In this document: piece by piece, positions 1 through 64,000 of the stretch | How the letters are laid out: each line of letters begins with the position of its first letter | Numbering within the stretch: the first letter of the stretch is position 1 | Source: Parcubacteria group bacterium 21-54-25 | GTDB taxonomy: Bacteria; Patescibacteriota; Minisyncoccia; Phycocordibacterales; Phycocordibacteraceae | NCBI GenBank assembly: GCA_002255585.1 | Contig: NCBJ01000003.1 | Span: forward strand, 21,571-85,570 | DNA: 64,000 nt | Direction of reading: 5' to 3' | Program-made: the position numbers and the translations under genes | Notes under the pieces: generated by a model | The model's database searches: none | What the model was told of the DNA's origin: nothing | Seen by the model: only the letters and a program-made list of their open reading frames with translations

Positions 1-3
1 AGC

Positions 4-1038
4 GTGACCGTCGCCACCAGCACGTTGGGTGATTTGACGGCGATCGGTGGGTCTGTCACCACATCTTCCTTTGTGGGAGGTGACGCACTATTAGCTGGCG
101 GATCGATATTATTGCAAGGCCGGGTTGTCGGAGATGCCCGGCTGGTGGGCGGCCAGGTGACCGTGAGCGCCCCGGTGGGTGGCGATTTGGCCGTCGCCGC
201 GGCCTCCATCGAGGACACTGCCGCTCACGCAAGGCGAATATTTGCGGTAGGGGGGACCGTTCGATTGGAGTCCGGGTCGCGCGGTGCGGTAACGGTATAC
301 GGGAATGATGTCTATTTGTCTGGTACGTTTGATGGAAACGTGCATATTAGCGCCCTGAATACGCTCACGCTCGCACCGCATACCGTTATTCACGGTACGT
401 TGCGTTACGAAGCTTCTGAAGTAGCACTAATTCCCGATTCTGCGTCGGTTGATGGTGGAGTGACATACACGGGCGCGTCATTCCTTCCCACGTCACAGGA
501 GGCAGCAGCATTCGCGCTTGCGGGCATCGGTATCTTCTTCCTCGTGCGTATTTTAGGGGCGCTTATCATTGCTGGTCTTTTGGCCGGACTCTTCCCAGTT
601 TTTACTAACCGTGTCGCCAATGACGTGCTCAAAAAGTCGGCGCGACATGTATTGCTCCTCCTTCTCCTTGGTTTCGGTGTCCTAGTTGCTACACCGGTAT
701 TGATTATCCTGCTTGCACTCACGTTCGTTGGGCTTGGCATTGCGTTTATTCTCGGCGCGGCATATGCACTACTTATTATCTTGGCGATTGCGTACGCTGG
801 CATCATTTCTGGGGCCGCACTTTCTCGTGCACTTATGAAGCGTCCATACACCACATGGCGGGATGCTATCTTTGGTATGTTAGTGCTTATGCTCGTCGGT
901 ATCATTCCATTCGTCGGAGGCATCGTGACCATACTTCTTACCTGTCTTGCTGCAGGTGCGCTCGTCTCGCTATTTTACACTGCCGCTTTCACCCGCACTG
1001 ATGCGGGGGAAGGATCGGTGACGTATACCAACAAATAA
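4..1038 (+). CDS. Membrane protein with an N-terminal bactofilin-like (DUF583/polymer-forming) repeat region and a C-terminal multi-TM domain. It may be 5'-truncated by the window edge.
   Basis: Repeated G-x-V-x-GD/V-x-A patterns (VGGDALLAGGSILLQGRVVGDARLVGGQVTV...) followed by 5-6 hydrophobic helices. The ORF starts at a GTG at position 4. Confidence 0.4.
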   Translation: MTVATSTLGDLTAIGGSVTTSSFVGGDALLAGGSILLQGRVVGDARLVGGQVTVSAPVGGDLAVAAASIEDTAAHARRIFAVGGTVRLESGSRGAVTVYGNDVYLSGTFDGNVHISALNTLTLAPHTVIHGTLRYEASEVALIPDSASVDGGVTYTGASFLPTSQEAAAFALAGIGIFFLVRILGALIIAGLLAGLFPVFTNRVANDVLKKSARHVLLLLLLGFGVLVATPVLIILLALTFVGLGIAFILGAAYALLIILAIAYAGIISGAALSRALMKRPYTTWRDAIFGMLVLMLVGIIPFVGGIVTILLTCLAAGALVSLFYTAAFTRTDAGEGSVTYTNK

Positions 1039-1050
1039 TTTCTTCTATCT

Positions 1051-2493
1051 ATGAAAAATAAAACACCCACTCCCTACACAGCCCCACCAACCATTCTGGT
1101 CATCTTTGGCATAACCGGCGACTTGAGTCGCCGCAAGCTCCTGCCCGCACTTTGGCACCTTTTCTATACTAACCAGCTATCTGCGCCATTTCGGGTCATT
1201 GGTTTTGCTCGTCGTGATTTTAGTACTGACGAAATCCGTGCGTTTGTCCGAGAAACGCTTGATGATCTACTCGCCGCGGCAGACAAGAACACCGCACAGC
1301 GTTTTCTGGATAACTTTTTCTACCAGCAAGGACAATTTGATGCTGCCGCACCATATGATGCGTTAGCCGCTCGAATCAAGGATGCTGAGCAGGCACTTGG
1401 CGCTCCTGCTACTACTATCTTTTATTTATCGATTGCACCAGTGCACTACGAGACCGTTTTTCAAGCGCTGCATGATTCCGGGGTCGTTGACGTCGCAACT
1501 GATACGCGCACTCAATCACGTATTCTGGTTGAAAAGCCTTTTGGTCGAGACACAGAAACTGCGCAGGCACTCGATGAAAAACTCGGACATCTTTTTCGAG
1601 AAGAACAGATTTATCGCATCGATCACTACTTAGCGAAAGAGACCGTACAAAATATTCTCAATTTCCGCTTTTCGAATTTTATTTTTGAACCCATTTGGAA
1701 CAAGGATGGTATCGAGAAGGTACATATCGAGCTCTTAGAGACGCTTGGCATGGAGGGGCGCGGTGCGTTCTATAGCGATACGGGGGCTCTGCGTGACGTA
1801 GGGCAAAATCACCTACTACAGCTCTTGGCAATGGTGGCGATGGAGAACCCGGGGCAGTACGAGGCTGCGCACGTTCGCGTAAAACGCGCCGAGGTGCTCG
1901 CGCGGCTTCGTGCCGTATCAGAAACAGACCTTGCGCGCAGTGTCGTACGCGGCCAGTACGAAGGGTTTGCAAAAGAGCCTGGCGTTACACACGATCCCCA
2001 GACTGAAACATATTTCAAGCTGCGCGTTTTCCTGGATGACCCGGTGTGGGAGGGCGTGCCTTTTATTCTGGAAAGTGGTAAGCGCATGCGAAAAGATTTG
2101 ACGCGAGTCACCATTTACTTCAAACACGCCAGTCGCACGCTTTGTCCTTTGGACGATGATCATCCATGCCAAAATACGTTAACATTTGAGATAAAACCAA
2201 CTGAAGGCATCACCGTATCTTTTTGGGCAAAGAAGCCAGGATTTTCCAACGAAATCGAACAGCGCGCTCTACACTTTGACTACCGTGCCCGTTCGACAGA
2301 CGAACGGCTACCCGACGCATACGAACGCGTGCTCTACGACGCCATTCGAGGCGACCAAACACTTTTTGCCAGTACCGAGGAAGTGCATGCTGCGTGGCGC
2401 TACATCACACCGATACTTAAAGAATGGCAGAAGGTACCTCTTGAACCATACGCGCCTGGTGGTGACGGCCCTGAGTCACGCGCAACACTATGA
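1051..2493 (+). CDS. zwf: Glucose-6-phosphate 1-dehydrogenase
   Basis: N-terminal ILVIFGITGDLSRRKLLPAL NADP-binding motif and the RIDHYLAKE active-site motif. Length is 480 aa. Confidence 0.9.
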   Translation: MKNKTPTPYTAPPTILVIFGITGDLSRRKLLPALWHLFYTNQLSAPFRVIGFARRDFSTDEIRAFVRETLDDLLAAADKNTAQRFLDNFFYQQGQFDAAAPYDALAARIKDAEQALGAPATTIFYLSIAPVHYETVFQALHDSGVVDVATDTRTQSRILVEKPFGRDTETAQALDEKLGHLFREEQIYRIDHYLAKETVQNILNFRFSNFIFEPIWNKDGIEKVHIELLETLGMEGRGAFYSDTGALRDVGQNHLLQLLAMVAMENPGQYEAAHVRVKRAEVLARLRAVSETDLARSVVRGQYEGFAKEPGVTHDPQTETYFKLRVFLDDPVWEGVPFILESGKRMRKDLTRVTIYFKHASRTLCPLDDDHPCQNTLTFEIKPTEGITVSFWAKKPGFSNEIEQRALHFDYRARSTDERLPDAYERVLYDAIRGDQTLFASTEEVHAAWRYITPILKEWQKVPLEPYAPGGDGPESRATL

Positions 2494-3155
2494 CAAGTAG
2501 CGCAGCCGATCGCGCTCTGCGCATAAAGAAAATTGTTTCGTATCTAAAAAAAACATACCCCAACCCCAAGAGCGAACTTACCCACCGCACTCCGTTTCAG
2601 TTTGTTGCAGCGGTAATTCTTTCAGCCCAGTGCACCGACAAGAACGTGAACCGGCTCACCGAAACGCTTTTTAAGAAATACAAAACGGTAAGCGATTTTG
2701 CAGGTGCCGACTGTGCCATGTTTACGAAGGAGATTTCATCCATTCCATTTTTTCGTAACAAAGCAAAGAACATCATCGGCGCAGCGAAGGTGGTGCGCGA
2801 CAACTTTGGTGGGAAGGTGCCGCGTACCGAAAAAGAACTCATAACGCTCCCCGGCGTCGCATATAAGACCGCGCATGTCGTGCTCGGGGAGCTCTACTCA
2901 ACATGGGAGGGTATCGCTACCGATACGCATGTACGGCGGTTCGCGCTTCGGTTTGATCTCACGAATAACACCGACCTGACCAAGATTTCTAAAGACCTAG
3001 AGGCACTCATACCGAAAAAAGACTGGAAATATGTCAACAACGGTCTCGTGCTCTATGGCCGCTACGTGTGTCCAGCACGTCCACACGACTGCACAGAGCA
3101 CCCGCTCACACAGATCTGGCCGCCTGCCGCCTCGCGCTGGCCGAAGGCAAAGTAG
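2490..3155 (+). CDS. nth: Endonuclease III-like HhH-GPD DNA glycosylase
   Basis: FQFVAAVILSAQCTDKNVN and LPGVAYKTAHVVL (HhH) and THVRRF motifs, colinear with E. coli Nth. The C-terminus shows only C-x6-C-x2-H, not the full Cys4 cluster. Confidence 0.8.
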   Translation: MTSSAADRALRIKKIVSYLKKTYPNPKSELTHRTPFQFVAAVILSAQCTDKNVNRLTETLFKKYKTVSDFAGADCAMFTKEISSIPFFRNKAKNIIGAAKVVRDNFGGKVPRTEKELITLPGVAYKTAHVVLGELYSTWEGIATDTHVRRFALRFDLTNNTDLTKISKDLEALIPKKDWKYVNNGLVLYGRYVCPARPHDCTEHPLTQIWPPAASRWPKAK

Positions 3156-3401
3156 GACGCGAACACCCGCCTGGCTGTGATTTCTGGGTACGGAATATTT
3201 TTCTGCTGAAAAATTTTCTCCTGCTCGGCCCGTCGGCCTGTGCAGAACCCCGAAAATCACAGCCAAGCGGCGTGCGCGTAACCCCTAATCAGTTAGGTAG
3301 CATGTAACGTACTATTATGGACTGACAGGTAGTGTTCGACGTTTTTGTGGCTATTTCTTACGTACGAGACACCACTGAAGAGAGTAGTGTAGGATAGGGG
3401 C

Positions 3402-4094
3402 ATGTCAGGGAAACGGCCGGTAGCAGCGTTTGATATTGACGGAACGATTTTCCGCTCATCGCTTCTCATTGAGCTTGTGGAACGACTCATTGAAAAAGGT
3501 GTGTTTCCGCGCGAAACGCGTGCCGTCTACGCAAAAGAGCATCGGGAATGGCTTGACCGCAAAGGCGACTACGCCTCCTATATCCGTAAAGTCATCGACG
3601 CCTTCGGTGCGCAACTCAAGGGCGTACCATACGGCGACGTGGCGGATGCCGCGGGCGAGGTGATTGAAGAAATGAAGGACCGTGTATATCGCTACACGCG
3701 CGATCTGGTGAAAGACCTCAAGAGGCGCGGATATTATCTGCTCGCAATTTCCCACTCGCCAAAGTTCATTGTTGATGGTTTTGGATACGAAATGGGCTTT
3801 GATAAAACATATGGTATTTTTTACGCGACGGGTGCTTCGAGTGCCTTTACAGGTGCTATTGAAGACGAGGAACTTATCATGAACAAGGGTACTATATTGC
3901 AGCGCGCCGTCCACAAAGAAAATCTGACGCTTGATCAATCCGTCGCTGTTGGCGATACCGAGAGCGATTTGCCGATGCTCGAGCTCGTCACTACGCCAAT
4001 CGCGTTTAATCCAAACCAATTGCTCTATCGTGAGGCAAAGAGAAATAGTTGGAAGATCGTTGCGGAGCGCAAGGACGTGGTGTATGAGTTTTAA
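3402..4094 (+). CDS. HAD-superfamily hydrolase (subfamily IB, phosphoserine-phosphatase-like)
   Basis: AAFDIDGTI motif I (DxDGT), a downstream S/T and K, and GD motifs. Confidence 0.7.
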   Translation: MSGKRPVAAFDIDGTIFRSSLLIELVERLIEKGVFPRETRAVYAKEHREWLDRKGDYASYIRKVIDAFGAQLKGVPYGDVADAAGEVIEEMKDRVYRYTRDLVKDLKRRGYYLLAISHSPKFIVDGFGYEMGFDKTYGIFYATGASSAFTGAIEDEELIMNKGTILQRAVHKENLTLDQSVAVGDTESDLPMLELVTTPIAFNPNQLLYREAKRNSWKIVAERKDVVYEF

Positions 4095-5079
4095 GCAGTC
4101 TGGGTTCACAGCGACGCGTAAGAAACCATCTCGAGAGTACACGTCGCCTCGCCCAGCCGCTCGGCGCGATCACTCTCGGCTCGCAAATTCCGGCGCAGCT
4201 CCAAAACGGCGCCAGAATTACCATGCTGCTTCGCCTGCGAGAGTCTCTCGCGATGGTTTCTTACGCGCGCCGTACAAGGGCACTGTGGCGGCATTCCGCC
4301 GCGCGGTGTGGGTGTATTATCGAAAACATGGGCGACACAACCTACCTTGGCGAAAGACCACAAATCCCTACCGTCTCCTCGTATCGGAAGTGATGCTTCA
4401 GCAGACGCAGGTGGAGCGAGTCGTGCCGTTCTATCGCGCATTTTTGAAACAGTTCCCAACAGCGCAAGCGCTCGCAGAGGCGCCGCTCGCTCGTGTGCTC
4501 TTAGCCTGGCAGGGGCTCGGGTACAACCGTCGGGCAAAGATGCTCCAGGCGGCAGCACGTGCCATTGCTGTTCACGGAGTGCCGCGTAGTGTGGCGGCGC
4601 TCGAGGAATTGTCTGGTGTGGGGCCGTACACTGCACGCGCCGTCGCAGCGTTTGCGTGGAATACAGACGAAGTGCTTATCGAGACAAACATTCGCACCGC
4701 GGGTATCCATCATTTTTTTCCGCAGCGCCAGGACGTATCCGATACAGAAATCAAAGCCGTGCTCACGCGTGCCTTGCCGCCGGGCCGCTCACGCGAGTGG
4801 CACTGGGCACTTATGGACTACGGTGCGTATCTAAAACATTCAGGCATTTCTTACAATACGCACAGTCGTCACTACACCAAACAATCAAAGTTTACCGGTT
4901 CTTTTCGTGAGGCACGTGGAGTGGTGCTTCGTACGCTTGCTGCGGGACCCATGAGTGCGCAGCCGCTCTATTTCGTGCTTGGCAAGGACCGTGCCATACA
5001 AGTGAAAAGCGCGTGCAGGGCACTTATGTCTGAAGCACTTATCAAGAAAGTGAATCGTCGCTACCAGCTCCCAACCTAA
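4084..5079 (+). CDS. MutY/EndoIII-family HhH-GPD glycosylase (A/G-specific adenine glycosylase-like). It has no recognisable Cys4 Fe-S loop and no NUDIX-like C-domain.
   Basis: NLPWRKTTNPYRLLVSEVMLQQTQVERVVPFY...WQGLGYNRRAKML...LSGVGPYTARAV aligns to the MutY N-terminus. I moved the start to the ATG at 4084 (the track ORF starts at 3931 inside the upstream gene). Confidence 0.7.
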   Translation: MSFKQSGFTATRKKPSREYTSPRPAARRDHSRLANSGAAPKRRQNYHAASPARVSRDGFLRAPYKGTVAAFRRAVWVYYRKHGRHNLPWRKTTNPYRLLVSEVMLQQTQVERVVPFYRAFLKQFPTAQALAEAPLARVLLAWQGLGYNRRAKMLQAAARAIAVHGVPRSVAALEELSGVGPYTARAVAAFAWNTDEVLIETNIRTAGIHHFFPQRQDVSDTEIKAVLTRALPPGRSREWHWALMDYGAYLKHSGISYNTHSRHYTKQSKFTGSFREARGVVLRTLAAGPMSAQPLYFVLGKDRAIQVKSACRALMSEALIKKVNRRYQLPT

Positions 5080-6230
5080 CGGAAATCACGAATAGAAAGT
5101 GCCGCTGTCACGCCAATGATCCCGATGAGCACCCCAGTAATGAGGAAGAGGGCAAAGAAACCATCAATAAACAGCAGCATACTACCAATGAGTGGCGCAA
5201 TGAGACCCGAAAGCGGCCAGAGGATTCGATAGAACGCAATGGTCTCGATGTCGGTTTCTGACACACGCCGAAAGAAATGCGCTTCGGTCATGGACTCCAC
5301 AAGCGCTGCGCCAACGCGCGAAAGTAACAGGATGCCCACAATGAATGCGATAGACGAGGTACTCGTGATGAGTGAAACTGCTGCGAGCGCGCTGCCCATA
5401 ATAACAAAACCAAGCACCATGAGCTCTTTATCGCCCAGGTAGTTGTCTGCAATAAATCCAGCAGGATATTCGATAAATATAAACGGCAACAGAATGATTG
5501 CGAATATCCACCCGAGTGTGCTCCACGGAATATGCAGCGTGTCATGTAGATACAATGGCACATAGAGGGGTGCCCATATATAAAAGAGATATAGCAACAG
5601 GTGCCCCACCGAAACTGCCGTGAGATCGCGGTCGTGCAGTATGGTGAGAAATGTCTCTTTTGCGTGCGCGAGGCGAGGCGGTTTCCCGGCAGGGAGCGTG
5701 CGTGTAGCAAAAATAACAATCACCGGTATAAGCGCCACAGCTGCTGCCAGAAATACTCGCCCGTACGCATTGCTCGTGTCAAGTACTGCGCCAAGCACGA
5801 GTGGTGCGCCAAGTTCGGCAACATTCCACGCGGTAAGGAAGAGGGTACGTACACGCCCCGTTACGGTCTCCTCTTTTACTGTGGCTTCAAGGAGGAGATC
5901 GAGCGTGTAGCCAAGAAATGGTTGTAGCGCGACGGCAAGTGCGACCAATGGCACGACAGCAAATTTGTTTGGGCCTGCCGCAAGGGCAAAGAGTACAAAC
6001 ATTTGTGCAACCGTGAGCAGGATTGCTGCCTGTTGGGCACCGATGCGCGCGACAAGTTTAGGTAGAGCAAAGAAAGCTCCACTGGCGAGTGCCGCGCCAG
6101 CGGCGATTACCAGGCCAGTGTATTGTACGGGCATGAAGTTCGCCAAGTAGGGAAGGAGAACGTATACCACAATTGCGACCGAAAACCCAAAGAAGAAATT
6201 TGTGACGGAGAGCGTTATGCGTGGATGCAT
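5076..6230 (-). CDS. MFS-type transporter (12 predicted TM helices)
   Basis: 384 aa, almost entirely hydrophobic helices in a 6+6 arrangement with a central loop (HDRDLTAVSVG). Confidence 0.6.
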   Translation of the reverse strand: MHPRITLSVTNFFFGFSVAIVVYVLLPYLANFMPVQYTGLVIAAGAALASGAFFALPKLVARIGAQQAAILLTVAQMFVLFALAAGPNKFAVVPLVALAVALQPFLGYTLDLLLEATVKEETVTGRVRTLFLTAWNVAELGAPLVLGAVLDTSNAYGRVFLAAAVALIPVIVIFATRTLPAGKPPRLAHAKETFLTILHDRDLTAVSVGHLLLYLFYIWAPLYVPLYLHDTLHIPWSTLGWIFAIILLPFIFIEYPAGFIADNYLGDKELMVLGFVIMGSALAAVSLITSTSSIAFIVGILLLSRVGAALVESMTEAHFFRRVSETDIETIAFYRILWPLSGLIAPLIGSMLLFIDGFFALFLITGVLIGIIGVTAALSIRDFR

Positions 6231-6253
6231 TGTGGCTTTTACTGTAGCATACG

Positions 6254-6282
6254 AAAAACGCGCGCCCGCGGCGCGCGTTTTT
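6254..6282. terminator. Bidirectional rho-independent terminator (A5-CGCGCGCC-cgc-GGCGCGCG-T5) downstream of rnj
   Basis: Perfect 8-bp GC stem flanked by A5 and T5 between the rnj stop and the MFS start. Confidence 0.6.
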
Positions 6283-6300
6283 GTCGCACAGAAGGAGTGA

Positions 6301-8220
6301 CTACACCCCGATTAGCACTGGAATGACCATCGGTGCCTTGTTAGTACGAGTAAACAAGAAGCTGGCGACTGTGTCAGTGAGCACGTTCTTTACATAGTCG
6401 AGATCGACCGGATTCATACCGCGCGTTGAGTCCTCCACCGTCTTTTTGATGAGGAGTCGTGCTTGATTTAGAAGGTCTTGCGATTCACGCAAGTAGATGA
6501 ATCCGCGGGAAATAATGTCGGGCGATTTTCGAAGCCGACCAGTTTTTAGCTGCACCGTTGCGATGATGACGAACATGCCATCTTTGGCAAGCATCTGGCG
6601 ATCGCGAATGACGACTTCCTGCATATCGCCAATAGCGAACCCATCTACGACGAGGGGCGCAGAAGGCACTTTTTCTTTGTGTACTAGCATCTCTGTGCCG
6701 TTCACGATGTCGATGACGGTGCCGTTGTCCGGAATGATAATCGTGTCTCTCGGGCGACCTGCTTGCTCAACCGCTTTGGCGTGACATGTTGTCATGGAGC
6801 GGTAGCCGTAGCCCGGCATGAAGAAGTTTGCATGAACTTGCTGGTTAATCCACACCAGTTCACCGGAGTTTCCGTGGCCAGTTGAGTGCACATCTGAAGA
6901 ACGGTAGTGGATAATCGTCACATTGTGGCGGTACAGGTTATCTTTCAGTTTCTGCACCGCAATCTCGTTTCCTGGAATCACTGAGGACGAGAGCACAATC
7001 GTATCGCGTTCCGACAGCTGGATAAATTTGTGCTGCTTGGTCGCGATGCGCATGAGTGCCGCAAACTCTTCACCCTGAGCGCCAGTCGAAAGCACCACAA
7101 TCTTGTCGGGCGGGTAGTCGGCAATTTCTTGTGCCGGAATGATTGTGTCTTTCTTGACCTCAAGGAGGCCAGTTTTCTGGGCAATCTCAATGTTCGTGCG
7201 AATAGAGCGCCCTTCAGTAACGACTTTCTTACCAAGCGATTCAGCAATCTGAATAATGCGGATGATGCGCTCGAATTGTGACGCGAACGTGCCAATGATA
7301 AGGCGGCCGGAAACAGTCCGCACGATGTCTTCGAGCGTTTGGTGGACGCGTTTTTCCGGGATGGAGAAACCGTCTTTCTCTGCATTTGTGGAATCAGCAA
7401 TAAAGAAGATATTGTTGTCTTTGCTGATCTCTCCCCAGGTCTTCTTTTCGTGATCAGCCGGTACGCCATCGTCGTGATCGAGTTTGAGATCGCCGGTAAC
7501 GACGACGTTACCTTGCGGCGTTGAAAGCGAGACCCCCATGGAATCAGGAATCGAGTGCGTGACTGGAAAGAAACGAACTTTCGTGTTGCCAATGGTACGC
7601 TCAGTGCCGGTTTCTACCACAACAATCTCGGGCTTGGGGACATCAGGGTATTCTTCCTGGCGTTTGGCGATCATGACTGCCGTAAGATTTTGGGTATAAA
7701 TTGGTGGATTACCAAACCGATTCAAGACAAACGGAATGCCGCCGATGTGGTCGAGGTGGCCGTGTGTCACAATTGCACCGCGTATGCGGCTCTTATTTTT
7801 TTCAAGGTATTTCGTATTTGGCAGGATGTAGTCCACACCAGGTGAGGTGTCTTCGGAGACAAACTGGAAACCGACATCCATAACGAAAATATCGCCATTT
7901 ACGTCGATTGCCACCATGTTGCGGCCCACTTCTTCGACACCGCCGAGCGGCACAATGCGCGCGACGTTTGCCGCAGGTGCCTCTGGGAAATAATCAACGG
8001 CCCGTTTTGCTCGTGGTGTGTTCGCTGCGGGACGGCGTAACATGCGTTGGATACGTCGAGTGGCGCCGCCTGGTCGCGGTGGGCGCGCAGAACGTGCGCC
8101 GCTGCGCGCGCCCGGGCGCGCAGTACCACGAAATGGCATTCGATGCGCTCCTTGGTTTCCGGTAGAACGTTTGTTTGAATTCGGTGCTGGCGCTGGTGCT
8201 GGCGCTGGGGTAAAGGTCAT
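6301..8220 (-). CDS. rnj: Ribonuclease J (metallo-beta-lactamase/beta-CASP) with an Arg/Pro-rich N-terminal extension
   Basis: HGHLDHIGG motif plus beta-CASP region and C-terminal domain. N-terminal low-complexity tail (PAPAPAPAP...RSGARSARPPRPGG). Confidence 0.9.
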   Translation of the reverse strand: MTFTPAPAPAPAPNSNKRSTGNQGAHRMPFRGTARPGARSGARSARPPRPGGATRRIQRMLRRPAANTPRAKRAVDYFPEAPAANVARIVPLGGVEEVGRNMVAIDVNGDIFVMDVGFQFVSEDTSPGVDYILPNTKYLEKNKSRIRGAIVTHGHLDHIGGIPFVLNRFGNPPIYTQNLTAVMIAKRQEEYPDVPKPEIVVVETGTERTIGNTKVRFFPVTHSIPDSMGVSLSTPQGNVVVTGDLKLDHDDGVPADHEKKTWGEISKDNNIFFIADSTNAEKDGFSIPEKRVHQTLEDIVRTVSGRLIIGTFASQFERIIRIIQIAESLGKKVVTEGRSIRTNIEIAQKTGLLEVKKDTIIPAQEIADYPPDKIVVLSTGAQGEEFAALMRIATKQHKFIQLSERDTIVLSSSVIPGNEIAVQKLKDNLYRHNVTIIHYRSSDVHSTGHGNSGELVWINQQVHANFFMPGYGYRSMTTCHAKAVEQAGRPRDTIIIPDNGTVIDIVNGTEMLVHKEKVPSAPLVVDGFAIGDMQEVVIRDRQMLAKDGMFVIIATVQLKTGRLRKSPDIISRGFIYLRESQDLLNQARLLIKKTVEDSTRGMNPVDLDYVKNVLTDTVASFLFTRTNKAPMVIPVLIGV

Positions 8221-8315
8221 GGTGTATTGTTTAATGAATAGGTTATTAAGCTAAGATGATTAAGGGCAAGGCCCGTACGGAAAAACGAAATACTATAGGT
8301 CGTGGTCTTGTGTAC

Positions 8316-10103
8316 TTACTGGTAGCGAGTCAAAAAAGGCCACACGAGGTCGGTTTGCTCGTACCACGAAGCGATTGAGGCGAACCGATCCGATGGAACG
8401 GCGATGGGTGGCAGTACAACGCCCTTGAGAGAAGTAGGGAGTGTATACGTGAAGCGTGGTGTGTACAGGAACGCTGCAGGGTAGTCAGCACTCACTGCCT
8501 TCTCGATGCCGTTGAGGTCCGCGAGACGTTGTTTGGGGCTGCTGGTTGCGCGCGCATCTGCCAAAAGACTATCCACAGTCTTATTGGCGTACATCGCGAT
8601 ATTCAGGCCCGGGTCGTTGCGCTCAGACGAATGCCAAAACGGATACAGATCTTGATCATGTCCGATTACCATGCCGAACAAAAGGGCGGAATATTTACGC
8701 GGCCGAATCACGTTGGTGTTCAAGTCTCCTGGCTCGTATAGTTCAATGGAGACGGCGATACCGAGTTTCTCCCAGTCGTTTCGAACCGCAGAGGCGACCA
8801 ATTTTAGCTCCGGCGCGTTTGACGTTTTAATAGTAATCGAACCGAATGAGAGTTTCAGACGAGCGTTCTTCCATTGCCGAGCATTGCCGTCATACGTCCA
8901 GCCGGCGTTTTCAAGCACAGCTGCCGCATTGCGAATGGTATCGGTGCTGCTTGGCGGCGGTGTTTGTGTGACGCCTGTGCCGGGCGGTATTGGCCCGCCA
9001 AGTGTCGTCGCATATCCGCTAAGAATGTTGTTCACGATATATTTTCGATCGATTGCCACTGAAAGCGCTTGGCGAATTTCTTTATGCGTCAGAATAGGAT
9101 CCTCATTAGCATTGAAGAATACGCCGAAAACGCTTGACAATGGCGCGGTCACCATTCGTGCTCCGTTCCCGGGGGTATCGTACGCGCTTTGTATCGCACC
9201 GTTTGCGAGTGCCGCAGCAAGAGCTGCGCGGTTCGAATAGAATTTTATGTTCATACCGTCCAGATAGGGCTGCCCAAGTACGTAATTGTTTGAAGCCGAA
9301 AGATCGTACTCGGTGATAATGCCGTTTGAACGTATCGTGTTGCGCACAATAAACGGTCCTGCGCCTACCGGATCTATCTCAAGGTTCACAAACGGAAATT
9401 GCGCGTCAGAAACGTTGCGCCATAGGTGCGCAGGCAGGATGCCAAGCGTTGCGTTTTCCAGAAAAGGCGCATAGGGTGTTGGCAAGATAAAACGCACTGT
9501 GTGCGAATCAACTGCAGTAACCGTGACGCCGCTCCAATTAGCAAACTGCGGACTTTTGAGCGCAGGATCCTGTGCTTTCTCAACCGTAAAGACCACATCT
9601 TCGGCAGTAACCGGTGTACCGTCTGAGAAGCGTGCATTTTGTCGGATGGTAAACGTGTAGGTTTTTCCATCAGGCGATACGGTATAACTTTTAGCAAGTA
9701 CGGGAACCAACGTGCCGTTGTTTGAGAGCCCCATGAGGCCCGCGTAGGTGAGCGCCGTGATGTCGCGATCTGCGTCTGAGATTGCGAGCAACGGATTCAC
9801 GTAGCGTGGCGAGCCGAGATCGCCTTCGACGAGCGTGCCACCGTGTGCCGGAACCGAAACAAGAAACGTACGCTCAAGCGCGCGTAGCCCGACCATGCTG
9901 GTAACGATTATTGCTAGCGCAAAGATGGTGAGAAGCGCCTGATCACCCCTGGTAAGGGTGCGCGTATAGGCATCTAGGCGTGTGAGCGGTCTCCACGATC
10001 GGTGTCGCGTTGCGGCATTAATCAGCTCCGTCCAGCGGCCGGTCGCTTTGTCTGGTCTCGAAGAAGGTATCGGATCAGCATCCTTTTTTCTGAATAGTCT
10101 CAT
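8316..10103 (-). CDS. ABC transporter substrate-binding protein, family 5 (oligopeptide/nickel type), membrane-anchored
   Basis: SBP_bac_5-like motifs (YTFTIRQNARFSDGTPVTAEDVVFTVE) and an N-terminal TM anchor. Confidence 0.8.
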   Translation of the reverse strand: MRLFRKKDADPIPSSRPDKATGRWTELINAATRHRSWRPLTRLDAYTRTLTRGDQALLTIFALAIIVTSMVGLRALERTFLVSVPAHGGTLVEGDLGSPRYVNPLLAISDADRDITALTYAGLMGLSNNGTLVPVLAKSYTVSPDGKTYTFTIRQNARFSDGTPVTAEDVVFTVEKAQDPALKSPQFANWSGVTVTAVDSHTVRFILPTPYAPFLENATLGILPAHLWRNVSDAQFPFVNLEIDPVGAGPFIVRNTIRSNGIITEYDLSASNNYVLGQPYLDGMNIKFYSNRAALAAALANGAIQSAYDTPGNGARMVTAPLSSVFGVFFNANEDPILTHKEIRQALSVAIDRKYIVNNILSGYATTLGGPIPPGTGVTQTPPPSSTDTIRNAAAVLENAGWTYDGNARQWKNARLKLSFGSITIKTSNAPELKLVASAVRNDWEKLGIAVSIELYEPGDLNTNVIRPRKYSALLFGMVIGHDQDLYPFWHSSERNDPGLNIAMYANKTVDSLLADARATSSPKQRLADLNGIEKAVSADYPAAFLYTPRFTYTLPTSLKGVVLPPIAVPSDRFASIASWYEQTDLVWPFLTRYQ

Positions 10104-10156
10104 GTGCGGTTACTTGCCGGAAGCCGGCCCACGTATGCGGTCTGCTTTTTACAGCA

Positions 10157-10393
10157 CTACGCCCCTTGCAGAAGGAAACTCGCAATAGCCGTGCCGACGA
10201 GGAGAACAGAAAGCGCAATCGTCGCGCGGAAAAGAAAAAGTTCCGCACCACGGCGCTTGTAGAACGTCGACGCAAAATTGTCACCTCCGAAGGCGCCGCC
10301 AAGGCTGGCACCGCGCTGCTGAAGAACGATAGCGAGGATAATCAGCAGTGAGAGGACGATTTCTGCGTACGGCAAAATAGTGAGTCCATCCAT
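10157..10393 (-). CDS. secG: Preprotein translocase subunit SecG
   Basis: 78-aa two-TM protein with a GGAFGG glycine-rich loop. The start is moved to an internal ATG (the track ORF runs to 10465). Confidence 0.6.
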   Translation of the reverse strand: MDGLTILPYAEIVLSLLIILAIVLQQRGASLGGAFGGDNFASTFYKRRGAELFLFRATIALSVLLVGTAIASFLLQGA

Positions 10394-10485
10394 CTGTGCT
10401 TGCGAGGATAGCATGGTCTGCCAGTGTCGCGCAAGCGTCGCGCAGTGTATTGCGTAGTCGCGCAATATTCTCTATAGTAGCGGGG

Positions 10486-10516
10486 TAGCGCACCAGCGCG
10501 AGCAAGGGTGCGCGCT
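10486..10516 (+). promoter_or_regulatory. CIRCE-like inverted repeat (TAGCGCACC-N12-GGTGCGCGCT) upstream of groES. It is a putative HrcA operator and is followed by an AT-rich promoter region.
   Basis: Inverted repeat seen directly. Its position 45-75 bp upstream of groES is typical for CIRCE, but the sequence diverges from the TTAGCACTC-N9-GAGTGCTAA consensus. Confidence 0.35.
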
Positions 10517-10560
10517 CTGTATTATTATCAGCATATCTGTGCGATATTTATTTATTACCT

Positions 10561-12518
<1,958 letters not shown>

Positions 12519-12540
12519 TGCTCATTCATATTTTTCTACA

Positions 12541-12580
12541 CAGCCCCGGCCACAGAGCGGCCGGGGCTGTGTCTTTTGTG
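12541..12580 (+). terminator. Rho-independent terminator after groEL
   Basis: CAGCCCCGGCC-acagagc-GGCCGGGGCTG followed by TGTCTTTTGTG. Confidence 0.7.
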
Positions 12581-12618
12581 CTACACTGCAGGTTATAAAC
12601 CATAACGTCATATATGCC

Positions 12619-13182
12619 ATGTCAACTACTCTGATCATTGTGCTTGGTATCATCGCCGTTCTTTTGGTCTGGATGGTGTTCATGTACAACGGCTTCATTT
12701 CGCGCATGAATCGTGCCAAAGAAGCATGGTCTGATATCGAAGTACAGATGAAGCGTCGCTACGACCTCATCCCCAATCTTATTGAGACCGTAAAGGGTTA
12801 CGCTGCGCACGAGAAGACAGTATTTGAGGACGTGACCAAAGCACGCACCGCTGCGATGGGCGCCTCGGGCACAGCAGGAAAGGCGCAGGCAGAGAACATG
12901 CTTTCGGGCACGCTTAAATCGCTCTTTGCGGTTGCGGAAAATTATCCCGATCTCAAGGCGAATCAGAATTTCTTGCAGCTGCAAGCAGAGCTCACCGATA
13001 CGGAAGACAAGATTCAGGCCGCGCGCCGTTTTTACAACGGCAACGTACGCGACTTCAACACCGCCATCGAACAATTTCCAGGGAACGCCATGGCGAGCAT
13101 GTTCCACTTCCAGCCGATGGACCTCTTTGAGCTCGACGAAGCAGACGCCGCTGCCAAAGCGCCAGTGGAGGTGCAATTCTAA
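12619..13182 (+). CDS. lemA: LemA family protein
   Basis: N-terminal TM then NGFISRMNRAKEAWSDIEVQMKRRYDLIPNL, typical of LemA. The start is moved to the ATG at 12619. Confidence 0.85.
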   Translation: MSTTLIIVLGIIAVLLVWMVFMYNGFISRMNRAKEAWSDIEVQMKRRYDLIPNLIETVKGYAAHEKTVFEDVTKARTAAMGASGTAGKAQAENMLSGTLKSLFAVAENYPDLKANQNFLQLQAELTDTEDKIQAARRFYNGNVRDFNTAIEQFPGNAMASMFHFQPMDLFELDEADAAAKAPVEVQF

Positions 13183-13218
13183 ATGATTGCCCCTAATCTG
13201 CGGTTCGAGTAATACGAC

Positions 13219-14109
13219 ATGGCCACGCTCTACACGACACAATCCGCAAACGTACGACGCACATGGCTACTCATGGGCGGGTTTCTCGTATTGGTCATTG
13301 TGGTGGGATTTGCTATCTCGTATATCTACAATTCACCCCTCATTCTCTACGTTGCCGTTGCGTTTGCGCTCCTTATGAACGTCTGGAGCTATTGGTATAG
13401 CGACCGTGTGGTACTTCGCATGACCAATGCACACCCGGCCACGCGTGAGCAATACTTTGATTTCTACACAGTGACCGAGAACCTCGCCATCACCGCCGGT
13501 CTGCCCATGCCAAAGCTCTACGTCATAGACGACCCGGCGCCAAACGCGTTTGCTACCGGCCGCGACCAAGAACATGCCGTAGTATGCGCAACGAGCGGCC
13601 TGCTCTCCATGATGGACCGCACCGAGCTTGAGGGCGTGGCGGCGCACGAGCTCTCGCACGTGAAAAACCGCGACATTCTCCTCATGACGGTGGCGGTCGT
13701 GCTCGCGGGGTTCCTTGCTATCCTCGCCGACATTTTCCTGCGTATGACGTTTTGGGGTGGGGGAGATCGCGAGCGTGGTGGAAATCAGATCGCATTCGTT
13801 CTTGCCATCGTCGGCATTATCCTCGCGCCCTTTGCCGCGCAGCTCATTCAGCTTGCCATTTCGCGTAAGCGCGAGTACTTGGCCGACGCTTCCGGTGCGC
13901 TTCTCACGCGCTATCCGGAGGGCCTGGCTTCTGCACTGCAGAAAATAGGCAGCTACAACAAACCGATGCGAAAGCCAAGCCACGCCACCGCGCATCTGTT
14001 CATCGGCGACCCATTCGGCGCCAAACCCACTGATTGGATTGAACGGCTTTTCTCTACGCATCCGCCCATTAAGGATCGCGTCGCTGCACTTCTAGGGAAC
14101 GCGCAGTAA
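13219..14109 (+). CDS. htpX: Zinc metalloprotease HtpX (M48)
   Basis: HELSHVKNRD HExxH motif, multiple TM helices, conserved lemA-htpX pair. Confidence 0.9.
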   Translation: MATLYTTQSANVRRTWLLMGGFLVLVIVVGFAISYIYNSPLILYVAVAFALLMNVWSYWYSDRVVLRMTNAHPATREQYFDFYTVTENLAITAGLPMPKLYVIDDPAPNAFATGRDQEHAVVCATSGLLSMMDRTELEGVAAHELSHVKNRDILLMTVAVVLAGFLAILADIFLRMTFWGGGDRERGGNQIAFVLAIVGIILAPFAAQLIQLAISRKREYLADASGALLTRYPEGLASALQKIGSYNKPMRKPSHATAHLFIGDPFGAKPTDWIERLFSTHPPIKDRVAALLGNAQ

Positions 14110-14118
14110 AATTATTTT

Positions 14119-14913
14119 ATGGAAAAACGGCCCGACGTTTCGCATGAGCGCAAGAAGGACTCGCGTGAGTCTGTGGCGGAAGGAGGGGTGCTTCGCATGG
14201 TAAGTGAATCTGTGCAGGACCTGATTATCGATGTGGAGAGAGGTCGCTCTGTTTCTCTGGAAACGCTGCAGCTTGTGCAGGCGCAGCTCGAGTACGCGCG
14301 CGAACAAGTCGCAAAACGAGAACAAGCTCTCGAAGAGGCCGAGCGCACTGCACACGAGCACCGCGAAGAAGCCACAAAAGATTCGTTGACCCATCTTTTC
14401 AACCGTCGCGGTTTCATGGAAGCCCTCAGTATGAAAATAGAACGCACGAAGGAATCGCCTACGGATCTGCTCTATGCTTTTTTTATCGATCTCGATAAGT
14501 TCAAATTTGTAAACGACACGTATGGGCACGAGATGGGTGATCGCTATTTAACAATAGTTACCGCACACTTACACAAAGCCCTGCGTCCGGACGATACTCT
14601 CGCGCGTTTCGGCGGTGACGAGTTCACTGCGCTATGTTTTGTGCGTTATAAAGGCGAACAGGCAGAAGAAAGTCACGATGTGGGAGCTTCTCACATAGCC
14701 CTCCGCATTCAATATGCCCTCGACGCTGCGCGTCAAGAATTGAACGAAGAAATTAAAAGAATATTTCCCGATGCTCCACTAGCACACGATGTCGGGAGCG
14801 TCGGATATGCTTTTTATGACCCCACCGAATCTGTCGACGCCGCAGCATTTATCAGGCAAGCTGATAGACGTATGTATGAACAAAAACAAAAAGACAGTGC
14901 TGACAAGCGCTGA
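14119..14913 (+). CDS. GGDEF-domain diguanylate cyclase with an N-terminal coiled-coil
   Basis: [27 protein letters not shown], and RFGGDEF motifs. Confidence 0.8.
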
Positions 14914-16507
14914 GGGATGGTGAGAGAGTATGGTATACCGATAGGGCACGTACGTGCATGGAGAGGTGGCTGAGCGGTCGAAGGCACCGCCTTGGAAAGG
15001 CGGCGTACGGGAAACTGTACCAAGGGTTCGAATCCCTTCCTCTCCGCAGAGTCGGACGGTCAGCACTTTTCGAGAAGCATAGGAAGGGCTTCTTGGCCTC
15101 AATGCTGAGGATCCTGCCCTTTAGAGTGGGGTTCGAACCGACCGTGCTTATGATTCGCCTCTTCAGCGCGTCATCGCCCTCGGTGTACCATTTCGCGGCC
15201 CTACTGCTAAACGAGATCAGAGCCTTGGCGGGTTCGAACCATTTGCCGTCGGAGTTCGATAGCGCTTCCTGAAGACGGGCTTGTTCTTGCTGGAGCGCGG
15301 CGCGTTGTGCCGTAAATTCCTCGTCCCCGATCAAATCTCGAATCCTCAGCGTCGTCAAATTTACGAGTGCTCTCCCCGCTTCATCAGCTGCATGCTGATG
15401 TGACGCCTTTTGCTGCGCAGACACCTCTTGCTCGGCTCTGCGTGCCTTCGCCACTTGCTCGATTCCCCAGATGTGTAGGGGATCCGGTATGCGTAGCGTG
15501 GCGAGAAACTCGCGAAAGGCTTGGTCGAGCTGGGCGGCCGACAAGGAGCGCTGCCGGCAGCGGTAATCGAGTCGACGCCTACTGCAGTGGTAGTACGTAT
15601 AATGCCGGCCGTGGCGGTTGACTTTGTGTTCTGCAGTGACCATGAAGCCGCATTCACCGCAGCGTATAAGGCCGGTAAAGGGAAAGGAGTGGCGGATCGA
15701 TTGCGGTTTCCCCGGCTTGGCGAGAAGTGCCCGCACGCGATCGTGCTCGTCGAGCGTAATCATTCGGGCGTGAGCGCCAGGGTAGATTTGTCCGCCCCAG
15801 ACGAGCACGCCCGCGTAGAACGAGTTGTGCAGGATTCGATGGATACCGCCAATGGTGAGATATTTCCCACCAATACGCTTATGCTGCCGGGTTCGCAGTC
15901 CCCACGCACGGGAATGCTCCATGAGGTCACGGAGTGAATAGGTCCCGGTGAGCGCTAGGTCGAAGAGCTTCCTCACCAAAGCGAATCGGTCAGGATCTTT
16001 GACGATTGTGCGTGACGCGGGGTCATTGAGATAGCCGATCGGCGCGCCGTTGGGGCGCCATCCACGGGCTACCTTTGCGCGATTTCCGCGCTTTACATTT
16101 TCGCTCAGGTTGTCCACGTAGTACTTCGAGTACCCGAAGATGATCGAGAGCATGAACTTCCCCTGGGAGTTGTTTTCGAAGCTGAACGTGGAGAACTTGA
16201 GGTCTTTAAGCGAGCGGCGGTCGAGGAGGTAGATGATCTTCCCGCCATCCACCGAATTGCGTGCCAGGCGATCTGGGTGCCACGTGATGATCCCGTCGGC
16301 TTCCCCGCGCTCAATCCGCTCGAGCATCACGTTGAATATCGGCCGCCCCGGGGCCTTCGCGCTATACGACTCCCGTAGGACTTCAACGACCTCCACTTCC
16401 GGGCGACCCTCAAACGCCCGTTTCAACTCCGCCTCTTGCGAGTCAATGGAAAGTACTTGGCGGTCTTCCGCTTCGCTGGATTTTCGGCAATACACAAAAT
16501 ATTTCAT
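14852..16507 (-). CDS. Large serine recombinase (resolvase/invertase-type catalytic domain plus recombinase, zinc-ribbon and coiled-coil domains). The true 3' end is uncertain because the ORF reads across tRNA-Ser on the opposite strand.
   Basis: N-terminal [19 protein letters not shown]...[13 protein letters not shown] catalytic-Ser domain. Cys cluster (CGECGF...YYHC). C-terminal tail contains GRDSNPW, which is the translation of the tRNA T-arm. Confidence 0.8.
14960..15046 (+). tRNA. tRNA-Ser (anticodon GGA), type II with a long variable arm. No CCA is encoded.
   Basis: Acceptor GGAGAGG/CCTCTCC, D arm GCTGAGCGGTCGAAGGC, anticodon stem CCGCC/GGCGG with loop TTGGAAA, variable stem GTAC/GTAC, T arm AAGGG-TTCGAAT-CCCTT. 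Confidence 0.8.
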
Positions 16508-16936
16508 AGGGTTGTGAGTAACGACGATTAAACAGTACCACGCTTCTGGCGACCGCCCGAGCCACGGGGTCGGGAGGGCGCGGCGACATGTACCCAGGCC
16601 AATCAAGGGAGGCGATCACCCCCCCGGGGGGGCGAGTGAGCGTGCAGAGCCTTTCCAGGGCGCATTTGTTGACGCAATTTGTAGCGGAGCCCGCACGGCA
16701 GTAGCGGGGCGGACGGTATAGCGCCGAAATCCAGATCCGTGCGATAGAGCGTACGGACCGTAACCCAAAGGAGCTAGGGAGGGACACGAGCCGCCCGGGT
16801 GCAATTCGCCCGTATCGGTTTGCCCGACGAGAGCGTATCCCCCGGCGGCCGGAAAACGCCGCGGGGCGGGAATACGGATGCCCTCGGCAGTGTACGGCGC
16901 CTTTCTCACGTTCGCTTCTCCAGGTACCGTGGCGGC

Positions 16937-18268
16937 ATGTCTGAAGGACAACAACCGGCGAACCATATCAACCCGCCAAGCGACAACAAAGAGCGTGTCG
17001 GCAGCGCCCGCCCGAGGGCGACGGCCGCCGCGATCGCAGACGGGAAGGTCCTTGTTGAACTGGTATACGACGCAGAGCGGGAGCGTACGGGGTTCGCGCG
17101 CTTTGAGGAGGGCCACTGGCGCCTCGTATCCGAGTACACGTCGAGCAAAGGGCGGCGCCTCGTGCCGTACGCGGCCCAGAACAACCTCATCAGCAATCGT
17201 GTCGTCCTGCTGCCGTCGGCACCGGAGGAGTACGGCACGCACGGACAACTTTTAGGCGAGATCGAAGCTTTCATCCACCGCTATGTGGATGTCAGCCCGA
17301 CGTTTGAGAAGATCGCGAGCCACTACGTGCTTCTCTCCTGGCTCTATGACGGCTTTAATGAGCTGCCGTACCTGCGCCTCCGAGGCGACTACGGAAGCGG
17401 CAAGACCCGTTTCCTCCTTACCGTCGGCGCCCTTTGCTATAAGCCCATCTTTGCGAGCGGGGCGTCGACCATATCGCCCATCTTCCACATCCTCGACGCC
17501 TTTCAAGGCACGCTCGTGATCGACGAGGCGGACTTTCGCTTCAGCGACGAGAAAGCGGACATGGTGAAGATTTTGAATAACGGCAATGTGCGGGGGATCC
17601 CCATCCTCCGCAATGAGCTTTCGCCGACCAAAGAGTACAACCCCCGGGCCTTCCAGGTCTTCGGCCCTAAAATCGTCGCCACCCGTGGCTACTACCAAGA
17701 CCGCGCCCTCGAAAGCCGGTTCATCACCGAGGAGATGGGCACGACGGCCCTGCGCGACGAGATCCCGATCAACCTGCCGACGGCATACCAAACGGAAGCC
17801 CTGGCGCTCAGGAACAAGCTTCTCCTGTATCGTTTCCACCGCTATGGGCGGGCGTACGCGGCACAGCCGGATCTCGATCGCACGATCGAGCCGCGACTTC
17901 GCCAAATTCTCGCCCCGCTTATGAGCGTGGGCGATGAGTCCCTCAAGGAGGATCTGCGCCTCCTCGCCCGTCAATATCACCGCGACATGCTCGCCGAGCG
18001 CGGCATGGACACGGAAGCGCGCGTCCTTGAGGCGATCCGGGAGCTCGCAACGGAATCGTCTGCCGAGCCGCTCACCGTTAAGGCCGTCACGGAGCGATTC
18101 ACGGCACGCTTCGGCGGCGAGGCCGACCGCCCTCCAACGAACAAATGGATTGGTGGGGTCATCCGCAGACGCCTCAACCTGCACACCCAAAAGAGCCACG
18201 GAAACTTCATCATCCCGCGGCACGAACAGGAAAAGCTCGCCCGCCTCTACGAGCGCTACGGCCTCTAG
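16937..18268 (+). CDS. P-loop NTPase (Walker A GDYGSGKT, Walker B VIDEADF), probably a replication/primase-associated ATPase of the integrated element
   Basis: Walker motifs seen directly. It is divergently transcribed from the recombinase. The family assignment is an inference. Confidence 0.5.
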   Translation: MSEGQQPANHINPPSDNKERVGSARPRATAAAIADGKVLVELVYDAERERTGFARFEEGHWRLVSEYTSSKGRRLVPYAAQNNLISNRVVLLPSAPEEYGTHGQLLGEIEAFIHRYVDVSPTFEKIASHYVLLSWLYDGFNELPYLRLRGDYGSGKTRFLLTVGALCYKPIFASGASTISPIFHILDAFQGTLVIDEADFRFSDEKADMVKILNNGNVRGIPILRNELSPTKEYNPRAFQVFGPKIVATRGYYQDRALESRFITEEMGTTALRDEIPINLPTAYQTEALALRNKLLLYRFHRYGRAYAAQPDLDRTIEPRLRQILAPLMSVGDESLKEDLRLLARQYHRDMLAERGMDTEARVLEAIRELATESSAEPLTVKAVTERFTARFGGEADRPPTNKWIGGVIRRRLNLHTQKSHGNFIIPRHEQEKLARLYERYGL

Positions 18269-18629
18269 CGGGTGGACATGGGGGATGTGGGGACATATAG
18301 CGACGTGGATACGAGTCGCCGTGCCGGGCCAAAAGCAAAGGAAACGCCTAGTGGGTATCCGCTAGCGCACCCGAGGGAACGTCCCCAACATCCCCAACGC
18401 CCCCATTGTCTACCCGACCCGGAGTCCGCCGCCCCCTTCCCGCACCGTCGGCATACATTGACAAATCGGCAACTCCATGTTGTTCTTATACCCCACTTGC
18501 CGATGTGCCTTGCCGATTCGCGCGACCTGCCGTGGGCGGCAAGTTTCCCTTTCTTTCCCCGAGCGTCTCGGCGCCTATGCTTGTCCTTGCGACACGACCC
18601 GACGTGGCCGTGTCGATCCCGACTTGCTT

Positions 18630-19004
18630 ATGTATCGACGAACGCACAACTACATTCGCGCATACCGCAAGCGCGCGGGCTTAAGCCAAGACGAGCTGGC
18701 GCTTTTGCTCGGATGCCGTAGCGGCACCAAGGTGTCTCGCTACGAACGGCACGCCCGTACGCCAACACTTGAAACCGCACTTGCGTGCCAGGCGATATTC
18801 GGCGTTCCGGTGCATGAGCTCTTTCCGGGCATGTATAGGGAGGTCGAACAAGTAACACACGCACGGGCACAGACGCTTGCGCGACAGCTTCGCTCCACGC
18901 CCGGCACGCCGCTGCCGGAGCGTAAGGCGCAGCTACTCGACATGATGGGTGCGCCGCGCGACGTCATCGCCCACCCAAGGAACTATGAAGCATACACGAG
19001 ATGA
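18630..19004 (+). CDS. XRE-family helix-turn-helix transcriptional regulator
   Basis: RAYRKRAGLSQDELALLLGCRSGTKVSRYERHARTP matches the Cro/C1 HTH pattern. The start is moved to the ATG at 18630. Confidence 0.6.
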   Translation: MYRRTHNYIRAYRKRAGLSQDELALLLGCRSGTKVSRYERHARTPTLETALACQAIFGVPVHELFPGMYREVEQVTHARAQTLARQLRSTPGTPLPERKAQLLDMMGAPRDVIAHPRNYEAYTR

Positions 19005-19506
19005 TGCCCTCGTCCTTGGCATCCACCCCGCTTCACGAGGCATCGGGTATACGGTCTTTGAGGGACCGCTCCGCCTCGTCGACTGGGGCGTCAAGGAGAC
19101 GCGGGAAAACAAAAACCGCGCGGGTATACAGAAAATCGGGGAACTCCTCGCGCTCTACCATCCTTCGGTACTTGTCATAGAAGCGTATCGGGGCGAGGGC
19201 TCGCGGCGCGCGAAGCGCATCCAGGCGCTTCTGGATAGCGTTACGGCATTGGCGAGAGCACGCAGGGTGCCGCTCCGGCGCTATTCCCGCGGCCACGTGC
19301 GCGCGTTCTTTTCGAACTACGACGCGACAACCAAGTACCAGATTGCGACGGCGATCGCGGCGTGGCTCCCCGAGCTCGAACCGCGCCTGCCGCCCGTCCG
19401 TAAGCCATGGATGAGCGAAGACTACCGCATGGCGATCTTCGACGCGGCGTCTTTGTCGCTCACGCACTTCCACCACAGCCGTGGCGAGGAGCGGGGCGCG
19501 GCGTAG
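18985..19506 (+). CDS. RuvC/YqgF-like (RNase H fold) resolvase-like protein. The first catalytic Asp is replaced (LGIHPASR instead of LGIDPGSR).
   Basis: N-terminus LVLGIHPASRGIGYTVFEG is colinear with the RuvC ILGIDPGSRVTGYGV motif. VIEAY (Glu) and FDAASLSLTHF (Asp) occur at the expected positions. Confidence 0.45.
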   Translation: MKHTRDDALVLGIHPASRGIGYTVFEGPLRLVDWGVKETRENKNRAGIQKIGELLALYHPSVLVIEAYRGEGSRRAKRIQALLDSVTALARARRVPLRRYSRGHVRAFFSNYDATTKYQIATAIAAWLPELEPRLPPVRKPWMSEDYRMAIFDAASLSLTHFHHSRGEERGAA

Positions 19507-19624
19507 AGGGCACCCGATTGTTCTTTGTCGGGCGGGCACGCGCGCGTGCCCGCCCGAGCCAACGTCTCCCTGCTACTGAGGAGCACCGAATCCCCGGTGT
19601 TCCTGGCGTGGCAAGGAGATACCC

Positions 19625-20536
19625 ATGGATACCGACCGTTCTTTCAAGAAGTCCGACCTCTATGCCCGGGTGACCGACCACATCATCCAGGCGATCGAAG
19701 CGGGAGCCACGGACTATGTCATGCCCTGGCATGAGCAGTCCGGGGCGGGCCTCCCCCGAAACGCCTCGACCGGAAACCTCTACCACGGGGTCAACACCGT
19801 ATCGCTCTGGACAAGTGCGTCGCGCCACGGATACGGCGTGCCGTACTGGGCGACGCTCCGACAGTGGGGTGCGCTCGGGGCCCGCGTCCTGCGCGGCGAG
19901 AAAGCCTCGCTCGTGGTCTTCTACAAGCGGGAGGAGGCGCCGGCCGACACAGAAACGAGCGAGAGCGTGGGGAAGAGGCGGGGCGTTCTCCGGGCCTCCT
20001 TCGTCTTCAATGCCCTCCAGGTTGACGGTTGGTCGCCGCCGGTACCCGAGAAGACCGATCGCACCGAGCGGCTCCAGGCGGCAGACGACCTCATCGAGGC
20101 GCTCGGGGCCGAGATCCTCTACGGGAGCACCCGCGCCTGCTACAGCCCGACCCTCGACCGCATCTTTATGCCCGGGCGTCCCCAGTTCATTGATGGAAGC
20201 ACGAGCACCGCGACCGAAGGATTCTATTCGGTCTTGCTCCATGAGCACATTCATTGGTCGGGGTACCGCACGCGGCTCAATCGAGACCTCACGGGGCGCT
20301 TCGGCGATAGCGCCTACGCCATGGAGGAGCTCGTCGCAGAACTGGGCGCGGCGTTCCTCTGCGCCGAGCTTGGCATCGAAGATCACCCGCGGCACGACCA
20401 CGCCGCGTACGTGGCAAGCTGGCTGGAGGTCCTTCGCCGGCAGAAGTCGGCAATCTTCACGGCGGCCAGTACCGCAACGGCGGCTTGCCGCTACCTCTCG
20501 GAGGTGGCAAGCCGGGTGGCCCAATCGTCCCTGTGA
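19625..20536 (+). CDS. ardC: ArdC-like antirestriction protein (N-terminal ssDNA-binding DUF1738 domain plus C-terminal zinc metalloprotease)
   Basis: ArdC_N-like N-terminus (DLYARVTDHIIQAIEAG...MPW). C-terminal LLHEHIHWSGY HExxH motif. Confidence 0.75.
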   Translation: MDTDRSFKKSDLYARVTDHIIQAIEAGATDYVMPWHEQSGAGLPRNASTGNLYHGVNTVSLWTSASRHGYGVPYWATLRQWGALGARVLRGEKASLVVFYKREEAPADTETSESVGKRRGVLRASFVFNALQVDGWSPPVPEKTDRTERLQAADDLIEALGAEILYGSTRACYSPTLDRIFMPGRPQFIDGSTSTATEGFYSVLLHEHIHWSGYRTRLNRDLTGRFGDSAYAMEELVAELGAAFLCAELGIEDHPRHDHAAYVASWLEVLRRQKSAIFTAASTATAACRYLSEVASRVAQSSL

Positions 20537-20949
20537 CCCTCCTCACCGCTGTCCTTTCCGTAGCCCGGCCGCGTGGCCGGGCTTTTTCTATCCATTCGCT
20601 TGAAGCGCCGCCGCAGCGGCAGGGTGCCGGCGTGGCAACTTTCCCCGTCTTTTTGGCGGCCTTCGTATCCGTATGCTACGGGCACGCCGCAGCCGTAGGG
20701 TGAGCGGCGTACAGATCCCACACGTTCCCACGCTCGTCCTCGTTTGGACGGGTAGCCCCCGGGAAGCCGGGGGGAAGTCGCCTGCCGTGTTGTACCACGG
20801 GGGAAAGCGTATCCATCGCATGGGCGCCACCGTTTCAACCTTCACACGGTTCCCCCCCCCTCCAGAGTGCATTGACCCCCGCTCGGGGGTCGCCCGAAGC
20901 CCGGTTCGGCGAAGCGGGCTTCCAAACGGCAACCGAGCGGAGGTGTGCA

Positions 20950-21453
20950 ATGAGCGATAAACAAGATGTACTGAGGGTCGTCGAGATGAACGGGCCGTAT
21001 GTAGCCGTCCGCGACCTTTCCCCCGACGACGTGATCGAAGCCGCCAAGAAGATCCTCAGGGCGCGTTTCCAGCGCGGGAAGAAACTTGATTGTTCCGCCG
21101 ACGCCAAGGATTATGTGATCCTCACCCTCGGCGACCGGGATCACGAGGCGTTTGCCTGCCTGTTTCTTGACACGCGCCATCGGGTGATTCGCTGCGACCT
21201 TATGGCCACCGGCTCGCTTGCGGAGGCGCGGGTGTACCCGCGGGAGGTCGTGAAGCGGGCACTACTCTACAACGCAGCCGCGGTGATTTTCGCCCACAAC
21301 CATCCCTCGGGCGTCGCCGAGCCGAGCAAGGGCGACAAGGCGCTCACGGACCGGCTCGCAAGCGCTTTGCAGCTCATCGACGTACAGGTACTCGACCACC
21401 TTGTCGTGGGCGGTGACGAGACCGTGAGCTTTGCCGATCGCGGGATGTTATGA
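20950..21453 (+). CDS. radC: RadC-like JAB/MPN domain protein
   Basis: HNHPSGVAEPSKGDKALT JAMM motif with an upstream E and S. The start is moved to the ATG at 20950. Confidence 0.85.
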   Translation: MSDKQDVLRVVEMNGPYVAVRDLSPDDVIEAAKKILRARFQRGKKLDCSADAKDYVILTLGDRDHEAFACLFLDTRHRVIRCDLMATGSLAEARVYPREVVKRALLYNAAAVIFAHNHPSGVAEPSKGDKALTDRLASALQLIDVQVLDHLVVGGDETVSFADRGML

Positions 21454-21461
21454 GGTCTTCG

Positions 21462-21488
21462 GTCGCTCCTTCGGGGGCGACTTTTTTA
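21462..21488 (+). terminator. Rho-independent terminator after radC copy A
   Basis: GTCGCTCC-ttcg-GGGGGCGAC followed by TTTTTTAT. Confidence 0.6.
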
Positions 21489-21624
21489 TGCAAAGCGGCC
21501 GTGACGCGTCTGGTGCCATCCCGCCTTCGAGGGTGTATAATCCCCACATTTCCCGTGTTAGGGCACCCACGACCAGTCGGGGCCAACACACGAGCGCGTT
21601 TCTGCGCGCTACGGTAGGCGTACC

Positions 21625-21930
21625 ATGCCCGCATCGATCAGCGAAATCATCGCGAATTTCGTGGCCTTCATCAATGAGCACGGCGGCGCGGGCGACTCGT
21701 GGTACGTCGGAATCGCATCCGACCCGCGCGATCGGCTCGTGCGTACCCACGGTGTCCAGGAGGACGTCGACATCTGGCTTTTCCGCGGAGCGCCTACGGT
21801 CACCGCCGCTCGCGGTGTCCTGTATTATTTTGTGAACGAGTTTGGTGTTGATGGGGGGCACCCCGACGACGGCACGGATGAGGGACCGTTTGTCTACCTA
21901 TACAAGAAGGCGGTCACTACGCGGCCGTAG
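21625..21930 (+). CDS. Hypothetical small protein
   Basis: 101-aa ORF in a GC-rich segment with no recognised motif. Confidence 0.3.
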   Translation: MPASISEIIANFVAFINEHGGAGDSWYVGIASDPRDRLVRTHGVQEDVDIWLFRGAPTVTAARGVLYYFVNEFGVDGGHPDDGTDEGPFVYLYKKAVTTRP

Positions 21931-22066
21931 TGAGCGCGTGTCGCCTACCGGATGTACAGGTAGCCAAACTAATCAGTATAGGCTGGTCATAAAGATTCGT
22001 GACACCCAGGACTGATCGCTACGCGTTCTTTTTCATGCATACTCTCCAACCATCCTCGGGGTCCAA

Positions 22067-22090
22067 CCGACCCTTCCGGTCGGGTTTTTT
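22067..22090 (+). terminator. Rho-independent terminator (CCGACC-cttcc-GGTCGG-T6). A convergent minus-strand hairpin plus T-run at ~22107-22140 probably terminates the Dcd-like gene.
   Basis: Hairpins with U-runs seen on both strands between convergent genes. Confidence 0.5.
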
Positions 22091-22207
22091 GTGCAGTAAA
22101 TACTATGCGCACAAAAACCGGCCACCTAAAACTAGGTAACCGGTAAGCAACCAGGAGTCCTTGGCCACGAAGCGCTCTCAATTCGGCCTTCGTATCGTAC
22201 AACTTGC

Positions 22208-23104
22208 TCACAACCAGTGCCGGAGTCCTAACAGCACCGCGCTAACCACTACCGTAACGAGAGCACCAATGACGGCGGCAAAAATCGCAATCTTAACAGT
22301 TCGGCGGTGATCTTTCTGTTGCTCCAACTGACCGAATCTGGATTCGATTTTGACGAAGTCTCGATGAAGGTCTTGGTCGCCGCTGACTCTAAGACTTTTT
22401 TCGTTCTCGAGACCGTCTGTTAGTTTCTTCACCTCTTCCTTCAGGGCCCGGATACCTTGCAACACATTTCCAAGGTCTTCCCTGAATTCCTTCTTCCAGT
22501 CGTCTTGCTCTCGGACCTCGTTCTTAAGAGAGGTAACTTCTTGTTGCGTAGCCCGGATGGCGTCTCGGAGCCCCTCTAGCCTGATCGGCTGATAGTTCTG
22601 CATGAGACGCACGACGTCGTCCGGGAAGTCCGAGATTGATTCCGGCTGAGGAAACGTATCGATCTCCCCCTCCTCAAGGACATAGAAGACGGCCGCGATG
22701 AGTTTTTTGCGCGGCCGTAATGGCCATCGTGTCGTTGAGAAGTTGTAAAGGCCGACGAGCAGATTCCCCCGGTAGAGCGGATCGATGAAAAATCCCCCGA
22801 GAACAAGGATCCCTTCGTGGCTGAGTTTCCGCTTGGGGCTCAGCATTGCAGCCATGGTGTTTGGCAGATTAAGGACTTCTTCCGTAAGGACAAACGCGAC
22901 TTCGCCTGGATCAATGAAGAGCGCGCTGCGCTGCGTCTCGGTTAGTTTCATCACATCAATCGGTCCACCTCCCGCTTTGAGGAGCCGATTGCCCATCCTA
23001 AGGTCGTACTTCGCTCCTTCTACGCACGTCTCCTCGCCGCCTCGAATGAAAGTTTGGTCCCGGACCGCCGCAAGAAGACGTTGTCCCGTGACTATTGTTG
23101 GCAT
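22208..23104 (-). CDS. dCTP deaminase/dUTPase-fold (Dcd-like) domain fused to a ~70-aa coiled-coil and a C-terminal transmembrane anchor
   Basis: GAKYDLRMGN...IDPGEVAFVLTEEVLNLP...SPKRKLSHEGILVLGGFFIDPLYRGNLLVGLYNFS is colinear with Dcd motifs. Then heptad-rich KNEVREQDDWKKEFREDLGNVLQGIRALKEEVKKL and a terminal hydrophobic helix. The start is moved to the ATG at 23104. Confidence 0.6.
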   Translation of the reverse strand: MPTIVTGQRLLAAVRDQTFIRGGEETCVEGAKYDLRMGNRLLKAGGGPIDVMKLTETQRSALFIDPGEVAFVLTEEVLNLPNTMAAMLSPKRKLSHEGILVLGGFFIDPLYRGNLLVGLYNFSTTRWPLRPRKKLIAAVFYVLEEGEIDTFPQPESISDFPDDVVRLMQNYQPIRLEGLRDAIRATQQEVTSLKNEVREQDDWKKEFREDLGNVLQGIRALKEEVKKLTDGLENEKSLRVSGDQDLHRDFVKIESRFGQLEQQKDHRRTVKIAIFAAVIGALVTVVVSAVLLGLRHWL

Positions 23105-23340
23105 TGTAATGGCGCCTCCCGTGTCTTGGACGTGCTGCGGAGTACCGTCGACCCGTCCATCGGTTTGTTTGCGTGGGGTCATGGCTTTTTCCTCCTTGTT
23201 GAACTGACCGGCAGAACACCACGAGAACCGTGCCGTGCTGCCGGCAGTTCGCAAGAAGAACCACCCCGCGATCTTTCCGCGTCAAAGAGCTACCCAAGAA
23301 CCAGTATATCAGGTAAAAAATTTCAGGAACGCAACCGGAC

Positions 23341-23883
23341 ATGAAGGATGCTGCGGCCAATTCAGTCCTCGTGCTTGCCGTGAGTCCCGTGGCCCGTGGG
23401 TTTGCGTATGCCGCTTTCGAGGGTCCGCAGACGCTTCTTGACTGGGGACGAAAGGAGGCGCGCGTCAACCGCTACGCGTACGCGCGCCGGGAGCTTGCGG
23501 TTCTAGTCGGCTGGTACCGGCCGGAGCTCGTGGTGCTTGAGGGGGCTCGGCGCCACGAGGTCGAAGCGTTCGTCGATCAGTTTGAGCGGCATGCGCGCGC
23601 GGGCTATTCGCACCGAGCGGTTTGGCCAGCAGCGGGTTGCGGAGGTGTTCTCGGAGTTTGGCGCCACCCGGAAGTTCCAGCGCGACCGACTGCTCGGGCA
23701 ATGGTTCCCGGAGCTTGCGGGCGTGGTCAGAATGCGCCCGCCAACCTCGACGACAGAGCGCTGCGCCGCGAATGCATTCGACACCATCGCTCTCGCGCTC
23801 GTCCACTTCTACCTCGCCGCCTGATCGGGCAGGCCCGCTCGGGGACCGAACGAAGTCCAGTTCGAAGGAACCGGGCTTCGTGA
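23341..23883 (+). CDS. RuvC/YqgF-like resolvase-like protein, paralog of 18985..19506. The first catalytic Asp is replaced (LVLAVSPVARG).
   Basis: AFEGPQTLLDWGRKEARVNRYAYARRELAVLVGWYRPELVVLE parallels VFEGPLRLVDWGVKETRENKNRAGIQKIGELLALYHPSVLVIE in copy A. Confidence 0.4.
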   Translation: MKDAAANSVLVLAVSPVARGFAYAAFEGPQTLLDWGRKEARVNRYAYARRELAVLVGWYRPELVVLEGARRHEVEAFVDQFERHARAGYSHRAVWPAAGCGGVLGVWRHPEVPARPTARAMVPGACGRGQNAPANLDDRALRRECIRHHRSRARPLLPRRLIGQARSGTERSPVRRNRAS

Positions 23884-23909
23884 CGGCAACGGAGCAGGAG
23901 ATAGGCACG

Positions 23910-24413
23910 ATGAGCGAGAAACGGGAAGTGTTCCGTCGTGTGGAGACCGATGGCCCCTGCACGGCCATACGCGAGCTCACGCCCGACGAGGTGATCGGGG
24001 AAGCGAAGCGGATCATCAAGGCGCGCTTCCGGCGCGGGCGCAGGATCGCCCAGCCCAGGGACGCCGAGGATTACCTCATCCTCACCCTTGGCGACCGCGA
24101 GCAGGAGGTCTTCTCCTGCCTCTATCTCGACCAGCGCCACCGGGTAATCAGCTGCGACCTCATGGCCTTCGGCACCCTGGCCGAGGCCCGAGTCTACCCG
24201 CGGGAGATCGTCAAACGAGCCATCCTTTACAACGCGAGTTCGATCATCTTCGCCCACAACCATCCCTCGGGCGTCGCCGAGCCCAGTAAGGACGACGAGG
24301 CGCTCACGCGCCGACTTTCCGACGCCCTTCGCCTCATCGACGTCCGCGTACTCGACCACTTCGTCGTAGGGGGAGGCGAGACGGTGACCTTCGCCGAGCG
24401 CGGGTTGCTGTGA
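23910..24413 (+). CDS. radC: RadC-like JAB/MPN domain protein (second copy, ~70% identical to 20950..21453)
   Basis: HNHPSGVAEPSKDDEALT motif and the same length (167 aa). Confidence 0.85.
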   Translation: MSEKREVFRRVETDGPCTAIRELTPDEVIGEAKRIIKARFRRGRRIAQPRDAEDYLILTLGDREQEVFSCLYLDQRHRVISCDLMAFGTLAEARVYPREIVKRAILYNASSIIFAHNHPSGVAEPSKDDEALTRRLSDALRLIDVRVLDHFVVGGGETVTFAERGLL

Positions 24414-24420
24414 GGCATTT

Positions 24421-24447
24421 GGTCGCCCTTTTAGGGCGGCCTTTTTT
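24421..24447 (+). terminator. Rho-independent terminator after radC copy B
   Basis: GGTCGCCC-ttttag-GGCGGCC followed by TTTTTTG. Confidence 0.6.
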
Positions 24448-24530
24448 GTCATTGGATGACCGATGGTCGGAGGATGCCGATTTGACAGATAAGCATAAAC
24501 TTAGTATATTACTTATACAGGAGCTTAGTT

Positions 24531-24800
24531 ATGACACCCAGCGAAATTGTAAATGTTCGGCGTGCCTTGGGGCTTTCCCAGGTTGAGTTTGCGCGCTTAT
24601 TGGACGTTCATTCTATGACCGTGAGTAAATGGGAGCGCGGCCTCGTTCCACCGACCCCATATCAGGTTGCACTTATGGACCAGTTTCGTCGCGCGACCCA
24701 AGCGCAACAGGCCAAGGTCGACGAGCAGCTAAAGCATCTGCTGGTCAGTGCCGGCGTCATAGCGGCCCTGTTTTTCCTCCTCAAATCCGCTAACGAGTGA
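24531..24800 (+). CDS. XRE-family HTH protein with a C-terminal transmembrane helix
   Basis: RRALGLSQVEFARLLDVHSMTVSKWERG HTH. C-terminal LLVSAGVIAALFFLL helix. Confidence 0.6.
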   Translation: MTPSEIVNVRRALGLSQVEFARLLDVHSMTVSKWERGLVPPTPYQVALMDQFRRATQAQQAKVDEQLKHLLVSAGVIAALFFLLKSANE

Positions 24801-24806
24801 GGCGGT

Positions 24807-25187
24807 ATGTCTCCATTTAACCCCTTCGCCATTCTTGTACTCTCCCGTCCAAAGCTCACCGGTCTCGGTGAACATTGGGGGGTCCGACTTCCCGATGGTC
24901 GCGTAGCGCATTGTATGCCTGTGATTGGGGTCTGCATTAGCTCATTTGAAGACTTTTCGGCAGGCAAGGACGTCGTGGTGCGACGTGAGGTGTCTCCGGC
25001 GCTACTTAGCGAAGTGTATCGTCGACTGAACGTGGCCCTTTTTTATCCGCGGCCATACGACTTGCTCTCGTGGAACTGCGAGAGCTTCGCGAACTGGCTA
25101 ACTTGTGGGGAGCCCGAAAGCGCGCAAGTCGCCGGCATCGGCATCCTTTTCTTCCTAACTTTAGTAGTGGCTGGGCTTTCCAGGTGA
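24807..25187 (+). CDS. LRAT/NlpC-P60-superfamily (H-box ... NCE-x-F catalytic Cys) domain protein with a C-terminal TM helix
   Basis: HWGV (His) and LSWNCESFANWL (catalytic Cys motif NCExF), as in LRAT/PPPDE-type domains. Confidence 0.45.
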   Translation: MSPFNPFAILVLSRPKLTGLGEHWGVRLPDGRVAHCMPVIGVCISSFEDFSAGKDVVVRREVSPALLSEVYRRLNVALFYPRPYDLLSWNCESFANWLTCGEPESAQVAGIGILFFLTLVVAGLSR

Positions 25188-25444
25188 AGCGCCCCAGTCT
25201 TTACGCACCCTTCGGCCTTACACAACGGCCCGGACCATTGGCCACACGTCATACCATTGTGGTCAACACGGGGATAACGAGACACGGGTGTTGTACCTTC
25301 TTGATACCTGAATAGGTGTGCGTACGGTGAGGAGGGGAGGAGCGAGGCGCAGCCTCGTGGGCAAGGACCTGTTAGGATCTAGCCACATCGAACAATGCAG
25401 TAGGACTGGAGGAACGGCGTGCTATCATTAGCGCATTCAGTAGG

Positions 25445-27220
25445 ATGCGCGCGCAGAATATGAGTATGAGCTTAACTCGCCAACACGTGCTCGATTTGGA
25501 AGACTACAAGGTGCGACCGGCGTTATCCCCGATCGTGCAAAATGCCGTTGATGTCTTGGCCAGCGCGCATGGGACAGAGCGTGGGGCTATCTACACCCGC
25601 CAGGAAGTCGTGGAGTTTATTCTCGATCTCGTTGGGTACACAACGGATCATCCACTTCATGAGGCGCGATTGCTGGAACCCTCGGTGGGCGAGGGCGACT
25701 TTCTCGTTCCAGCGGTTAAGCGTCTGCTGGCTTCCTACGCAACCAGCCGTCGTCCGCACTCGGCGCTTGTGGATGACCTCGCTCCCGCGCTCACGGCGGT
25801 CGAGCTGCATTCCGACAGTTTGACGCTAGTCAAGGAGAAGGTTCTTGGCGTGCTCGGCGAATTTGACGTTACGGGGCCTTCGGCGCGCCAGTTGCTCGAT
25901 GCTTGGCTGAGTAACGGCGACTTCCTCCTTACAAACCTTCCCCGTCCATTCACGCATGTTGTGGGTAATCCGCCGTATGTCCGGCAGGAGCTCGTCCCCG
26001 ACGCGCTCCTGCAAGAGTACCGGCGGCGATACGAAAGCATCTATGATCGGGCGGATCTGTATGTGCCATTCATCGAGCGCTCGCTAACGTCCCTTGAGCC
26101 GGGTGGCGTTGTGGGCTTTATATGTACAGATCGATGGATGAAGAATCGGTACGGAAAGCGGCTTCGGCAGATCATTTCTGAGGGCTACCACCTCCGCAGC
26201 TATGTCGACATGGTTGGGACGGACGCATTCCATTCCGATGTCACGACCTATCCGGCAATTACCGTGATCGCGCGCGAGAAGGCGGGCCCCACGCGGCTTG
26301 CAGGGCAGCCTAAGATCGATCGGGACTCGTTGCGTCAGCTCGCCGAGCTGATGAATGCAAGGCAAATCGCACCCGACGGCCCTGTCGCTGAACTAGCGGG
26401 GGTCGTCGACGGCGCAGATCCCTGGCTGCTGCAATCTGCCGATCAGCTCCAGGTGGTCCGGCGCCTAGAGCAGGAGTTTCCGATGCTCGAAGAAACGGGT
26501 TGCCAGGTAGGTATTGGCGTTGCAACTGGTGCCGATCGGGTGTTCGTAGCCCCGTTCGAGGAGCTGGACGTTGAGCCATCCCGCAAGCTGCCACTGGTGA
26601 TGACGAAGGACATTGCTTCGGGAGTGGTGAAGTGGCGGGGGTTCGGCGTCGTGAATCCCTTTGAGGCGGACGGCCAGCTGGTGGATCTTGCGGCTTACCC
26701 GCGGCTACGGCGGTATCTTGAGCACCACCGGGACACGGTCGCGCGTCGTAATTGCGCGACGAGACATCCGAATGGCTGGTACCGGACGATTGACCGGATT
26801 TACCCTGAGCTAGCCACGACGCCAAAACTCCTAATTCCAGATATCAAGGGTGAAGCGAACGTAGTATACGAGAGCGGGAAGCTCTATCCTCACCACAACC
26901 TGTATCACGTGACCTCGAAAGCGTGGGATCTTCGGGCGCTTCAGGCAGTCCTGCGCTCCTCGGTTGCGAAGCTCTTCGTGTCGACGTACTCAACCCGGAT
27001 GCGCGGAGGCTATTTGCGGTTTCAGGCGCAGTACCTTCGCCGTATTCGGATCCCTCAGTGGGATGAGGTACCAGACGACCTCCGGAGGAGTCTCACTGAG
27101 GCCGCAAAGTCGGGTGATACCGAAGCATGCAACCGCGCGGTATTTGTGCTCTATAGGCTGACACAAGAAGAACAAGCCGCAATTGGTGGCAGCGGAGCCC
27201 AAGATCGATATGACAATTGA
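25445..27220 (+). CDS. N6-adenine DNA methyltransferase (gamma class, Eco57I/TaqI-like family), the modification subunit of a Type II R-M system
   Basis: Motif [11 protein letters not shown]-terminal AdoMet-binding region. 591 aa with a C-terminal target-recognition region. Confidence 0.8.
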
Positions 27221-27947
27221 CCTCGCGGATTTCGATACCAAGGCACGGGAGGCGATTAAGGCGTTCTGGGGAAACCGCGAGGCGGCGCGCCAGCGGCAGA
27301 TCGCACAAGGAAAAGCGGACCAAGGAGAGCGGGCGGGTGTCACGGCGGGCAAGAACATGGACGGTTTCGTGTTGCTCGCGCAGGACATCGTACGCCAAAA
27401 CGGCTTACCGCACGCCGACATTTTCCTTAAGCGACGTGTCCTCACCCTCCCAGGCTATTTTCGTCCGACTAAGCAATGGGACATGCTCGTGATGAACCAA
27501 GGCCGCCTTGTGGCTGCCATTGAATTCAAGAGCCAGGTGGGGCCCTCTTTCGGGAATAACTTTAACAATAGGACAGAGGAGGCGATTGGCACCGCTCTCG
27601 ACCTACGAACCGCGTTCCGAGAAGGTGCCTTTGGGGATAGCCAGGCTCCATTCGTCGGTTGGTTGATGTTGGTCGAAGACTGTGAAGGTTCTCGATCTCC
27701 GGTGCGGGATCGCTCCCCCCACTTCCCGGTATTCGCAGATTTCCAAGGCTCCTCGTACGCGGATCGCTATAACATCCTGTGCAGGAAGCTTGTCCAGGAA
27801 CAGCTGTATACGGCAGCGTCGGTGATTATCTCCAGCCGATCCGCGGTTGACACCGGAGCCTTCGCAGAGCTGCTACCGTTGACTGGCTTGCGGACGTTCG
27901 TAGCAAGCTTGGGAGGACACGTTGCGGCCGAGGCGGCTCGGGGCTGA
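27210..27947 (+). CDS. Type II restriction endonuclease (PD-(D/E)xK). Its start overlaps the MTase stop by 11 nt.
   Basis: [21 protein letters not shown] carries D...ExK. The M-then-R layout and sizes (~590/245 aa) resemble PaeR7I/XhoI-type systems. The family is not confirmed. Confidence 0.5.
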
Positions 27948-28279
27948 GCCGAAATCAATCGTCCCGGGACCGTTTTTCCCGAGGCCATTTCACTCAAGAA
28001 TGCGAAAATGGTGGCGGCGTTGGGTCCGATGGCGGGCTACGGCGGCGGAGGATGCGGCCTGGGGGCGCGCGCGTCTACCAAAGATATACAAGCTTGCTCT
28101 GAGTGGCTGGGTACGGCATATGGTGGCGAGAAAGCGGAGCCAGGTCTGCGGAAACGTTACGAGACAGTATTGCAGTGGCCAGTTTAGGCCGAGCATAGAT
28201 TTGGGACATAGTCAGTCCCGGCGGACTCTTGCCCAAAGTGACGTGAGTGGGCGGCGCTCATGAGACATAGGTAAATTTT

Positions 28280-28570
28280 ATGGTCAAAGTTCTCAGTCCT
28301 CTACAAATCGTGGGCCTGGTTTGGTTCTGCGCATCCATTATATTGGCGCTTAGCACCACAGTTTATTTCAGATTCTGGTTGCGTAGGCGCGACGTAAAGG
28401 TAATGCTGGGTTTGGCGGCGGTTCCCGGCTATCTAGAGATGCTCTATATGAAATGGTGTCGAGAACACTCGCAGAGCGGGACGGTAGTTCTTTCGCTCCG
28501 TTTCGTGCTGCTTGTTAATGTATTGTTGTCAGCACTGATCGTGGTTCCGTTTGTAATCATGAAAAATTGA
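28280..28570 (+). CDS. Small membrane protein (3 predicted TM helices) upstream of the SIR2-like gene
   Basis: 96 aa, hydrophobic, low-GC segment. Confidence 0.35.
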   Translation: MVKVLSPLQIVGLVWFCASIILALSTTVYFRFWLRRRDVKVMLGLAAVPGYLEMLYMKWCREHSQSGTVVLSLRFVLLVNVLLSALIVVPFVIMKN

Positions 28571-28716
28571 TGACTCGTGAATTATTTTTCACGGCTACCC
28601 AAAGACCCCTACCCCGTCGGCGTGGTTTGCGGCATTCAGCGGGATCCCATAGAAAAGAACGAGGCAAGAATATCACAATGCTGCATTATTTATGGCGTCG
28701 TGTTTAGAAACGCACT

Positions 28717-30486
28717 ATGGAAGACCCGCTCATGCAAATGCCCGTTGCCTCTACTGTCGAGTCGCAGAAAAACCAAGTCGCTTTCCTATTTGGCGCGGGG
28801 GCGTCAATGGAAGCGGGCGTTCCTGATACCGTGTCGCTAATCAACGAATTCCGTGTGAAAGATGACGATGCTAATGTCAGCGAATTTCTGGAACTGCTTG
28901 GCAGATGGGCTAAGCAGCAGGATCGTCCTCTTGATATAGAACTCGTCCTCGAAACACTCCAGCGTCTGGCCGACTGGAAAGAAGACCCGTTGTCAGGGTT
29001 TGCGGACAAACCAATCAAGATCGACGGGCTGGATGCCCAAACGCTTCTCAACCGACTACGGGATTTCATAAAAAATAAGGTCTTGGTCGATGCCGAGCAT
29101 ATTACCTATCTGGAACCGCTCCGCGGCTTCATCGACGCATACCGACCCCTCCATCTCTACTCCGCGAACTACGATACCGCTATCGAGGTGCTCTGCGCCG
29201 AGCACAAACTGAAATACCGGGACGGATTTGATGAGGCATGGAATCCCGCTCTCTTAGATGAGCCGAACGTTGATCTCCGTCTATTCAAGCTTCATGGCTC
29301 GGTGACGTGGTATCGAAGCAACCGTGGGCGATTTTTGAAAATCCCGGTCCTGCTCCACGACAGCTCCGTCGAATTGGTGACTAAGGAACGCGCTGAAGCC
29401 CTAATGCTTTACCCCGCACAGAAATTCGAGTATGTGGAGCCACTGTTTGAACTGTTGCTGGCCGCCAAGCGGCGGTTAGCGGAGAGTCAGGTGTTAATCG
29501 TGGTCGGCTACTCATTTCGGGACGAGCATATTCGTCAGTTGCTATGGGATATAGCCCGCGAATCGCCCAGGTTCATCGTCATTCTGATCGGACCCAAGGC
29601 ACGAGATATTTATCAAGAGCGACTCAAATGGTACGAACGAGACAGGATCCCCTCGGCGCTCCAGGGGCGGGTGCTCTGCCTCCCTTTTTTGTTCGGGAGG
29701 GTCTTTCCCGCGCTGCAACCGGAATTGTTACCACGGGTGCTCCAGTTTCGCGAGGACTTGGAGCAACAGTTAGCACAGGAGCGACGAGGTCATCCTGGGA
29801 TTTGGGAGGGTGCTGTGCTGAATGCGGCTCGCGGCGGAGATTACGAAGTAGTCCGCAGAATCCTAGAAAAGCCGCAGGTGTTAGCGCAACAGCTCAACTA
29901 TGCGCAACAATTTGATTGCCTGGTTCTAAGCCTTTTCCATGCGGCTGCAAACAGCGATGTTGTCGCAGGAAGATATTTCTGGGACAAGCTGCATGATACG
30001 TTGCGAGAGATCATTGACCGTATCACTCTCAACGTACAATTCGGCGGATCTTCCAGCTGGCTCGTAGTGTCCGTTAATAAAAACAACCGAAGCGAGAATT
30101 TTCAGAATCTTATCCGCGGGCTTGCGGCTCCGCATCAGGAGATAGATCGGCGGCGTCGGTGGATGGGTGATGCCGAGTCCTCATCAGAATACCTGCGGGC
30201 GGTGAATCGGGTCTTAACGGATCTACAGAGTGCGATGCAGATCTGGTCCAACGTAGGGCAAGTCGCGCCGAGCGACTATGCGGCAGCACGCCAACAGGAA
30301 ATTCCAGGGGATCTAAAGGGGGAGATTCTGGATAAACTTGATCGGTTGCGGGAAAAAAATTCCGAGTCCTGGTCGGACGTCGACGAGCGGCAACTAGAGC
30401 AGGGGCTCAGGGGAACCGAACAAGCCGTCATTAACAAGGTGTTTCAGGAGTTAGACCAGTTGTGGGGCGAGAATAGGGAATTGTAA
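28717..30486 (+). CDS. SIR2_2-family (defence-type sirtuin-like NADase fold) protein with a ~300-aa helical C-terminal domain
   Basis: VAFLFGAGASMEAGVP (Rossmann Gly-rich), LYSANYDTAIE (catalytic Asn), FKLHGSVTW (catalytic His), VVGYSFRDEHI, as in ThsA/DSR SIR2 domains. Confidence 0.75.
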   Translation: MEDPLMQMPVASTVESQKNQVAFLFGAGASMEAGVPDTVSLINEFRVKDDDANVSEFLELLGRWAKQQDRPLDIELVLETLQRLADWKEDPLSGFADKPIKIDGLDAQTLLNRLRDFIKNKVLVDAEHITYLEPLRGFIDAYRPLHLYSANYDTAIEVLCAEHKLKYRDGFDEAWNPALLDEPNVDLRLFKLHGSVTWYRSNRGRFLKIPVLLHDSSVELVTKERAEALMLYPAQKFEYVEPLFELLLAAKRRLAESQVLIVVGYSFRDEHIRQLLWDIARESPRFIVILIGPKARDIYQERLKWYERDRIPSALQGRVLCLPFLFGRVFPALQPELLPRVLQFREDLEQQLAQERRGHPGIWEGAVLNAARGGDYEVVRRILEKPQVLAQQLNYAQQFDCLVLSLFHAAANSDVVAGRYFWDKLHDTLREIIDRITLNVQFGGSSSWLVVSVNKNNRSENFQNLIRGLAAPHQEIDRRRRWMGDAESSSEYLRAVNRVLTDLQSAMQIWSNVGQVAPSDYAAARQQEIPGDLKGEILDKLDRLREKNSESWSDVDERQLEQGLRGTEQAVINKVFQELDQLWGENREL

Positions 30487-30859
30487 CGCTTCCGTCACCT
30501 GTAGGAACGCGGAGCTCGAAGCGATGCCGAGGAAGGCCAGTTTGGGCTGGAAGGCATCGTTCAGGTACGGCGAACCATGGTCATGAGGTAAGGACGGACC
30601 GTCGGTTCTTTCCTCGGCAAAGTCGTCAACGCACAAGTTCCTGCCCGGGGAGGACCGATCACAGGATCTCGATTGGGCAGTCGCCGTGTCAGTGTTGATG
30701 CGAGTGGGGATGTTGCCGGGATCGGACGGGATTGCATCACAATCCCATCACAGTCACCGAGTGATGGATCCGGTAACATCCTGAAAAATAATGTGATGGA
30801 ATGTGATGAAAACCGCCCCAACCAGATCGACTAAAAACTACTTAACTGCTTGTTTAAAT

Positions 30860-30891
30860 TGGCGCCCCGGTCAGGATTCGAACCTGAGACC
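30860..30891 (-). other. Partial tRNA 3' end (T arm plus acceptor 3' strand plus CCA). It is a putative att site remnant next to the tyrosine integrase.
   Basis: The minus strand reads GGTCTCAGG-TTCGAAT-CCTGACC-GGGGCG-CCA. No matching 5' half is present upstream. Confidence 0.5.
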
Positions 30892-30986
30892 TTCCCCTTA
30901 GGAGTGGAAAGGTCGCTGTGCAACCTATTGAACTCGTGATGGATAAATGGCACCATCACAAAACCATCACACGAGAACCGGCACTC

Positions 30987-31997
30987 ATGGCCACCTTCCG
31001 GAAAATGGCATCCGGCCACTGGCAAGCGATCGTGCGGCGCAAGGGCTACCCGCACGCCGCGCGTACCTTCCGCACCAAGGCGCTCGCAGAGCGCTGGGCA
31101 CGCGGTATCGAGAACAGCATCGACGAGGGCGAGTATGCGGCCGCCTCCCGCATATCCGTTGGCGAACTTCTCGCTCGCTACGAGGAGCGCTTCACGCCAG
31201 CCAAGCGATCCCGCGTGAAGGAGAGGTCCCGAATCAAGACACTGACCCGGCACCTCGGCGAACTGCCGCTCTCCGTCCTCACGCCAGAGGCCATCGTCTC
31301 CTACATTGAGGACCGGTTGGAAGAGGTGGCTTCCGATACAGCGCGCAAGGAGCTGCACACGCTCTCCGTCATCGTGGACACCGGCATGGCGCTTTGGGAG
31401 ATCGGCCTGCGCGTGAATCCGGTGGTGGTCGCCAAGGCCATCCTGCACGCCACGAAACTCCTCAAGCCCGGGGTGAAGCGCGAGCGCCGGCCGACCCCCA
31501 AGGAGCTTGCGGCACTGGCGAAATCGAGCCACTGGCCGCTGTGGGAGTATGCCATCGAGACGGCCATGCGCCGCGGCGAGATCGCAGTGCAGCGGCGCGA
31601 ACACCGATCCGGAAACGTGCTGCATATTCCGCAGACGAAGACCGACCAGCCCCGTACCATTCCTCTGTCGCGGCGGGCCATGGAGATCCTCGACGGCCTG
31701 CTGGAGCGCGGCGACGGCGCGGTTTGGGGCATTACGGCCGACGCCATGACCCGCGCGTTCGCGCGCGAGTGCCGGGCGGCCAACATCGCCGACCTGCGCC
31801 TGCACGACCTGCGGCACGAAGGAACGTCACGGCTGTTCGAGAAGGGATGGACCATCCCGCAGGTGGCGGCGGTCACCGGCCATTCGGACTGGTCCTCCCT
31901 GAAGCGCTACACCAAGCTGAACCCGTCGCGGCTGGCGGCGAAGCTGGGTCGACGTGGCAAACGCCGCCAGGCCCGGGCCGACCTCTCGGATGGTTAA
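30987..31997 (+). CDS. int: Tyrosine recombinase/phage-type integrase
   Basis: C-terminal LHDLRHEGTSRLFEKGWTIPQVAAVTGHSDWSSLKRYTKL (R...HxxR...Y catalytic box). N-terminal SAM-like arm. Adjacent to the tRNA fragment. Confidence 0.85.
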   Translation: MATFRKMASGHWQAIVRRKGYPHAARTFRTKALAERWARGIENSIDEGEYAAASRISVGELLARYEERFTPAKRSRVKERSRIKTLTRHLGELPLSVLTPEAIVSYIEDRLEEVASDTARKELHTLSVIVDTGMALWEIGLRVNPVVVAKAILHATKLLKPGVKRERRPTPKELAALAKSSHWPLWEYAIETAMRRGEIAVQRREHRSGNVLHIPQTKTDQPRTIPLSRRAMEILDGLLERGDGAVWGITADAMTRAFARECRAANIADLRLHDLRHEGTSRLFEKGWTIPQVAAVTGHSDWSSLKRYTKLNPSRLAAKLGRRGKRRQARADLSDG

Positions 31998-32226
31998 CCT
32001 ACACCCCGATGAACAGGGAGGCCGACTGCGGCGCGAGCGTGGGTTTACTCATGGAACAGTGCGGCTAACGGGCCGCAGAGTGAGTGTGGCACTGTGTAGA
32101 ATGCAGGTATGCACCAAGACGGCCTGTGCCTTGCCCATGCATCTGAGCCCCGTTATTGGGGCACGTGAAGACAGCTAACGGCCGGGACCATCCTGGCGGT
32201 TAACGCAAACAAAGGACGGAGAACGC

Positions 32227-33399
32227 ATGAACAACACCGAGGATTCGAATTGGTTCGATGACTACGCCGAGGGTGTAGATGACCTCCAAGTCGAGGAGTA
32301 CGACATAACGGCTTCTCCAAACGATTTCAATGTCATGACCCTTCATAGCTTCGTTGAGTCTGGAGCAGTACGCATCCCTGGCTTTCAGCGCAACTTCGTT
32401 TGGGACCTCGGGCGAGCGTCAAAACTCATAGAATCCCTGATCCTGGGTTTGCCGGTGCCGCAGCTCTTCCTCTACGAGCAGGCACGCAACAGGTTCCTGG
32501 TTATCGACGGACAACAACGGCTCATGTCCATCTACTACTTCATCAAGAAACGCTTCCCTCGGAAGGAGAAGCGGGTTGAGCTTCGCGCGATCTTCGATCG
32601 TGAGGGCCGGATTCCTGACGAGATACTTCATGAAGATGAGTACTTCCAGACCTTCAACTTAAGGCTACCGGAGCGGCTGCCAAATCACGAGAACAAGTTC
32701 AAGGGCCTGAACTATGCAACACTCGGCGAATACAAGGCGCAGTTTGATCTTAGGCCAATCCGGAACATAGTGGTGAAGCAGAATGCTCCTTCAGGAGATG
32801 ATTCATCAATGTATGAGGTCTTCAACCGACTCAATTCTGGCGGCATCAACCTGCGGCCGCAGGAGATCCGCACCAGCATGTATCATTCTGCATTCTATGA
32901 AATGCTGTACCACATCAACGCGGAGCCGGGGTGGCGGAAGATACTGCAGTGGTCTGAACCGGACCTACATATGAAGGACATCGAGATCCTTCTGCGCGGT
33001 TTCGCTATGCTCATCGATGGCGAGCACTACGCGCCATCGATGGTGAAGTTCCTGAATCAGTTCTCAAAGAAATGCGAAACGCACGATGCACAGCAGAACA
33101 CCTATCTCCGTGATCTGTTCTTTTCGTTCCTCGGCGCGTGTCACGATCTTCCGGACGACGCGTTCGTGAACAAGAAGAACAAGCGGTTCAATATCGCTCT
33201 TTTCGAGGCTATCTTCTCGGCCTCATGCGAACGCGCATTCGGCGAACGACGCCCGGTCGCGGGTGAACTACAGCGTGAGGCCATCGAAGCGCTCGAGACA
33301 GATGAGGAGTTTCTCGAAGCGGCACTTGAAGGAACAACGCGAACGGTCAATGTACAGAAACGCCTCAGCCGAGCACGGGAAATCGTGGGCGCAATGTAG
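32227..33399 (+). CDS. DUF262 (ParB-like/GmrSD N-terminal-type) domain protein
   Basis: IPGFQRNFVWDLGRASKLIESLILGLPVPQLFLYE...FLVIDGQQRL (DGQQR motif). Confidence 0.8.
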   Translation: MNNTEDSNWFDDYAEGVDDLQVEEYDITASPNDFNVMTLHSFVESGAVRIPGFQRNFVWDLGRASKLIESLILGLPVPQLFLYEQARNRFLVIDGQQRLMSIYYFIKKRFPRKEKRVELRAIFDREGRIPDEILHEDEYFQTFNLRLPERLPNHENKFKGLNYATLGEYKAQFDLRPIRNIVVKQNAPSGDDSSMYEVFNRLNSGGINLRPQEIRTSMYHSAFYEMLYHINAEPGWRKILQWSEPDLHMKDIEILLRGFAMLIDGEHYAPSMVKFLNQFSKKCETHDAQQNTYLRDLFFSFLGACHDLPDDAFVNKKNKRFNIALFEAIFSASCERAFGERRPVAGELQREAIEALETDEEFLEAALEGTTRTVNVQKRLSRAREIVGAM

Positions 33400-33404
33400 G
33401 GAAA

Positions 33405-33974
33405 GTGGAGATGAGCCCAACCGTTGTCGACCGTCTACACGGTGAGTATTCTGCCCTCCTTGAGCTCCCCCAACTCGCCGGAGAGCCCTCCCTGCGCAGT
33501 GCCGCTGACGATAGTTTCCGCAAGGCGTTGCTGATGGCCGCTGCGAGCCACTTCGAGCAGCGCATGACTGATGCAGTACTCCAGTTCACAGCAGAAGCAA
33601 CGGCTAACAATCATGTCCTGACGTGGCTTGTAAGGAACCGTGTGGTCAGGAGGCAATATCACACGTGGTTCGATTGGGATGGGAAGAACGCCAACAGCTT
33701 CTTTGGGATGTTCGGCGACGAGTTTCGCAAGGCCATGAATGCTTCTGTCGCTCAGGATGACGACATTAAGGCATCCATTCAGGCGTTTTTGGAAGTCGGT
33801 CGCGAGCGAAATCGTCTGGTCCACCAGGATTTTGGGAGCTTCACGCTGGAAAAGACCTCGGAAGAGATCTATATACTCTATGGAACGGCGCTTCGCTTCG
33901 TTGATTGGTTCCCGGGAGCAATCAAGAGGTACGATGGTGAGCAGAGTTTGACGACAGAAAGCTCGGACGGATGA
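33405..33974 (+). CDS. HEPN-like (Rx4-6H) domain protein. It is the partner of the DUF262 gene, separated by a 5-nt gap.
   Basis: A conserved RERNRLVHQDF (R-x4-H) motif near the C-terminus with a helical context. The assignment is tentative. Confidence 0.4.
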   Translation: MEMSPTVVDRLHGEYSALLELPQLAGEPSLRSAADDSFRKALLMAAASHFEQRMTDAVLQFTAEATANNHVLTWLVRNRVVRRQYHTWFDWDGKNANSFFGMFGDEFRKAMNASVAQDDDIKASIQAFLEVGRERNRLVHQDFGSFTLEKTSEEIYILYGTALRFVDWFPGAIKRYDGEQSLTTESSDG

Positions 33975-34033
33975 AGGCCAACAACCGGAAGGACCCGGGC
34001 ACTCCCTTGCCCGGACCCGGGGACGACACCCCT

Positions 34034-34279
34034 TCAGGCCATCTCGTACCGCGAAAGCGCTCTGGCGCGGCGGGTGTCGATGTACTCCGCGATGTCCCGA
34101 ACGTCGGCGACCCGTGCCTTCCCGATCTTGAAGGTCCGCACGGGACAGGTCTCCGCCGAAACCGCGTTCAGGAGAACGCGGGTCGTTTTGTAGTGCAATA
34201 CCTCGGCCAGTTGCCTCGTCGTCAAGGTCAGCGAGCCGTACTTCTCGTAGAGCAGTTGGGCAGTGTCACTCAGGTTCAT
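34034..34279 (-). CDS. xis: Excisionase/AlpA-like HTH (MerR-type HTH_17) DNA-binding protein
   Basis: LTTRQLAEVLHYKTTRVLLNAVSAETCPVRTFKIGKARVADVRDIAEYI pattern. The start is moved to the ATG at 34279. Confidence 0.5.
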   Translation of the reverse strand: MNLSDTAQLLYEKYGSLTLTTRQLAEVLHYKTTRVLLNAVSAETCPVRTFKIGKARVADVRDIAEYIDTRRARALSRYEMA

Positions 34280-34774
34280 GGCAGTATCCCGTAGGCCATG
34301 ACCCAAGTCCCAACGCATGTCGTCCTGGAGGTCCCGAGTCAGCGACCTCACGCCGGGAAGGGCGATCGGTACGTGAGCAGCGGCCCGTCCAGAGACGGTA
34401 CTTCTTGCCGTATGCCTCACTTGCACCATGACCGCAGGTCATGGGGCGTTGGTGCATACAGCCACCCCAGTATAGATCCCTACCCCCGTCCCTGCGGAGT
34501 CCCTAGAGGGTAGGGAAGGGCGTAGGGACAGGGTGGGGTCCGTAACCCATTGTTTGGGAATGGCGAGAAGCTCTGGGGCAGGGAGGCCGATCACCCCCCG
34601 CCTTAGGGCCTCGTTTCCACTTGTCCCCCCAGCCCCGCCACCCCTCCGGCGCCGCTGGTGTACCACCCATCCTCCCCGCGTGGCAGGATAGATCGCAGCC
34701 GCGGGAGAGGGGATGCCCCGTCGGCAGGATGGGTACCCCATAACAATCAACAAAACAGCAGGGGGAAAAGACCA

Positions 34775-35155
34775 ATGAAACTGCTTCTGCGCCGGAACCA
34801 GAAGTCGGGCCTGATCGGCAAGGTCAGCTTTACCCTCGACGTGCGAGCGGAACTCTCCGCGGACGAGCAGCGCAACATCGCCAAGTACAAGCTCGGGGGT
34901 ACCATGCTCTATGAGCGCGAGAAGATCCTTGACCCAGGCAAGGGGCTCCTCGGGGCGGCCTCCCGGCTTGCCTTCAAGATGATGAACCTCTCGATCTCGG
35001 TCGATGACCTTGCCAAGGGCAAGCAGGTCGAGTGCAAGGACATCGTCGAGATGCTTGCCGTCGAGGACCAGATCAAGGAGGCCTGCGAGACCTTCGCCGC
35101 GGTCCTCCGGGCCGCCGCGACCTTCGGCGGCGAGGAGGTGATCGAGTTCGCATAG
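34775..35155 (+). CDS. Conserved hypothetical protein upstream of the T4CP-like ATPase. A truncated homolog occurs at 41279-41386.
   Basis: ATG with a GGGGGAAAAG RBS. MKLLLRRNQKSGLIGKVSFTLDVRAELSADEQRN is repeated as a fragment elsewhere. Confidence 0.45.
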   Translation: MKLLLRRNQKSGLIGKVSFTLDVRAELSADEQRNIAKYKLGGTMLYEREKILDPGKGLLGAASRLAFKMMNLSISVDDLAKGKQVECKDIVEMLAVEDQIKEACETFAAVLRAAATFGGEEVIEFA

Positions 35156-37216
35156 GTGTCCTCGAACTGGCGGAATTGGTTTCGGACGCCCGGGGCCCTC
35201 GGGGAGGCGAAGGACACCGAGCGGCTATACGCTGAGGTGCAGGAGGCCTCCGCGCGATCCCCCCTTGCCGATGAGCATGCCCTGGACACGTTCCTGCTCG
35301 AATTGATCGATGAGATCTGCGCCCGGCACGACCTCACCCCCTCCATACCCCTCGGCGAGGCCCTCTGGGCCGCGATCCGGGGCCTCCTCTATGCCGAGGG
35401 CTTCCTCCTCGACCTGCCCGACCGGGCGTCGCTTGCACGGCTCACGGTGGAGGAGGGCGTGCTCCTGCGCGCCGCCCTTACGCGCCACCTGCGGTTCCTC
35501 ACCGACCATGCGCGCCTCCTTTCCATCTGGCGCGAGAAGCTCGTCTGGCTCTTCTCCGGCATCCTGGGATCCCTCCCGGTATCGGCCCTCCGGGAACCCA
35601 CGGAGGGCGCAGATGACACTCTGGTGTTCCCAGAGGCCCCGATCGCCGCGCTCCTGGAGAACCTGCCGGAGGCCCTCGACCGCACCATCGCGACCTTCTT
35701 CGACGAGGACATCGCAAACGCCCACCTCTTCGAGCGGATGCGGGAGCGCCTGGAGGACAACGCCCTTGTCGCCTCCGGCATCCCGCGGGAGCGCGGGAAC
35801 GCCCCCTCGGGCAAGGCCCTGCTCCCGAGCGAACGCCACGACAAGTCGGGTGACTACCTGGTCGAGGCATACTTCCGCGGGACCCCGCTCCTCGACTTCT
35901 TCCGGAGCCCTCTCCCGTTTGCCATCCCCGCGCCGGTACGCCTTGAGCACATGCATATCCTCGGCGGTACCGGACACGGCAAGACCCAGTTGATCCAGTA
36001 CCTCCTCACGAGGGAGCAGGGCGGGTTCTGCGTCATCGATTCCCAGGGCGACATGATCGAGAAGATCGCCAGGCGCTTTCCGGACGTGATCCTCCTTGAC
36101 CCCACGGACGTGGCCCATCCGCTTGCCCTCAACATGTTCGACATGAAGACCAAGGACGAGGCGGAGTTGAACGCCACCATCGCCCTCTACGAGTACATCT
36201 TCAGCGGTCTGTTGGGCGCCGAGCTCACCCAGCGGCAGAGCCTCCTCTTCGGGTCGATCGCTCGCCTCATGCTCCTGGTCCCTGACGCGACCATCCATAC
36301 GCTGATCGACGTCATGGAGCATGGGGAGCGGTTCAAGCCGTACATGGAGCGCCTCGGCGGCACCGCCGCCCGGTTCTTCGAGGAGCAGTTCTTCCAGAAG
36401 TCGTTCCAGGCCAACAAGCAACAGATCCTTGCCCGCCTCTATGGCGTCCTGGAGAACCGGACCTTCGACCGGATCTTCTCGGCACCCAGGAACAAGATCG
36501 ACTTCTTCGAGGCGATGAACGCGGGCAAGATCGTGCTCGTCAACACCGCCAAGTCGTTCTTCCAGGCGGAGCGCTCCTCGATCTTCGGCCGGTTCGTGAT
36601 CGCGATGATCGCGCAGGCCGCAGTCCGGCGGGCGTCCATCCCTGAGTCGAAACGCACCCCCTGGTTCGTCTACATCGACGAGTTCCACGAGTACGTGCGC
36701 GGTGGTGACCGCCAGGTTGAGGACCTCTTCAACCAGGCGCGCAAGTACCGGGTGGGACTCATCTGCTCACACCAGAACCTGGGCCAGCTCGAGGACAAGC
36801 TCCGGGCCACCATCATGGCCTCGACCGCGATCAAGATCGCGGGCGGCGTCTCGGCCAAGGATGCGCAGTTCCTCGCCCAGGAGATGCGCTGCCAGAAGGA
36901 GGCGATCCTGAATACCCGCAAGCGCGAGCGCGGCGCCGAGTGGATCTGCGCGGTGCGCAACCTCGGCACCCAGAAGGTGACCTGCCCGTTCGGAGCGCTC
37001 GAAGCCATGCCCGAGCGCCCCGACTATGATGCATTCCTCGAAGAGAACCGCCGCCGGTATGCGATGCAGCCCGAAGAGCGCACCAAGCACCACGAGGAAG
37101 AGCAAGTACAACCGCGGGAGAGCGAATCAAAATCAGCAACAGGATCAGGTGGGCAAAAACCAGTACAACCGGACCAACGGGAACGGGATGATTCGAATGA
37201 CGACATCTGGGGATAG
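35156..37216 (+). CDS. Type IV coupling protein-like (TraD/TraG/VirD4-family) P-loop ATPase
   Basis: Walker A HILGGTGHGKTQL, Walker B FVYIDEFHEY, SHQNLGQL motif, acidic C-terminal tail. GTG start. Confidence 0.55.
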   Translation: MSSNWRNWFRTPGALGEAKDTERLYAEVQEASARSPLADEHALDTFLLELIDEICARHDLTPSIPLGEALWAAIRGLLYAEGFLLDLPDRASLARLTVEEGVLLRAALTRHLRFLTDHARLLSIWREKLVWLFSGILGSLPVSALREPTEGADDTLVFPEAPIAALLENLPEALDRTIATFFDEDIANAHLFERMRERLEDNALVASGIPRERGNAPSGKALLPSERHDKSGDYLVEAYFRGTPLLDFFRSPLPFAIPAPVRLEHMHILGGTGHGKTQLIQYLLTREQGGFCVIDSQGDMIEKIARRFPDVILLDPTDVAHPLALNMFDMKTKDEAELNATIALYEYIFSGLLGAELTQRQSLLFGSIARLMLLVPDATIHTLIDVMEHGERFKPYMERLGGTAARFFEEQFFQKSFQANKQQILARLYGVLENRTFDRIFSAPRNKIDFFEAMNAGKIVLVNTAKSFFQAERSSIFGRFVIAMIAQAAVRRASIPESKRTPWFVYIDEFHEYVRGGDRQVEDLFNQARKYRVGLICSHQNLGQLEDKLRATIMASTAIKIAGGVSAKDAQFLAQEMRCQKEAILNTRKRERGAEWICAVRNLGTQKVTCPFGALEAMPERPDYDAFLEENRRRYAMQPEERTKHHEEEQVQPRESESKSATGSGGQKPVQPDQRERDDSNDDIWG

Positions 37217-38183
37217 CGGCTATGCTCTTTACCCAATGGGCGCTCTCCGACAATCGAAGTTCACACGCTCCGCGGCTAGGTCCTCGGTCCGCATCGGCGC
37301 GTACCAGATCGACATCGTCGATGCCGTCTACCGCTTCCGCTACCTCACGGCGCCCCAGATCGCCGCGGTCCTTGATCGCCATCCCGACTCGGTGAAGCGC
37401 GCGGTGCGGGGGCTATACGACGCGCGATACCTGCTTCGCCCTCGCTGCCAGCGCGATCCCGCACCCTGGCAGACCACCCCCATCTATCACGCCATCTCCG
37501 CAAAGGGCGCGGAACTCCTGAGGGAAGAGCGCGGCTACAACGTGCCGAAGAACGGCTTCGACGCCAAAGAAAGTCAGGAGCACATCGCTAACTGGAGGCA
37601 TGACACCGCGCTCTCTGAGTTCCTGGTGAAGCTGCTCGTCGACGTTAGAAAAGAGGGCCAGCTTGAACTCTTGTTCCCGCGGGACCTATTGGAGCGGGGT
37701 ATCATCGCACCCGACGTGCCTTGGCAGCCCTACGCTTGGAAGCCGCTTCAATGGAGCACGGCCAAAGGCACGGTGGTGCCGGACCAAGCGGTCATGTTCC
37801 AGGATCCCGGCCGGCCCGAAGGGCAGAACCGCTCGCTCCTCCTCATTGAACTAGATCGAGGTACCGAGGCCATGGAGCGGGTTCGCAACGATAGCAACAC
37901 GATCCGAGGCAAACTGGAGAAGTACATCGCGGCGTATGGGGAAGGCAAACACACCGAGACCTTTGGCGTCCGGAACATGCGGGTCGCGTTTGTCACGACT
38001 TCTCAGCAGCGTATTCACGGTATGCAGAGACTCCTGTACGATATGGGTGTTGAGCGGCGCATGTTCCTGTTCTCAACGATCAAGGAGACGCGGGAGTGCG
38101 TGAGCCTGCTTGCTCTTTCGTGGGCGGACAACCGGGGCGATGTCGCCTATCTTACACGCATTGATAGGCGAGGAAGCGGCTAG
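37188..38183 (+). CDS. Replication-relaxation (Replic_Relax) family protein
   Basis: Winged-helix N-terminus (YRFRYLTAPQIAAVL) and LLLIELDRGTE region, typical of this ICE/plasmid family. The start is uncertain (ATG at 37188). Confidence 0.5.
   Translation: MIRMTTSGDSGYALYPMGALRQSKFTRSAARSSVRIGAYQIDIVDAVYRFRYLTAPQIAAVLDRHPDSVKRAVRGLYDARYLLRPRCQRDPAPWQTTPIYHAISAKGAELLREERGYNVPKNGFDAKESQEHIANWRHDTALSEFLVKLLVDVRKEGQLELLFPRDLLERGIIAPDVPWQPYAWKPLQWSTAKGTVVPDQAVMFQDPGRPEGQNRSLLLIELDRGTEAMERVRNDSNTIRGKLEKYIAAYGEGKHTETFGVRNMRVAFVTTSQQRIHGMQRLLYDMGVERRMFLFSTIKETRECVSLLALSWADNRGDVAYLTRIDRRGSG
37660..37757 (+). repeat. ~98-bp imperfect direct repeat (about 88% identity) with 39390-39487
   Basis: ttgttcccgcgggacc..ttggagcgggg..atcatcgca..ccgacgtgccttggcagccctacgc..agccgcttcaatggagc occurs at both loci. 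Confidence 0.7.
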
Positions 38184-38449
38184 CGTGCCTGAGGGCGGTG
38201 AGCCCCAACCTCTGATAGGAAGATGCGTGGCCTTCTGGATACGTGTCTGCCGGTTATTCTCCGGTTTCCGGGTATTGCCCGATACAATCTCGCAAACGCA
38301 GGGAGTCCGGTTGACGGTTCGACGCTGGTTGCAGGCGTGGTCGACCAAACACGCGGAACGATGTCTCCGAGTGGACCCGATCGACGCGAGCGGCCTAGGA
38401 AACTCGTAGGCCAGTGCCGGGAAGGCGCCTGAGCTGCATAGTGTGACGT

Positions 38450-38615
38450 TATGGCACTAGTCATCTGAGACTAGAGGCTCGCTTTAGTTCTCTTTGCGTT
38501 CTGCGGTTCAGTTATATCCTGCTCATAGTCATACTTATTTATCGGTCGCGTGAGACCACTGCTACACGTCGGAAGGGACTATGGGCTATAGTCTCTCAAG
38601 ACTAGTGGTGTCTCC
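38450..38615. promoter_or_regulatory. Putative origin/iteron region. Repeated GAGACTAG/GACTAGTGG motifs flank an AT-rich stretch, upstream of the RepA-like gene.
   Basis: cactagtcatctgagactagagg and tatagtctctcaagactagtggtg around the AT-rich cagttatatcctgctcatagtcatacttatttatc. Confidence 0.3.
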
Positions 38616-38669
38616 TTGTTTGGGCTGGTGGTTCTCTATATGGTTAGCCTATCGTTGTTCCGGAGGACC

Positions 38670-39176
38670 ATGAAAATGACGGAAGGTCAGAATACCGCGA
38701 TCGCGGAAGTCATCTCGCTCCCAAAGAAGGATTCCTCACGGGCGTCCACGAAGAAATGGGGCGCGGCGGTGATGCAGCTTGGCTTCAGTGTCCTCCCATC
38801 CCTCGTTTTCCGCGCGCAGGCACGCCTTGGGCTAAGCCCGACACAGCTAGCAATCCTGCTCCAGTTGGCCGACTACTGGTGGGACCATCAGCGCAAGCCC
38901 TATCCGAGCAAGAGAGCGCTCAGCGAACGTCTCGGCCTGGGTCCCCGCCAAATTCAGCGTCACATCGCTGAGCTCGAGGCTGCGGAATTGGTGCGGCGGA
39001 TTGAACGGCGAGCCGCGCATCGGGGTAAGCTCAGCAATGAGTACGATCTCAGTGGACTTGTGGAGCGCCTGAAGAAGCTTGAGCCCGAGTTTCGCGAAGC
39101 GGGTCAATCGAAACGCCGCGCGAGCCGTCGTGGCGGTCTCGGGAAGCATGGGTTGTCCGGTAGCAAGAAGCGTTAA
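38670..39176 (+). CDS. Winged-helix DNA-binding protein (RepA/HTH_36-like, putative replication initiator or regulator)
   Basis: LSPTQLAILLQLADYWWDHQRKPYPSKRALSERLGLGPRQIQRHIAELEAAELVRR, basic C-terminal tail, GGAGGA RBS. Confidence 0.45.
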   Translation: MKMTEGQNTAIAEVISLPKKDSSRASTKKWGAAVMQLGFSVLPSLVFRAQARLGLSPTQLAILLQLADYWWDHQRKPYPSKRALSERLGLGPRQIQRHIAELEAAELVRRIERRAAHRGKLSNEYDLSGLVERLKKLEPEFREAGQSKRRASRRGGLGKHGLSGSKKR

Positions 39177-39183
39177 TCGTAGA

Positions 39184-39293
39184 AGCGGCGTAGCTCAGCG
39201 GGAAGAGCGTCCCTGCTTTCGACATCCACTGAAGCCAACATCTCCAGTGTATGGGCGGGAAGGTCACAGGTTCAAGTCCTGTCGCCGCTACCA
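39184..39293 (+). tRNA. tRNA gene with a ~30-35-nt intervening sequence in the anticodon region. The probable anticodon is UCG (Arg), uncertain. CCA is encoded.
   Basis: Perfect acceptor (AGCGGCG/CGCCGCT), D arm (GCTC-AGCGGGAA-GAGC) and T arm (ACAGG-TTCAAGT-CCTGT), then A-CCA. The anticodon stem CCTGC/GCGGG encloses loop TTTCGAC plus an insert with its own hairpin (CCACTG..CAGTG). Confidence 0.55.
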
Positions 39294-39393
39294 AATTCCC
39301 GTGTGTCGAGCGCGACGATGCCCTCGGCGGTTGCGTGTAAACCATGGGTTCCGAGCGAAGCGGAGGCCCATCTTATACCACTAAGGAACCTCT

Positions 39394-39487
39394 GAGCTGT
39401 TGTTCCCGCGGGACCGATTGGAGCGGGGCCTCATCGCATCCGACGTGCCTTGGCAGCCCTACGCCTGAGAGCCGCTTCAATGGAGCC
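39394..39487 (+). pseudogene. Relic fragment of a Replic_Relax-family gene
   Basis: Translates to LLFPRDRLERGLIASDVPWQPYA*, matching LLFPRDLLERGIIAPDVPWQPYAW of 37188..38183, with TGG changed to TGA. Confidence 0.5.
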
Positions 39488-39714
39488 ATGATAAGTGGTA
39501 AGTATCAGAGTGCTCGGCCCGCTGGTTGCACTCTACTAAAATCAATTCCTACACTCTAGGCGGTAGCGGTTCTACGGGAACGTAAAGACGCGCAAGGAAG
39601 ACGGCGCTATGCGTGTCAAGTGGCAATCTAGGAAAGCCTTTCCATTTGAGACGCTGTAATATTCTCAGCCACCCAATGCTGGGTCGCAGTAGCACCCAGA
39701 GTCCAGGCCCCCAA

Positions 39715-40374
39715 TTAGTAAGTAAACACATCTCCTATACCCTGTATATCGAGTTTTACACGTGTCGGAAGATATTCGAAGGAGGCAAGTGCCTGATCCC
39801 ATCTAGCCTTCTCCTCTAGGCGGCTCTGCAGTGCAGCCAACAGAGACGGCAAATAAATTACATCGTCCACAGCATACTGTAGTTGATTCTGCGATAGCTC
39901 ATGCGAAAACCAATCTGACCGCGCGTACCCCTTGGGAATGCCTATTCCAAGGTGGTAATTGAGGATATCTTTCAAGCTGTGAGAGCCAATCGGATTGTCA
40001 TTCAGAATCTTTGAGGCGACCTTTGTGCAGGAAATATTCTTGATGTCACACTTCCAATGGGCGGCCATGAAACGCAAATCAAAAACAGCGTGGTGAAATA
40101 TCTTTTTTACATTCTGGCTCGCTATTAGCTTGGCAAGATTAATTGGCGGCCGCTCTTTCTGGATACGCACAATCACCGCTATCCCGTTAGGCCTGTATAG
40201 CTGACAGGTGGCAATGTCATCGTGCTCCCAACTCAAGCCAGTGGTTTCAATATCCAAGGCAACGACCTTTCCATCTACGAAAGATAGAAACAAGTCATCA
40301 CTGATGTCAGCGCCGACGACCTTCACCCCAACAGTGCCATCAACACTAGGAAGTATCGTATCAATTTCGGACAT
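39715..40374 (-). CDS. DEDDy-type 3'-5' exonuclease (RNase D/WRN-exo-like)
   Basis: VALDIETTGL (Exo I), HHAVFDLRF (Exo II), YAVDDV (Exo III, Y-x3-D). Confidence 0.8.
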   Translation of the reverse strand: MSEIDTILPSVDGTVGVKVVGADISDDLFLSFVDGKVVALDIETTGLSWEHDDIATCQLYRPNGIAVIVRIQKERPPINLAKLIASQNVKKIFHHAVFDLRFMAAHWKCDIKNISCTKVASKILNDNPIGSHSLKDILNYHLGIGIPKGYARSDWFSHELSQNQLQYAVDDVIYLPSLLAALQSRLEEKARWDQALASFEYLPTRVKLDIQGIGDVFTY

Positions 40375-40398
40375 TGTTTAAATACTAACACGCAATTG

Positions 40399-41256
40399 TT
40401 ATGTAGGTTGGGATCCTTCTTCCAACGTTCTAATCTGCTTTTCTAGGAAGTGCCAGAGAAATCCACCTTTTTTAAACGTGACTACGATAATGCCACCTCG
40501 CCCAGAATTGTACTTTGGCAAACTAAATAACGCGATATCTTTAAAGCGGTAAAACGGAAGAGATGGCGCTACACTAACAACATCGACTGACAAATGTGCT
40601 GTCCCGTCTTGAAATATCTGCTTAATATCACGAATTGCACCAGCCACCCTCTCCTTAACACTCCCCGGGTCCGTTGCGTACATATTAGCCAACTGCCCCA
40701 TGAGCGTCTCGTCTTCCGGGTTAGGCAATAGGAACTTCACGTCGGCACCCGGAGTTTTTGCGAGCTTTACGAAACTCTGCTCTCGGGAATGTCTCCAGGA
40801 GCTGGCATACCCAAAAAAGAACCGATAAGGGCCGCCACTCTCAAATAACACATCCCAATCGATCTCGCCTTGAAAATCGTCTACGCTGGAGATTGATACA
40901 AGTCCCGCCTCCTTGATCGCCAGCGACACGCCTACATGAGATAGGAGCTCGCGAGTCAGTCGTCTCTTAAGCAAGAGATCCCAGAATGCGGCCAGTACCG
41001 ACGAGGTCGAAATTACTGCGCCGCCCTCGCGCATGAGCGCCGAATACCAGTGTGGGTTCTTAGGGCTATCCGTCAAGTGTGCGAGATACATGAGGAACAG
41101 CCCGAAAAAAAATGCGACAAGTACCCACACGATTGTCCAAGCGGTTGTCAATTCCTTTTCTGGCATCCATTGTTTTTGTTTGTTCACGTTGTCCTCCCAT
41201 GACATCGACGCCCCCCACGGACTTGAGTGGCGCGCCGATTTAGAGTCCAATCCCAC
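40399..41256 (-). CDS. Membrane-anchored protein of unknown function, co-oriented with and 25 nt upstream of the exonuclease gene
   Basis: N-terminal TM helix (TTAWTIVWVLVAFFFGLFLMYLAHL) and a ~230-aa soluble domain with no recognised motif. Confidence 0.45.
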   Translation of the reverse strand: MGLDSKSARHSSPWGASMSWEDNVNKQKQWMPEKELTTAWTIVWVLVAFFFGLFLMYLAHLTDSPKNPHWYSALMREGGAVISTSSVLAAFWDLLLKRRLTRELLSHVGVSLAIKEAGLVSISSVDDFQGEIDWDVLFESGGPYRFFFGYASSWRHSREQSFVKLAKTPGADVKFLLPNPEDETLMGQLANMYATDPGSVKERVAGAIRDIKQIFQDGTAHLSVDVVSVAPSLPFYRFKDIALFSLPKYNSGRGGIIVVTFKKGGFLWHFLEKQIRTLEEGSQPT

Positions 41257-41278
41257 ACGGAGAGGAGATTAGGCATTG

Positions 41279-41386
41279 CGCCTCTCGTCTGCCGAGAGCT
41301 CTGCTTGCACATCGAGGACAAAGGCGACCTTTTCGATGAGCCCGGATTTCTGATTCTTGCGCAGCAACAGCTTCATGGCGTTCCTC
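41279..41386 (-). pseudogene. Truncated homolog (36 codons then stop) of the 34775..35155 small protein
   Basis: MKLLLRKNQKSGLIEKVAFVLDVQAELSADERRNA* against MKLLLRRNQKSGLIGKVSFTLDVRAELSADEQRNIAKYK. Confidence 0.5.
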
Positions 41387-41418
41387 CCGTGAATTGGTGA
41401 TGCCCCAATCCCATCCGA

Positions 41419-42630
41419 TTATTGTCCCAAAGTGCCGCCAGCCTCAAGCTCCCCGGGATGAAGCGTCCGGGCGCTAAAGGGCCGCGAGGGTGTCCCGTCG
41501 ATCATAAGGCGCAGGTATATATGGTGGTTGGGGAGGTTCACGAGATCCTCCGTGGAGAACGTCGGCGCGAACTCCCGGGCAAGGAATGGCGCGTCGTGGG
41601 GCCCCACCCGAAAGGAGATCACCGTGCCCACGTTCCCCAAGACTGCGTGACGGATCTCCGGCGCAAGCTGGTCGAGGTACTGGTGCACAAGCACCATGCC
41701 GACCCCGTACTTCCTGAGTTCCGAGGCCATGGTGACCAGGGCGAGCGTGGTGAAGTGCTGGAACTCGTCGAGATAGAGGAAGAAAGGGCGGCGCTCGCGC
41801 TCCGGCACCTCCGCCCGGCTAAAGGCCGCAAGCCCGATCGTGGTCACGAGGAGACCCCCAAGGAGGTGCGCTGCGTCCTCGCCAAGCCTTCCTTTTGAGA
41901 GGTTCACAAGGAGGACGACGCCGCCCTCGTCCATGAGCCGCCGGACCCCGATCGGTTTCTCGGGAGCGCAGAGAATCCGACGAAGGGTCGGATCGGCGAG
42001 AAACGCCCCCACCTTGTTCTGGATCGGGGCGATCGCCTCGGAGCGCATCCGGGGCGTATATCGCTCGTATTCGCGAAGCAGGAACTCGGCCACCTGCGGG
42101 TTCGTCGTGGTCCGCCCCACCCGACGCCGGAATTCGCGTTCGTCAAGCAGCCGGGGCAGGTCGAGGAGTGTTGCGTCCGGATAGTCCAGGAGCGCGAGGA
42201 GCGCGTTGCGGAGGATGTGCTCCATCCTGGGGCCCCAGGCGTCTTCCCACATCTTCTTGAACACCTCAAGCATCCCGGCGGCCGCAAGCGGCCGCTTCTC
42301 GGGCGCCACCTGTTTGAGAGGATTGTATCCATAGGGCTGATGCGGATCCGGAGCGTCCATGTATATGCACGTCTCCCGGCGGGCCGGGGGAACCTGAGCC
42401 GCAAGTCGCTCGACGAGATCGCCGTGGGGGTCAAGGAGAGCGAGTCCACGGCCCGCAGCGAGATCCTGGCGGATGAGCGTCTCTAGGAGCGTGCTCTTTC
42501 CGGTTCCGGTTTGACCGATCGCGTACAGGTGCAGCAACCGATCACGCTCTTTGATGCCAAAGCGGGTACGCTGGTTGCGGAAGTCGGTTTTGGCGAGGTA
42601 CGTAACCTGATGTCTTTCAGTGCGGGGCAT
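41419..42630 (-). CDS. T4SS coupling-protein-like/HerA-FtsK-like P-loop ATPase (TraD/TraG_D_C-type), shorter paralog of the family seen at 35156..37216
   Basis: Walker A YAIGQTGTGKSTLL, Walker B FFLYLDEFQHF, LVHQYLDQL motif. It lies in an isolated GC-rich 1.2-kb patch. Confidence 0.55.
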   Translation of the reverse strand: MPRTERHQVTYLAKTDFRNQRTRFGIKERDRLLHLYAIGQTGTGKSTLLETLIRQDLAAGRGLALLDPHGDLVERLAAQVPPARRETCIYMDAPDPHQPYGYNPLKQVAPEKRPLAAAGMLEVFKKMWEDAWGPRMEHILRNALLALLDYPDATLLDLPRLLDEREFRRRVGRTTTNPQVAEFLLREYERYTPRMRSEAIAPIQNKVGAFLADPTLRRILCAPEKPIGVRRLMDEGGVVLLVNLSKGRLGEDAAHLLGGLLVTTIGLAAFSRAEVPERERRPFFLYLDEFQHFTTLALVTMASELRKYGVGMVLVHQYLDQLAPEIRHAVLGNVGTVISFRVGPHDAPFLAREFAPTFSTEDLVNLPNHHIYLRLMIDGTPSRPFSARTLHPGELEAGGTLGQ

Positions 42631-43007
42631 CGTTACTCAATGGTGTATGAGCCGCGTTCACGTGGGTAGAGGGGGAATGCTGCCTTGTACAAGTACCGAA
42701 CGACCACATGGTAAACATCGACAGGTCACGGTATCACCATGCGCCGCGTCTCGCTGCCGGCCGGCGCGCGTTCGCTTAACTTACTGGCAGTCCCAGTAGT
42801 AGGGAAATCTCAGCTGAATACAGGCTCCTCTGATGCCCCGGCTTTGACAAGACCGCCCCATGAGCGTATATACTCGCGGGCAATGCCATTCTTGGACAAC
42901 GGGTCGACTGACGACCCGCGGTGGCGGCCAGACCAAAGAATAATGTGCCTCGCCCTGCGCACGAACGCGCAGCTAGATGGTAAGAGGGCATAGAGGGCAA
43001 ATGTCGG

Positions 43008-43379
43008 ATGGACAGCCACTCATCAGATCATGCCGCTGGCGAGCGCGCTGATCTAGAGACCACGAGAACCGTCCTCAGATATCAACTCGCTGCCCTTATT
43101 GCGAAGCTCCTCGGAGTGGCATTATGGATATTTTTTGCGGTGGTTTGGCCGTTAAAGATAACCGCGGGTAAGACCACTATCGTTAATGTCCTTTTCCATA
43201 TGATCGCGAACGTACACGCATCGGTAGCGATCTCGTGGGCAACGACAGCGGGGTTCGGATATCTCTGGGTTCGTGAACGACGTATTCGTAAGAAGAGTGT
43301 AAGGCGTGAACACGTCCGCATAGTGGAATTAGAGCAACTTCTAGATCCGAATCGATCCTCAAGTGGAATCGACGAATGA
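43008..43379 (+). CDS. Hypothetical membrane protein
   Basis: 123 aa with 3 hydrophobic helices. Confidence 0.35.
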   Translation: MDSHSSDHAAGERADLETTRTVLRYQLAALIAKLLGVALWIFFAVVWPLKITAGKTTIVNVLFHMIANVHASVAISWATTAGFGYLWVRERRIRKKSVRREHVRIVELEQLLDPNRSSSGIDE

Positions 43380-43529
43380 GTTCGACGGTACTGTGGATAA
43401 CGCGCTTGCCAAGAACGCACGCATCTGCTTCCCTGGTATTGGAAGCATCGATGTCCCAATTCGAAAATTTGGACATCCGCGGTCAGCCTCAGCCTTGCCA
43501 CCATGTACAGAATATAGGAGCGCACGACG

Positions 43530-44141
43530 ATGAGCGTGTCTGATCATGTGCTCATTGTGGAGGTATGCGTTAGCGTTGCGTTGCTGTGGTTTGCGTATTC
43601 CTTCATGTTCCAGAAAACCCGCACCGACGCATTCCAAGAAGATTTATTTACCATCCGCGATGAGCTCTTCGATTATATGTCGAGGTACAATGTACCATTC
43701 GACCTTCCCGCGTACCGTGCGATGCGTGACCTGCTTAACGGAGCTATCCGCGTTGCGCATTTCCTCAGCCTTTTCTCGATCGTGTACGCAGGCGTTGTGC
43801 GGTCTAGGAGTGCCGTATCTCCAAACACCGTCCAACTCGCAATAGGCAACATTGACGATACCGATGTGAGGGAACACTACCAGTACGTATATCTGAAGGT
43901 TCAGAAGCGCTTTTTGCAGTACTTCTTTCTGGAAGGGCTGCGTAGTCTCATCTTTACGCCTCTGTATCGCTATATGAAGCGACTAGGAATGAGGCCGCGC
44001 GTGCGCGCATTCGTTAGTGGTATGCGAAACGAACTCCTGGAGGAATTCGTCCAGTTCGGCAAAAAGGATTCGCTGGGGGCGCATATCTTACTGGCCGTGA
44101 CACGTGGCCAACGTCATCGTAAATCGTCAAAGGCAGCCTAA
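43530..44141 (+). CDS. Hypothetical protein with an N-terminal TM helix
   Basis: 203 aa with no recognised motif. A terminator-like GCCAACC-agggatg-GGTTGGC lies downstream. Confidence 0.4.
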   Translation: MSVSDHVLIVEVCVSVALLWFAYSFMFQKTRTDAFQEDLFTIRDELFDYMSRYNVPFDLPAYRAMRDLLNGAIRVAHFLSLFSIVYAGVVRSRSAVSPNTVQLAIGNIDDTDVREHYQYVYLKVQKRFLQYFFLEGLRSLIFTPLYRYMKRLGMRPRVRAFVSGMRNELLEEFVQFGKKDSLGAHILLAVTRGQRHRKSSKAA

Positions 44142-44362
44142 TGAGCCAACCAGGGATGGTTGGCTTCTCTATACTATCGGCTATATTTTGTCGCCTATTC
44201 GAATCCGGTGGCTACACGGGCCTGATTTGGTGCAGAAAGTGACATAGCACATCTATATACACTTCTGGTGTTTCCCTTTCTGCTCGACTGTGCTTATAAT
44301 ACTATAAGTTAATTGTTCTTTATAACATACTGATTCAACGGTGGTTATGTAGGAGATCAGAA

Positions 44363-44869
44363 ATGATTAACGCTGCTCTGCTCGAAACGGTCAGTGACGA
44401 GAGCGATGCGCGGCCTCCGGTATTTTGGGCTCTAGACCCGCGCCTACCACGGATCGCAGCCCAAGCAGCAGTTGAATTTGACTGGCTTGTGCAACAGAAG
44501 ACCGGTAACAATCTTCCGCATGTCTCTCGCGAAGCAATCAATGCACTTCACTTGCTATTGAGCGAGTCTACGGGGACCGCTCAGCCGGGTGGTCCAGACA
44601 ACAAGGGGTTCGTCGATACGCTAGGGCTAAATCTATTTGCCAAAGCGTATAACGCGTCGCACACGGGCCATCCTGTACGCACCCGAGACGAGTTGGATAC
44701 CGCAATGCGGCAGCTCGTAGACTCACTTTATCGGGCTGGGGAGAATAACGAGCTTGCCGAGAACATCTTGGCCGATATGCGGGATTTTTGTGCGAAACTT
44801 TCTGACTATGGTTCCGCCTATCGCAAGATGATTTACGGTAGCCGACAAGAACATCCTTACAGGAAGTAG
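44363..44869 (+). CDS. Hypothetical protein
   Basis: 168 aa, low-GC, immediately upstream of the HExxH/Dcd-like pair. Confidence 0.4.
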   Translation: MINAALLETVSDESDARPPVFWALDPRLPRIAAQAAVEFDWLVQQKTGNNLPHVSREAINALHLLLSESTGTAQPGGPDNKGFVDTLGLNLFAKAYNASHTGHPVRTRDELDTAMRQLVDSLYRAGENNELAENILADMRDFCAKLSDYGSAYRKMIYGSRQEHPYRK

Positions 44870-44949
44870 TGCTCGGCGCGCACATAACACACAATCAGCA
44901 GCCAATGTTTACGACTGAAGAACTGGATTAGAAGGTCCAGTTCTTTTTT

Positions 44950-46233
44950 ATGTTGGACTGGAGTTCGGAGCAGGAGGGCCGGCTGATGACGCCAGTCGAC
45001 TGTGCGAAGCAGAAGGTCAGTGCTGTAATTGATACCATCAATTCTGTACGCGAGCTCGATTTTCCGTACGAGCCTCCGCGCGAAGCGGTAGATTTTATTC
45101 GTAACATTTTCAGCGACCATCTCCAGCACCTAGACGGTATTTCAGCGGGGGGAACAGCCGCTCGCACCATGTGCAGGCAGGTTTCCGAAGATATTGATAA
45201 TTTCCTACTTGCTGTCGGCTTCATGGTGCGCGCCTGTGACAACCATGGCGCACTTGAGTTGCAAAGGCCACTGATGAGGCTGACACATCGAGCGATCGCC
45301 CCCCAGATAAAACTCATCATCTCTTCAGACTGGCGTTTTTCACCCTTCACTCTCTTATATCCCGGAGAATTCGGGGATAAGTTTGTCCTGGTTGGTCTTC
45401 CGATTTCCGAGGCGAGTAATCCACTCATAGCTCCCCTTGCCGGACACGAGCTAGGGCACAACATTTGGCGACGTCTGCCAGCATTCAATGTTCATATAAG
45501 CGAACAAGTAAAAAGCAAAGTGACCGAAACGATCAAGTCAGGCTTATGGGAGGAGTTTTCGAAGGCGTTCAACTTGAAGAACAAGGAAGACATAGATCAG
45601 GACGATCTCTTTGGAGCTATTTCTCCGTGGCAGCTAGCGAAAGTTTGGGCGCTATCACATTGCGAAGAGATGTTCTGCGATTTTATCGCGCTTACGATAT
45701 TTGGAGAAGGCTATCTGCATGCCTTCCAATACTTAATATCACCCGGCGGCGGCTTCCGAAATCCCACCTATCCCAGCATGCGAGATCGTATCGCTGCGTT
45801 AGTCGTGGCGTGTCAGGGGATCGGACTTACCGTTTCGAGAGGGTTTAGCGAGGAGTTTGATGAGTCGGACGTAAGCTCCGACCATCGGCAGCAGCTTCTC
45901 CTGCAAGTAAGTGACGATGTGTCACGAAGCCTGACAACCGACCTCGCCGAAGCAGCCAAGACTTGGTGCGAACAGCGGGGCGTAATCAATCGAAATCCCA
46001 ACGATGTCAATCGTATTGTATCGCTATTCAAGCGCGTCATTCCGGCCACCGGTGCTGAGAGTTTGGCAGATATAATCAATGCAGCTTGGTGCATTTATCT
46101 AGATCCCGTGAATCCGTGGGAGCACGACTACCCAATTACGAATAAACCGGAACGGCGAGCGTCGCTTACTCGCGAGCTTGCCCTGAAAAGCTTCGAGGTG
46201 TTTGAGATCGAAAGAACGCAGGAGGATACGTAA
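44950..46233 (+). CDS. HExxH zincin-like metallopeptidase-domain protein (AGHELGHNIW plus downstream Glu)
   Basis: A single HELGH motif at ~residue 165 with acidic residues ~50 aa later (HCEEMFCDF). Its stop overlaps the start of the Dcd-like gene (ATGA at 46231-46234). Confidence 0.45.
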   Translation: MLDWSSEQEGRLMTPVDCAKQKVSAVIDTINSVRELDFPYEPPREAVDFIRNIFSDHLQHLDGISAGGTAARTMCRQVSEDIDNFLLAVGFMVRACDNHGALELQRPLMRLTHRAIAPQIKLIISSDWRFSPFTLLYPGEFGDKFVLVGLPISEASNPLIAPLAGHELGHNIWRRLPAFNVHISEQVKSKVTETIKSGLWEEFSKAFNLKNKEDIDQDDLFGAISPWQLAKVWALSHCEEMFCDFIALTIFGEGYLHAFQYLISPGGGFRNPTYPSMRDRIAALVVACQGIGLTVSRGFSEEFDESDVSSDHRQQLLLQVSDDVSRSLTTDLAEAAKTWCEQRGVINRNPNDVNRIVSLFKRVIPATGAESLADIINAAWCIYLDPVNPWEHDYPITNKPERRASLTRELALKSFEVFEIERTQEDT

Positions 46234-46907
46234 TGCCTCTATCCGCAAACGAGATTGCGAGACATCTAGATGGCGCCCCTGACCTGGCTGTCGAGGAACA
46301 ATTTGTGTTGGCGCCACGGCCGAGTACCACTAACATACGCGAAAAAGGGGCGGCGTCCGTAGATCTGAGGTTAGGCACATGGTTTGTTACGACTAAAGCC
46401 AGCCGTCACTCTCTACTCGATATTTACGCAGACGAAGCGCAACAGCCTCCTGAGCACAACCTAACGGATAGGCACTACATACCGCTTGGGAGTTACTTTA
46501 TTTTGCATCCACATTCATTTGTTCTAGCGGGAACGTTGGAGTGGATAAAGATGCCCAAAGGTTTGTGTGGGTACATTACGGGAAAGTCATCATGGGGCAG
46601 AAGAGGCCTTATCATCGAGACAGCACCCGGTATCCATCCTGGCTTCGCGGGCTGCCTCACGCTCGAGCTTGCGAATGTCGGAGAAATACCGATAAAGCTT
46701 GTTACTGGTACTGCTGTGTGCCAGCTGTTCTTGCACGAGATGGTCGGCCAAGTAAATAATGTAGATCCAAGTAGTTTCCTCGGACAAAGGCAGCCGACGC
46801 TCGGCAGGGTAACACCAGATGAGTTCGTATTGAGGCTGATGCGTGCATCAACATCGGCGACCAGTCACAACACAAAAACTGCCGATACATCAGGCTCACA
46901 ATCTTGA
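46233..46907 (+). CDS. dCTP deaminase/dUTPase-fold (Dcd-like) protein
   Basis: SVDLRLG...FILHPHSFVLAGTLEWIKMP...GKSSWGRRGLIIETAPGIHPGFAGCLTLELANVGEIPIKLVTGTAVCQLFLHEM is colinear with E. coli Dcd motifs. Confidence 0.75.
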   Translation: MPLSANEIARHLDGAPDLAVEEQFVLAPRPSTTNIREKGAASVDLRLGTWFVTTKASRHSLLDIYADEAQQPPEHNLTDRHYIPLGSYFILHPHSFVLAGTLEWIKMPKGLCGYITGKSSWGRRGLIIETAPGIHPGFAGCLTLELANVGEIPIKLVTGTAVCQLFLHEMVGQVNNVDPSSFLGQRQPTLGRVTPDEFVLRLMRASTSATSHNTKTADTSGSQS

Positions 46908-47063
46908 ATTTTGGTCGACTTTGTACCATCTGTTCATAATATGACGTGCTTATGCGTGACCCGCTGCGCGCGGGGCTTGAACAGACCGGTCTATCGTCGT
47001 GGCCTGCAAACCGCTCGCGCCGCTTGAGTAGCAGACCAGTCACACGAGTCCTATGGTAATCCG

Positions 47064-47843
47064 CTACGGCCTTCGAAGTACCTTCGCTGCTGACGAGCCC
47101 ACCTTGCGCGGGAGCAGATCAGAGAGCGCCGCTTTTGCAAAATCGAGAGTGATCGGCGCGCCGACAAAGTGCGCGTTCGCCGCCAGCCGCCGAAGGGCGC
47201 CGTCGAGTTCGCCGCCACCAGAACGCAAGTGCTTGGCCATGTAGCGGGCCACGTCGCCCGGCAACTCCACCCGTGCCGCCTGCGCCTTGCTACGGAGGAT
47301 GGCCACGCGGGTTTCAAGCTCGGGCGCCGCAAGGGCGACCGTGAGCCCCCAATTGAAGCGCGAGCGGAGGCGCGCCTCCAGCCCATCGAGCTCTTTAGGA
47401 AACCGGTCGCAGGTAACGACGACCTGCTGGTCGTTTTCAAGCAGCCACATGAAGGTGTGAAAAAACTCCTCCTGGGGCTGCTCCCTGCCGGCGAAGCACT
47501 GAATGTCATCGATCAGGAGGGCATCGGCTGAACGGTAGGAGGGGGTCTTGTCACGAAGGGTGTTGTGCTGCAGCGCGTCGTCTACCTCTGCCACAAAGCG
47601 CTCCGCGTGCCGATAGAGCACGCTGGCACCCGGGCGCTCCTGCAGCATCCCATTACCTATCGCATGGAGGAGGTGGGTCTTGCCACAGCCGGCACCCCCG
47701 TAGATAAAGAGCGGGTTGTGCGCATGCCCGGGGCACTTCGCTACCTGATGGGCAGCGGCGTACGCACGCTCACTCGATTTTCCAGTAACAAAGCGCTCGA
47801 ACGTGAGGTCGGGGTTGACGTCGCCACCTGGGGTAAATTCCAC
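47064..47843 (-). CDS. DnaA domain-III-only AAA+ protein. It lacks DnaA domains I/II and the C-terminal DNA-binding domain IV.
   Basis: LTFERFVTGKSSERAYAAAHQVAKCPGHAHNPLFIYGGAGCGKTHLLHAIGN and ALLIDDIQCFAGREQPQEEFFHTFMWLLENDQQVVVTCDRFPKEL...LRSRFNWGLTVALAAPELETRVAIL are colinear with DnaA domain III. GC-rich patch. Confidence 0.75.
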   Translation of the reverse strand: MEFTPGGDVNPDLTFERFVTGKSSERAYAAAHQVAKCPGHAHNPLFIYGGAGCGKTHLLHAIGNGMLQERPGASVLYRHAERFVAEVDDALQHNTLRDKTPSYRSADALLIDDIQCFAGREQPQEEFFHTFMWLLENDQQVVVTCDRFPKELDGLEARLRSRFNWGLTVALAAPELETRVAILRSKAQAARVELPGDVARYMAKHLRSGGGELDGALRRLAANAHFVGAPITLDFAKAALSDLLPRKVGSSAAKVLRRP

Positions 47844-48583
47844 GGAGAAATCCCTCGCTCACTTTGTCGGCTGATGCAACGGGTGCTCAGGGAGGACAAA
47901 CAGTCTACGGCGTACGCTCTCCCCGCGCCACGTCCACATACGTAGCGAGAGGATTCCTCATCCCGACCGCGGAGGCAGCGCGGTAGCGACTTCCCGCGGG
48001 GCCGCCTCGGATATCGCCGTCGTTCCGGGCTCGCGCTTCATAATCGCTGCTGCGGGGCTCTAATTTGGCGCCGCGCGAGCGCGATCCGGCCGTGAGCGGC
48101 AGAAAAGCATCGCTCACCCCCAGACAGTGTCCGTTTTCTTTACACCGGATCTTCGCCTGAAATCTCTATATTGCGCAGGCGGTTGCCTGCGCCACCTTCT
48201 TGGCCTGCCCGCTTCACTACTACCCGCCCTATCGCTGGTGGAACTACTATGGGCGGATTACTTCCCGATGCGGTATCTCTCCCACAACTACCGGTTATTC
48301 CGATTGTTTGTGAGATTCTTCGAGCCATAGGCGTCCCCGATCATGTCACGTTTTTTTACATTTTAAATTCGTTCTAGCCAGATCGTAGCCACCACCGCGC
48401 TTCAACTTATTGTTTTAACGCCAGGCGCTACGCATTGGCCCGCATATTGCTGCGGGATTGGGCCATTGATTGAGAGGATGCACGAGCCCCGATTGGACGT
48501 AACACGGAACCGCACAGGCTCGATTCGGGTCGTCAGACCGACCCGAGTACCACAAGTGACGAAAGCGTGGCTCAGGAGGAGGC

Positions 48584-48953
48584 ATGAGACAGTTTGGTAC
48601 ATACGTGAGTTCTGCGACCTTGCTTGCCTTTGTTGTCACGTGGCCATCCCTCCTATACGTAACAGATTTCGTCGCAGGCGATATTTTTATCGGCGTGAAT
48701 GGCGGGACCTATTACCATTACGACTCCAATGGCCACCTCTCTCGAAACGCTGAGTGACGGTCTTGGCGGGTATACAACAGGCTGTGCATTCGATGCGAAC
48801 GGAAATCTCTATACGACCAACTTTAGTAATACCTTTGCGATTAGAGACGCAAGAGATCAGCGCACCGAGTCGTGGATTGCAAGTGGAACGCTGTCCCAGT
48901 TACCTCGCCGATCTGTCAATGGGATTGTTCGACTGCGCGGGAGAAGGCCATGA
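48584..48953 (+). pseudogene. Possible frameshifted NHL/SMP30-like beta-propeller gene fragment with an N-terminal signal peptide
   Basis: ATG with a GGAGGAGG RBS gives MRQFGTYVSSATLLAFVV...GDIFIGVNGGTYYHYDSNGH, then a stop. Related repeats (GGYTTGCAFDANGNLYTTNFSNTFAIRD) continue in another frame. Confidence 0.25.
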
Positions 48954-50311
48954 ACCACCAGATTAGCGCTACGACCACAGCGGGACTAATGCTCGGGATA
49001 CTCTCGTTCTTCGTAGTCCAAGCTAGCGCCGGGGTTTGTCCTCCGATTGGCAACGACAGTGGTTGTGGCGTTGTCATCAATGTGACAAACACCGGCGGGG
49101 CTCTTTCATTTAATCAGAACCAGGGACCTTATGACGGCATTGACGACACCTTGGTGGGGATCACCAATAACAGCAGTCAATCGCTCCATGATATCGGCTT
49201 GGCATCCACTAACTCCATTTTCGGCTTCGACTTTGACGGCATCGATGCCTATGGATCGCAGGGTAACCCTTCCGACGCAAACGGATATGGCGGCCCCAAC
49301 GCCTACTACTCCCACATCAACGCTACGCAAACATCAGGAACGGTAAATTTTGTGAGCCCGATACCTCCTGGCGGGGTGGGGTATTTTTCGTTAGAGAACG
49401 CGTTAACGGCTCCGACGCCCTGTCAGCAGATTGTCAATAACGCCGTCTCCGGACCGATCCTCGGTGGCCGACTTGGCAGCTTCCTTGCTGAACCGACCGA
49501 CATCGGGAGTAGCTTTACACCGAACCTCGGTCTCGGCCTCTCTCAAGCCGCCGCAGATTGCGGCTTTACGAACTTTGACTGGGTGCAGACCATTACAAAT
49601 GAGCCAGATCCGAGCCCCTTCTATGCAGTCAATGCTCAGGATCCGTCCTCGCCTATCCACATGACGAACGCGCGTACCCCCTTCAACGATCCACCCCCCG
49701 GTGGCTATACGTATTGTCTGCCGAGCTTTGGCTACACCTGTAACGATGCGCCTTTTTATTACAGCGTGACTGCTCCAAGCACAAACGGGTTTGCGCTGCA
49801 AAATCATGAGACGACGAACGTACTTTCCTTCTTCGACGCCCCCAAAGATCCGTGTTTAGGAATCCAGGGCCTATTGCTAGCTGAGTGTGATTACAGCATG
49901 GCTCCAATAGGCAGCAAGGAAGCATTCACGACCGATCTGGCTGGGGTACTTCCAGACGGTTCTGCCCTTGATCTAGGAATAGGCTTTAGCTGGACAGATG
50001 ATTTCAACGATATTAGTGGAGGGATCGCGACTACGTTGAATAACATGCCGGTCGATCCGGGTAGCGGAACTGGTGGAATCACCGTTACCCATATACAGCC
50101 CACTACGGATTACCAGTTTCAGCTACCTCCCGTAACCGTGACGACTGTCAACGGGGTTCCGACGGTGGCCGAGCCGCCGACTCTTTGCCTAGTTGCGCTA
50201 GGGCTGCTCCTGATGTGGGGGATGAGTACCGCTCACCTGCGTCACCAGCGGCTGCGGTCTTCCCAAACCGCTTTGTGGCCGCGGCACTCAGGATCGGATA
50301 GGCAATGCTGA
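48950..50311 (+). CDS. Secreted protein with an N-terminal signal peptide and a PEP-CTERM-like C-terminal sorting signal
   Basis: MNHQISATTTAGLMLGILSFFVVQASAG signal. The C-terminus VAEPPTLCLVALGLLLMWG plus an R/H-rich tail resembles a PEP-CTERM variant. Confidence 0.5.
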   Translation: MNHQISATTTAGLMLGILSFFVVQASAGVCPPIGNDSGCGVVINVTNTGGALSFNQNQGPYDGIDDTLVGITNNSSQSLHDIGLASTNSIFGFDFDGIDAYGSQGNPSDANGYGGPNAYYSHINATQTSGTVNFVSPIPPGGVGYFSLENALTAPTPCQQIVNNAVSGPILGGRLGSFLAEPTDIGSSFTPNLGLGLSQAAADCGFTNFDWVQTITNEPDPSPFYAVNAQDPSSPIHMTNARTPFNDPPPGGYTYCLPSFGYTCNDAPFYYSVTAPSTNGFALQNHETTNVLSFFDAPKDPCLGIQGLLLAECDYSMAPIGSKEAFTTDLAGVLPDGSALDLGIGFSWTDDFNDISGGIATTLNNMPVDPGSGTGGITVTHIQPTTDYQFQLPPVTVTTVNGVPTVAEPPTLCLVALGLLLMWGMSTAHLRHQRLRSSQTALWPRHSGSDRQC

Positions 50312-50732
50312 TGATAAACGCAAGGACGAGGCCGACGGCTGCGTGTGGCCCGGGTGCTATCGGGACAGCTAAGCTGATAATGCCCCAAAACCCGCCAAGC
50401 ACGCCAAGCAACATAAGGATGCCCGCTGCAGCGGTGATAAGGCGTGGAGGCACGTATTTATAGTAGCAGATCCAGGCGACAAGTACTTTGACACGCACCG
50501 CGCACGAGTGGGTCCATCCTCGATGGAGATCCCGCTACACCGACGACCAGATCTGGCAGTATGCGCGGATAATTGGCATAGAAAGCGTGACGCGCAACCC
50601 CCCTTTCGCAGGTACTCTACGTAAACATTCGATACGCTCCGTACGTCTATAACAGGGGATATAATATAGGAGTCGTTTCGCGATAGCGCCACCCCCTCTC
50701 CAAGAGCCAGTGGGTATCAAGCTCAAGCACTA

Positions 50733-51207
50733 TTGGCGAACGGAACCAACAGCTGTATCGTTCCGGTGGTCCCTGCCAAAATTAATAACAGGTATCAATT
50801 TACCTTTACGGCACAACCAAACAAGTTGTACTGGGTTGACCCCACAATCGCAACCGGCTACGACTATCAGGTTCTGTCCGGGCCGAACTTCGCTTCGGTC
50901 GTATTGCCATACGAAGGGGGCGGTTTATACAACCTATCGCTGTTCGATTCAATGAGCGCTACCTACATATTTGACACCACCGTTACGGCCGGCATTTTAC
51001 AGCGCTCCGGGAACTGCTGTTCCGGAGCCAAATTCATTTGCTTTGGTGGGTCTCGGACTGGCGATCTTATTCATGTATAGGCGCCGTCGCCATCGACGTG
51101 CTCGCCTTGCCAATCAGAAGGGAGACGGTCCAGGTACCAGCGCTCCTCCGGAGGAACAGGACGTATGGTGGTACTCCCCGAGAAGGGGCTCTTTTGTTGG
51201 CCAGTGA
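50733..51207 (+). pseudogene. Frameshifted PEP-CTERM protein. The body is in one frame and a canonical VPEP-TM-RRRRHRR anchor in another.
   Basis: The frame starting at 50733 encodes 115 aa. The frame starting at 50971 encodes AVPEPNSFALVGLGLAILFMYRRRRHRR. Confidence 0.4.
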
Positions 51208-52010
51208 GTGAAGCCGGTGCACATTGGGTCAGTGCACTCATAGCCAATGAGTAGAAGGGTGACTGTTGGAGTTGATGCGCAAGCAGACATCTGACCGATC
51301 TCTTTGGTCCAACGAACGGTCTGATTCTTGAGGTCTATGAAAAGGGTATAGTTGTCGCTGCCGCAGTCAGCGACACAGGTTGGCAAGGATTGTTCGCCAC
51401 CAGTACCATGCGCAACCACGGTCGTTTTGCTCCAGCTATCGATCGTAAACGAACCAAGGGATACGTGTGCGCTCAAGGGCTCAGGAGGCGTACTCGCACC
51501 AGGTTGCAGATACGTTGTGGTGGTGGACACATACGCAATGTCTATGTCACAGGTCATTGAGGTCTTCCAGCACCATACCTGGGCCACGTTGTCCTCGGGT
51601 TGCCAGCCTCCGGCCCAGTCAACCGTTTTCTCGGCGACAAATGCGCCCGATGCATATAGCTCCACTACTCCCGGCCCGAGATCATGATAATAGACGCCAT
51701 TGCCGGGTGAGGTTTCCTGAGGCGTCCCGTTGTCGAAGATGAAATCGTAAGGAGGAAGTTCTATCAAATGTGCCGTGCCTCTGATAGAGGAAGCGATGTT
51801 CGTATTGGGCGTTCTCTGTGAATTAATGTTTGTGTTTTTGCCGTTTCGGAAGACCGGAGTGGAAGAGCTGACGGGTGTCGTTGTTGAGGCGGCATCGGTT
51901 CGGTGCGGATATGCGGACGAGTACCGCAGCAATACTGTCCCCACCACAACAACTACAAGCAGTGCGAGCGCAATAGCAAGTGCAACGAGCCAACTTCTCT
52001 GGGCGGGCAT
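51114..52010 (-). CDS. Membrane-anchored secreted/surface protein (N-terminal TM, Thr/Ser-rich, several Cys)
   Basis: LVALAIALALLVVVVVGTVLL anchor, 298 aa, no recognised domain. Confidence 0.45.
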   Translation of the reverse strand: MPAQRSWLVALAIALALLVVVVVGTVLLRYSSAYPHRTDAASTTTPVSSSTPVFRNGKNTNINSQRTPNTNIASSIRGTAHLIELPPYDFIFDNGTPQETSPGNGVYYHDLGPGVVELYASGAFVAEKTVDWAGGWQPEDNVAQVWCWKTSMTCDIDIAYVSTTTTYLQPGASTPPEPLSAHVSLGSFTIDSWSKTTVVAHGTGGEQSLPTCVADCGSDNYTLFIDLKNQTVRWTKEIGQMSACASTPTVTLLLIGYECTDPMCTGFTHWPTKEPLLGEYHHTSCSSGGALVPGPSPF

Positions 52011-52595
52011 AGAATTCGTGATGGACGTACACCAAGCGTACCATTCCGGGAAACACGGTCAAGGCGACCGTGGTGGATAGATCGGGAAGAAAAAAGGGTG
52101 CTTACGTACGTTTGTGTCCCCACGCTGGTTCTGAAGAGCGATCCGCCCCGGTTATCGTGAAGGGACTCTGCGAGCCAAGAACCGGAGCTTCGGCTTCACA
52201 ACGCGCCTCTCACCCGGCAGGCTACCACTCTTTGTTCGCAGCCTCGGCGGACGTAAAGTACCGCCTAAGCTTGGTGACGAGTTTGTCGAGTGTTTGACGA
52301 CCGGTTCGAGGGTTGTCTCGTTGTACTGCACCAGTAGCCCAAAGCGGCAGGTTTTCCGCCGAGACGCATGTAGTCCCGTAGGTGCGGGCTATATTTTGTC
52401 TGCGGGAGCTGGCACGTCCGGTAGAAAACAACCCCATCCCATGGAGACTCGAACGCCACAATCGCTCGCTCGTGCCTATCAAACAGCGGGGACTTGTAGA
52501 AACTGCCACGTGTTGTAGGTTATGCAGTATGAGGAAAGCTCGGACAGCCTCTCGTCGAAGTTTGACCAACCTAGCGCAGCCATCATTAGGAAACT

Positions 52596-53282
52596 TTGGT
52601 ATACGGATTCTGTAAAGCAATGAACGATAACGATCTCAGTCAATATTATAAGGACATCATTGAAGGCAATTTTCGCTTCCTGAGAAGCGGGGATGGCGAG
52701 TCCATCCTCAACGCGGCTCTGGAACTTGCAAACGCAGTCTCGGAGAAATTCCGGGACCATGTGCGGTCACCGAAGGACTATATGGAGGAACCGGAGGGGC
52801 TATACCTCACCCTTTTCCACTCGCCTTACAGCTACGGCCTCATAAAGGACCTGTTTACGGGCGATCTCTCAGGGTGCTACTGCAAGCTACGAATCATGCT
52901 TGAAGGTCTGGCCTACTGCTGCGAAATCAAGAGTCGGGGAAAGCCGGAGCCCGGGATGAACTATGAGAAGCTCCTTCATTACGTCGAGTCAAAACGTCAA
53001 TCCAGAGATTCAACCACGAAGGTGATGAAGAAGCTCGACAATAACTTTCATCTGAAAGGCTGCGCGTCCTTCGCGCACCTATGGAGGGAGACTTCCAATG
53101 ACTATCTGCACCCCGCGGGACCAGTGAGGAGATTCGTGTCCAGCATGGACGATAGGGGCACCATCCCGGTTGGCGCTCTTATTCTCCCGGCGCAATACGT
53201 GTCAGCGGACTTGGGCGATCTACAGACCCTGGGTTTGTACCTGAGCGCGTTTCGACGACTGCTCGATGTTGTGATGCCTTGA
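52596..53282 (+). CDS. Hypothetical protein
   Basis: 228-aa ORF with normal composition and no recognised motif. Confidence 0.35.
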   Translation: MVYGFCKAMNDNDLSQYYKDIIEGNFRFLRSGDGESILNAALELANAVSEKFRDHVRSPKDYMEEPEGLYLTLFHSPYSYGLIKDLFTGDLSGCYCKLRIMLEGLAYCCEIKSRGKPEPGMNYEKLLHYVESKRQSRDSTTKVMKKLDNNFHLKGCASFAHLWRETSNDYLHPAGPVRRFVSSMDDRGTIPVGALILPAQYVSADLGDLQTLGLYLSAFRRLLDVVMP

Positions 53283-54426
53283 TCCGTGATGCGTGCTCGG
53301 TGTCTATGAGATCAAATAGAGAAGCGTCTAGAGGACTGTGGATTGTTCACGGTCTGGAGATCCAGCCGGATCGGGAGCGCTGGGGGGATGGAGGGGATCC
53401 CATCGCACCTACGACCCAAACGGATCCAGAGGATCAAGATTCGCGGGCCGGATTGGCGTGGTTACTCCCTTTGTTGTGGTCCGCGGTGCAACGCCGGATG
53501 AAAGGACGTAATAACCTGCGCAACCCCGCGCAGGGTGCAGGTCAGTTCTCCCTAGATCCTTCCAATCGTAGAGATCCAACGCGAACATACACATCCAGGG
53601 ACCTTGATTGCCGGCCTGATACCACACGTATTCATATCGTAACCAATGCTGGTTCACGGTAATTCGATCCTAAAGCTATTCCGTGCGGCTGAAAAGTACG
53701 ATAGCCATGAGCCTCAGTTTTTGCTCAGGTTAACCGCCCCGGAGTCTCCAGGTGCAAAACGGGGTCGCGAATACCGTCCACGCCGCCAAGGCAGGGAAGT
53801 GTCAGAATTGCGATATTTGCCGATATGGGAAACTATGCCAGTCTCGATGATTCGGTGCGCCGGCGGTACCTTCTATGAATGCTTATTAGTGACGCAGATC
53901 TCGAGGAATTCAGGAGGCGTTACAAAGCGGAATTCGGCGTAGCGTTGTTTCAGGCGGATGCCAGTGAAGCGGCCCACAATCTAGTCGAGCTCTACTTGCT
54001 CCTGTCTCAACCGCTACCGAGCGAACGGGGGACGCGCGCTACGCCGCACGCAGCAGATCGCGATCCTCCATCTGGGCCGTAATCTCGTTCACTTGCTCGA
54101 GCGTCGTTAGGAATTCGGAATCACGCTTGCGGTAAAGGGTGCGAACGGCATTGAGGCCCGCCCGCCCGAAGTATTTAGTATCGGCAGACCCGGACACATA
54201 GAAACCCAGCTCCTTGCGACTATGCCGGATCGCGAGCATAATTCTTCGATGGAGACACCCTCATTTAGAAGTCCATCCGAGGCTGCATTTGAAGCATTCG
54301 AGGCACTCGTAAGAGACGATGCTTTGCTTGAAACCGAAGACAAGTCGGGAGTTTTGGCGGATGTGAGATCGGACGACCCCGCGAAACTTTTGAGTCTTCA
54401 GGCGGCCATGGCCGCCAAAGCGCGAC

Positions 54427-55175
54427 ATGAAAATAAAGACATTAAAGATAAGTAGTGTTCGCGGCATTCCTCGGGAGTGGCCTACGTTAGACGTGGGTGA
54501 AAAAGGAATGGTCATCTACGGCCCAAACGGCGTTGGTAAAAGTTCCGTAATAGACGCAGTCGAGTTTGCTCTTACAGGCGCCTCGTCATTATTTCCTGAG
54601 ACCCGCTCGGTGTAAATTGGGATTCGGCCTCACCACACATTTCTCACGGCGATGGCTATGTAGTCATTGGTCTTCAAGATGGATCGAGCCTGGAAAATAT
54701 CGACACACGCAAGGCCCGTTCCGAACAGGACGCGCTTGCCGCGGCTTGGTTAGATCTCGCCGAACAACCGAACTTCGTTCTTCGGCGCCACATGCTGCTC
54801 CGGTTCATCCAGGAGCAGCCGCGTGGACGTTATGACTTGCTTGCGCCATTTTGTAATCTCGGGAAATTTGCTGCTTTTGAGTTTGCTCTGAAAACGGTCT
54901 CTGACCGAGCGGAAAGCGATCGTGTTAATCGTGTTTCCGAAAAGGATTCTCAGGAGCAGAGGGCCCGACGAGTATTCAGGATGGCGCCCGACCAATCTGT
55001 AGAAGAAAGCGCACTGCTTGCGAAACTTAACGCAACGCTTGCTCAGGTTGATTTGAAGAGCAGCTCGATGGACGATCTTGAAACTCGGTCTAAAGAGATT
55101 GCCGACCGATTGGGTGGCAGCGATAGATCTAGCCGCATCGCCAATTTGGGCGGTTTGAAGGGGCAGGGCGACTAG
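54427..55175 (+). pseudogene. Decayed SMC/RecF/OLD-type AAA ATPase gene. The Walker A-bearing N-terminus (62 aa) is followed by stops and frameshifts.
   Basis: MKIKTLKISSVRGIPREWPTLDVGEKGMVIYGPNGVGKSSVIDAVEFALTG then a stop. Coiled-coil-like continuation lies in two other frames (54566..54835, 54792..55175). Confidence 0.45.
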
Positions 55176-55218
55176 TGCTTCTGGTTACGCTATTAATTTT
55201 GATTGTTCAAATTGCGAC

Positions 55219-55626
55219 GTGGAGACTTCTTGGCGTCCTGTGTCAGCCACTACCAACACCACGTCAGCACCCTCCGGCGGCTTCGTTCCGGTATTCGTTG
55301 CCGCACCACAGCAGACACCATCTGCGGCACCTGGCCCTACGTCTTCGGCCCGCACTCTCTCGCCACAGTCTTCATTACTGCCCACGCCGTCTCTTTCTGG
55401 ATCAGTGTTGTATATTCCCAGGTATAGTACATTTAGGACACGGCGTGTCCTAAATGGTGGTGCGCCGTCCAGTGCGTCTATTACTCCCACTGCATCTACC
55501 ACTCCCACGACATCTGTGACCAGCACTTCTTCTTCTGCGCACACAGCACTGTCTCTAGTAGCTCTGGGCGCGTTCGTTCTCGTTGCGCTCGTGGCGCTGT
55601 TCTTCCTGCTCCGCTACCTACTCTGA
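55219..55626 (+). CDS. Ser/Thr/Pro-rich low-complexity surface protein with a C-terminal TM anchor
   Basis: TSS/TPT-rich sequence ending in LSLVALGAFVLVALVALFFLLRYLL. Confidence 0.35.
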   Translation: METSWRPVSATTNTTSAPSGGFVPVFVAAPQQTPSAAPGPTSSARTLSPQSSLLPTPSLSGSVLYIPRYSTFRTRRVLNGGAPSSASITPTASTTPTTSVTSTSSSAHTALSLVALGAFVLVALVALFFLLRYLL

Positions 55627-55739
55627 TTGCATCTTAAAATAGCTTTTAGGCTATCCACAGCCTCCATCTGTGTTGCCTGTTCACGAACGCGCCGTATGCT
55701 ACAATACTCATATTGCTATAAACATGAGAATATATTCAT

Positions 55740-56240
55740 ATGCACAATAGACATCTATCGACAAAAGAAACTTGGCTCGCACTGTTGGTAGGAGTTTTGA
55801 CGGGCGCAGTGCTGTTCGTTATTGCAATCCTACAGGTACGCTTCGGTATTTCGCCATTCCCTAAACTTCCAGCACTCGCGTTTGCTAGCACGCTGCTCGG
55901 TGCGCCGCAGCCGCCTCTCGTGGGGCTACTGTTTCATCTGGTCTATGTGACTTTCTGGAGCTACATCTTTGTAGCGTTCTTTCGTTCGCGTAGTTTCCTG
56001 AACGCCCTGTGGCTTGCGCTTGCGCTTGCGATCTTGGTATTTATTATTTTCTTCCCCTACATTGGTTGGGGTTTCTTTGGCCTTGCTATTGGCAAAAAGC
56101 TCATCGTGGGTGCTCTTGTTTCGCACCTGCTTTTTGCCATCGTGCTGTGGCTACTTGTTCGCCTATTCTTCGGGCGCGACAATGTGTCGACGCCGACTAT
56201 TCACGCAGATGAAACACCCGCCCCACAAGTCGTATCGTAA
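55740..56240 (+). CDS. Integral membrane protein (4-5 TM)
   Basis: 166-aa hydrophobic protein. Confidence 0.5.
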   Translation: MHNRHLSTKETWLALLVGVLTGAVLFVIAILQVRFGISPFPKLPALAFASTLLGAPQPPLVGLLFHLVYVTFWSYIFVAFFRSRSFLNALWLALALAILVFIIFFPYIGWGFFGLAIGKKLIVGALVSHLLFAIVLWLLVRLFFGRDNVSTPTIHADETPAPQVVS

Positions 56241-56520
56241 GATACGCTGTACACAGACGCTGGTACAGCGCGCGCGCGTGCTTGCGCTATCGGGCGACGA
56301 GACGCGCATTCGTATTCTTTGCTTCTTATCCGAATATCACGAGGCGTGCGTTTCGGACATCGCTGAAAGTTTGGAGACGTCAATTAATACGGTTTCGCAC
56401 CACCTGCGGATGATGCGCGACAACGGCCTTCTCGCCTCTGAGCGCACCGGCACGCGTATCTGCTACAAACTTGTTCCGAATGACTTTGTCGAGCAGGTGT
56501 GCCATGCTATTTGTGTATAG
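56209..56520 (+). CDS. ArsR/SmtB-family transcriptional regulator
   Basis: RILCFLSEYHEACVSDIAESLETSINTVSHHLRMMRDNGLL HTH. The start is moved to the ATG at 56209. Confidence 0.75.
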   Translation: MKHPPHKSYRKIRCTQTLVQRARVLALSGDETRIRILCFLSEYHEACVSDIAESLETSINTVSHHLRMMRDNGLLASERTGTRICYKLVPNDFVEQVCHAICV

Positions 56521-56557
56521 TGATGCGCATTACCCATTAATCCAAACCAATACTCGT

Positions 56558-57013
56558 ATGACAAAACGTATATTCACGGTCGGTATCATCACCAGCATCG
56601 CAATGGCGATGATTGAAATGATTTATGAAGGACTTTTCGGTGTTGGGTTTTGGTCGGCACCAGTCTTTATCGCTGCAGTTCTGTTGCGAAATCTCCAGGC
56701 GGTGGCGCTCCCGGTTCCGTTTGGCGTGGTGCCAGTCGTTGTTGGTCTCATGGGCCACATGATGAATTCCATTATTTTTACGTTCGTGTTCATGGTGTTT
56801 ATTGCTAAGCGATTTACATCACGCGCCACGGCGATAACGGGAGGTATCGTCTATGCGCTCATGATCTTCTTCATCATGTGGTTCTTGGTGCTCCCCGCAA
56901 TTGATCCCGTAATGCTTAACCTGAATCCGTACGTCTTTGCCTTTGCGCATATTGTGTGGGGTACGGTTCTTGGTCTCATGGCGCGCATTGCGGTCACTTC
57001 GAAGAGTGCATAA
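56558..57013 (+). CDS. Integral membrane protein (4 TM)
   Basis: Hydrophobic 151-aa protein. The start is moved to the ATG at 56558. Confidence 0.5.
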   Translation: MTKRIFTVGIITSIAMAMIEMIYEGLFGVGFWSAPVFIAAVLLRNLQAVALPVPFGVVPVVVGLMGHMMNSIIFTFVFMVFIAKRFTSRATAITGGIVYALMIFFIMWFLVLPAIDPVMLNLNPYVFAFAHIVWGTVLGLMARIAVTSKSA

Positions 57014-57026
57014 TTTCTAGCGCGGT

Positions 57027-57308
57027 ATGAAAGCGTCATGGAATAACAGGATTATTGCCGAAAGCAACGACACGCGGATCGTTGAGAACAATCACTACTT
57101 CCCATCGGAGTCTGTGCACAGGGAATATCTGAAGAAAAGCAAGGACACGTACACCTGTCCCTGGAAAGGGTTGGCCGAATATTATGACGTGACGGTCGAT
57201 GGAGAAACAGTAACGAATGGCGCGTTTAGTTACCCCGACCCAACGCCAGCTGCAAAAGAAATTCAAGGACGCTTCGCGTTTTGGAATGGTGTAGACGTAG
57301 CACCATGA
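57027..57308 (+). CDS. DUF427-family small protein
   Basis: NHYFPSESVHREYL...YTCPWKGLAEYYDVTVDGE...FSYPDPTPAAKEIQGRFAFWNGV matches the conserved DUF427 pattern. Confidence 0.6.
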   Translation: MKASWNNRIIAESNDTRIVENNHYFPSESVHREYLKKSKDTYTCPWKGLAEYYDVTVDGETVTNGAFSYPDPTPAAKEIQGRFAFWNGVDVAP

Positions 57309-57871
57309 GCAAGACGCACGACGCCGCTGGTACGAAACACCCACGCGGCCGACGTGTTTTGTCGATGCGCCGAGTCCGCACACTGCTTCGCGCCGGGAGG
57401 GATGTATTTGGTCGTCCAGCGTACTTTGGCATTGCCGTTGTGGGCGCGTTGATATTTTTCGGTCTATACCTGTTTGTGCCTGTGTGGTTGGTGCCGAGCA
57501 ACACAGTCACTTTTGAGCTGTTGAACATAACGCCGTTACAATACGGCCTCCTCTCTCTACTTGCGCTCATGACGGGTATGCTCGTTTCGTTTGAAGTGTT
57601 CGCTTTTCGATCTACTCGTACACAAAAATTGCGAGCGGCGGGTGAAGGCGGTGTTGGGTTGGTGGCTTCTCTTTTCGGCGGCATTATCGCTGCTGCTTCG
57701 TGCGGATGTGGCATCGGCATCTTGCTCGGTGTCGTTGGTTTTGGGGGCGGCGCACTGTTCGTGGCGGAAAACCAAACCAGCATTGTTCTCGTCATGCTCG
57801 GCGTGGTTGCCATTGGAGTATATTTCTCTGCAACGCGCGCTGCAGGACTGTGTGCTACGTGCCGTGTATGA
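57305..57871 (+). CDS. Integral membrane protein, translationally coupled to the neighbouring genes (ATGA overlaps at both ends)
   Basis: 4-5 hydrophobic helices and a CGCG motif (AASCGCGIGI). Confidence 0.5.
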   Translation: MSKTHDAAGTKHPRGRRVLSMRRVRTLLRAGRDVFGRPAYFGIAVVGALIFFGLYLFVPVWLVPSNTVTFELLNITPLQYGLLSLLALMTGMLVSFEVFAFRSTRTQKLRAAGEGGVGLVASLFGGIIAAASCGCGIGILLGVVGFGGGALFVAENQTSIVLVMLGVVAIGVYFSATRAAGLCATCRV

Positions 57872-59298
57872 ATGCAAAACGTACCCAGGATCTATACGAT
57901 GTCATTGTGCTCGGGGCGGGTTCTGGTGGACTTAATATCGCATCATTTATAAATCGTGTTGGGCTGCGCGTGCTATTGGTTGATCGATCGGCCGAAGCAA
58001 TTGGCGGCGATTGTCTTAATTACGGCTGCGTTCCCTCAAAAGCACTTATCCACGTCGCGCGTGAAGTGGCTGCCGCTCGGCGCGCAACGCGTTTCGGCCT
58101 CTCTGTTTCTAGCGCAGTGGACATGGCAGCGGTACGCGCGTATGTCCGCGAGAAACAAGACGTATTTCGTGCCAACGAGAATCCAGACTATTTGCGCAGT
58201 ACCGGCGTCACGGTTGCGCTTGGTGCGGCAGCTTTTGTCGGTCCGGACACGGTACGAGTGGGGGACACACACTATCGCGGCAAGCATATCGTGATTGCGA
58301 CGGGTTCGCGCCCGCGGCCGTACACGCTTCCGGGTGCTGAAAATATGGTAATTCACTCAAATGAAACCATATTCGATATTGAAACTATTCCCGATACGTT
58401 AGTACTTATCGGCGGAGGACCTATTTCGCTTGAAATCGGCCAAGCGTTCCACATGCTCGGTTCGAACGTACATGTCATACAGACAGGACCTGAAATACTC
58501 GGGAAAGAGGATCCCGTCGTTGCGATGCGTTTACGGGAAAAGATGTCAGCAGACGGCATGATATTCCATTTGAATACCAAGCCGGTGCGTGTCGAGAAAG
58601 GCAACGCGCTTGTTGTTTCGAACAACGGTGCCGAAGAAATCATTCCTTTCGATGCACTTTTTGCGGCGGTTGGGAGAATCCCTAACATCGATGCGCTCAA
58701 CCTCGAAGCCGCGCACGTTATGGTGAAGGACGGGAAAATTGTCTCAGACGCCTTTCTCCGTACCACCAACCATCGTGTGTATGTCTGCGGGGACGCGGTA
58801 GGTGGCTATCAGTTTACGCACGCAGCGGAGCTCCATGCGAGCGTGTTACTGCGCAACTTCTTCGCACCATTTCGACAGCGGGTAGGGTATGCGGGTATAT
58901 CCTGGGTTACGTACACGGACCCCGAGCTCGCTACATTTGGCGCATCTGAGCAGGAACTCACGAAAGCGGGGGTAAACCATTCAGTCATAGAGACCTCATT
59001 TACCGAAGACGATCGAGCGATACTCGATGAGTATGAACAAGGGCTGGTACGATTATTCATCTCTTCGAAAGGACTTCTTCTTGGCGGTACCATGCTTGCG
59101 CCAAATGCTGGTGAGCTCGTACAGGAACTGACGCTAGCCATGGCGCAAGGTATCCCACTCACGGCTCTTTCAGAGAAGGTATACCCGTACCCAACCGCCG
59201 GTCGCATGAATCGACGGACTGCGCTTTTGCTCCGCGCGCAGAAACTCTCGCCCTTTGCAAAGAAAGTGTTGCGTACTATCTTTTCGTTTCGCTCGTGA
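57868..59298 (+). CDS. FAD-dependent pyridine nucleotide-disulfide oxidoreductase (dihydrolipoamide dehydrogenase/MerA-like class I flavoprotein disulfide reductase)
   Basis: YDVIVLGAGSGGLNIA (FAD GxGxxG), redox-active GGDCLNYGCVPSK (CxxxxC), NAD-binding and dimerisation regions. No C-terminal Cys pair. Confidence 0.8.
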   Translation: MNAKRTQDLYDVIVLGAGSGGLNIASFINRVGLRVLLVDRSAEAIGGDCLNYGCVPSKALIHVAREVAAARRATRFGLSVSSAVDMAAVRAYVREKQDVFRANENPDYLRSTGVTVALGAAAFVGPDTVRVGDTHYRGKHIVIATGSRPRPYTLPGAENMVIHSNETIFDIETIPDTLVLIGGGPISLEIGQAFHMLGSNVHVIQTGPEILGKEDPVVAMRLREKMSADGMIFHLNTKPVRVEKGNALVVSNNGAEEIIPFDALFAAVGRIPNIDALNLEAAHVMVKDGKIVSDAFLRTTNHRVYVCGDAVGGYQFTHAAELHASVLLRNFFAPFRQRVGYAGISWVTYTDPELATFGASEQELTKAGVNHSVIETSFTEDDRAILDEYEQGLVRLFISSKGLLLGGTMLAPNAGELVQELTLAMAQGIPLTALSEKVYPYPTAGRMNRRTALLLRAQKLSPFAKKVLRTIFSFRS

Positions 59299-59499
59299 TG
59301 TTGCGAAAACACCTGTGGATATTGGAGCACTTGCGTATTGTGCGAGGAGCTGTTAGACTCCATGTACCAGAGTAAGATTGAGTGGCGGGGGGAGTGTCTG
59401 GGGGTTAAGGAAAATTTATTATGAGCGTCTGAGAAAGCGCGAGGCGCTCTTGTCGTCGTTGGTACGCGTATATTATTTCTTATTTTCACATCACCTCAC

Positions 59500-62400
59500 A
59501 TGCATACAAAACTCCCGCAAAAAACGTTTGGTGCGTACCGGGCTCCGAAAGTAGCGTTTCCTGATCTCGTCGCCCATCAGCGCGATTCTTTCGCCTGGCT
59601 CGTGAAGAACGGTCTCGGCGAGCTCTTTAAAGAATTTTCTCCTATTTCGGATTACTCGGGGAAAAAATTCGAACTGAAATTCGAAGGGTTCGAAATAGGT
59701 GCACCGAAATACGACGAAGAATTTGCGCGTGAGAATATGCGTACCTACGAAGCGCCGATTAAAATTTCTGTGCGGCTCATCAACAAAACGCTTGGCTCGG
59801 AGAAAACACAGGACGTATTTCTCGCGGACATGCCGATTATGACGCCGCACGGCAGTTTTATTGTTTCAGGAGTGGAGCGGGTTATTGTGCCGCAACTCGC
59901 ACGATCCTTTGGCGCATTCTTCATCGCTGAGTCCATTAAAGGTAAAAATTGGTTTGGCGCTAAAATTATTCCCGCACGTGGCGTGTGGATTGAAATTGAC
60001 TCGGAAGCAGATGGCGCTATTTATGTGAAGATTGATCGCAAACGCAAGTTTCCTATCACACAACTCCTCGCCATATTCGGTGCAGGCCTTCGTGAGGAAG
60101 TGTTGAAAGCCTTTAAGGGAGACGAGACCGCCATTGCTGCGCTTCAGGCGACCTTGGCGCACGACACCGCGGAATCACTTGATGACACGTATGTTGAAGT
60201 TCACCGCCGCATGCGTGACGGTGATTTGGCAACGCCGGAAAATGCAAAAGAATATGTGAAGTCGCTTTTTTCTTCTGAACGATATGACTTGTCTCGCGTT
60301 GGTCGCTACCGCCTGAATCAACGTTTTGGCCTCTCGACAGAGAGCAAGGCGCTCGCCGAGCGCGCGCTATCACTCGCAGATTTGGTGCGCATTACTCGTG
60401 AAGTGGCGCGATTAAACGTTGACCCTACAGCAGTACCGGATGATATTGATCACCTCGGTTTTCGTCGCGTGCGTTTTGTGGGAGAGCTATTGCAATCTCG
60501 TATGCGTGTGGGCATGAGCCGCATGAAGCGCAATATTCAAGACCGCATGTCGACCATCGAAAGCGAAACCTCGCTCCCTATGGCGCTGGTGAATCCGCGC
60601 CCATTCCAAGCATCAGTGCGCGAATTTTTTACTGCAAACCAGCTATCGCAATTTATGGATCAGCAGAATATCCTTGCCGAACTGGAGAACCTCCGTACGC
60701 TCTCGGCGCTTGGCCCGGGGGGTCTCACTCGTGAGCGTGCTGGTTTTGAAGTGCGTGACGTACATCCCAGTCACTTCGGTCGCCTTTGTCCTATCCACAC
60801 GCCAGAAGGGCAAAACATTGGTCTTATTCTGCACCTTGCGCTCCACGCACGCACCAATGAGTTTGGTGTTATTGAAACGCCATATGCGCAAGTAAAGAAA
60901 GGTATCGTGACAGATAACATTGTATACCTGAACGCCCTTGAAGAGGCTGACGAAGTCATCGCACATAGTGCAACTCTCCTCGACGAGAAAGGGCATATCC
61001 AAGCCGACGTGGTTGAGGTGCGTCGTGGTGGAGAACCAGCCATTGTTCCACGCGAGGAAGTGACACTTATGGACTCCTCGGCGTATCAAATGTTTTCCGT
61101 TGCGCCGTCACTTATCCCATTCGTCGACCATGATGACGCGAACCGCGCCTTGATGGGTTCGAACATGCAGAAACAGGCAACCCCTGTGTTGATTCCCGAA
61201 GCACCGCTGGTCGCAACCGGCATTGAAGAGCACGCAGCGCGCAACACTGGCCGCCTCATCGTTGCCGAAGAATCTGGTGAAGTGAGCTATGTCGATGCGC
61301 GTACGGTTACGATTACTCCAAAAGAAGGGAAGCCGCATACGTACCGGCTGCAGGGGTTGACTCAAACGAACCAAAACTCGGCGTTTGCACAACGACCAAT
61401 CGTGCGTATCAACGACAAGGTGAAGAAGGGTGATGTGCTGGCTGATGCAACGTCTTCCGACCGTGGGCAATTGGCACTTGGGCAGAATGTACGCGTTGCT
61501 TTTATGAGCTGGTCGGGCGCCAACTATGAAGATGCCATTATCATCTCTGAGCGTCTCGTTGAAGAGGCAAAGTTCACGACGGTGCACATCGAAGATTTCG
61601 AATGTGCGGTGCGCGACACAAAACTCGGGCCGGAAGTAACGACGCACGACATTCCAAACGTGGGTGAGCTGCGTCTTAAAAATCTTGATGAAGAAGGCGT
61701 CGTACGCATCGGCGCGGAAGTGCGCTCGGGGGACATTCTCGTAGGGAAAGTAACGCCAAAGGGCGAGACACAATTGACGCCCGAGGAGCGTCTCCTGCGC
61801 TCTATCTTTGGGGATAAGGCAAAGGACGTGAAGGACTCGTCGCTCCGTATGGAGGGCGGGAAGCGTGGTCGTATTATCGGCGTGCGGGTATTTAGCCGCG
61901 AAAATGGCGACCAGCTTGAAACCGGCATTATCAAAAAAATTGTCGTGACCGTCGCGCAGGTGCGCAACGTGTCGGTGGGGGACAAGCTCGCTGGGCGTCA
62001 CGGCAATAAAGGTGTCATCAGCCGCGTGTTGCCGGCGGAAGACATGCCCTACGACAAAGACGGTAACCCGGTCGATGTCATCCTTACGCCGCTTGGCGTG
62101 CCAAGCCGTATGAATCTTGGGCAAATTTTGGAAATGCATCTTGGTCTTGCTGCGCACGCCCTCGGCTATCAAGCAATCGTGCCGCCGTTTGCTGGCGCAT
62201 CGCCAGATGAAATTCGTAACGAACTTGTTGCGGCTGGCTTTGATCGCTCTGGCAAAATGACGCTCTTTGACGGTCGTACAGGCGAAGCGTTCGCGCAACC
62301 GATTGCTGTCGGCTACATGTATATTTTGAAACTGCACCACATGGTTGAGGACAAGATCCACATGCGTTCAATTGGTCCGTACTCGCTCATCACACAGCAA

Positions 62401-62679
62401 CCGCTCGGTGGCAAGGCACAAAATGGCGGACAACGTTTTGGAGAAATGGAGGTATGGGCACTGTTGGGTTATGGCGCAGCGTATATGCTGCGCGAGATGC
62501 TCACCATCAAGTCAGACGACATTCAAGGCCGCTCCGCTGCCTTCGACGCGATCGTGAAAGGAGACCCGATCAGCCACACCGGCACCCCGGCTTCATTCTC
62601 TGTCCTTACTAATCAAATACGCGGTCTCGCGCTCGACGTCGAGCCGGTAGAACTTCCGCCTGGCGCTGAAGTCGAATAA
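59500..62679 (+). CDS. rpoB: DNA-directed RNA polymerase subunit beta
   Basis: 1059 aa with canonical rpoB blocks (e.g. [21 protein letters not shown]). Confidence 0.97.
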
Positions 62680-62690
62680 CCTTATCTCGT

Positions 62691-64000
62691 ATGCCAACAT
62701 CATTCTCTCAACGAAAACCGTTTATCCCGCGCGCTGATTGGAACGCACTACGACTTTCGCTCGCGTCTCCTGAGCGCATTCTTTCGTGGTCGAGCGGCGA
62801 GGTGACCAAACCGGAAACAATCAATTACCGTACCCAGCGTTCTGAAAAACACGGGCTCTTCGACGAGAAGATTTTTGGTCCGGAAAAAGACTACGAATGT
62901 TACTGCGGTAAATTTAAAGGCATCCGCTATAAAGGCATTGTGTGTGACAAGTGCGGAGTCGAGATTACTCGTTCTATCGTGCGACGCGAGCGTATGGGGC
63001 ACATTGAGCTTGTTACGCCCGTTGCCCATATTTGGTTTCTGCGCTCAGTTCCTTCGCGTATGGCACTTGTGCTCGGTATCTCCGGTGCCGATCTTGAAAA
63101 GGTGGTCTATTTCGCTGGCTACATTGTTACGAAAGTGTCTGAGGATGTGAAGAAGCGCCTTATGGGCGAACTCGATGCCGAGTACAAGAGCAAGTACCAA
63201 CAGGCAAAGAATGACGAGGCACGCGACGCGCTTAAGGAGCGCATGACGCAAGCAAAAAACGAGATAGACGGCATTGCAGTAGGCCGTGTTCTTGACGAGC
63301 TTGCCTACCACCGCTTCTCGGTCAAATACGGCGCCCTCTTCGAGGCGCGTATCGGGGCTGAAGCAATTTATGACATTCTCCATGCACTTGACATTAAAGA
63401 GCTTCGCGACACGCTCCAGGTACGCTATGCGACCGCCGGCGTTGCTGAGCGCGAAAAGCTGGCCAAGCGTCTCCTACTTATTAACGGCATGCTCGCTGCC
63501 GGCGTGCGTCCTGAGTGGATGTTCCTTACGCGTATCCCCATTATCCCCCCAGCACTGCGGCCGATGGTCGCACTTGAAGGCGGTCGCCATGCCACGAGTG
63601 ACGTGAATGATTTGTATCGTCGCGTTATCAACCGTAATAACCGCTTGAAAAAGCTGCTCGACATTCATGCGCCGGAAGTAATTTTGCGTAACGAACGGCG
63701 CATTCTTCAAGAAGCGGTGGATGCACTTCTCGACAATTCTATTCGCAAGGGGGGAGCAAACGCAGGTGCCCTAACGCCTTCGCAGCGTCGACCATTGAAG
63801 TCTCTCGCCGACTATCTCAAGGGCAAGCAAGGATATTTCCGCCAAAACCTGCTTGGTAAGCGCGTGGATTATTCGGGTCGTTCGGTAATCGTCGTTGGTC
63901 CAGATCTGGAGCTTGATGAGTGCGGGCTTCCGAAACACATGGCGCTCGAACTCTTCCGCCCGTTTGTTATCGCCGGGCTGCTTTCTCGCGAACTTGCGTT
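62691..64000 (+). CDS. rpoC: DNA-directed RNA polymerase subunit beta' (5' part, continues past the window end)
   Basis: The ATG at 62691 gives [11 protein letters not shown]... with the [23 protein letters not shown] zinc finger and NADFDGD-proximal blocks. No stop before position 64000, which is why it is absent from the ORF track. Confidence 0.95.

Follow-up and report, generated by a model that had tools for sequence, protein, structure and literature searches.

The window considered here, a stretch of 64,000 nucleotides, is chromosomal DNA of a Parcubacteria (CPR) bacterium with a tiny genome, which is represented by a MAG; its proteins are recorded under the name Parcubacteria group bacterium 21-54-25. 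It contains a tRNA-Ser(GGA) gene on the forward strand at 14960–15047 (ARAGORN; Rfam tRNA, 57 bits), which an earlier note on this DNA had placed at 14960–15046 and had correctly taken as the left edge of a foreign island. The tRNA is unusually divergent from the tRNA-Ser of relatives. The order htpX-(GGDEF)-tRNA-Ser is also found in these relatives and the gene order of the flank is syntenic with that of Paceibacteria/Kaiserbacteria-type MAGs. In none of the relatives compared does the region within 10 kb of tRNA-Ser contain a counterpart of a gene of the right flank, and downstream synteny is confined to a trailer of ~30 nt. The left junction is present in three public assemblies that are 100% identical to one another; these possibly derive from the same reads and hence do not count as independent evidence.

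The GC content rises from ~0.52–0.55 before the tRNA to 0.58–0.67 directly 3′ of it, as had been noticed, and steps down from 0.63 to 0.54 at ~48.1 kb. The earlier note had read this step as the end of an island of ~33 kb, closing at 48.13 kb. The drop in GC is real but it is not the border, as the tetranucleotide composition remains foreign up to 54.0 kb (similarity to the host of 0.47–0.57 in the 3-kb tiles beyond 48.13 kb) and the right attachment site, attR, lies at 54162–54165. The island is therefore 39,118 bp long between attL and attR (15048–54165). A tetranucleotide comparison, which the note had recommended, shows every 3-kb tile from 15.0 to 54.0 kb to be foreign, with an r to the host of 0.40–0.69, and the tiles of both flanks to be host-like, with an r of ~0.80–0.88, the switch coinciding with attL and attR. 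Islets of low GC lie within the island at ~28.0–30.8 kb, 39.5–41.3 kb (0.47) and 42.7–46.9 kb (0.50–0.51); the latter two are as previously described, but the first is wider than the 28.0–28.7 kb that had been given.

The left edge of the island is occupied, as claimed, by a gene for a large serine recombinase (LSR), on the reverse strand at 14852–16507, whose integrated form encodes 551 aa with Resolvase, Recombinase and Zn_ribbon_recom domains (Pfam, translation and homologs). The part encoded by the element is 15048–16507. Homology to the family ends at ...ADRPTLR, after which the reading frame enters the antisense strand of tRNA-Ser(GGA) (RGRDSNPW), so that the last 62 codons run through the tRNA into host DNA. 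The 41 family-typical C-terminal codons missing from this gene are located at 54164–54042 on the reverse strand (tblastn with the tails of homologs, E = 6e-10), where, together with a stop codon, they form a detached 3′ end (RAGLNAVRTLYRKRDSEFLTTLEQVNEITAQMEDRDLLRAA; 54039–54164) that is also the P arm of attR. Rejoined, the two parts give a protein of 528 aa whose alignment with its closest homolog, P0002, is gapless for 521 aa and shows 74% identity. Neither the body nor the stranded tail contains stops or frameshifts, and they are 74% and ~65% identical, respectively, to the nearest homolog. Three homologs with 57–64% identity, located at tRNA-Ser(GCT), tRNA-Tyr(GTA) and tRNA-Gln(TTG), enter the antisense tRNA at the same codon as the LSR of the window, which corresponds to the exact 3′ end of the tRNA. 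About 110 of the 120 closest homologs retain an intact tail, some of them on Mb-scale contigs, which indicates that many members of the family are chromosomal without having used this attP.

The 3′ end of tRNA-Ser serves as the B arm of attB; the gene remains intact through its discriminator base and one C. The core of attL, CCGC at 15044–15047, was read from the sequence and the register of the junction and includes the crossover dinucleotide; the core of attR, also CCGC, occupies 54162–54165, and these four bases are all that the two sites share. The crossover lies in this 4-nt core, namely acceptor positions 71–72, the discriminator and the next C. Immediately to the right of the junction, at 54166–54192 (forward strand), is the B′ arm, the original host trailer of tRNA-Ser, which was recognised by motif search and from relatives: these 27 nt match the trailer directly 3′ of tRNA-Ser in L004, L007 and L009, and the window has a single occurrence of the pattern CCGAAGNNTTTAGTATCGG(N)CAGACCCG, against an expectation of 0. 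The reconstructed attP is GGCATTGAGGCCCGCCCGCAGAGTCGGACGG and the reconstructed attB is …TCCCTTCCTCTCCGCCCGAAGTATTTAGTATCGG…, with 23 of 24 nt of the B arm identical between locus L035 and the window. The split LSR gene, the trailer at the right junction and the foreign tetranucleotides of 15.0–54.0 kb together place attP inside the LSR gene, 41 codons before its stop. The earlier note had suggested checking whether the tRNA 3′ end is repeated where segments meet, and nowhere else in the window does the 3′ end of tRNA-Ser recur as a direct repeat. Such a search could not succeed because a serine recombinase leaves few shared bases, and the CCGC-only overlap and absence of a tRNA-Ser repeat both fit this type of enzyme. 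The tRNA is whole, and no long repeat was made, because strand exchange fell in the 4-nt core. A search of the metagenome collection yielded neither an empty attB nor the attP junction of a circular form, and the integration is thus reconstructed rather than observed.

To the right of the LSR lie further genes of a backbone that is found in thousands of related elements from other bacteria and recurs in L033, L034, L040, L041 and L044, the last of which carries an additional, unrelated LSR. This backbone comprises the LSR, a P-loop partner, an HTH protein, a ~175-aa protein, ArdC, RadC, a ~400-aa TrwB/HerA-like ATPase, a cassette of a small protein, a VirD4-like T4CP and Replic_Relax, and a RepA-like protein accompanied by a cluster of hexamers. 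The P-loop NTPase (16937–18268, forward strand), which is the conserved partner of the LSR and is transcribed divergently from it, matches no Pfam family but has Walker A (GDYGSGKT) and Walker B (LIIDEGD) motifs and a helical, probably winged-helix, C-terminus. It has more than 6000 homologs with 57–64% identity and adjoins the LSR in L033, L035–L037, L040, L041 and L044; its AF2 model (pLDDT 68) gave no significant fold match in the PDB. There follows a block on the forward strand (18477–21453; Pfam) of an HTH_31 regulator, a 173–185 aa protein, ArdC (ArdcN and MPTase-PolyVal) and RadC, whose order is kept in L034, L040, L041 and L044.

The mobilisation cassette (34658–38183, forward strand), defined by Pfam and by counterpart cassettes, consists of a small protein (34658–35155), a 686-aa VirD4-type coupling protein (T4CP; 35156–37216) and a Replic_Relax relaxase, whose ORF spans 37026–38183, although translation probably begins only near 37.2 kb. 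The same cassette is present in L044 (65% and 40% identity) and in a Sulfitobacter plasmid. Beyond it lies a gene for a RepA-like protein with HTH_36/DnaD_N/RP-C matches (38616–39176, forward strand; Pfam), directly preceded at 38457–38605 by an iteron-like cluster that holds six of the 29 GACTA[GT] hexamers of the window. The Replic_Relax and RepA-like proteins that had been reported are thus present, as are the iterons, although TRF finds no classical tandem array. Both T4CP-like ATPases also exist, the second being a TrwB/HerA-like protein of 403 aa on the reverse strand (41419–42630; Pfam), which shares only 26% identity with the 686-aa T4CP. It had been regarded as an isolated relic patch at 41.4–42.6 kb, but it aligns over 391 aa with 60% identity to a 388-aa gene of a related element (its counterparts in L033 and L044 show 59–60% over ~390 aa) and is a full-length backbone gene. 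Neither a recombination directionality factor nor an oriT or an origin was recognised in the element, and mating-pair (secretion system) genes are absent.

Between the backbone blocks lies variable cargo, exchangeable islets of differing composition made up mostly of anti-phage defence genes. These genes are an XhoI restriction-modification pair, a SIR2 protein, an NsnA/GmrSD protein with a HEPN protein and two dCTP-deaminase-like genes, and most of the defence-like cargo does, as stated earlier, sit inside the island. The region 22208–25187 contains a lower-GC islet with a dCTP-deaminase-like gene on the reverse strand, followed by a second 180-aa protein and RadC, an HTH protein and an LRAT/NlpC-like protein (Pfam); the second copies are paralogs, 66% (180-aa protein) and 37% (RadC) identical to the first. 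On the forward strand are a type II restriction-modification system of an Eco57I/TaqI_C-type methyltransferase and an XhoI-family endonuclease (25445–27947; Pfam) and a SIR2-domain defence protein (28717–30486; Pfam SIR2_2, PADLOC SIR2 models). The islet of GC 0.47 encodes a 3′-5′ exonuclease (DNA_pol_A_exo1) and a 285-aa protein annotated without function (39715–41256, reverse strand), and the low-GC cargo at 42739–46907 (forward strand) comprises ORFs without assigned function and a dCTP-deaminase-like protein (46233–46907). A GC-rich gene at 47064–47843 (reverse strand; Pfam Bac_DnaA) encodes a DnaA protein with the AAA+ domain III only, an Hda-like architecture that covers positions 103–341 of the 437 of NCBIfam DnaA, and no remnants of domains I or IV lie near it. 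The distal part (48171–53942, mixed strands) combines host-like GC with foreign tetranucleotides, and its ORFs have no family matches save for a 479-aa secreted protein with a PEP-CTERM-like C-terminus (48872–50311).

Two different recombination systems are indeed present, with the second, tyrosine-type module nested within the LSR element. This module (30918–33974, forward strand) encodes a tyrosine integrase (30918–31997; Pfam), a GmrSD_N/NsnA-like protein and a HEPN (RiboL-PSP) protein, and is defined by Pfam, by PADLOC (NsnA and PD-T4-2_A) and by integrase homologs. Adjacent to it, at 30860–30912 on the reverse strand, is the 3′ half of a tRNA-Arg(CCU), from the anticodon loop to CCA (Rfam partial tRNA, 20 bits), which occurs once in the window. 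In L046 a 53%-identical integrase stands beside a full tRNA-Arg(CCT) with the same geometry, and the half tRNA is an att relic of the nested module. Of the tyrosine integrase and xis previously assigned to 31–34 kb, the integrase stands but the xis is weak: the PrtN/AlpA-type HTH protein at 34034–34429 (reverse strand) matches Pfam PyocinActivator at E = 1.5e-4, below the curated cut-off, and is a possible excisionase or regulator. The description of a mosaic, tRNA-anchored mobile island with relics of related elements holds. A fragment of a second Replic_Relax gene (aa 211–247) was found by DNA and protein self-comparison at 39385–39495 on the forward strand, 39393–39486 being 90% identical in DNA to 37664–37757 (76% in protein), and a truncated second copy of the small protein lies at 41388–41275 on the reverse strand, 76% identical to aa 36–73 of the 34658–35155 product. 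A tRNA-like gene at 39184–39293 (forward strand; Rfam tRNA, 51 bits) has a 33-nt insert in its anticodon loop and is called as tRNA-Glu(TTC) by ARAGORN when introns are allowed.

The region 15048–54165 is most probably a single integrative, and probably mobilisable, element of 39.1 kb whose LSR used an attP within its own coding sequence. On this reading the LSR recombined this attP with an attB made up of the last bases of tRNA-Ser(GGA) and the trailer. Integration thereby split the LSR gene, the body at attL gaining 62 unrelated codons antisense to the tRNA and the natural tail of 41 codons being left 39 kb away at attR. Excision by attL x attR recombination is predicted to restore the full-length LSR of 528 aa, and the exchange of tails could work as an inherent switch that changes the activity or direction of the recombinase. 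The RepA-like and P-loop proteins may maintain the excised circle, which may be transferred by its own relaxase and coupling protein via the secretion system of a helper, which would be required because the element encodes none. The interior scars stem from recombination with sister elements, and the tyrosine-integrase module with its tRNA-Arg half-site was captured into the element.

The earlier note had instead envisaged several independent ICE/IME-like elements, inserted successively at tRNA-Ser and decayed into a 33-kb pile ending at ~48.1 kb. The two types of recombinase, the strong GC heterogeneity, the duplicated RadC and 180-aa protein, the relaxase and small-protein fragments and the tRNA-Arg half-site adjoining the tyrosine integrase are all in keeping with such a history. 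Moreover, the tRNA-Ser locus in this clade does look like an integration hotspot, as unrelated LSR lineages (~36% identity) are directed at the same tRNA in L004 and L015; the contigs of several relatives end at or just 3′ of it. The pile-up itself fares less well, since the sole attL/attR pair brackets 15048–54165, the internal borders have no tRNA-Ser-end repeats, the stretch of 48–54 kb is compositionally foreign and single related elements contain the supposedly separate parts together, in an unchanged order, giving a backbone of one family. Successive insertion is hence improbable, and as an account of the outer architecture it has largely been refuted, whilst the mosaicism and the relics are real. 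An origin as a prophage integrated by a serine integrase is very remote. Such integrases are common in temperate phages and distant LSR matches occur in phage records, but no plasmid or phage record exceeds 30% identity, no close LSR relative exists among 50,697 phage records, and Pfam, PHROGs and NCBIfam gave no match to a capsid, portal, terminase or tail family, the element having relaxase, coupling protein, ArdC and RepA-like genes instead.

An assembly or binning chimera, in which a foreign GC-rich contig was joined to a CPR contig at the tRNA, is also hardly credible as the source of the island. The source is a MAG, the composition of the island is sharply unlike that of its flanks, backbone relatives occur in Proteobacteria-type genomes and the three identical assemblies may share reads; however, a chimera would not be expected to split one recombinase ORF precisely across both junctions or to place the tRNA trailer of relatives exactly at the far one, and the same geometry is seen at other tRNAs in unrelated samples. 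A weightier alternative, though still unlikely, accepts the same origin but holds that the island is now fixed and immobile, with the split having inactivated the LSR and internal decay ongoing. The integrated LSR lacks the conserved 41-aa tail, relics and a single orphan half-site lie inside, neither circular junction nor empty site was recovered, and archaeal split integrases need an intact copy to excise (PMC8371274). Against this, all three catalytic and DNA-binding domains of the LSR are uninterrupted upstream of the junction, the split state is found in at least three other lineages, and body and tail are free of stops with their identity retained, which suggests a recent or maintained state. 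A single element with its attP in the recombinase gene remains the preferred reading, and it belongs to a family that is widespread and apparently undescribed.

The LSR shares its resolvase-recombinase-zinc ribbon architecture with the enzymes of known LSR elements and phages (phiC31, Bxb1, A118, SCCmec Ccr, Tn4451 TnpX), which also have the recombinase gene at the element edge and few bases common to the junctions. The closest LSR system in target type is that of the Dehalococcoides ssrA islands with the CcrB-like DsiB, which are likewise located at the 3′ end of a gene for a small structured RNA, in that case tmRNA (PMC3146451). Unlike known LSR elements, the island of the window targets ordinary tRNA genes at their extreme 3′ end and has its attP within the recombinase ORF. 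Serine-family integrases were not known to target tRNA genes according to the Islander paper of 2014 (PMC4383910), serine-recombinase IMEs insert within genes and were known only in Firmicutes in a 2017 review (PMC5704250), and tRNA is unmentioned in a large LSR survey (PMC10083194).

Self-disrupting recombinases are described as exclusively archaeal in a review of ‘suicidal’ integrases, where the SSV1-type enzymes have attP inside an integrase gene that is partitioned by integration at a tRNA gene and would be rebuilt by excision, as is proposed here (PMC8371274). The SSV1-type enzymes are tyrosine recombinases that are divided into two inactive halves, whereas the window has a bacterial serine recombinase in which only the last 41 codons are exchanged; integration that splits its own gene was found described for archaeal tyrosine integrases only, and here it involves a bacterial serine integrase. 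In myxophage Mx8 (IntP/IntX) and in mycobacteriophage integration-dependent immunity, attP also lies in a coding sequence and integration alters the 3′ end and thereby the activity or stability of the protein, but these are tyrosine integrase systems and the mycobacteriophage gene affected is the repressor. The tyrosine-integrase islands of the Islander type are likewise anchored at a still-functional tRNA gene and carry variable cargo, and the nested module at 30.86–34.0 kb is a remnant of exactly such an island. The outer element differs in having neither a displaced tRNA fragment nor a direct repeat, tRNA-Ser owing its preservation to a crossover at its last bases and not to a replacement 3′ half supplied by the element. 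Finally, the Sulfitobacter mediterraneus plasmid NZ_CP081110 has all three genes of the cassette in identical order (T4CP identity 36–43%), but compared with cassette-bearing IMEs and plasmids the element of the window couples it to an LSR module and a second, 400-aa TrwB/HerA-like ATPase, does without mating-pair genes and resides in a CPR bacterium.

The feature is a single LSR-bounded element, mosaic in structure, probably mobilisable and defence-carrying, within a CPR genome. The earlier note had described a 33-kb island (14950-48130) at tRNA-Ser in which successive ICE/IME elements were stacked. Most of its observations on genes, relics and composition were confirmed, as was the picture of a mosaic, defence-carrying mobile island, but the right border was misplaced and one element bounded by its large serine recombinase (LSR) takes the place of a pile of insertions.

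The left edge is marked by the only tRNA that ARAGORN calls in the window, tRNA-Ser(GGA) at 14960-15047, and by the LSR gene. The LSR contains a PF00239 resolvase catalytic domain with its catalytic serine (Pfam, E = 1.6e-19), followed C-terminally by a PF07508 Recombinase domain (E = 3e-8) and a PF13408 zinc ribbon (E = 4e-12), and translation and alignment indicate that its N-terminus is conserved among homologs. The reading frame starts at 16507 on the minus strand, passes the edge of the element and continues antisense through the tRNA down to 14852. At 14852-14913 this read-through tail overlaps the 3' end of the opposite-strand host GGDEF gene (14119-14913).

Most of the best 120 homologs, from more than 7,700 returned, are around 530 aa long, and about 110 of these 120 end in a conserved tail, …KKPFxxxSKNADRSTLRAGLNEVRTLYxxRDPEFLxTLxLVREI…AA, followed by the stop codon. 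The window LSR matches this tail until …ADRPTLR and then reads RGRDSNPW, which is the tRNA T-arm in reverse. The absent tail, RAGLNAVRTLYRKRDSEFLTTLEQVNEITAQMEDRDLLRAA with its stop codon, was located at 54164-54042 on the same strand as the LSR (tblastn with homolog tails, E = 6e-10). When the two parts are rejoined they encode a protein of 528 aa that aligns without gaps to the closest homolog over 521 residues across the junction, with 74% identity. Integration has thus split the gene, with attL at the end of a preserved tRNA and attR at the beginning of the displaced tail. The bases common to attL and attR are CCGC only, at 15044-15047 and 54162-54165, and comparison of repeats across the window gave nothing longer connecting the two ends. 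From these two sites attB can be reconstructed as …GGTTCGAATCCCTTCCTCTCCGC/CCGAAGTATTTAGTATCGGCAGACCCGG… and attP as …GGCATTGAGGCCCGCCCGC/AGAGTCGGACGGTCAGCAC…, the slash marking the junction; neither the empty site nor the circle junction had a match in the metagenome collection. The three assemblies that carry the left junction are identical and possibly not independent. Together, the LSR and the reconstructed attL and attR provide the element with its own integration and excision module.

On the right, the 27 nt beyond 54165 (CCGAAGTATTTAGTATCGGCAGACCCG) match the sequence found directly 3' of tRNA-Ser in CPR relatives sharing the locus, where the trailer reads CCGAAGACTTTAGTATCGGACAGACCCG in L007 and is similar in L004 and L009. 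The window has a single occurrence of this motif where none is expected, and L007 has it directly 3' of the tRNA. Tetranucleotide similarity to the host is approximately 0.80-0.88 in the left-flank 3-kb tiles (up to and including the one that starts at 13.5 kb) and in all tiles from 54.0 kb, against 0.40-0.69 in every intervening tile, including those of 48-54 kb with their host-like GC. The trailer match and the tetranucleotide switch therefore define the element as 15048-54165, a length of 39,118 bp. GC content is 0.50-0.57 to the left of tRNA-Ser and then rises to 0.58-0.67 with several dips; the drop near 48.1 kb (0.63 to 0.54), which had been taken as the end of the island at 48.13 kb, is an internal step, and the border is found 6 kb beyond it, where GC is host-like. 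A GC step is consequently a poor border marker for genome scanning. The tetranucleotide signature is foreign from 15.0 to 54.0 kb and not uniform with the flanks.

The same geometry is found in homologous LSRs. Antisense-tRNA tails are present in around nine of the best 120 homologs, and three such cases were retrieved: an LSR of 64% identity that runs into tRNA-Ser(GCT) on contig L035, one of 61% identity that runs into tRNA-Tyr(GTA) on L036, and one of 57% identity, on L037 and L038, that runs into tRNA-Gln(TTG). In the window and in all four of these contigs the reading frame meets the tRNA 3' end at the identical codon, directly after …S-x-L. The B arms of L035 and the window are identical at 23/24 nt despite the different tRNA anticodon. 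Contig L033, which has an intact LSR, contains a second tail fragment starting exactly at RAGLN, 6.3 kb downstream, which again marks that codon as a recombination point. These second copies, at 17862-17984 in L033 and 8899-9021 in the related L034, both start at the crossover codon. In L033, NACHT and SLFN genes lie between the intact LSR and the tail copy and the HTH-ArdC block has the opposite orientation to that in other family members, an arrangement that suggests LSR-mediated rearrangement or cargo capture. Most members of the family keep an intact LSR, some of them on Mb-scale contigs. One related element, L044, resides on a 1.9-Mb contig with its family LSR intact and has, at 19989-21551, a second, unrelated LSR (25% identity) adjoining its 388-aa TrwB-like ATPase gene; this second enzyme may be the one that integrates that copy.

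The flanks are bacterial (CPR), and the window proteins are named 'Parcubacteria group bacterium 21-54-25' in source records. The left flank, which encodes groES/EL, lemA, htpX, RNase J and a GGDEF protein, shares its gene order with MAGs that carry the labels Paceibacterota, Kaiserbacteria and 'Saccharibacteria' (HtpX identity at most 84%) and has no match in E. coli genomes. tRNA-Ser(GGA) lies 3' of htpX in 9/11 relatives scanned, and the island genes are absent after it except for distant LSRs: L004 and L015 have LSRs of about 36% identity and L024 a weaker match at a contig end. In L004 (11202-12542) and L015 (~12354-13775) this LSR lineage is situated about 100 nt downstream of the tRNA and points toward it, and the contigs of several other relatives (L005, L007, L008 and L010) end at or just past tRNA-Ser. 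With other LSR lineages and contig breaks both falling here, the locus seems to be used repeatedly for insertion in this CPR clade. An exact HtpX protein look-up for an empty site returned only contigs identical to the window; in a species-level scan of syntenic relatives the downstream genes did not match the right flank of the window, nor did tblastx of that flank against the relatives give a match. The right host flank (56014-62679) encodes an ArsR-type regulator, a 532-aa pyridine-nucleotide disulphide oxidoreductase and a short rpoB product (1059 aa).

Identity between the window tRNA-Ser and the tRNA-Ser(GGA) of the syntenic relatives (L004-L017) is only 67-75%, compared with 76-93% among the relatives themselves, and the window sequence would be consistent with a gene that may have been replaced. 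Its acceptor and T arms are similar to those of tRNA-Ser(GCT), the target of the related LSR in L035. Chromosomal GC is 0.64-0.67 in the closest HtpX relatives (L005, L007 and L009) compared with 0.53 in this host. The GC-rich blocks of the island reach tetranucleotide correlations of 0.84-0.89 with GC-rich sister Paceibacteria, yet 0.75-0.84 with unrelated elements, a signal too unspecific to assign the origin of the blocks; at most it hints that some segments of the element evolved in sister CPR lineages.

The relatives with an intact tail (L033/L034, L040, L041 and L044) share the backbone of the window element, in which the LSR is divergent from a protein of 440-450 aa, followed by an HTH protein, a protein of ~175 aa, ArdC and often a methyltransferase. 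L044 in addition encodes a small protein and a 692-aa T4CP (65% and 40% identity), a gene weakly called Replic_Relax by Pfam that has no tblastn match to the window Replic_Relax, and a 388-aa TrwB-like ATPase with 60% identity over 391 aa to the window 403-aa gene, so both T4CP-like ATPases and the relaxase belong to the family backbone. The 403-aa TrwB/HerA-like gene is full length. The cassette of small protein, T4CP and Replic_Relax is also present on a Sulfitobacter plasmid, while plasmid and phage collections contain no LSR relative above 30% identity. The 443-aa partner that diverges from the LSR (16937-18268, plus strand) contains both Walker motifs (A and B), and its homologs, at 57-64% identity, number more than 6,000. 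It has no Pfam match, its best PDB profile match is an MCM helicase at E = 0.63, and Foldseek against the PDB gave nothing below E = 0.09, the best weak matches being Orc1/Cdc6, MCM and winged-helix proteins; the core of its AlphaFold model (pLDDT 68) is poorly modelled. As no family or fold match is significant, it is called only a P-loop NTPase.

A tRNA-anchored island may also be of the Islander type, formed by a tyrosine integrase, and the earlier note had proposed searching the segment borders for direct repeats of the tRNA 3' end. The window contains no repeat of the tRNA-Ser 3' end, with up to three mismatches allowed, and for lack of a displaced second copy the Islander-type reading was rejected; the repeat test was itself dropped, the outer recombinase being a serine enzyme. 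An ICE would agree with the mobilisation genes, namely Replic_Relax and two TrwB-type ATPases (Pfam), and was set aside since no self-encoded genes for type IV secretion or mating-pair formation were detected: VirB4 and other T4SS families gave no match in any scanned ORF (Pfam, PHROGs and NCBIfam), the largest unannotated ORF being 479 aa. A prophage was rejected on the same three collections, which returned no virion structural or packaging family, several ORFs at 48-54 kb being unannotated. With the cassette present and no virion or T4SS family, the element is therefore classed as IME-like, and its mobilisation is predicted from gene content.

The descriptive part of the earlier finding stands on the gene, relic and hexamer checks. 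Pfam recovered the LSR at the left edge, ArdC, two RadC proteins, a dCTP-deaminase-like gene, an Eco57I-type methyltransferase with XhoI endonuclease, SIR2, a tyrosine integrase, GmrSD_N, HEPN, a 686-aa T4CP, Replic_Relax, a RepA-like protein, a 3'-5' exonuclease, the TrwB/HerA-like ATPase, a second DCD and a DnaA-AAA+ protein, together with a weak match to a PrtN-type HTH. Both small relics were upheld, being pieces of a second relaxase and a second small protein on either side of an islet of GC 0.47. The claimed iterons hold up as six GACTA[GT] hexamers just upstream of the RepA-like gene (0.08 expected), but not as a tandem array (TRF). The XhoI R-M pair, SIR2, an NsnA/PD-T4-2_A-like protein with HEPN and two DCD-like genes make this a cluster of several recognised anti-phage systems, as in a defence island. 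The cargo between backbone blocks varies from element to element, with NACHT, SLFN, Prok-E2/ThiF and TIR/caspase genes in the relatives.

Internal mosaicism was likewise upheld, through duplicated RadC and 180-aa proteins (66% and 37% identity), the relics and a tRNA-Arg half-site. The latter, a tRNA-Arg(CCU) 3' half (30860-30912, minus strand), directly abuts the tyrosine integrase and has no partner in the window, where only chance 10-11-mers were found as att repeats around the integrase block. A 53%-identical integrase in L046 lies in the same orientation at the border of a prophage, beside a complete tRNA-Arg(CCT). On the strength of the half-site and this parallel, the integrase, NsnA-like and HEPN block looks like the captured remnant of a tRNA-Arg-specific element. 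Just outside the half-site, at 30731-30808, are four CATCACA/TGTGATG copies in both orientations, which may serve the nested integrase module as arm-type or operator sites.

Three further loci deserve mention. A tRNA-like gene (39184-39293, plus strand; Rfam tRNA 51 bits), with the RepA-like gene on one side and the relaxase fragment on the other, has a 33-nt insert in its anticodon loop and is called tRNA-Glu(TTC) by ARAGORN only with introns allowed; no counterpart was found in related elements. A GC-rich gene at 47064-47843 (minus strand) encodes a 259-aa protein consisting of DnaA domain III only (DnaA model 311 bits versus Hda 111); a broken dnaA was considered and rejected, as no remnants of domains I or IV are nearby, and the product is treated as a stand-alone AAA+ protein. 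At 48872-50311 (plus strand) lies the gene for a secreted Cys-rich protein of 479 aa with a PEP-CTERM-like C-terminus. It belongs to an unannotated family of ~1750 clusters whose members have differing anchors, one with an LPxTG-like end; in a CPR host such an exosortase-type signal would not be expected.

A working model can be proposed in which the LSR would bind two sites, attB in the tRNA 3' end and trailer and attP in its own codons 470-500, with strand exchange in the CCGC core. Integration would exchange the conserved tail for 62 unrelated residues and so might modulate the activity or direction of the LSR, whereas excision would restore the 528-aa enzyme. The circle could be maintained by the RepA-like protein with its hexamer cluster, plus the P-loop partner, and transfer would proceed by means of the relaxase and T4CP through the secretion system of a helper. 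More broadly, it is possible, if somewhat short of probable, that a very large undescribed bacterial LSR clade (>7,700 homologs) acts at extreme tRNA 3' ends with attP in its own reading frame, and drives a widespread family of mobilisable, defence-shuttling elements, including those in the reduced genomes of CPR bacteria. Subclades would then differ in the tRNA used and, because attP lies within the frame, integration would swap the C-terminal 41 residues of the LSR, to be regained upon excision; this tail swap would be a built-in, factor-independent switch of its activity or direction.

What is new here lies in the integration chemistry, that is, a tRNA 3' end as target combined with attP within a serine-integrase ORF. 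This would extend two textbook rules, that the insertion sites of serine integrases lie within protein genes rather than at tRNA genes, and that self-splitting integrases are an archaeal peculiarity. Control of integration versus excision by the tail is a directly testable mechanism, and short-site serine integrases acting at conserved tRNA 3' ends could serve as landing-pad tools, including in CPR bacteria without genetic systems. The ~39 kb of foreign defence and mobilisation DNA is also evidence that reduced Parcubacteria genomes exchange genes via cross-phylum elements.

Among known systems, the IntP/IntX integrase of phage Mx8 is a bacterial tyrosine integrase with attP in the 3' end of int. 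Serine-family integrases were not known to target tRNA genes when Islander was described in 2014 (PMC4383910), and a 2017 review of IMEs placed serine-recombinase IMEs in Firmicutes only, inserting within genes (PMC5704250). The main text of a 2022 LSR survey deals with target protein-gene clusters and contains no mention of tRNA (PMC10083194), and the TIGER/Islander resource note offers no breakdown of serine integrases by target. The ssrA islands of Dehalococcoides have a CcrB-like serine recombinase at the tmRNA gene (PMC3146451). No literature was found on serine integrases at tRNA 3' ends or on bacterial self-splitting serine integrases; their listing in island databases is possible. The window LSR resembles the SSV-type 'suicidal' integrases in having attP inside its own ORF, such that integration splits the gene, but those enzymes are archaeal tyrosine recombinases whereas the window enzyme is a bacterial (CPR) serine recombinase. 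The archaeal tyrosine integrases are the only described parallel found for the tail exchange.

What the first reader, a model, noticed from the sequence alone, without database searches (positions are those of the whole stretch)
18630..24413. Duplicated anti-restriction-type module: XRE HTH, a RuvC-like protein with a substituted catalytic Asp, ArdC and RadC; then a second RuvC-like plus RadC copy
Copy A (18630-21453) and copy B (23341-24413) share paralogous RuvC/YqgF-fold proteins and ~70%-identical RadC JAB proteins, each followed by a terminator. In both RuvC-like proteins the first catalytic Asp of the RuvC motif (GIDPGSR) is replaced (H in A, S in B), while the later Glu/Asp positions are retained. 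This suggests a degenerate or repurposed resolvase fold, possibly a DNA-binding decoy. ArdC plus RadC are typical of conjugative-element leading regions that counter host defences. The duplication may mark two tandem related elements.
Basis: partly seen in the sequence, partly recalled or inferred. Interest (0 to 1): 0.55.

Follow-up and report, generated by a model that had tools for sequence, protein, structure and literature searches.

The report
XRE-coupled, catalytically degenerate RuvC-like protein
The "RuvC-like" gene belongs to a large, unnamed family of Holliday-junction-resolvase look-alikes that is always paired with an XRE regulator beside a large serine integrase in mobile elements from many phyla. 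About half its members have lost catalytic residues, so it is probably a non-cutting partner in the element's control module, not part of a duplicated anti-restriction module.

Summary
All the named genes are real: XRE, RuvC-like A (His at the EcRuvC Asp7 position), ArdC, RadC-A, RuvC-like B (Ser) and RadC-B. Each radC is followed by a terminator. Copy B, however, is broken by a frameshift near 23600-23608, and A and B are old paralogs (33% identity).

The AF2 model (pLDDT 89.9) matches RuvC structures. The family is large (826 clusters at E<1e-30) and has no Pfam, PHROGs or PADLOC model. It spans Verrucomicrobiota, Proteobacteria, Acidobacteriota, CPR and a DPANN MAG.

An XRE gene sits directly upstream in about 70 of 76 loci, overlapping by 4 nt in 38 of 70, and is sometimes fused. 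A large serine recombinase lies upstream in 37 of 55 loci with enough flank. ArdC or RadC directly follow in only about 12 loci, so they are variable cargo.

The first Asp is kept in only 53% of representatives and the D-E-D triad in 41%. Non-catalytic motifs (DWG, RGxG, PWMSEDYRM) are kept in about 90%, and dN/dS is about 0.2.

A related element (L082) has the same A and B layout with B intact, so B is not the relic of a second tandem element.

Best reading: a mostly non-catalytic RuvC-fold partner of the XRE switch in the integration module. The mechanism is inferred, not shown.

The parts
14960..15047 (+). tRNA-Ser(GGA). Probable integration site and left border of the island.
   Evidence: ARAGORN and Rfam tRNA at 57 bits. 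GC rises from about 0.54 to 0.60-0.65 to its right.
14852..16507 (-). Large serine recombinase (LSR). The 3' end of its ORF runs antisense through the tRNA.
   Evidence: Resolvase, Recombinase and Zn_ribbon_recom domains. Homologs lie upstream of the RuvC-like gene in 37 of 55 loci with at least 7 kb of flank.
16799..18268 (+). P-loop protein (Walker A GDYGSGKT, Walker B VIDEADF). Start codon uncertain. Probable replication or helicase-type ATPase of the element.
   Evidence: No Pfam, NCBIfam, PHROGs or PDB hit. Homologs sit between the LSR and XRE in 39-41 loci. In L003 a DnaG-type primase precedes it.
18460..18629 (+). Conserved block upstream of XRE, with TTGCCGA/TCGGCAA repeats and a small hairpin. 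Candidate promoter or operator.
   Evidence: Inverted repeat 18462-18472 / 18497-18507. The block is conserved with L082. Function is inferred.
18630..19004 (+). XRE-family HTH protein with a conserved C-terminal helical extension. Constant partner of the RuvC-like gene.
   Evidence: HTH_31 and HTH_3. It lies directly upstream on the same strand in about 70 of 76 loci, with a 4-nt overlap in 38 of 70. Conservation profile. Natural fusions are P0145 and P0122.
18985..19506 (+). RuvC-like A (173 aa). RuvC fold with His at the EcRuvC D7 position. Overlaps XRE by 20 nt.
   Evidence: AF2 pLDDT 89.9. Foldseek hits to RuvC. Profile alignment to 1hjr. 462+ homologs and 826 clusters at E<1e-30. dN/dS 0.22 against L082.
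19625..20536 (+). ArdC (ssDNA-binding N-terminal domain plus zincin metallopeptidase with HEHIH). Followed by a terminator at 20562-20583.
   Evidence: ArdcN E=2.8e-31 and MPTase-PolyVal E=3.3e-46. Terminator. ArdC directly follows the RuvC-like gene in only 5 loci.
20620..20709 (+). 90-nt conserved non-coding block. In L082 it lies upstream of RuvC-like B. Candidate cassette promoter.
   Evidence: tblastx and MAFFT against L082 7022-7111.
20876..20946 (+). radC leader hairpin, copy A.
   Evidence: Alignment. Fold of -43.2 kcal/mol, z = -4.3. CM hit at 86.6 bits.
20950..21453 (+). RadC-A (JAB/MPN domain, HNHPSG...S..D motif). Terminator at 21461-21482.
   Evidence: RadC E=1.7e-42. NCBIfam radc. 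Terminator.
21625..21930 (+). orf101, unknown function. In L082 its homolog follows RadC.
   Evidence: 51% aa identity to L082 8485-8802. No family hit.
22208..23182 (-). dCTP-deaminase/dUTPase-like domain, then a coiled coil and a C-terminal TM segment. Cargo gene diverging from RuvC-like B.
   Evidence: Pfam DCD. PDB dCTP deaminase E=4e-9. 79% aa identity to L082.
23183..23340 (+). Highly conserved divergent intergenic region between the DCD-like gene and RuvC-like B.
   Evidence: 88% nt identity to L082 6844-7000, higher than the flanking genes.
23341..23824 (+). RuvC-like B, a frameshifted pseudogene (or an assembly error). Ser at the first catalytic position. Lacks PWMSEDYRM.
   Evidence: Three-frame translation. 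Alignment to the intact 166-aa L082 ortholog, 71% identity after repair. dN/dS 0.26. The subfamily has only 3 database hits.
23832..23903 (+). radC leader hairpin, copy B.
   Evidence: CM hit at 87 bits. Fold z = -2.9.
23910..24413 (+). RadC-B. Terminator at 24421-24441.
   Evidence: RadC E=1e-41. 73% aa identity to the L082 RadC. Terminator.

Best explanation
The interval is the core-proximal part of an integrative, probably mobilizable, element inserted at tRNA-Ser.

**Layout**
- The conserved backbone is a large serine recombinase, an optional P-loop ATPase, and a translationally coupled XRE / RuvC-like operon.
- Variable cargo starts right after the RuvC-like gene. Here the cargo is ArdC, RadC, a DCD-like gene, an R-M system and a SIR2-like gene.

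**The RuvC-like protein**
- It has a genuine RuvC fold, but it belongs to a separate, unnamed family in which catalysis is dispensable.
- The window copy (His at the metal-binding Asp) most likely cannot cleave DNA.

**Inferred mechanism**
- It probably works as a dimeric, DNA-structure-binding or protein-binding partner of the XRE regulator.
- Together they would form the switch of the integration module, controlling excision, establishment, or both.

**Copy B**
- It is a divergent, lineage-specific paralog in a small cassette: promoter block, RuvC-like B, leader, radC, orf101.
- Two partial copies of that cassette flank the DCD-like gene. In this window B is inactivated by a frameshift.

**Shown versus inferred**
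- Shown: fold, residue substitutions, synteny, gene overlap, fusions, purifying selection, cassette history.
- Inferred: loss of cleavage, complex formation with XRE, and the regulatory or excision role.

The confidence given applies to the whole statement. The identity and architecture part alone would be about 0.85, and the mechanism part about 0.3.
For: - **Fold:** AF2 pLDDT 89.9 and RuvC top hits.
- **Active site:** His aligns to EcRuvC D7.
- **Family-wide loss of catalytic residues:** position 1 is Asp in 79 of 150 representatives, with A20, Y18, S8, H7, F5 and Q3 among the rest. E66 is kept in 133, D141 in 117, and the full triad in 61. By contrast W(DWG) is kept in 140, G(RGxG) in 140, W(PWMSE) in 134 and E145 in 140. 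Species-level loci give the same picture.
- **Selection:** purifying selection on the His/Gln pair, dN/dS 0.22. XRE gives 0.29.
- **Coupling to XRE:** XRE is directly upstream in about 70 of 76 loci. The overlap is 4 nt in 38 of 70. Continuous XRE / RuvC-like fusion ORFs exist: P0145 (L083), P0122 and L065.
- **Link to the recombinase:** an LSR lies upstream, divergent, in 37 of 55 loci with enough flank. In Verrucomicrobiota the conserved unit is just LSR, XRE and RuvC-like, and homology stops at the RuvC-like stop codon.
- **ArdC/RadC are cargo:** they are adjacent in only about 12 loci.
- **Copy B:** the same A and B layout occurs in L082 with B intact.
- **Established knowledge (my own):** RuvC D7, E66, D138 or D141 mutants bind junctions but do not cleave them.
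Against: - No biochemical or interaction data exist. The AF2 model of the natural fusion gave a poorly predicted HTH domain (pLDDT 36-62), so no interface information came from it.
- About 40% of family members keep D-E-D and could be active nucleases, so the ancestral and perhaps main function may still be cleavage.
- His can bind metals, so residual activity of copy A is not excluded.
- About 14 of 55 loci with long flanks have no LSR within 10 kb. They hold IS elements, Tyr integrases or housekeeping genes instead.
- The operator-like repeats upstream of XRE are only partly conserved in L082.
Confidence: 0.45

Rival explanations
1. The RuvC-like protein is the recombination directionality factor (RDF) of the neighbouring large serine recombinase. 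It would be a scavenged DNA-repair protein that binds the integrase and licenses excision, so its nuclease chemistry has become dispensable.
For: - In Verrucomicrobiota the minimal conserved unit is LSR, XRE and RuvC-like.
- An LSR is present in 37 of 55 well-flanked loci.
- Catalytic residues are lost while other surfaces stay conserved.
- Published work shows LSR RDFs are structurally diverse, often 'moonlighting' replication proteins. Bxb1 gp47 resembles an editing exonuclease and TG1 gp25 is an SSB (bioRxiv 10.1101/2024.08.21.608926; PMC12286644).
Against: - The XRE / RuvC-like pair also occurs without any LSR within 10 kb (14 of 55 loci).
- In L054 a tyrosine integrase sits in the equivalent position.
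- The tightest link is to XRE (overlap, fusions), not to the LSR.
- No RuvC-like RDF appeared in my term searches of the two RDF papers.
- I could not run a multimer prediction.
Confidence: 0.2
2. It is still a working structure-specific nuclease (Holliday-junction or branch resolvase). It would serve replication or recombination of the excised element, with His substituting for Asp.
For: - The fold is RuvC.
- The E66 and D141 equivalents are kept in copy A.
- 41% of representatives keep D-E-D.
- A P-loop ATPase and, in some loci, a DnaG-type primase lie next to it.
- Five loci carry a second tandem paralog that keeps D-E-D.
Against: - Position 1 is A, Y, F, S, Q, R or V in about half of lineages, and none of these can bind Mg2+.
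- The D138 equivalent is never acidic.
- The module persists in elements with no replication genes.
- Serine recombinases do not produce Holliday junctions (established knowledge).
Confidence: 0.1
3. XRE and the RuvC-like protein form a toxin-antitoxin or addiction pair, with an XRE antitoxin and a nuclease toxin, that stabilises the integrated element.
For: - The gene order is antitoxin-like: a small HTH gene first, with a 4-nt overlap.
- The XRE protein gives weak hits to MqsA and HipB-type antitoxin models, all below their cut-offs.
- The pair persists in IS-rich remnants, for example on a Bradyrhizobium plasmid.
Against: - The presumed toxin's catalytic residues are lost in about half of lineages, yet the protein stays under purifying selection.
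- Natural XRE / RuvC-like fusions are hard to reconcile with a labile antitoxin.
- No PADLOC hit or TA-family hit for the RuvC-like protein.
Confidence: 0.08
4. One reading: a duplicated anti-restriction module in which the RuvC-like protein acts as a DNA-binding decoy alongside ArdC and RadC, with the duplication marking two tandem related elements.
For: - ArdC and RadC are real and lie next to the RuvC-like genes.
- RadC or ArdC directly follow the RuvC-like gene in about 12 other loci.
- L082 carries a diverged ArdC 3' remnant (72% nt), which hints at past recombination between related elements.
Against: - In most loci the RuvC-like gene has neither ArdC nor RadC nearby.
- Copy B has no XRE, LSR or P-loop partner.
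- The same A and B layout is inherited in L082.
- A and B are 33% identical.
- Nothing points to DNA mimicry.
Confidence: 0.07

Closest known systems
Bacterial RuvC Holliday-junction resolvase (Pfam PF02075; PDB 1hjr, 4ld0/6s16, 7w8d)
   Same: - Same RNase H-like fold and size: Foldseek E about 3e-8, TM 0.65-0.78.
- N-terminal 'lGIDPgsrg.G' strand motif and the Glu after beta4 align.
- The last-helix Asp (EcRuvC D141) is mostly kept.
   Different: - Sequence similarity is marginal: PDB profile E=0.0026, NCBIfam 16 bits against a cut-off of 163, and no Pfam hit.
- The first Asp is lost in about 47% of representatives, and the D138 equivalent is never acidic.
- It has family-specific motifs GSRR and RLPPxRKPWMSEDYRM.
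- It is encoded on mobile elements and coupled to an XRE gene, not placed in a ruvCAB context.
Phage RuvC-like resolvases (e.g. Lactococcus phage bIL67, PDB 4ktw; PHROG 159)
   Same: Mobile-element-encoded proteins with a RuvC fold.
   Different: - No homolog in 50,697 phage genomes by tblastn.
- No PHROGs hit for copy A.
- Phage enzymes keep the catalytic acids and are not paired with XRE.
RuvC/YqgF-fold pseudonucleases (human TEFM C-terminal domain; the YqgF domain of Tex/Spt6)
   Same: - RuvC-like fold with incomplete catalytic sites, used for binding rather than cutting.
- They appear as lower-ranked structural matches.
   Different: - No detectable sequence relationship.
- These are transcription-elongation factors, not mobile-element proteins.
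- The analogy is functional only and was not tested.
XRE-repressor plus enzyme-fold partner modules of mobile elements (ImmR/ImmA of ICEBs1, CapH/CapP)
   Same: A small XRE HTH gene is followed by a tightly coupled second gene next to the integrase. The XRE protein gives a weak capH hit.
   Different: The partner here has a RuvC fold, not a metalloprotease fold. No cleavage-site or sensor evidence exists.
Moonlighting RDFs of large serine integrases (Bxb1 gp47, TG1/phiC31 gp25/gp3)
   Same: DNA-metabolism folds are recruited to an integrase module, and their enzymatic activity is not needed for directionality.
   Different: No RuvC-fold RDF appeared in my term searches of the two RDF papers. 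An interaction with the LSR was not tested here.

Membership tests
RuvC Holliday-junction resolvase (PF02075 / NF000711) | RNase H-like RuvC fold | tested here: met
   AF2 pLDDT 89.9. The 12 top Foldseek PDB hits are RuvC.
RuvC Holliday-junction resolvase (PF02075 / NF000711) | Score above the curated family cut-off | tested here: not met
   No Pfam hit at E<=0.01. NCBIfam NF000711 gives 16.3 bits against a cut-off of 163.
RuvC Holliday-junction resolvase (PF02075 / NF000711) | Catalytic acidic tetrad (EcRuvC D7, E66, D138, D141) | tested here: not met
   - Copy A has H, E, A, D.
- Copy B has S, E, A-type, D.
- Across the family the D-E-D triad is kept in 61 of 150 and D138 is never acidic.
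RuvC Holliday-junction resolvase (PF02075 / NF000711) | Homodimer that cleaves Holliday junctions | not testable with these tools
   Needs biochemistry or multimer modelling.
ArdC anti-restriction protein | N-terminal ArdcN ssDNA-binding domain plus C-terminal zincin (HExxH) peptidase domain | tested here: met
   PF08401 E=2.8e-31 and PF18818 E=3.3e-46. The HEHIH motif is readable in the translation.
RadC (JAB/MPN) family | RadC-like JAB domain with HxH...S..D metal motif | tested here: met
   PF04002 E=1.7e-42 for copy A and 1e-41 for copy B. TIGR00608 scores above its cut-off for A. HNHPSGVAEPSKxD is present in both copies.
Large serine recombinase | Resolvase catalytic domain, Recombinase domain and zinc beta-ribbon domain | tested here: met
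   PF00239, PF07508 and PF13408.
LSR recombination directionality factor | Binds the cognate integrase (DBD2/coiled-coil hinge) and switches it to attL x attR recombination | not testable with these tools
   Only synteny is available.
Type II toxin-antitoxin pair with XRE antitoxin | Toxic partner with conserved active site, neutralised by the upstream HTH protein | tested here: inconclusive
   The gene order and overlap fit. The active site is not conserved and fusions exist. Toxicity was not tested.
Conjugative leading-region anti-defence module | Anti-restriction genes clustered next to oriT/relaxase on a transferable element | tested here: inconclusive
   ArdC and RadC are present. T4CP-like and Replic_Relax genes lie 14-17 kb downstream, beyond a tyrosine integrase gene, and may belong to another element. 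No oriT was identified.

The most novel reading that the evidence does not exclude
The XRE / RuvC-like pair could be a previously unrecognised two-protein directionality and induction switch for a pan-phylum family of large-serine-recombinase elements, found from Verrucomicrobiota to CPR bacteria and a DPANN archaeon.

In this reading a scavenged, now mostly catalytically dead RuvC does one of two things:
- it binds the integrase as an RDF, or
- it senses branched or single-stranded DNA and passes that signal to the XRE repressor.

Either would make it a bacterial mobile-element counterpart of eukaryotic RuvC-fold pseudonucleases such as TEFM.
Probability: 0.22. Interest if true: 0.75.

Novelty: new variant of a known kind. 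Interest (0 to 1): 0.55.

Why it matters
- **A marker for a class of elements.** If the reading is right, a gene now annotated as 'hypothetical protein' or mis-called 'RuvC' marks the core of a very widespread class of serine-integrase elements. The family has hundreds of 50%-identity clusters and reaches CPR and DPANN genomes. The gene would help to find and delimit such islands and their cargo of defence and anti-defence genes.
- **A natural experiment in pseudoenzyme evolution.** The metal-binding Asp is replaced by at least seven different residues (A, Y, S, H, F, Q, R, V; number of independent events not counted) while the rest of the protein stays constrained.
- **A practical use.** Large serine integrases are genome-engineering tools limited by unknown RDFs. 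A conserved three-gene integrase, XRE and RuvC-like module is a concrete, testable place to look for a new directionality factor.

Tried and rejected
- **Family libraries.** Pfam, NCBIfam, PHROGs and PADLOC scans of the RuvC-like proteins gave nothing above threshold.
- **Literature.** Six full-text searches found no description of this family or of a RuvC-like RDF.
- **Right border of the island.** Searching for a repeat of the tRNA 3' end found only the tRNA itself.
- **Fusion model.** The AF2 model of the natural XRE / RuvC-like fusion P0145 was meant to show the interface.
- **afdb50 fold search.** The library was unavailable.
- **B-type homolog search.** Only 3 hits, so no subfamily statistics were possible. 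A search with P0145 returned only itself.
- **radC leader model.** A covariance model of the radC leader, searched over 1.36 Mb of related loci, hit only the three copies it was built from, plus weaker antisense hits at those same three sites. The leader is therefore lineage-specific and not a general radC element. There is no Rfam hit either.
- **Programmed frameshift in copy B.** Rejected, because the L082 ortholog is a single intact frame.
- **Copy B as the core gene of a second tandem element.** Rejected. It lacks XRE, LSR and P-loop neighbours, and the same layout is inherited in L082.
- **IS-generated duplication as the source of the L082 ArdC remnant.** Rejected, because it is only 72% identical to the resident ArdC.

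Full report
**1. What is in the interval**

ORF listing and family scans confirm the named genes:
- XRE HTH protein, 18630-19004.
- A 173-aa protein, 18985-19506, overlapping XRE by 20 nt.
- ArdC, 19625-20536 (ArdcN plus MPTase-PolyVal).
- RadC-A, 20950-21453.
- A second RuvC-like reading frame starting at 23341.
- RadC-B, 23910-24413.

Terminator-like hairpins with T-runs follow ArdC, RadC-A and RadC-B. The two RadC proteins are 67% identical.

The interval lies in a GC-rich island (0.60-0.65 against about 0.53) that starts at a tRNA-Ser(GGA) gene, 14960-15047. The first island gene is a large serine recombinase (LSR) on the minus strand, and its ORF runs antisense into the tRNA. A 489-aa P-loop protein with no family hit follows.

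The window matches a contig of the MAG 'Parcubacteria group bacterium 21-54-25', where the RuvC-like protein is annotated as hypothetical.

**2. The RuvC-like fold and the substituted Asp are real**

- No Pfam, PHROGs or PADLOC model matches copy A. NCBIfam RuvC gives 16 bits against a cut-off of 163.
- An AF2 model built on 29 homologs has mean pLDDT 89.9. Its twelve best PDB matches are all RuvC (D. radiodurans, T. thermophilus, E. coli, P. aeruginosa), with E about 3e-8 to 1e-6 and TM 0.62-0.78.
- Inactive YqgF and TEFM-type domains rank lower. Phage RuvC models also match.
- A family profile aligns 'laiDPstrGfG' to EcRuvC 'LGIDPGSRVTG' and the Glu after beta4 to E66.
- Copy A has His at the D7 position and copy B has Ser.
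- The C-terminal Asp matches EcRuvC D141. The D138 equivalent is Ala, Ser, Asn or Gly throughout the family.

**3. Copy B is broken, and it is an old paralog**

- Homology to the family switches from frame 0 to frame +1 near 23600.
- The closest related element, L082, encodes an intact 166-aa ortholog that also has Ser. It is 71% identical to the repaired window sequence.
- Against that ortholog, the window copy shows an 18-nt in-frame deletion and a 2-nt deletion. Copy B is therefore a pseudogene or carries an assembly error.
- A programmed frameshift is unlikely because L082 is in a single frame.
- A and B are only 33-36% identical.
- B lacks the family motif PWMSEDYRM, and its subfamily has only three database hits.
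- dN/dS between the window and L082 is 0.22 for A and 0.26 for B, similar to ArdC, RadC and XRE. Both paralogs were under purifying selection despite the missing Asp.

**4. The family and its constant neighbours**

The family is large: 462+ hits in the 90% clusters. A full HMM scan gives 3950, 2612 and 826 clusters at 50% identity for E below 1e-3, 1e-10 and 1e-30.

Species-representative genomes gave 76 loci. They come from:
- Verrucomicrobiota
- Alpha- and Deltaproteobacteria
- Acidobacteriota
- Binatia
- Nitrospinota
- Desulforudis
- Bacteroidota
- Planctomycetota
- Gemmatimonadota
- CPR lineages (Moraniibacteriota, Saccharibacteria)
- a Pacearchaeota MAG

The family is absent from 50,697 phage genomes. 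It occurs on only four Bradyrhizobium plasmids, again as HTH regulator plus 'hypothetical protein' with a 4-nt overlap.

I called ORFs myself and searched them with phmmer using the window proteins. The results:

| Neighbour of the RuvC-like gene | Frequency |
|---|---|
| XRE homolog directly upstream, same strand | about 70 of 76 loci |
| XRE stop and RuvC-like start overlap by exactly 4 nt | 38 of 70 |
| LSR upstream, mostly divergent | 37 of 55 loci with at least 7 kb of flank |
| P-loop protein between LSR and XRE | 39-41 loci |
| ArdC directly downstream | 5 loci |
| RadC directly downstream | about 7 loci |

- Continuous XRE / RuvC-like fusion ORFs exist: P0145 in L083, P0122 and L065.
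- In Verrucomicrobiota the conserved unit is only LSR, XRE and RuvC-like. Between genomes, nucleotide homology ends at the RuvC-like stop codon, and the flanks differ.
- The RuvC-like gene is therefore a backbone gene of the integration module, and ArdC and RadC are the first cargo.
- Loci without an LSR hold IS elements, tyrosine integrases, a MobA relaxase or housekeeping genes. They look like remnants or hybrids.

**5. Catalysis is dispensable in the family**

Counts among the 150 best cluster representatives:

| Position | Residues kept |
|---|---|
| First catalytic position (EcRuvC D7) | D 79, A 20, Y 18, S 8, H 7, F 5, Q 3 |
| E66 equivalent | 133 |
| D141 equivalent | 117 |
| Full D-E-D triad | 61 |
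| W of DWG | 140 |
| G of RGxG | 140 |
| W of PWMSE | 134 |
| E145 | 140 |

- Species-level loci show the same pattern: D about 34, A about 20, Y 6, H 6, F 3.
- Non-catalytic positions are thus better conserved than catalytic ones, which is the signature of a pseudoenzyme family.
- It is established knowledge (my own) that RuvC mutants at D7, E66, D138 or D141 still bind junctions but cannot cut them.
- Five loci carry a second tandem paralog that keeps D-E-D. This leaves room for heterodimers or for an active subset.

**6. History of the 'duplication'**

L082 is the closest relative. Its copy A is 64-65% identical and has Gln at the D7 position. Its layout is:

P-loop, XRE, RuvC-like A, ArdC, DUF2127(-), IS3(-), ArdC 3' remnant, DCD-like(-), conserved intergenic region, 90-nt block, RuvC-like B, leader, RadC, orf101.

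The window has two partial copies of the cassette [90-nt block, RuvC-like B, leader, radC, orf101]:
- Copy 1, 20620-21930, lacks RuvC-like B.
- Copy 2, 23183-24446, keeps the broken B and RadC-B but lacks the 90-nt block and orf101.

The DCD-like gene and its divergent intergenic region (88% nt identity to L082) lie between them.

The 70-nt radC leader folds into a stable hairpin (z -2.9 to -4.3). It occurs only in these three places.

The evidence points to cassette-level duplication and recombination among related elements. It does not point to two complete elements in tandem.

**7. Mechanism**

Shown:
- fold
- substitutions
- selection
- coupling to XRE (overlap, fusions)
- membership of the LSR core

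Inferred:
- The His variant does not cleave.
- It binds XRE, DNA structures, or both.
- The pair controls the integration and excision switch, or establishment in a new host.

The main rival is an RDF role. This fits published evidence that LSR RDFs are diverse, scavenged replication and repair proteins. It is weakened by loci that lack an LSR and by one locus with a tyrosine integrase in the equivalent position.

An active resolvase role, a toxin-antitoxin role and the anti-restriction decoy idea are less likely. The reasons are given under the rival explanations.

**8. Novelty and score**

- RuvC folds, ArdC, RadC, XRE and LSRs are all known.
- What appears undescribed is this XRE-coupled, catalytically degenerate RuvC-like family as a hallmark of LSR elements. 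It has no family model, PGAP annotates it as 'hypothetical protein', and six literature searches found nothing.
- I rate it a new variant of a known kind, with interest 0.55.
- The gene identities and synteny are solid. The mechanism is open.

Noticed in passing
window 20876-20946 and 23832-23903; L082 7746-7813: A conserved 70-nt hairpin leader lies immediately upstream of the RBS of both radC copies and of the L082 radC. Folding z-scores are -4.3, -2.9 and -4.1. There is no Rfam match. It was not found upstream of radC in 80 other loci, so it is lineage-specific. It may be a 5'-UTR regulatory or stabilising element.
   Followed up: yes
window 22208-23182 (-) and 23183-23340: A dCTP-deaminase/dUTPase-like domain is fused to a long coiled coil and a C-terminal TM segment (79% aa identity to L082). 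Its divergent intergenic region is 88% nt identical to L082, more conserved than any neighbouring gene. The protein is a candidate nucleotide-depletion defence or cargo gene with a strongly constrained control region.
   Followed up: partly
window 24531-25187: A second small XRE/MqsA-like HTH gene (89 aa) is followed 6 nt later by an LRAT/NlpC-P60-like papain-fold protein with a hydrophobic C-terminus. It looks like another two-gene regulator and effector pair.
   Followed up: no
window 25445-30486: A defence cargo block: an Eco57I/TaqI_C-type N6-adenine methyltransferase, an XhoI-family endonuclease (E=2e-93), and a 589-aa SIR2-like protein with PADLOC SIR2 hits at E about 1e-24.
   Followed up: partly
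window 30918-42630: A second mobile region lies to the right. It holds a tyrosine integrase, GmrSD-like and RiboL-PSP HEPN genes, a PrtN-like gene, a T4CP-like ATPase overlapping a Replic_Relax protein, a RepC/DnaD-like HTH protein, a 3'-5' exonuclease and a second T4CP-like gene. GC is mosaic (0.51-0.65). This suggests accretion of several elements downstream of tRNA-Ser.
   Followed up: partly
window 14852-15047: The last 65 or so codons of the serine recombinase ORF run antisense through the intact tRNA-Ser gene. The attachment crossover probably lies inside the 3' end of the integrase gene. No second copy of the tRNA 3' end exists in the window.
   Followed up: partly
L020 10525-11019, L023 10428-11012, L040 10431-11009, L068 2518-3015, L070 6898-7395: In five loci a second RuvC-like paralog follows the first immediately and keeps the D-E-D residues. 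In L040 the first has Ala at D7, and in L020 it has Gln at E66. These could form heterodimers of active and inactive subunits.
   Followed up: partly
L046, L047, L051 and other Verrucomicrobiota loci (about -3.1 kb to +0.6 kb around the RuvC-like gene): A compact unit of about 3.3-3.8 kb, holding LSR, XRE and RuvC-like, is conserved between genomes and between two sites of one MAG (82% nt), with unrelated flanks. It is often next to giant surface-protein genes. It could be a minimal integration module or a very small element.
   Followed up: partly
L082 5480-5720: A diverged 3' remnant of a second ArdC gene (72% nt identity to the resident ArdC) lies beside an IS3 element and DUF2127. This is evidence of past recombination between related elements.
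   Followed up: yes
window 18462-18517: Three TTGCCGA/TCGGCAA motifs (one inverted, two direct) lie 110-170 nt upstream of the XRE start. The two direct copies are conserved in L082. They are candidate XRE operator half-sites.
   Followed up: partly
L015 (Pacearchaeota MAG), L010/L043 (Moraniibacteriota), L026/L073 (Saccharibacteria): The same P-loop, XRE, RuvC-like (and RadC) arrangement appears in contigs binned as DPANN archaea and CPR bacteria. This means either an unusually broad host range or binning errors.
   Followed up: no

What the first reader, a model, noticed from the sequence alone, without database searches (positions are those of the whole stretch)
22208..23104. Membrane-anchored, coiled-coil Dcd-like protein: a second, architecturally different dCTP-deaminase-fold gene in the same island
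The Dcd-like catalytic region is followed by ~70 aa of heptad-rich sequence and a C-terminal hydrophobic helix (IAIFAAVIGALVTVVVSAVLLGL). Housekeeping Dcd/Dut enzymes are soluble, and tail-anchoring of this fold is unusual. Two unrelated Dcd-like cargo genes in one island suggests selection for nucleotide-pool manipulation (defence or counter-defence). It lies between the two RuvC-like/RadC modules.
Basis: partly seen in the sequence, partly recalled or inferred. Interest (0 to 1): 0.65.

Follow-up and report, generated by a model that had tools for sequence, protein, structure and literature searches.

The report
Membrane-anchored dUTPase-fold protein, deaminase residues lost
This is a real gene from a small, uncharacterised bacterial family in which a dCTP-deaminase/dUTPase-like nucleotide-binding head lacking the deaminase catalytic residues sits on a long coiled-coil stalk ending in a membrane anchor; it may be a one-gene nucleotide sensor that damages the membrane, but that function is untested.

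Summary
Window 22208-23182 (- strand; alternative start 23104) encodes a 324-aa protein with four parts. These are a Dcd/dUTPase-fold head (Pfam PF22769, AF2 pLDDT >90), a conserved linker, a ~98-aa heptad coiled coil and one C-terminal TM helix. The architecture is conserved in about 93% of 256 near-full-length relatives. All modules are under purifying selection (dN/dS 0.19).

The 'Dcd-like catalytic region' reading does not hold. The deaminase glutamate (E. coli E138) is Gly in 292 of 313 relatives and never Glu. Motif-2 Arg-Ser-Ser is Lys-Arg-Lys, and no dUTPase motif V was seen. The sugar/base pocket residues (Asp134, Tyr137) are invariant. The closest structures are archaeal dUTPases.

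The family is small: about 111 clusters in 1.84 billion proteins. It is phylogenetically patchy and has no conserved partner gene in 33 loci. Some copies lie on integrative elements, beside transposases or in a Mu-like phage, but many lie among housekeeping genes. One sibling fuses the same head to a defence-type SIR2 domain.

Best guess (about 0.4): a standalone nucleotide-sensing, tail-anchored membrane effector. Main rival: a membrane-tethered dNTP pyrophosphatase. The second Dcd-like gene (46233-46907) is real and looks catalytically canonical, but it lies 23 kb away beyond an integrase.

The parts
22208..23182 (-). Complete CDS, 324 aa plus TGA stop. The alternative start at 23104 gives 298 aa.
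   Evidence: The translation is identical to NCBI 'hypothetical protein B7X04_01410'. dN/dS against the 78%-identical homolog is 0.19.
23191..23197 (-). Shine-Dalgarno AAGGAGG, 8 nt upstream of ATG 23182
   Evidence: Read directly from the sequence.
23105..23182 (-). Variable N-terminal extension (aa 1-26), low model confidence, absent from most homologs
   Evidence: Alignment A1. pLDDT is about 50. dN/dS is 0.35 against the closest homolog.
22658..23104 (-). Dcd/dUTPase-fold beta-barrel head (aa 27-175). It carries invariant D60, K117-R118, D134-P135-x-Y137 and G139. Gly144 occupies the position of the Dcd catalytic Glu.
   Evidence: Pfam DCD 38.9 bits. pLDDT 93-98. Best Foldseek match is T. 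pacificus dUTPase 8y1w, TM-score 0.85. Residue alignments. Column counts.
22586..22657 (-). Conserved linker and short helix (aa 176-199, PESISDFPDDVVRLMQNYQP) with invariant Phe186-Pro187. It is a possible equivalent of the C-terminal arm of Dut/Dcd enzymes.
   Evidence: Invariant columns in A1 and A2. Helix 188-196 in the model. The role as an arm is inferred.
22292..22585 (-). Coiled-coil stalk, about 14 heptads (aa 200-297), with nearly invariant W229, F233, L237, E261 and R265
   Evidence: Periodicity test, 0 of 2000 shuffles. Continuous helix in the model. Weak hits to coiled-coil families. Conservation in A1. dN/dS 0.15.
22223..22291 (-). Single C-terminal transmembrane helix (aa 298-320, IAIFAAVIGALVTVVVSAVLLGL), preceded by the basic stretch HRRTVK
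   Evidence: KD19 maximum 2.83. Family-wide: one TM in 238 of 256 members, K+R 2.1 before versus 0.7 after the helix, median tail 7 aa.
22117..22144 (-). Terminator-like hairpin (12 pairs, then a T-run) 64 nt after the stop, so the gene is probably monocistronic
   Evidence: A separate + strand terminator at 22067-22083 serves the convergent gene.
23208..23244 (.). Imperfect 16-nt inverted repeat in the 158-bp divergent promoter region; a possible operator or 5' hairpin
   Evidence: Its function was not tested.

Best explanation
The gene encodes a standalone, horizontally mobile, tail-anchored inner-membrane protein.

Shown: an N-terminal cytoplasmic head with the Dcd/dUTPase beta-barrel fold; a conserved linker; a roughly 98-aa coiled coil; one C-terminal TM helix with an N-in orientation. 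The head keeps the deoxyribose/base pocket residues (Asp134, Tyr137). It has lost the deaminase Glu and Ser and Arg115, and it carries a family-specific Lys-Arg-Lys...His phosphate-facing motif.

Inferred: like all known members of this fold, the head trimerises, so the stalks would form a bundle that brings the TM helices together. The head acts mainly as a nucleotide sensor. Its ligand would be a pyrimidine deoxynucleotide or a phage- or element-made derivative, bound with or without slow hydrolysis. Ligand binding would order the linker (arm) and be transmitted through the stalk to the TM bundle, which would then perturb the membrane. That is an abortive-infection or exclusion-type outcome.

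The sensor/effector split is suggested by a sibling protein in which the same head is fused to a defence-type SIR2 NADase domain instead of the stalk and TM helix.
For: Architecture. Fold, coiled coil and TM helix are supported. They are conserved across 238 of 256 relatives and under purifying selection.

Loss of deaminase chemistry with a retained pocket. E138 maps to Gly in 292 of 313 relatives and to Glu in none. K117 is present in 309, R118 in 312, D134 in 308 and Y137 in 311.

Modular swap. P0171 joins the same-clade head to SIR2_2 (70 bits). Its SIR2 part hits the PADLOC LmuA, ThsA and Dsr1 SIR2 models.

Standalone unit. The gene has its own Shine-Dalgarno sequence and terminator, and no neighbour is shared across 33 loci.

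Mobility and conflict context. In the window it lies between ArdC/RadC modules, about 2.3 kb from a restriction-modification pair, and within 11 kb of SIR2, NsnA/GmrSD-like and HEPN genes, inside a recombinase-bounded island. Elsewhere it sits near CBASS, near AbiEii, and next to transposases in 5 of 16 loci. It occurs in a Mu-like phage just upstream of the endolysin. It has a patchy distribution across phyla.
Against: There is no experimental data and no match to any PADLOC model for the head.

The defence-island link is not general. Neighbours in many metagenomic loci are ordinary metabolic genes.

The SIR2 fusion is a single cluster.

Trimerisation and signal transmission are inferred; no multimer model could be run.

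A single TM helix per chain is a minimal effector and could be only an anchor.

The strictly conserved Asp134 and the basic motif are equally compatible with a working hydrolase.
Confidence: 0.4

Rival explanations
1. It is a membrane-tethered, catalytically active pyrimidine dNTP pyrophosphatase of the dUTPase type. It would remove dUTP, dCTP or a modified dNTP close to the membrane. On mobile elements this could protect or favour incoming or replicating element DNA, or locally deplete a dNTP. The stalk and TM helix would serve only for localisation.
For: The closest solved structures are true dUTPases (8y1w, 9ln3). The dUTPase general-base Asp (E. coli D90) and the sugar-stacking Tyr (Y93) are invariant as D134 and Y137. 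Pfam dUTPase scores 23.6 bits against a cutoff of 22. The basic K117-R118-K119 motif could bind a triphosphate. The gene occurs on integrative or conjugative elements next to ArdC, RadC and DUF932 genes.
Against: The motif-2 Ser is replaced by Arg. The motif-4 Gln of dUTPases is Ala, and no motif-V P-loop-like arm is recognisable. The NCBIfam dut model scores 25.5 against a cutoff of 102.55. A pure localisation role does not explain the nearly invariant stalk residues (W229, F233, L237, E261, R265) or the SIR2-fused sibling.
Confidence: 0.27
2. It is a self-serving membrane toxin or timer of mobile elements or of the SOS response. Examples would be a holin-like lysis regulator of prophages or an SOS-induced division/membrane inhibitor. 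The nucleotide-binding head would gate the toxin according to DNA-replication or damage status. On this reading it is not an immune gene.
For: In the Mu-like phage contig L024 the gene lies on the same strand directly upstream of the amidase endolysin, which is the usual position of a holin. In L017-L019 it lies about 100 bp downstream of lexA on the same strand. It has a tail-anchored single-TM topology.
Against: These are two lineage-specific contexts out of 33 loci. At about 290 aa with a large cytoplasmic domain it is unlike known holins. Most copies are not in prophages: there were no full-length hits in 50,697 phage records and only 3 IMG/VR contigs.
Confidence: 0.15
3. It is a bona fide dCTP deaminase (or bifunctional Dcd-Dut) that happens to be membrane-anchored and depletes dCTP like the known defensive dCTP deaminases.
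For: The Pfam DCD family is matched. JGI annotates many relatives as 'deoxycytidine triphosphate deaminase'. PHROG 1663 'dCTP deaminase' matches at E 3.4e-9.
Against: The catalytic Glu138 position is Gly and is never Glu in 313 relatives. Ser111 is Arg and Arg115 is His. TIGR02274 scores 51.6 against a cutoff of 92.8. No PADLOC model is matched. The other Dcd-like gene in the window keeps these residues, which shows what a competent version looks like.
Confidence: 0.03

Closest known systems
Archaeal 'long' dUTPases (Thermococcus pacificus dUTPase 8y1w; P45 dUTPase 9ln0/9ln3)
   Same: Best sequence and structure match. The profile scores 46.8 bits (E 2e-11), and Foldseek gives TM-score 0.85 with rmsd 2.6 A. 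They share the YD(L/F)R motif, the (I/V)DP..(Y/W).G motif and the absence of the Dcd Glu.
   Different: Those enzymes are soluble proteins of about 155 aa with motif-2 Arg-Ser-Ser and motif-4 Gln. This family has Lys-Arg-Lys and Ala at those positions, and it adds a conserved linker, a 98-aa coiled coil and a TM helix.
dCTP deaminase Dcd (E. coli 1xs1/1xs4) and bifunctional Dcd-Dut (M. tuberculosis, M. jannaschii)
   Same: Same beta-barrel fold and the same Pfam family, PF22769. The motif-4 region (LIAAVF against LIGALSF) resembles Dcd.
   Different: E138 is Gly, S111 is Arg and R115 is His. The score is below the TIGR02274 cut-off. The protein is membrane-anchored.
Defensive dCTP deaminase (Tal et al. 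2022; summarised in PMC13276650)
   Same: It uses the same enzyme superfamily in an anti-phage role and is often found near defence genes.
   Different: That system works by deaminating dCTP. Here the deaminase residues are absent and no PADLOC model is matched. From my own knowledge, the defensive enzyme has an added N-terminal kinase-like domain and no TM helix; this was not tested here.
Sensor-plus-transmembrane effectors of abortive-infection systems (CBASS, Pycsar and Thoeris TM effectors) and SIR2 effectors (ThsA, LmuA, DSR)
   Same: The logic is the same: a nucleotide-binding cytoplasmic module joined to a membrane-spanning or NADase killing module. The sibling P0171 carries a SIR2 domain that matches the LmuA, ThsA and Dsr1 models.
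   Different: Here there is no signal-producing partner gene. The sensor fold (Dcd/Dut) has not been described in that role. There is only one TM helix per chain, joined through a long coiled coil.
Phage trimeric dUTPases acting as signalling proteins (SaPI Stl derepression; own knowledge, not tested)
   Same: This is a precedent for the dUTPase fold being used as a nucleotide-dependent switch rather than only as an enzyme.
   Different: Those proteins are soluble, catalytically active dUTPases with an extra motif VI. There is no sequence relationship beyond the fold.

Membership tests
dCTP deaminase (Dcd, EC 3.5.4.13) | Dcd/Dut beta-barrel fold; match to Pfam PF22769 | tested here: met
   38.9 bits against a cutoff of 27. 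Foldseek probability 1.0 to Dcd structures.
dCTP deaminase (Dcd, EC 3.5.4.13) | Catalytic glutamate (E. coli Glu138) | tested here: not met
   It aligns to Gly144. The column holds G 292, L 9, A 6, V 4, C 2 and no Glu across the relatives.
dCTP deaminase (Dcd, EC 3.5.4.13) | Motif Arg110-Ser111-Ser112...Arg115 | tested here: not met
   The motif here is Lys117-Arg118-Lys119...His122.
dCTP deaminase (Dcd, EC 3.5.4.13) | Reaches the NCBIfam equivalog TIGR02274 cut-off | tested here: not met
   51.6 bits against 92.8.
Trimeric dUTPase (Dut, EC 3.6.1.23) | Motif 3 general-base Asp and sugar-stacking Tyr (E. coli D90, Y93) | tested here: met
   D134 and Y137 align to them and are present in 308 and 311 of 332 relatives.
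Trimeric dUTPase (Dut, EC 3.6.1.23) | Motif 2 Arg-Ser and motif 4 (R)(I/V)AQ | tested here: not met
   R71/S72 correspond to K117/R118. The Gln position is Ala (LIAAVF).
Trimeric dUTPase (Dut, EC 3.6.1.23) | C-terminal motif 5 (P-loop-like arm) | tested here: inconclusive
   No RGxxGFGS-like motif is visible. The conserved DFPDELVRL linker occupies the post-barrel position. Whether it plays the arm's role cannot be decided from sequence.
Trimeric dUTPase (Dut, EC 3.6.1.23) | Reaches the NCBIfam dut cut-offs | tested here: not met
   TIGR00576 scores 25.5 against 102.55, and NF001862 scores 24.7 against 103. Pfam PF00692 is borderline at 23.6 against 22.
Trimeric dUTPase (Dut, EC 3.6.1.23) | Homotrimer with active sites at subunit interfaces | not testable with these tools
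   Only a monomer model could be made.
Defensive dCTP deaminase (Tal et al. 2022) | Match to a defence-database model and a competent deaminase site | tested here: not met
   No PADLOC hit for the head at E <= 1. The catalytic Glu is absent.
Single-gene abortive-infection sensor-effector proteins (functional class) | Standalone transcription unit without an obligatory partner | tested here: met
   The gene has its own Shine-Dalgarno sequence and terminator. No neighbour is shared in 33 loci.
Single-gene abortive-infection sensor-effector proteins (functional class) | Consistent enrichment next to known defence genes | tested here: inconclusive
   Present in the window, L004, L005, L014 and L015. 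Many other loci are housekeeping. No statistical background was available.
Single-gene abortive-infection sensor-effector proteins (functional class) | Protection against phage, or toxicity on activation | not testable with these tools
   Requires an experiment.

The most novel reading that the evidence does not exclude
This would be a previously unrecognised class of one-protein immune or exclusion sensors. A catalytically remodelled dUTPase-fold trimer would read the deoxynucleotide pool, for example a dUTP surge or phage-made modified pyrimidine dNTPs. It would directly gate a trimeric coiled-coil/TM membrane effector. The same sensor head could be swapped onto a SIR2 NADase.
Probability: 0.3. 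Interest if true: 0.8.

Novelty: new variant of a known kind. Interest (0 to 1): 0.55.

Why it matters
If the head is a sensor, this would be the first case of the Dcd/dUTPase fold used as the input module of a bacterial cell-autonomous effector. It would also offer a very compact model of about 300 aa in a single gene. Such a model could show how nucleotide-pool changes during infection or DNA transfer are converted into a membrane response.

The result also has an annotation consequence. Hundreds of metagenomic proteins labelled 'deoxycytidine triphosphate deaminase' or 'dUTPase' by automated pipelines lack the deaminase catalytic residues and are membrane proteins. They should not be counted as dNTP-metabolism enzymes.

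If the protein is only a tethered pyrophosphatase, the finding is a modest architectural curiosity.

Tried and rejected
1. The 74-aa ORF 21987-22211 (-) overlaps the stop as GTGA and looked like a translationally coupled partner. I rejected it because it runs through two terminator hairpins, has no family hit and is not called in the NCBI or Logan annotations.

2. Conserved partner gene. All-vs-all BLAST of neighbours in 16 and then 33 loci found none. The recurring DUF6471 and IS1595 genes are limited to one subclade of 4-5 loci.

3. The dUTPase-containing predicted defence system in the DefensePredictor paper (PMC13092281) is a different, multi-gene system with MazG-C and aGPT-Pplase. The SKA1 label in that paper belongs to another system.

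4. The PADLOC LeoC, LmuB and HerA hits to aa 200-316 are coiled-coil/TM composition matches, not homology of the head.

5. att-site search. There is no repeat of 14 nt or more of the tRNA-Ser region elsewhere in the window, so island ends could not be fixed.

6. AFDB Foldseek was unavailable. The BFVD and PDB searches gave only core-fold matches.

7. The phage and plasmid collections hold no full-length relative.

Full report
**1. The observation**

The - strand ORF ending at 22208 is real. Two starts are possible. ATG 23182 is preceded by AAGGAGG 8 nt upstream and gives the 324-aa protein that NCBI holds as 'MAG: hypothetical protein B7X04_01410 [Parcubacteria group bacterium 21-54-25]'.

Pfam places a dCTP-deaminase-like domain (PF22769, 38.9 bits, cutoff 27) at aa 30-162.

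Its Kyte-Doolittle 19-residue mean is 2.83.

The region between aa 200 and 297 is proline-free and holds about 14 heptads in nearly constant register. The 3.5-residue periodicity of L/I/V/M/F has a power of 2.34 against a mean of 0.2 in composition-matched shuffles, and none of 2000 shuffles reached it. So the coiled-coil stretch is about 98 aa rather than about 70.

AlphaFold2 with the family alignment gives mean pLDDT 84.8. The barrel scores 93-98, and there is one uninterrupted helix from 202 to 323.

A - strand terminator hairpin lies 64 nt after the stop. A separate + strand terminator serves the convergent 101-aa gene. The gene is therefore most likely monocistronic. The overlapping 74-aa ORF is most likely spurious.

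**2. It is a family, and the architecture is selected**

A search of 5.8 billion proteins returned 100 relatives at 39-78% identity, almost all 270-350 aa. In A1 the barrel, the linker motif (PE..I.DFPDELVRLI..YQP), the helical stalk and the terminal hydrophobic helix all align.

I assembled 332 family proteins from all searches. Of these, 256 are at least 260 aa long, and 238 of those have exactly one C-terminal TM segment at a strict threshold. Another 13 fall just below it. Basic residues average 2.1 before the helix and 0.7 after it. The tail beyond the helix is 7 aa at the median. Together these indicate a tail-anchored, N-in topology.

Against the 78%-identical homolog, dN/dS is 0.11 for the barrel, 0.15 for the stalk and 0.38 for the TM helix.

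An exhaustive HMMER scan of 1.84 billion cluster representatives found 111 clusters at E <= 1e-30 and 439 at E <= 1e-10. The family is small.

Only 6 loci turned up in one genome from each of 185,579 species. This is a pattern-based scan and so a lower bound. The loci come from Acidobacteriales, Pyrinomonadaceae, Micropepsaceae, Clostridiaceae and an unclassified MAG. Source labels elsewhere add Planctomycetes, Bacteroidota and Oscillospiraceae. This patchy spread points to horizontal transfer.

**3. What the head is, and is not**

The nearest solved relatives by sequence and by fold are archaeal dUTPases. By sequence, 9ln0 scores 46.8 bits. By fold, 8y1w has TM-score 0.85 and rmsd 2.6 A. E. 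coli Dcd and Dut follow.

The HMMER alignments allow residue-level statements.
- The E. coli Dcd catalytic Glu138 (seen as Ala in the E138A entry 1xs4) aligns to Gly144.
- Arg110-Ser111-Ser112...Arg115 aligns to Lys117-Arg118-Lys119...His122.
- E. coli Dut Pro70-Arg71-Ser72 aligns to Pro116-Lys117-Arg118.
- Dut Asp90 and Tyr93 align to Asp134 and Tyr137.

Across the 332 relatives the Glu138 column is Gly 292, Leu 9, Ala 6, Val 4 and Cys 2, and never Glu. Lys117, Arg118, Asp134 and Tyr137 are present in 309, 312, 308 and 311 sequences. The motif-4 Gln of dUTPases is Ala, and no motif-V-like arm is recognisable.

The protein scores far below NCBI's equivalog cut-offs for Dcd (51.6 against 92.8) and Dut (25.5 against 102.55). 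It matches no PADLOC model through its head.

My conclusion is that this is a divergent clade of the Dcd/dUTPase fold. It has kept the deoxyribose/base pocket, remodelled the phosphate-binding side and cannot deaminate by the known mechanism. Whether it still hydrolyses a dNTP cannot be decided from sequence.

The other Dcd-like gene in the window gives an internal contrast. The 46233-46907 (+) gene scores 108.5 bits on PF22769 and retains Ser-Ser and the TLE(L) glutamate.

**4. Context**

In the window the gene lies inside an insertion bounded on the left by a large serine recombinase (14852-16606) next to a tRNA-Ser. Host-type genes (GroEL, LemA, M48 peptidase, GGDEF) lie further left.

Reading rightwards on the + strand, the order is:
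- an unknown 489-aa gene
- an HTH gene
- a weakly RuvC-like 173-aa gene
- ArdC
- RadC
- a 101-aa gene
- the target, on the opposite strand
- a paralogous 180-aa gene
- a second RadC, 68% identical to the first
- an HTH gene and an LRAT/NlpC-like gene
- an Eco57I-type methylase and an XhoI-type endonuclease
- a SIR2_2 protein
- a tyrosine integrase
- an NsnA/GmrSD-like gene
- a RiboL-PSP HEPN gene

This order rests. The 78%-identical homolog sits at the same place in a related element next to an IS3 insertion.

More distant members are in quite different places.
- Next to a coupling-protein-like ATPase and a PD-(D/E)XK gene, with a PemK toxin and an SMC-like ATPase nearby.
- Beside a transposase.
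- Between rnpA and toxin-antitoxin pairs.
- Near a serine recombinase, DUF932 and a CBASS pair.
- Near AbiEii.
- Inside the nusA-rbfA region.
- Directly downstream of lexA.
- Among sugar-metabolism genes.
- In a plasmid-like ParA context.

Three IMG/VR contigs carry the gene. One is a Mu-like phage in which it sits between an anti-repressor and the amidase endolysin, ahead of the terminase and portal genes.

All-against-all comparison of neighbours in 33 loci found no shared partner. The only recurrences were a small DUF6471 protein (5 loci), IS1595 transposases (4), serine recombinases (4) and coupling-protein-like ATPases (3).

A Pfam census of 101 further neighbours is dominated by housekeeping enzymes.

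The gene is therefore a self-contained, mobile unit. Its association with defence islands is real in some lineages, including this window, but it is not a family-wide rule.

**5. The informative sibling**

P0171 (512 aa; recorded by JGI, ENA and Logan on two contigs) has the same-clade head, including the KR motif and LIFGLYNFS. It scores 171.6 bits on my family-domain HMM. In place of the stalk and TM helix it has a SIR2_2 domain (70 bits) that matches the PADLOC LmuA, ThsA, PDC-S25 and Dsr1 SIR2 models.

Its SIR2 part is about 60% identical to Oscillospiraceae SIR2 proteins that carry a different accessory domain, PF19789. Dcd-stalk-TM proteins occur in the same bacterial group. One head joined to two alternative killing-type modules is the pattern expected of a sensor.

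This is a single cluster, so it is suggestive rather than decisive.

**6. Mechanism proposed**

Shown: the fold, the pocket conservation, the loss of deaminase residues, the coiled coil, the tail anchor with N-in polarity, the standalone transcription unit, mobility, and one effector swap.

Inferred from established knowledge of the superfamily, in which all characterised Dcd/Dut-fold enzymes are trimers or hexamers of trimers with C-terminal arms crossing to neighbouring active sites:
- The head trimerises.
- The conserved post-barrel linker plays the arm's role.
- The three stalks bundle, bringing three TM helices together.
- Ligand occupancy is relayed to the membrane segment.

I rate the sensor-effector (abortive-infection or exclusion-like) reading at about 0.4. 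I rate a membrane-tethered active dNTP pyrophosphatase at about 0.27, an element-serving lysis or SOS membrane toxin at about 0.15, and a true deaminase at about 0.03.

**7. Comparison and novelty**

The fold is well known. Defensive use of the superfamily is known for catalytically competent dCTP deaminases (Tal et al. 2022, as summarised in PMC13276650).

I found no description of a Dcd/dUTPase-fold protein with a coiled-coil stalk and a tail anchor, nor of this head fused to SIR2. The full-text searches found nothing. The only nearby mention is a dUTPase domain in a different, multi-gene predicted system in PMC13092281.

No solved or predicted viral structure covers more than the core. I therefore classify it as a new variant of a known kind. 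It is an uncharacterised, architecturally distinct clade whose automated annotations as 'dCTP deaminase' or 'dUTPase' are misleading.

**8. Verdict**

Interest is 0.55. The architecture and the loss of catalytic residues are solid and unusual, and the SIR2 sibling gives a testable sensor hypothesis. Function is unproven, the family is rare, and its genomic context is heterogeneous.

Noticed in passing
window 44950-46907 (+): The second Dcd-like gene (46233-46907) scores 108.5 bits on PF22769 and keeps the canonical Ser-Ser and TLE catalytic Glu. Its start overlaps the stop of a 427-aa ORF (44950-46233). That ORF has no Pfam, PADLOC, PHROG or PDB hit but carries an HELGH (HExxH) metallopeptidase-like motif. 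The pair may be a two-gene module.
   Followed up: partly
P0171 (512 aa; metagenomic, contigs <= 3.4 kb): A fusion of the same-clade Dcd-like head to a defence-type SIR2_2 domain (PADLOC LmuA, ThsA and Dsr1 hits). It is a single cluster. Its SIR2 part is about 60% identical to Oscillospiraceae SIR2+PF19789 proteins.
   Followed up: partly
window 25445-33974: A compact defence cluster next to the target: an Eco57I-type methylase plus an XhoI-type endonuclease, a 589-aa SIR2_2 protein (PADLOC Aga_SIR2/SIR2 models, with no Argonaute seen nearby), and an NsnA/GmrSD_N-like gene followed by a RiboL-PSP HEPN gene. A tyrosine integrase (30918-31997) sits in the middle.
   Followed up: partly
window 14852-16606 (-) and 14960-15047 (+): A tRNA-Ser(GGA) lies inside the 3' part of the long serine-recombinase ORF as listed, at the left edge of the island. 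It is probably the integration site. No repeat of 14 nt or more of it was found elsewhere in the window.
   Followed up: partly
window 18949-21453 and 23341-24413 (+): Duplicated module flanking the target. The weakly RuvC-like ORFs are 37% identical over 87 aa, and the RadC paralogs are 68% identical. The first copy also holds ArdC. The target is the only gene on the opposite strand, as if inserted between the repeats.
   Followed up: partly
window 24531-25187 (+): A small HTH (XRE/MqsA-like) gene is followed 6 nt later by a 126-aa LRAT/NlpC-P60-like gene. This is a toxin-antitoxin-like pair of unknown role.
   Followed up: no
window 35156-37216 (+) and 41419-42630 (-): Two TrwB/TraG-type coupling-protein-like ATPases, with a DNA-polymerase-A-type 3'-5' exonuclease gene (39715-40374) between them. 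They suggest a second conjugative or integrative element to the right of the integrase.
   Followed up: no
L017-L019, 7300-8843: In one lineage, seen on 21 contigs, the family member lies about 100 bp downstream of lexA on the same strand. This hints at SOS-linked expression.
   Followed up: no
L024 6864-15177 (IMGVR_UViG_3300033145_001347): A Mu-like phage carries the family member between a Bro-N/anti-repressor gene and the amidase endolysin, upstream of the terminase and portal genes. This is a moron or holin-like position.
   Followed up: partly
L021 2486-2725, L022 8914-9207, L049 3852-4109, L050 1633-1890: In one subclade a small (79-97 aa) DUF6471 protein that looks like an HTH regulator is encoded convergently just after the family member, usually with an IS1595 transposase next to it. 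This may be a small mobile cassette.
   Followed up: partly
L061 7899-8893: Here the family member is split into two overlapping ORFs (7899-8231 and 8219-8893). This is either a frameshifted pseudogene or an assembly error.
   Followed up: no
whole window: The NCBI label 'Parcubacteria group bacterium 21-54-25' sits oddly with a 51-65% GC contig that encodes GGDEF, LemA, GroEL and large mobile elements. Two other assemblies hold the same contig (GCA_027311325.1 and GCA_035427565.1). The taxonomic assignment may be a binning artefact.
   Followed up: no
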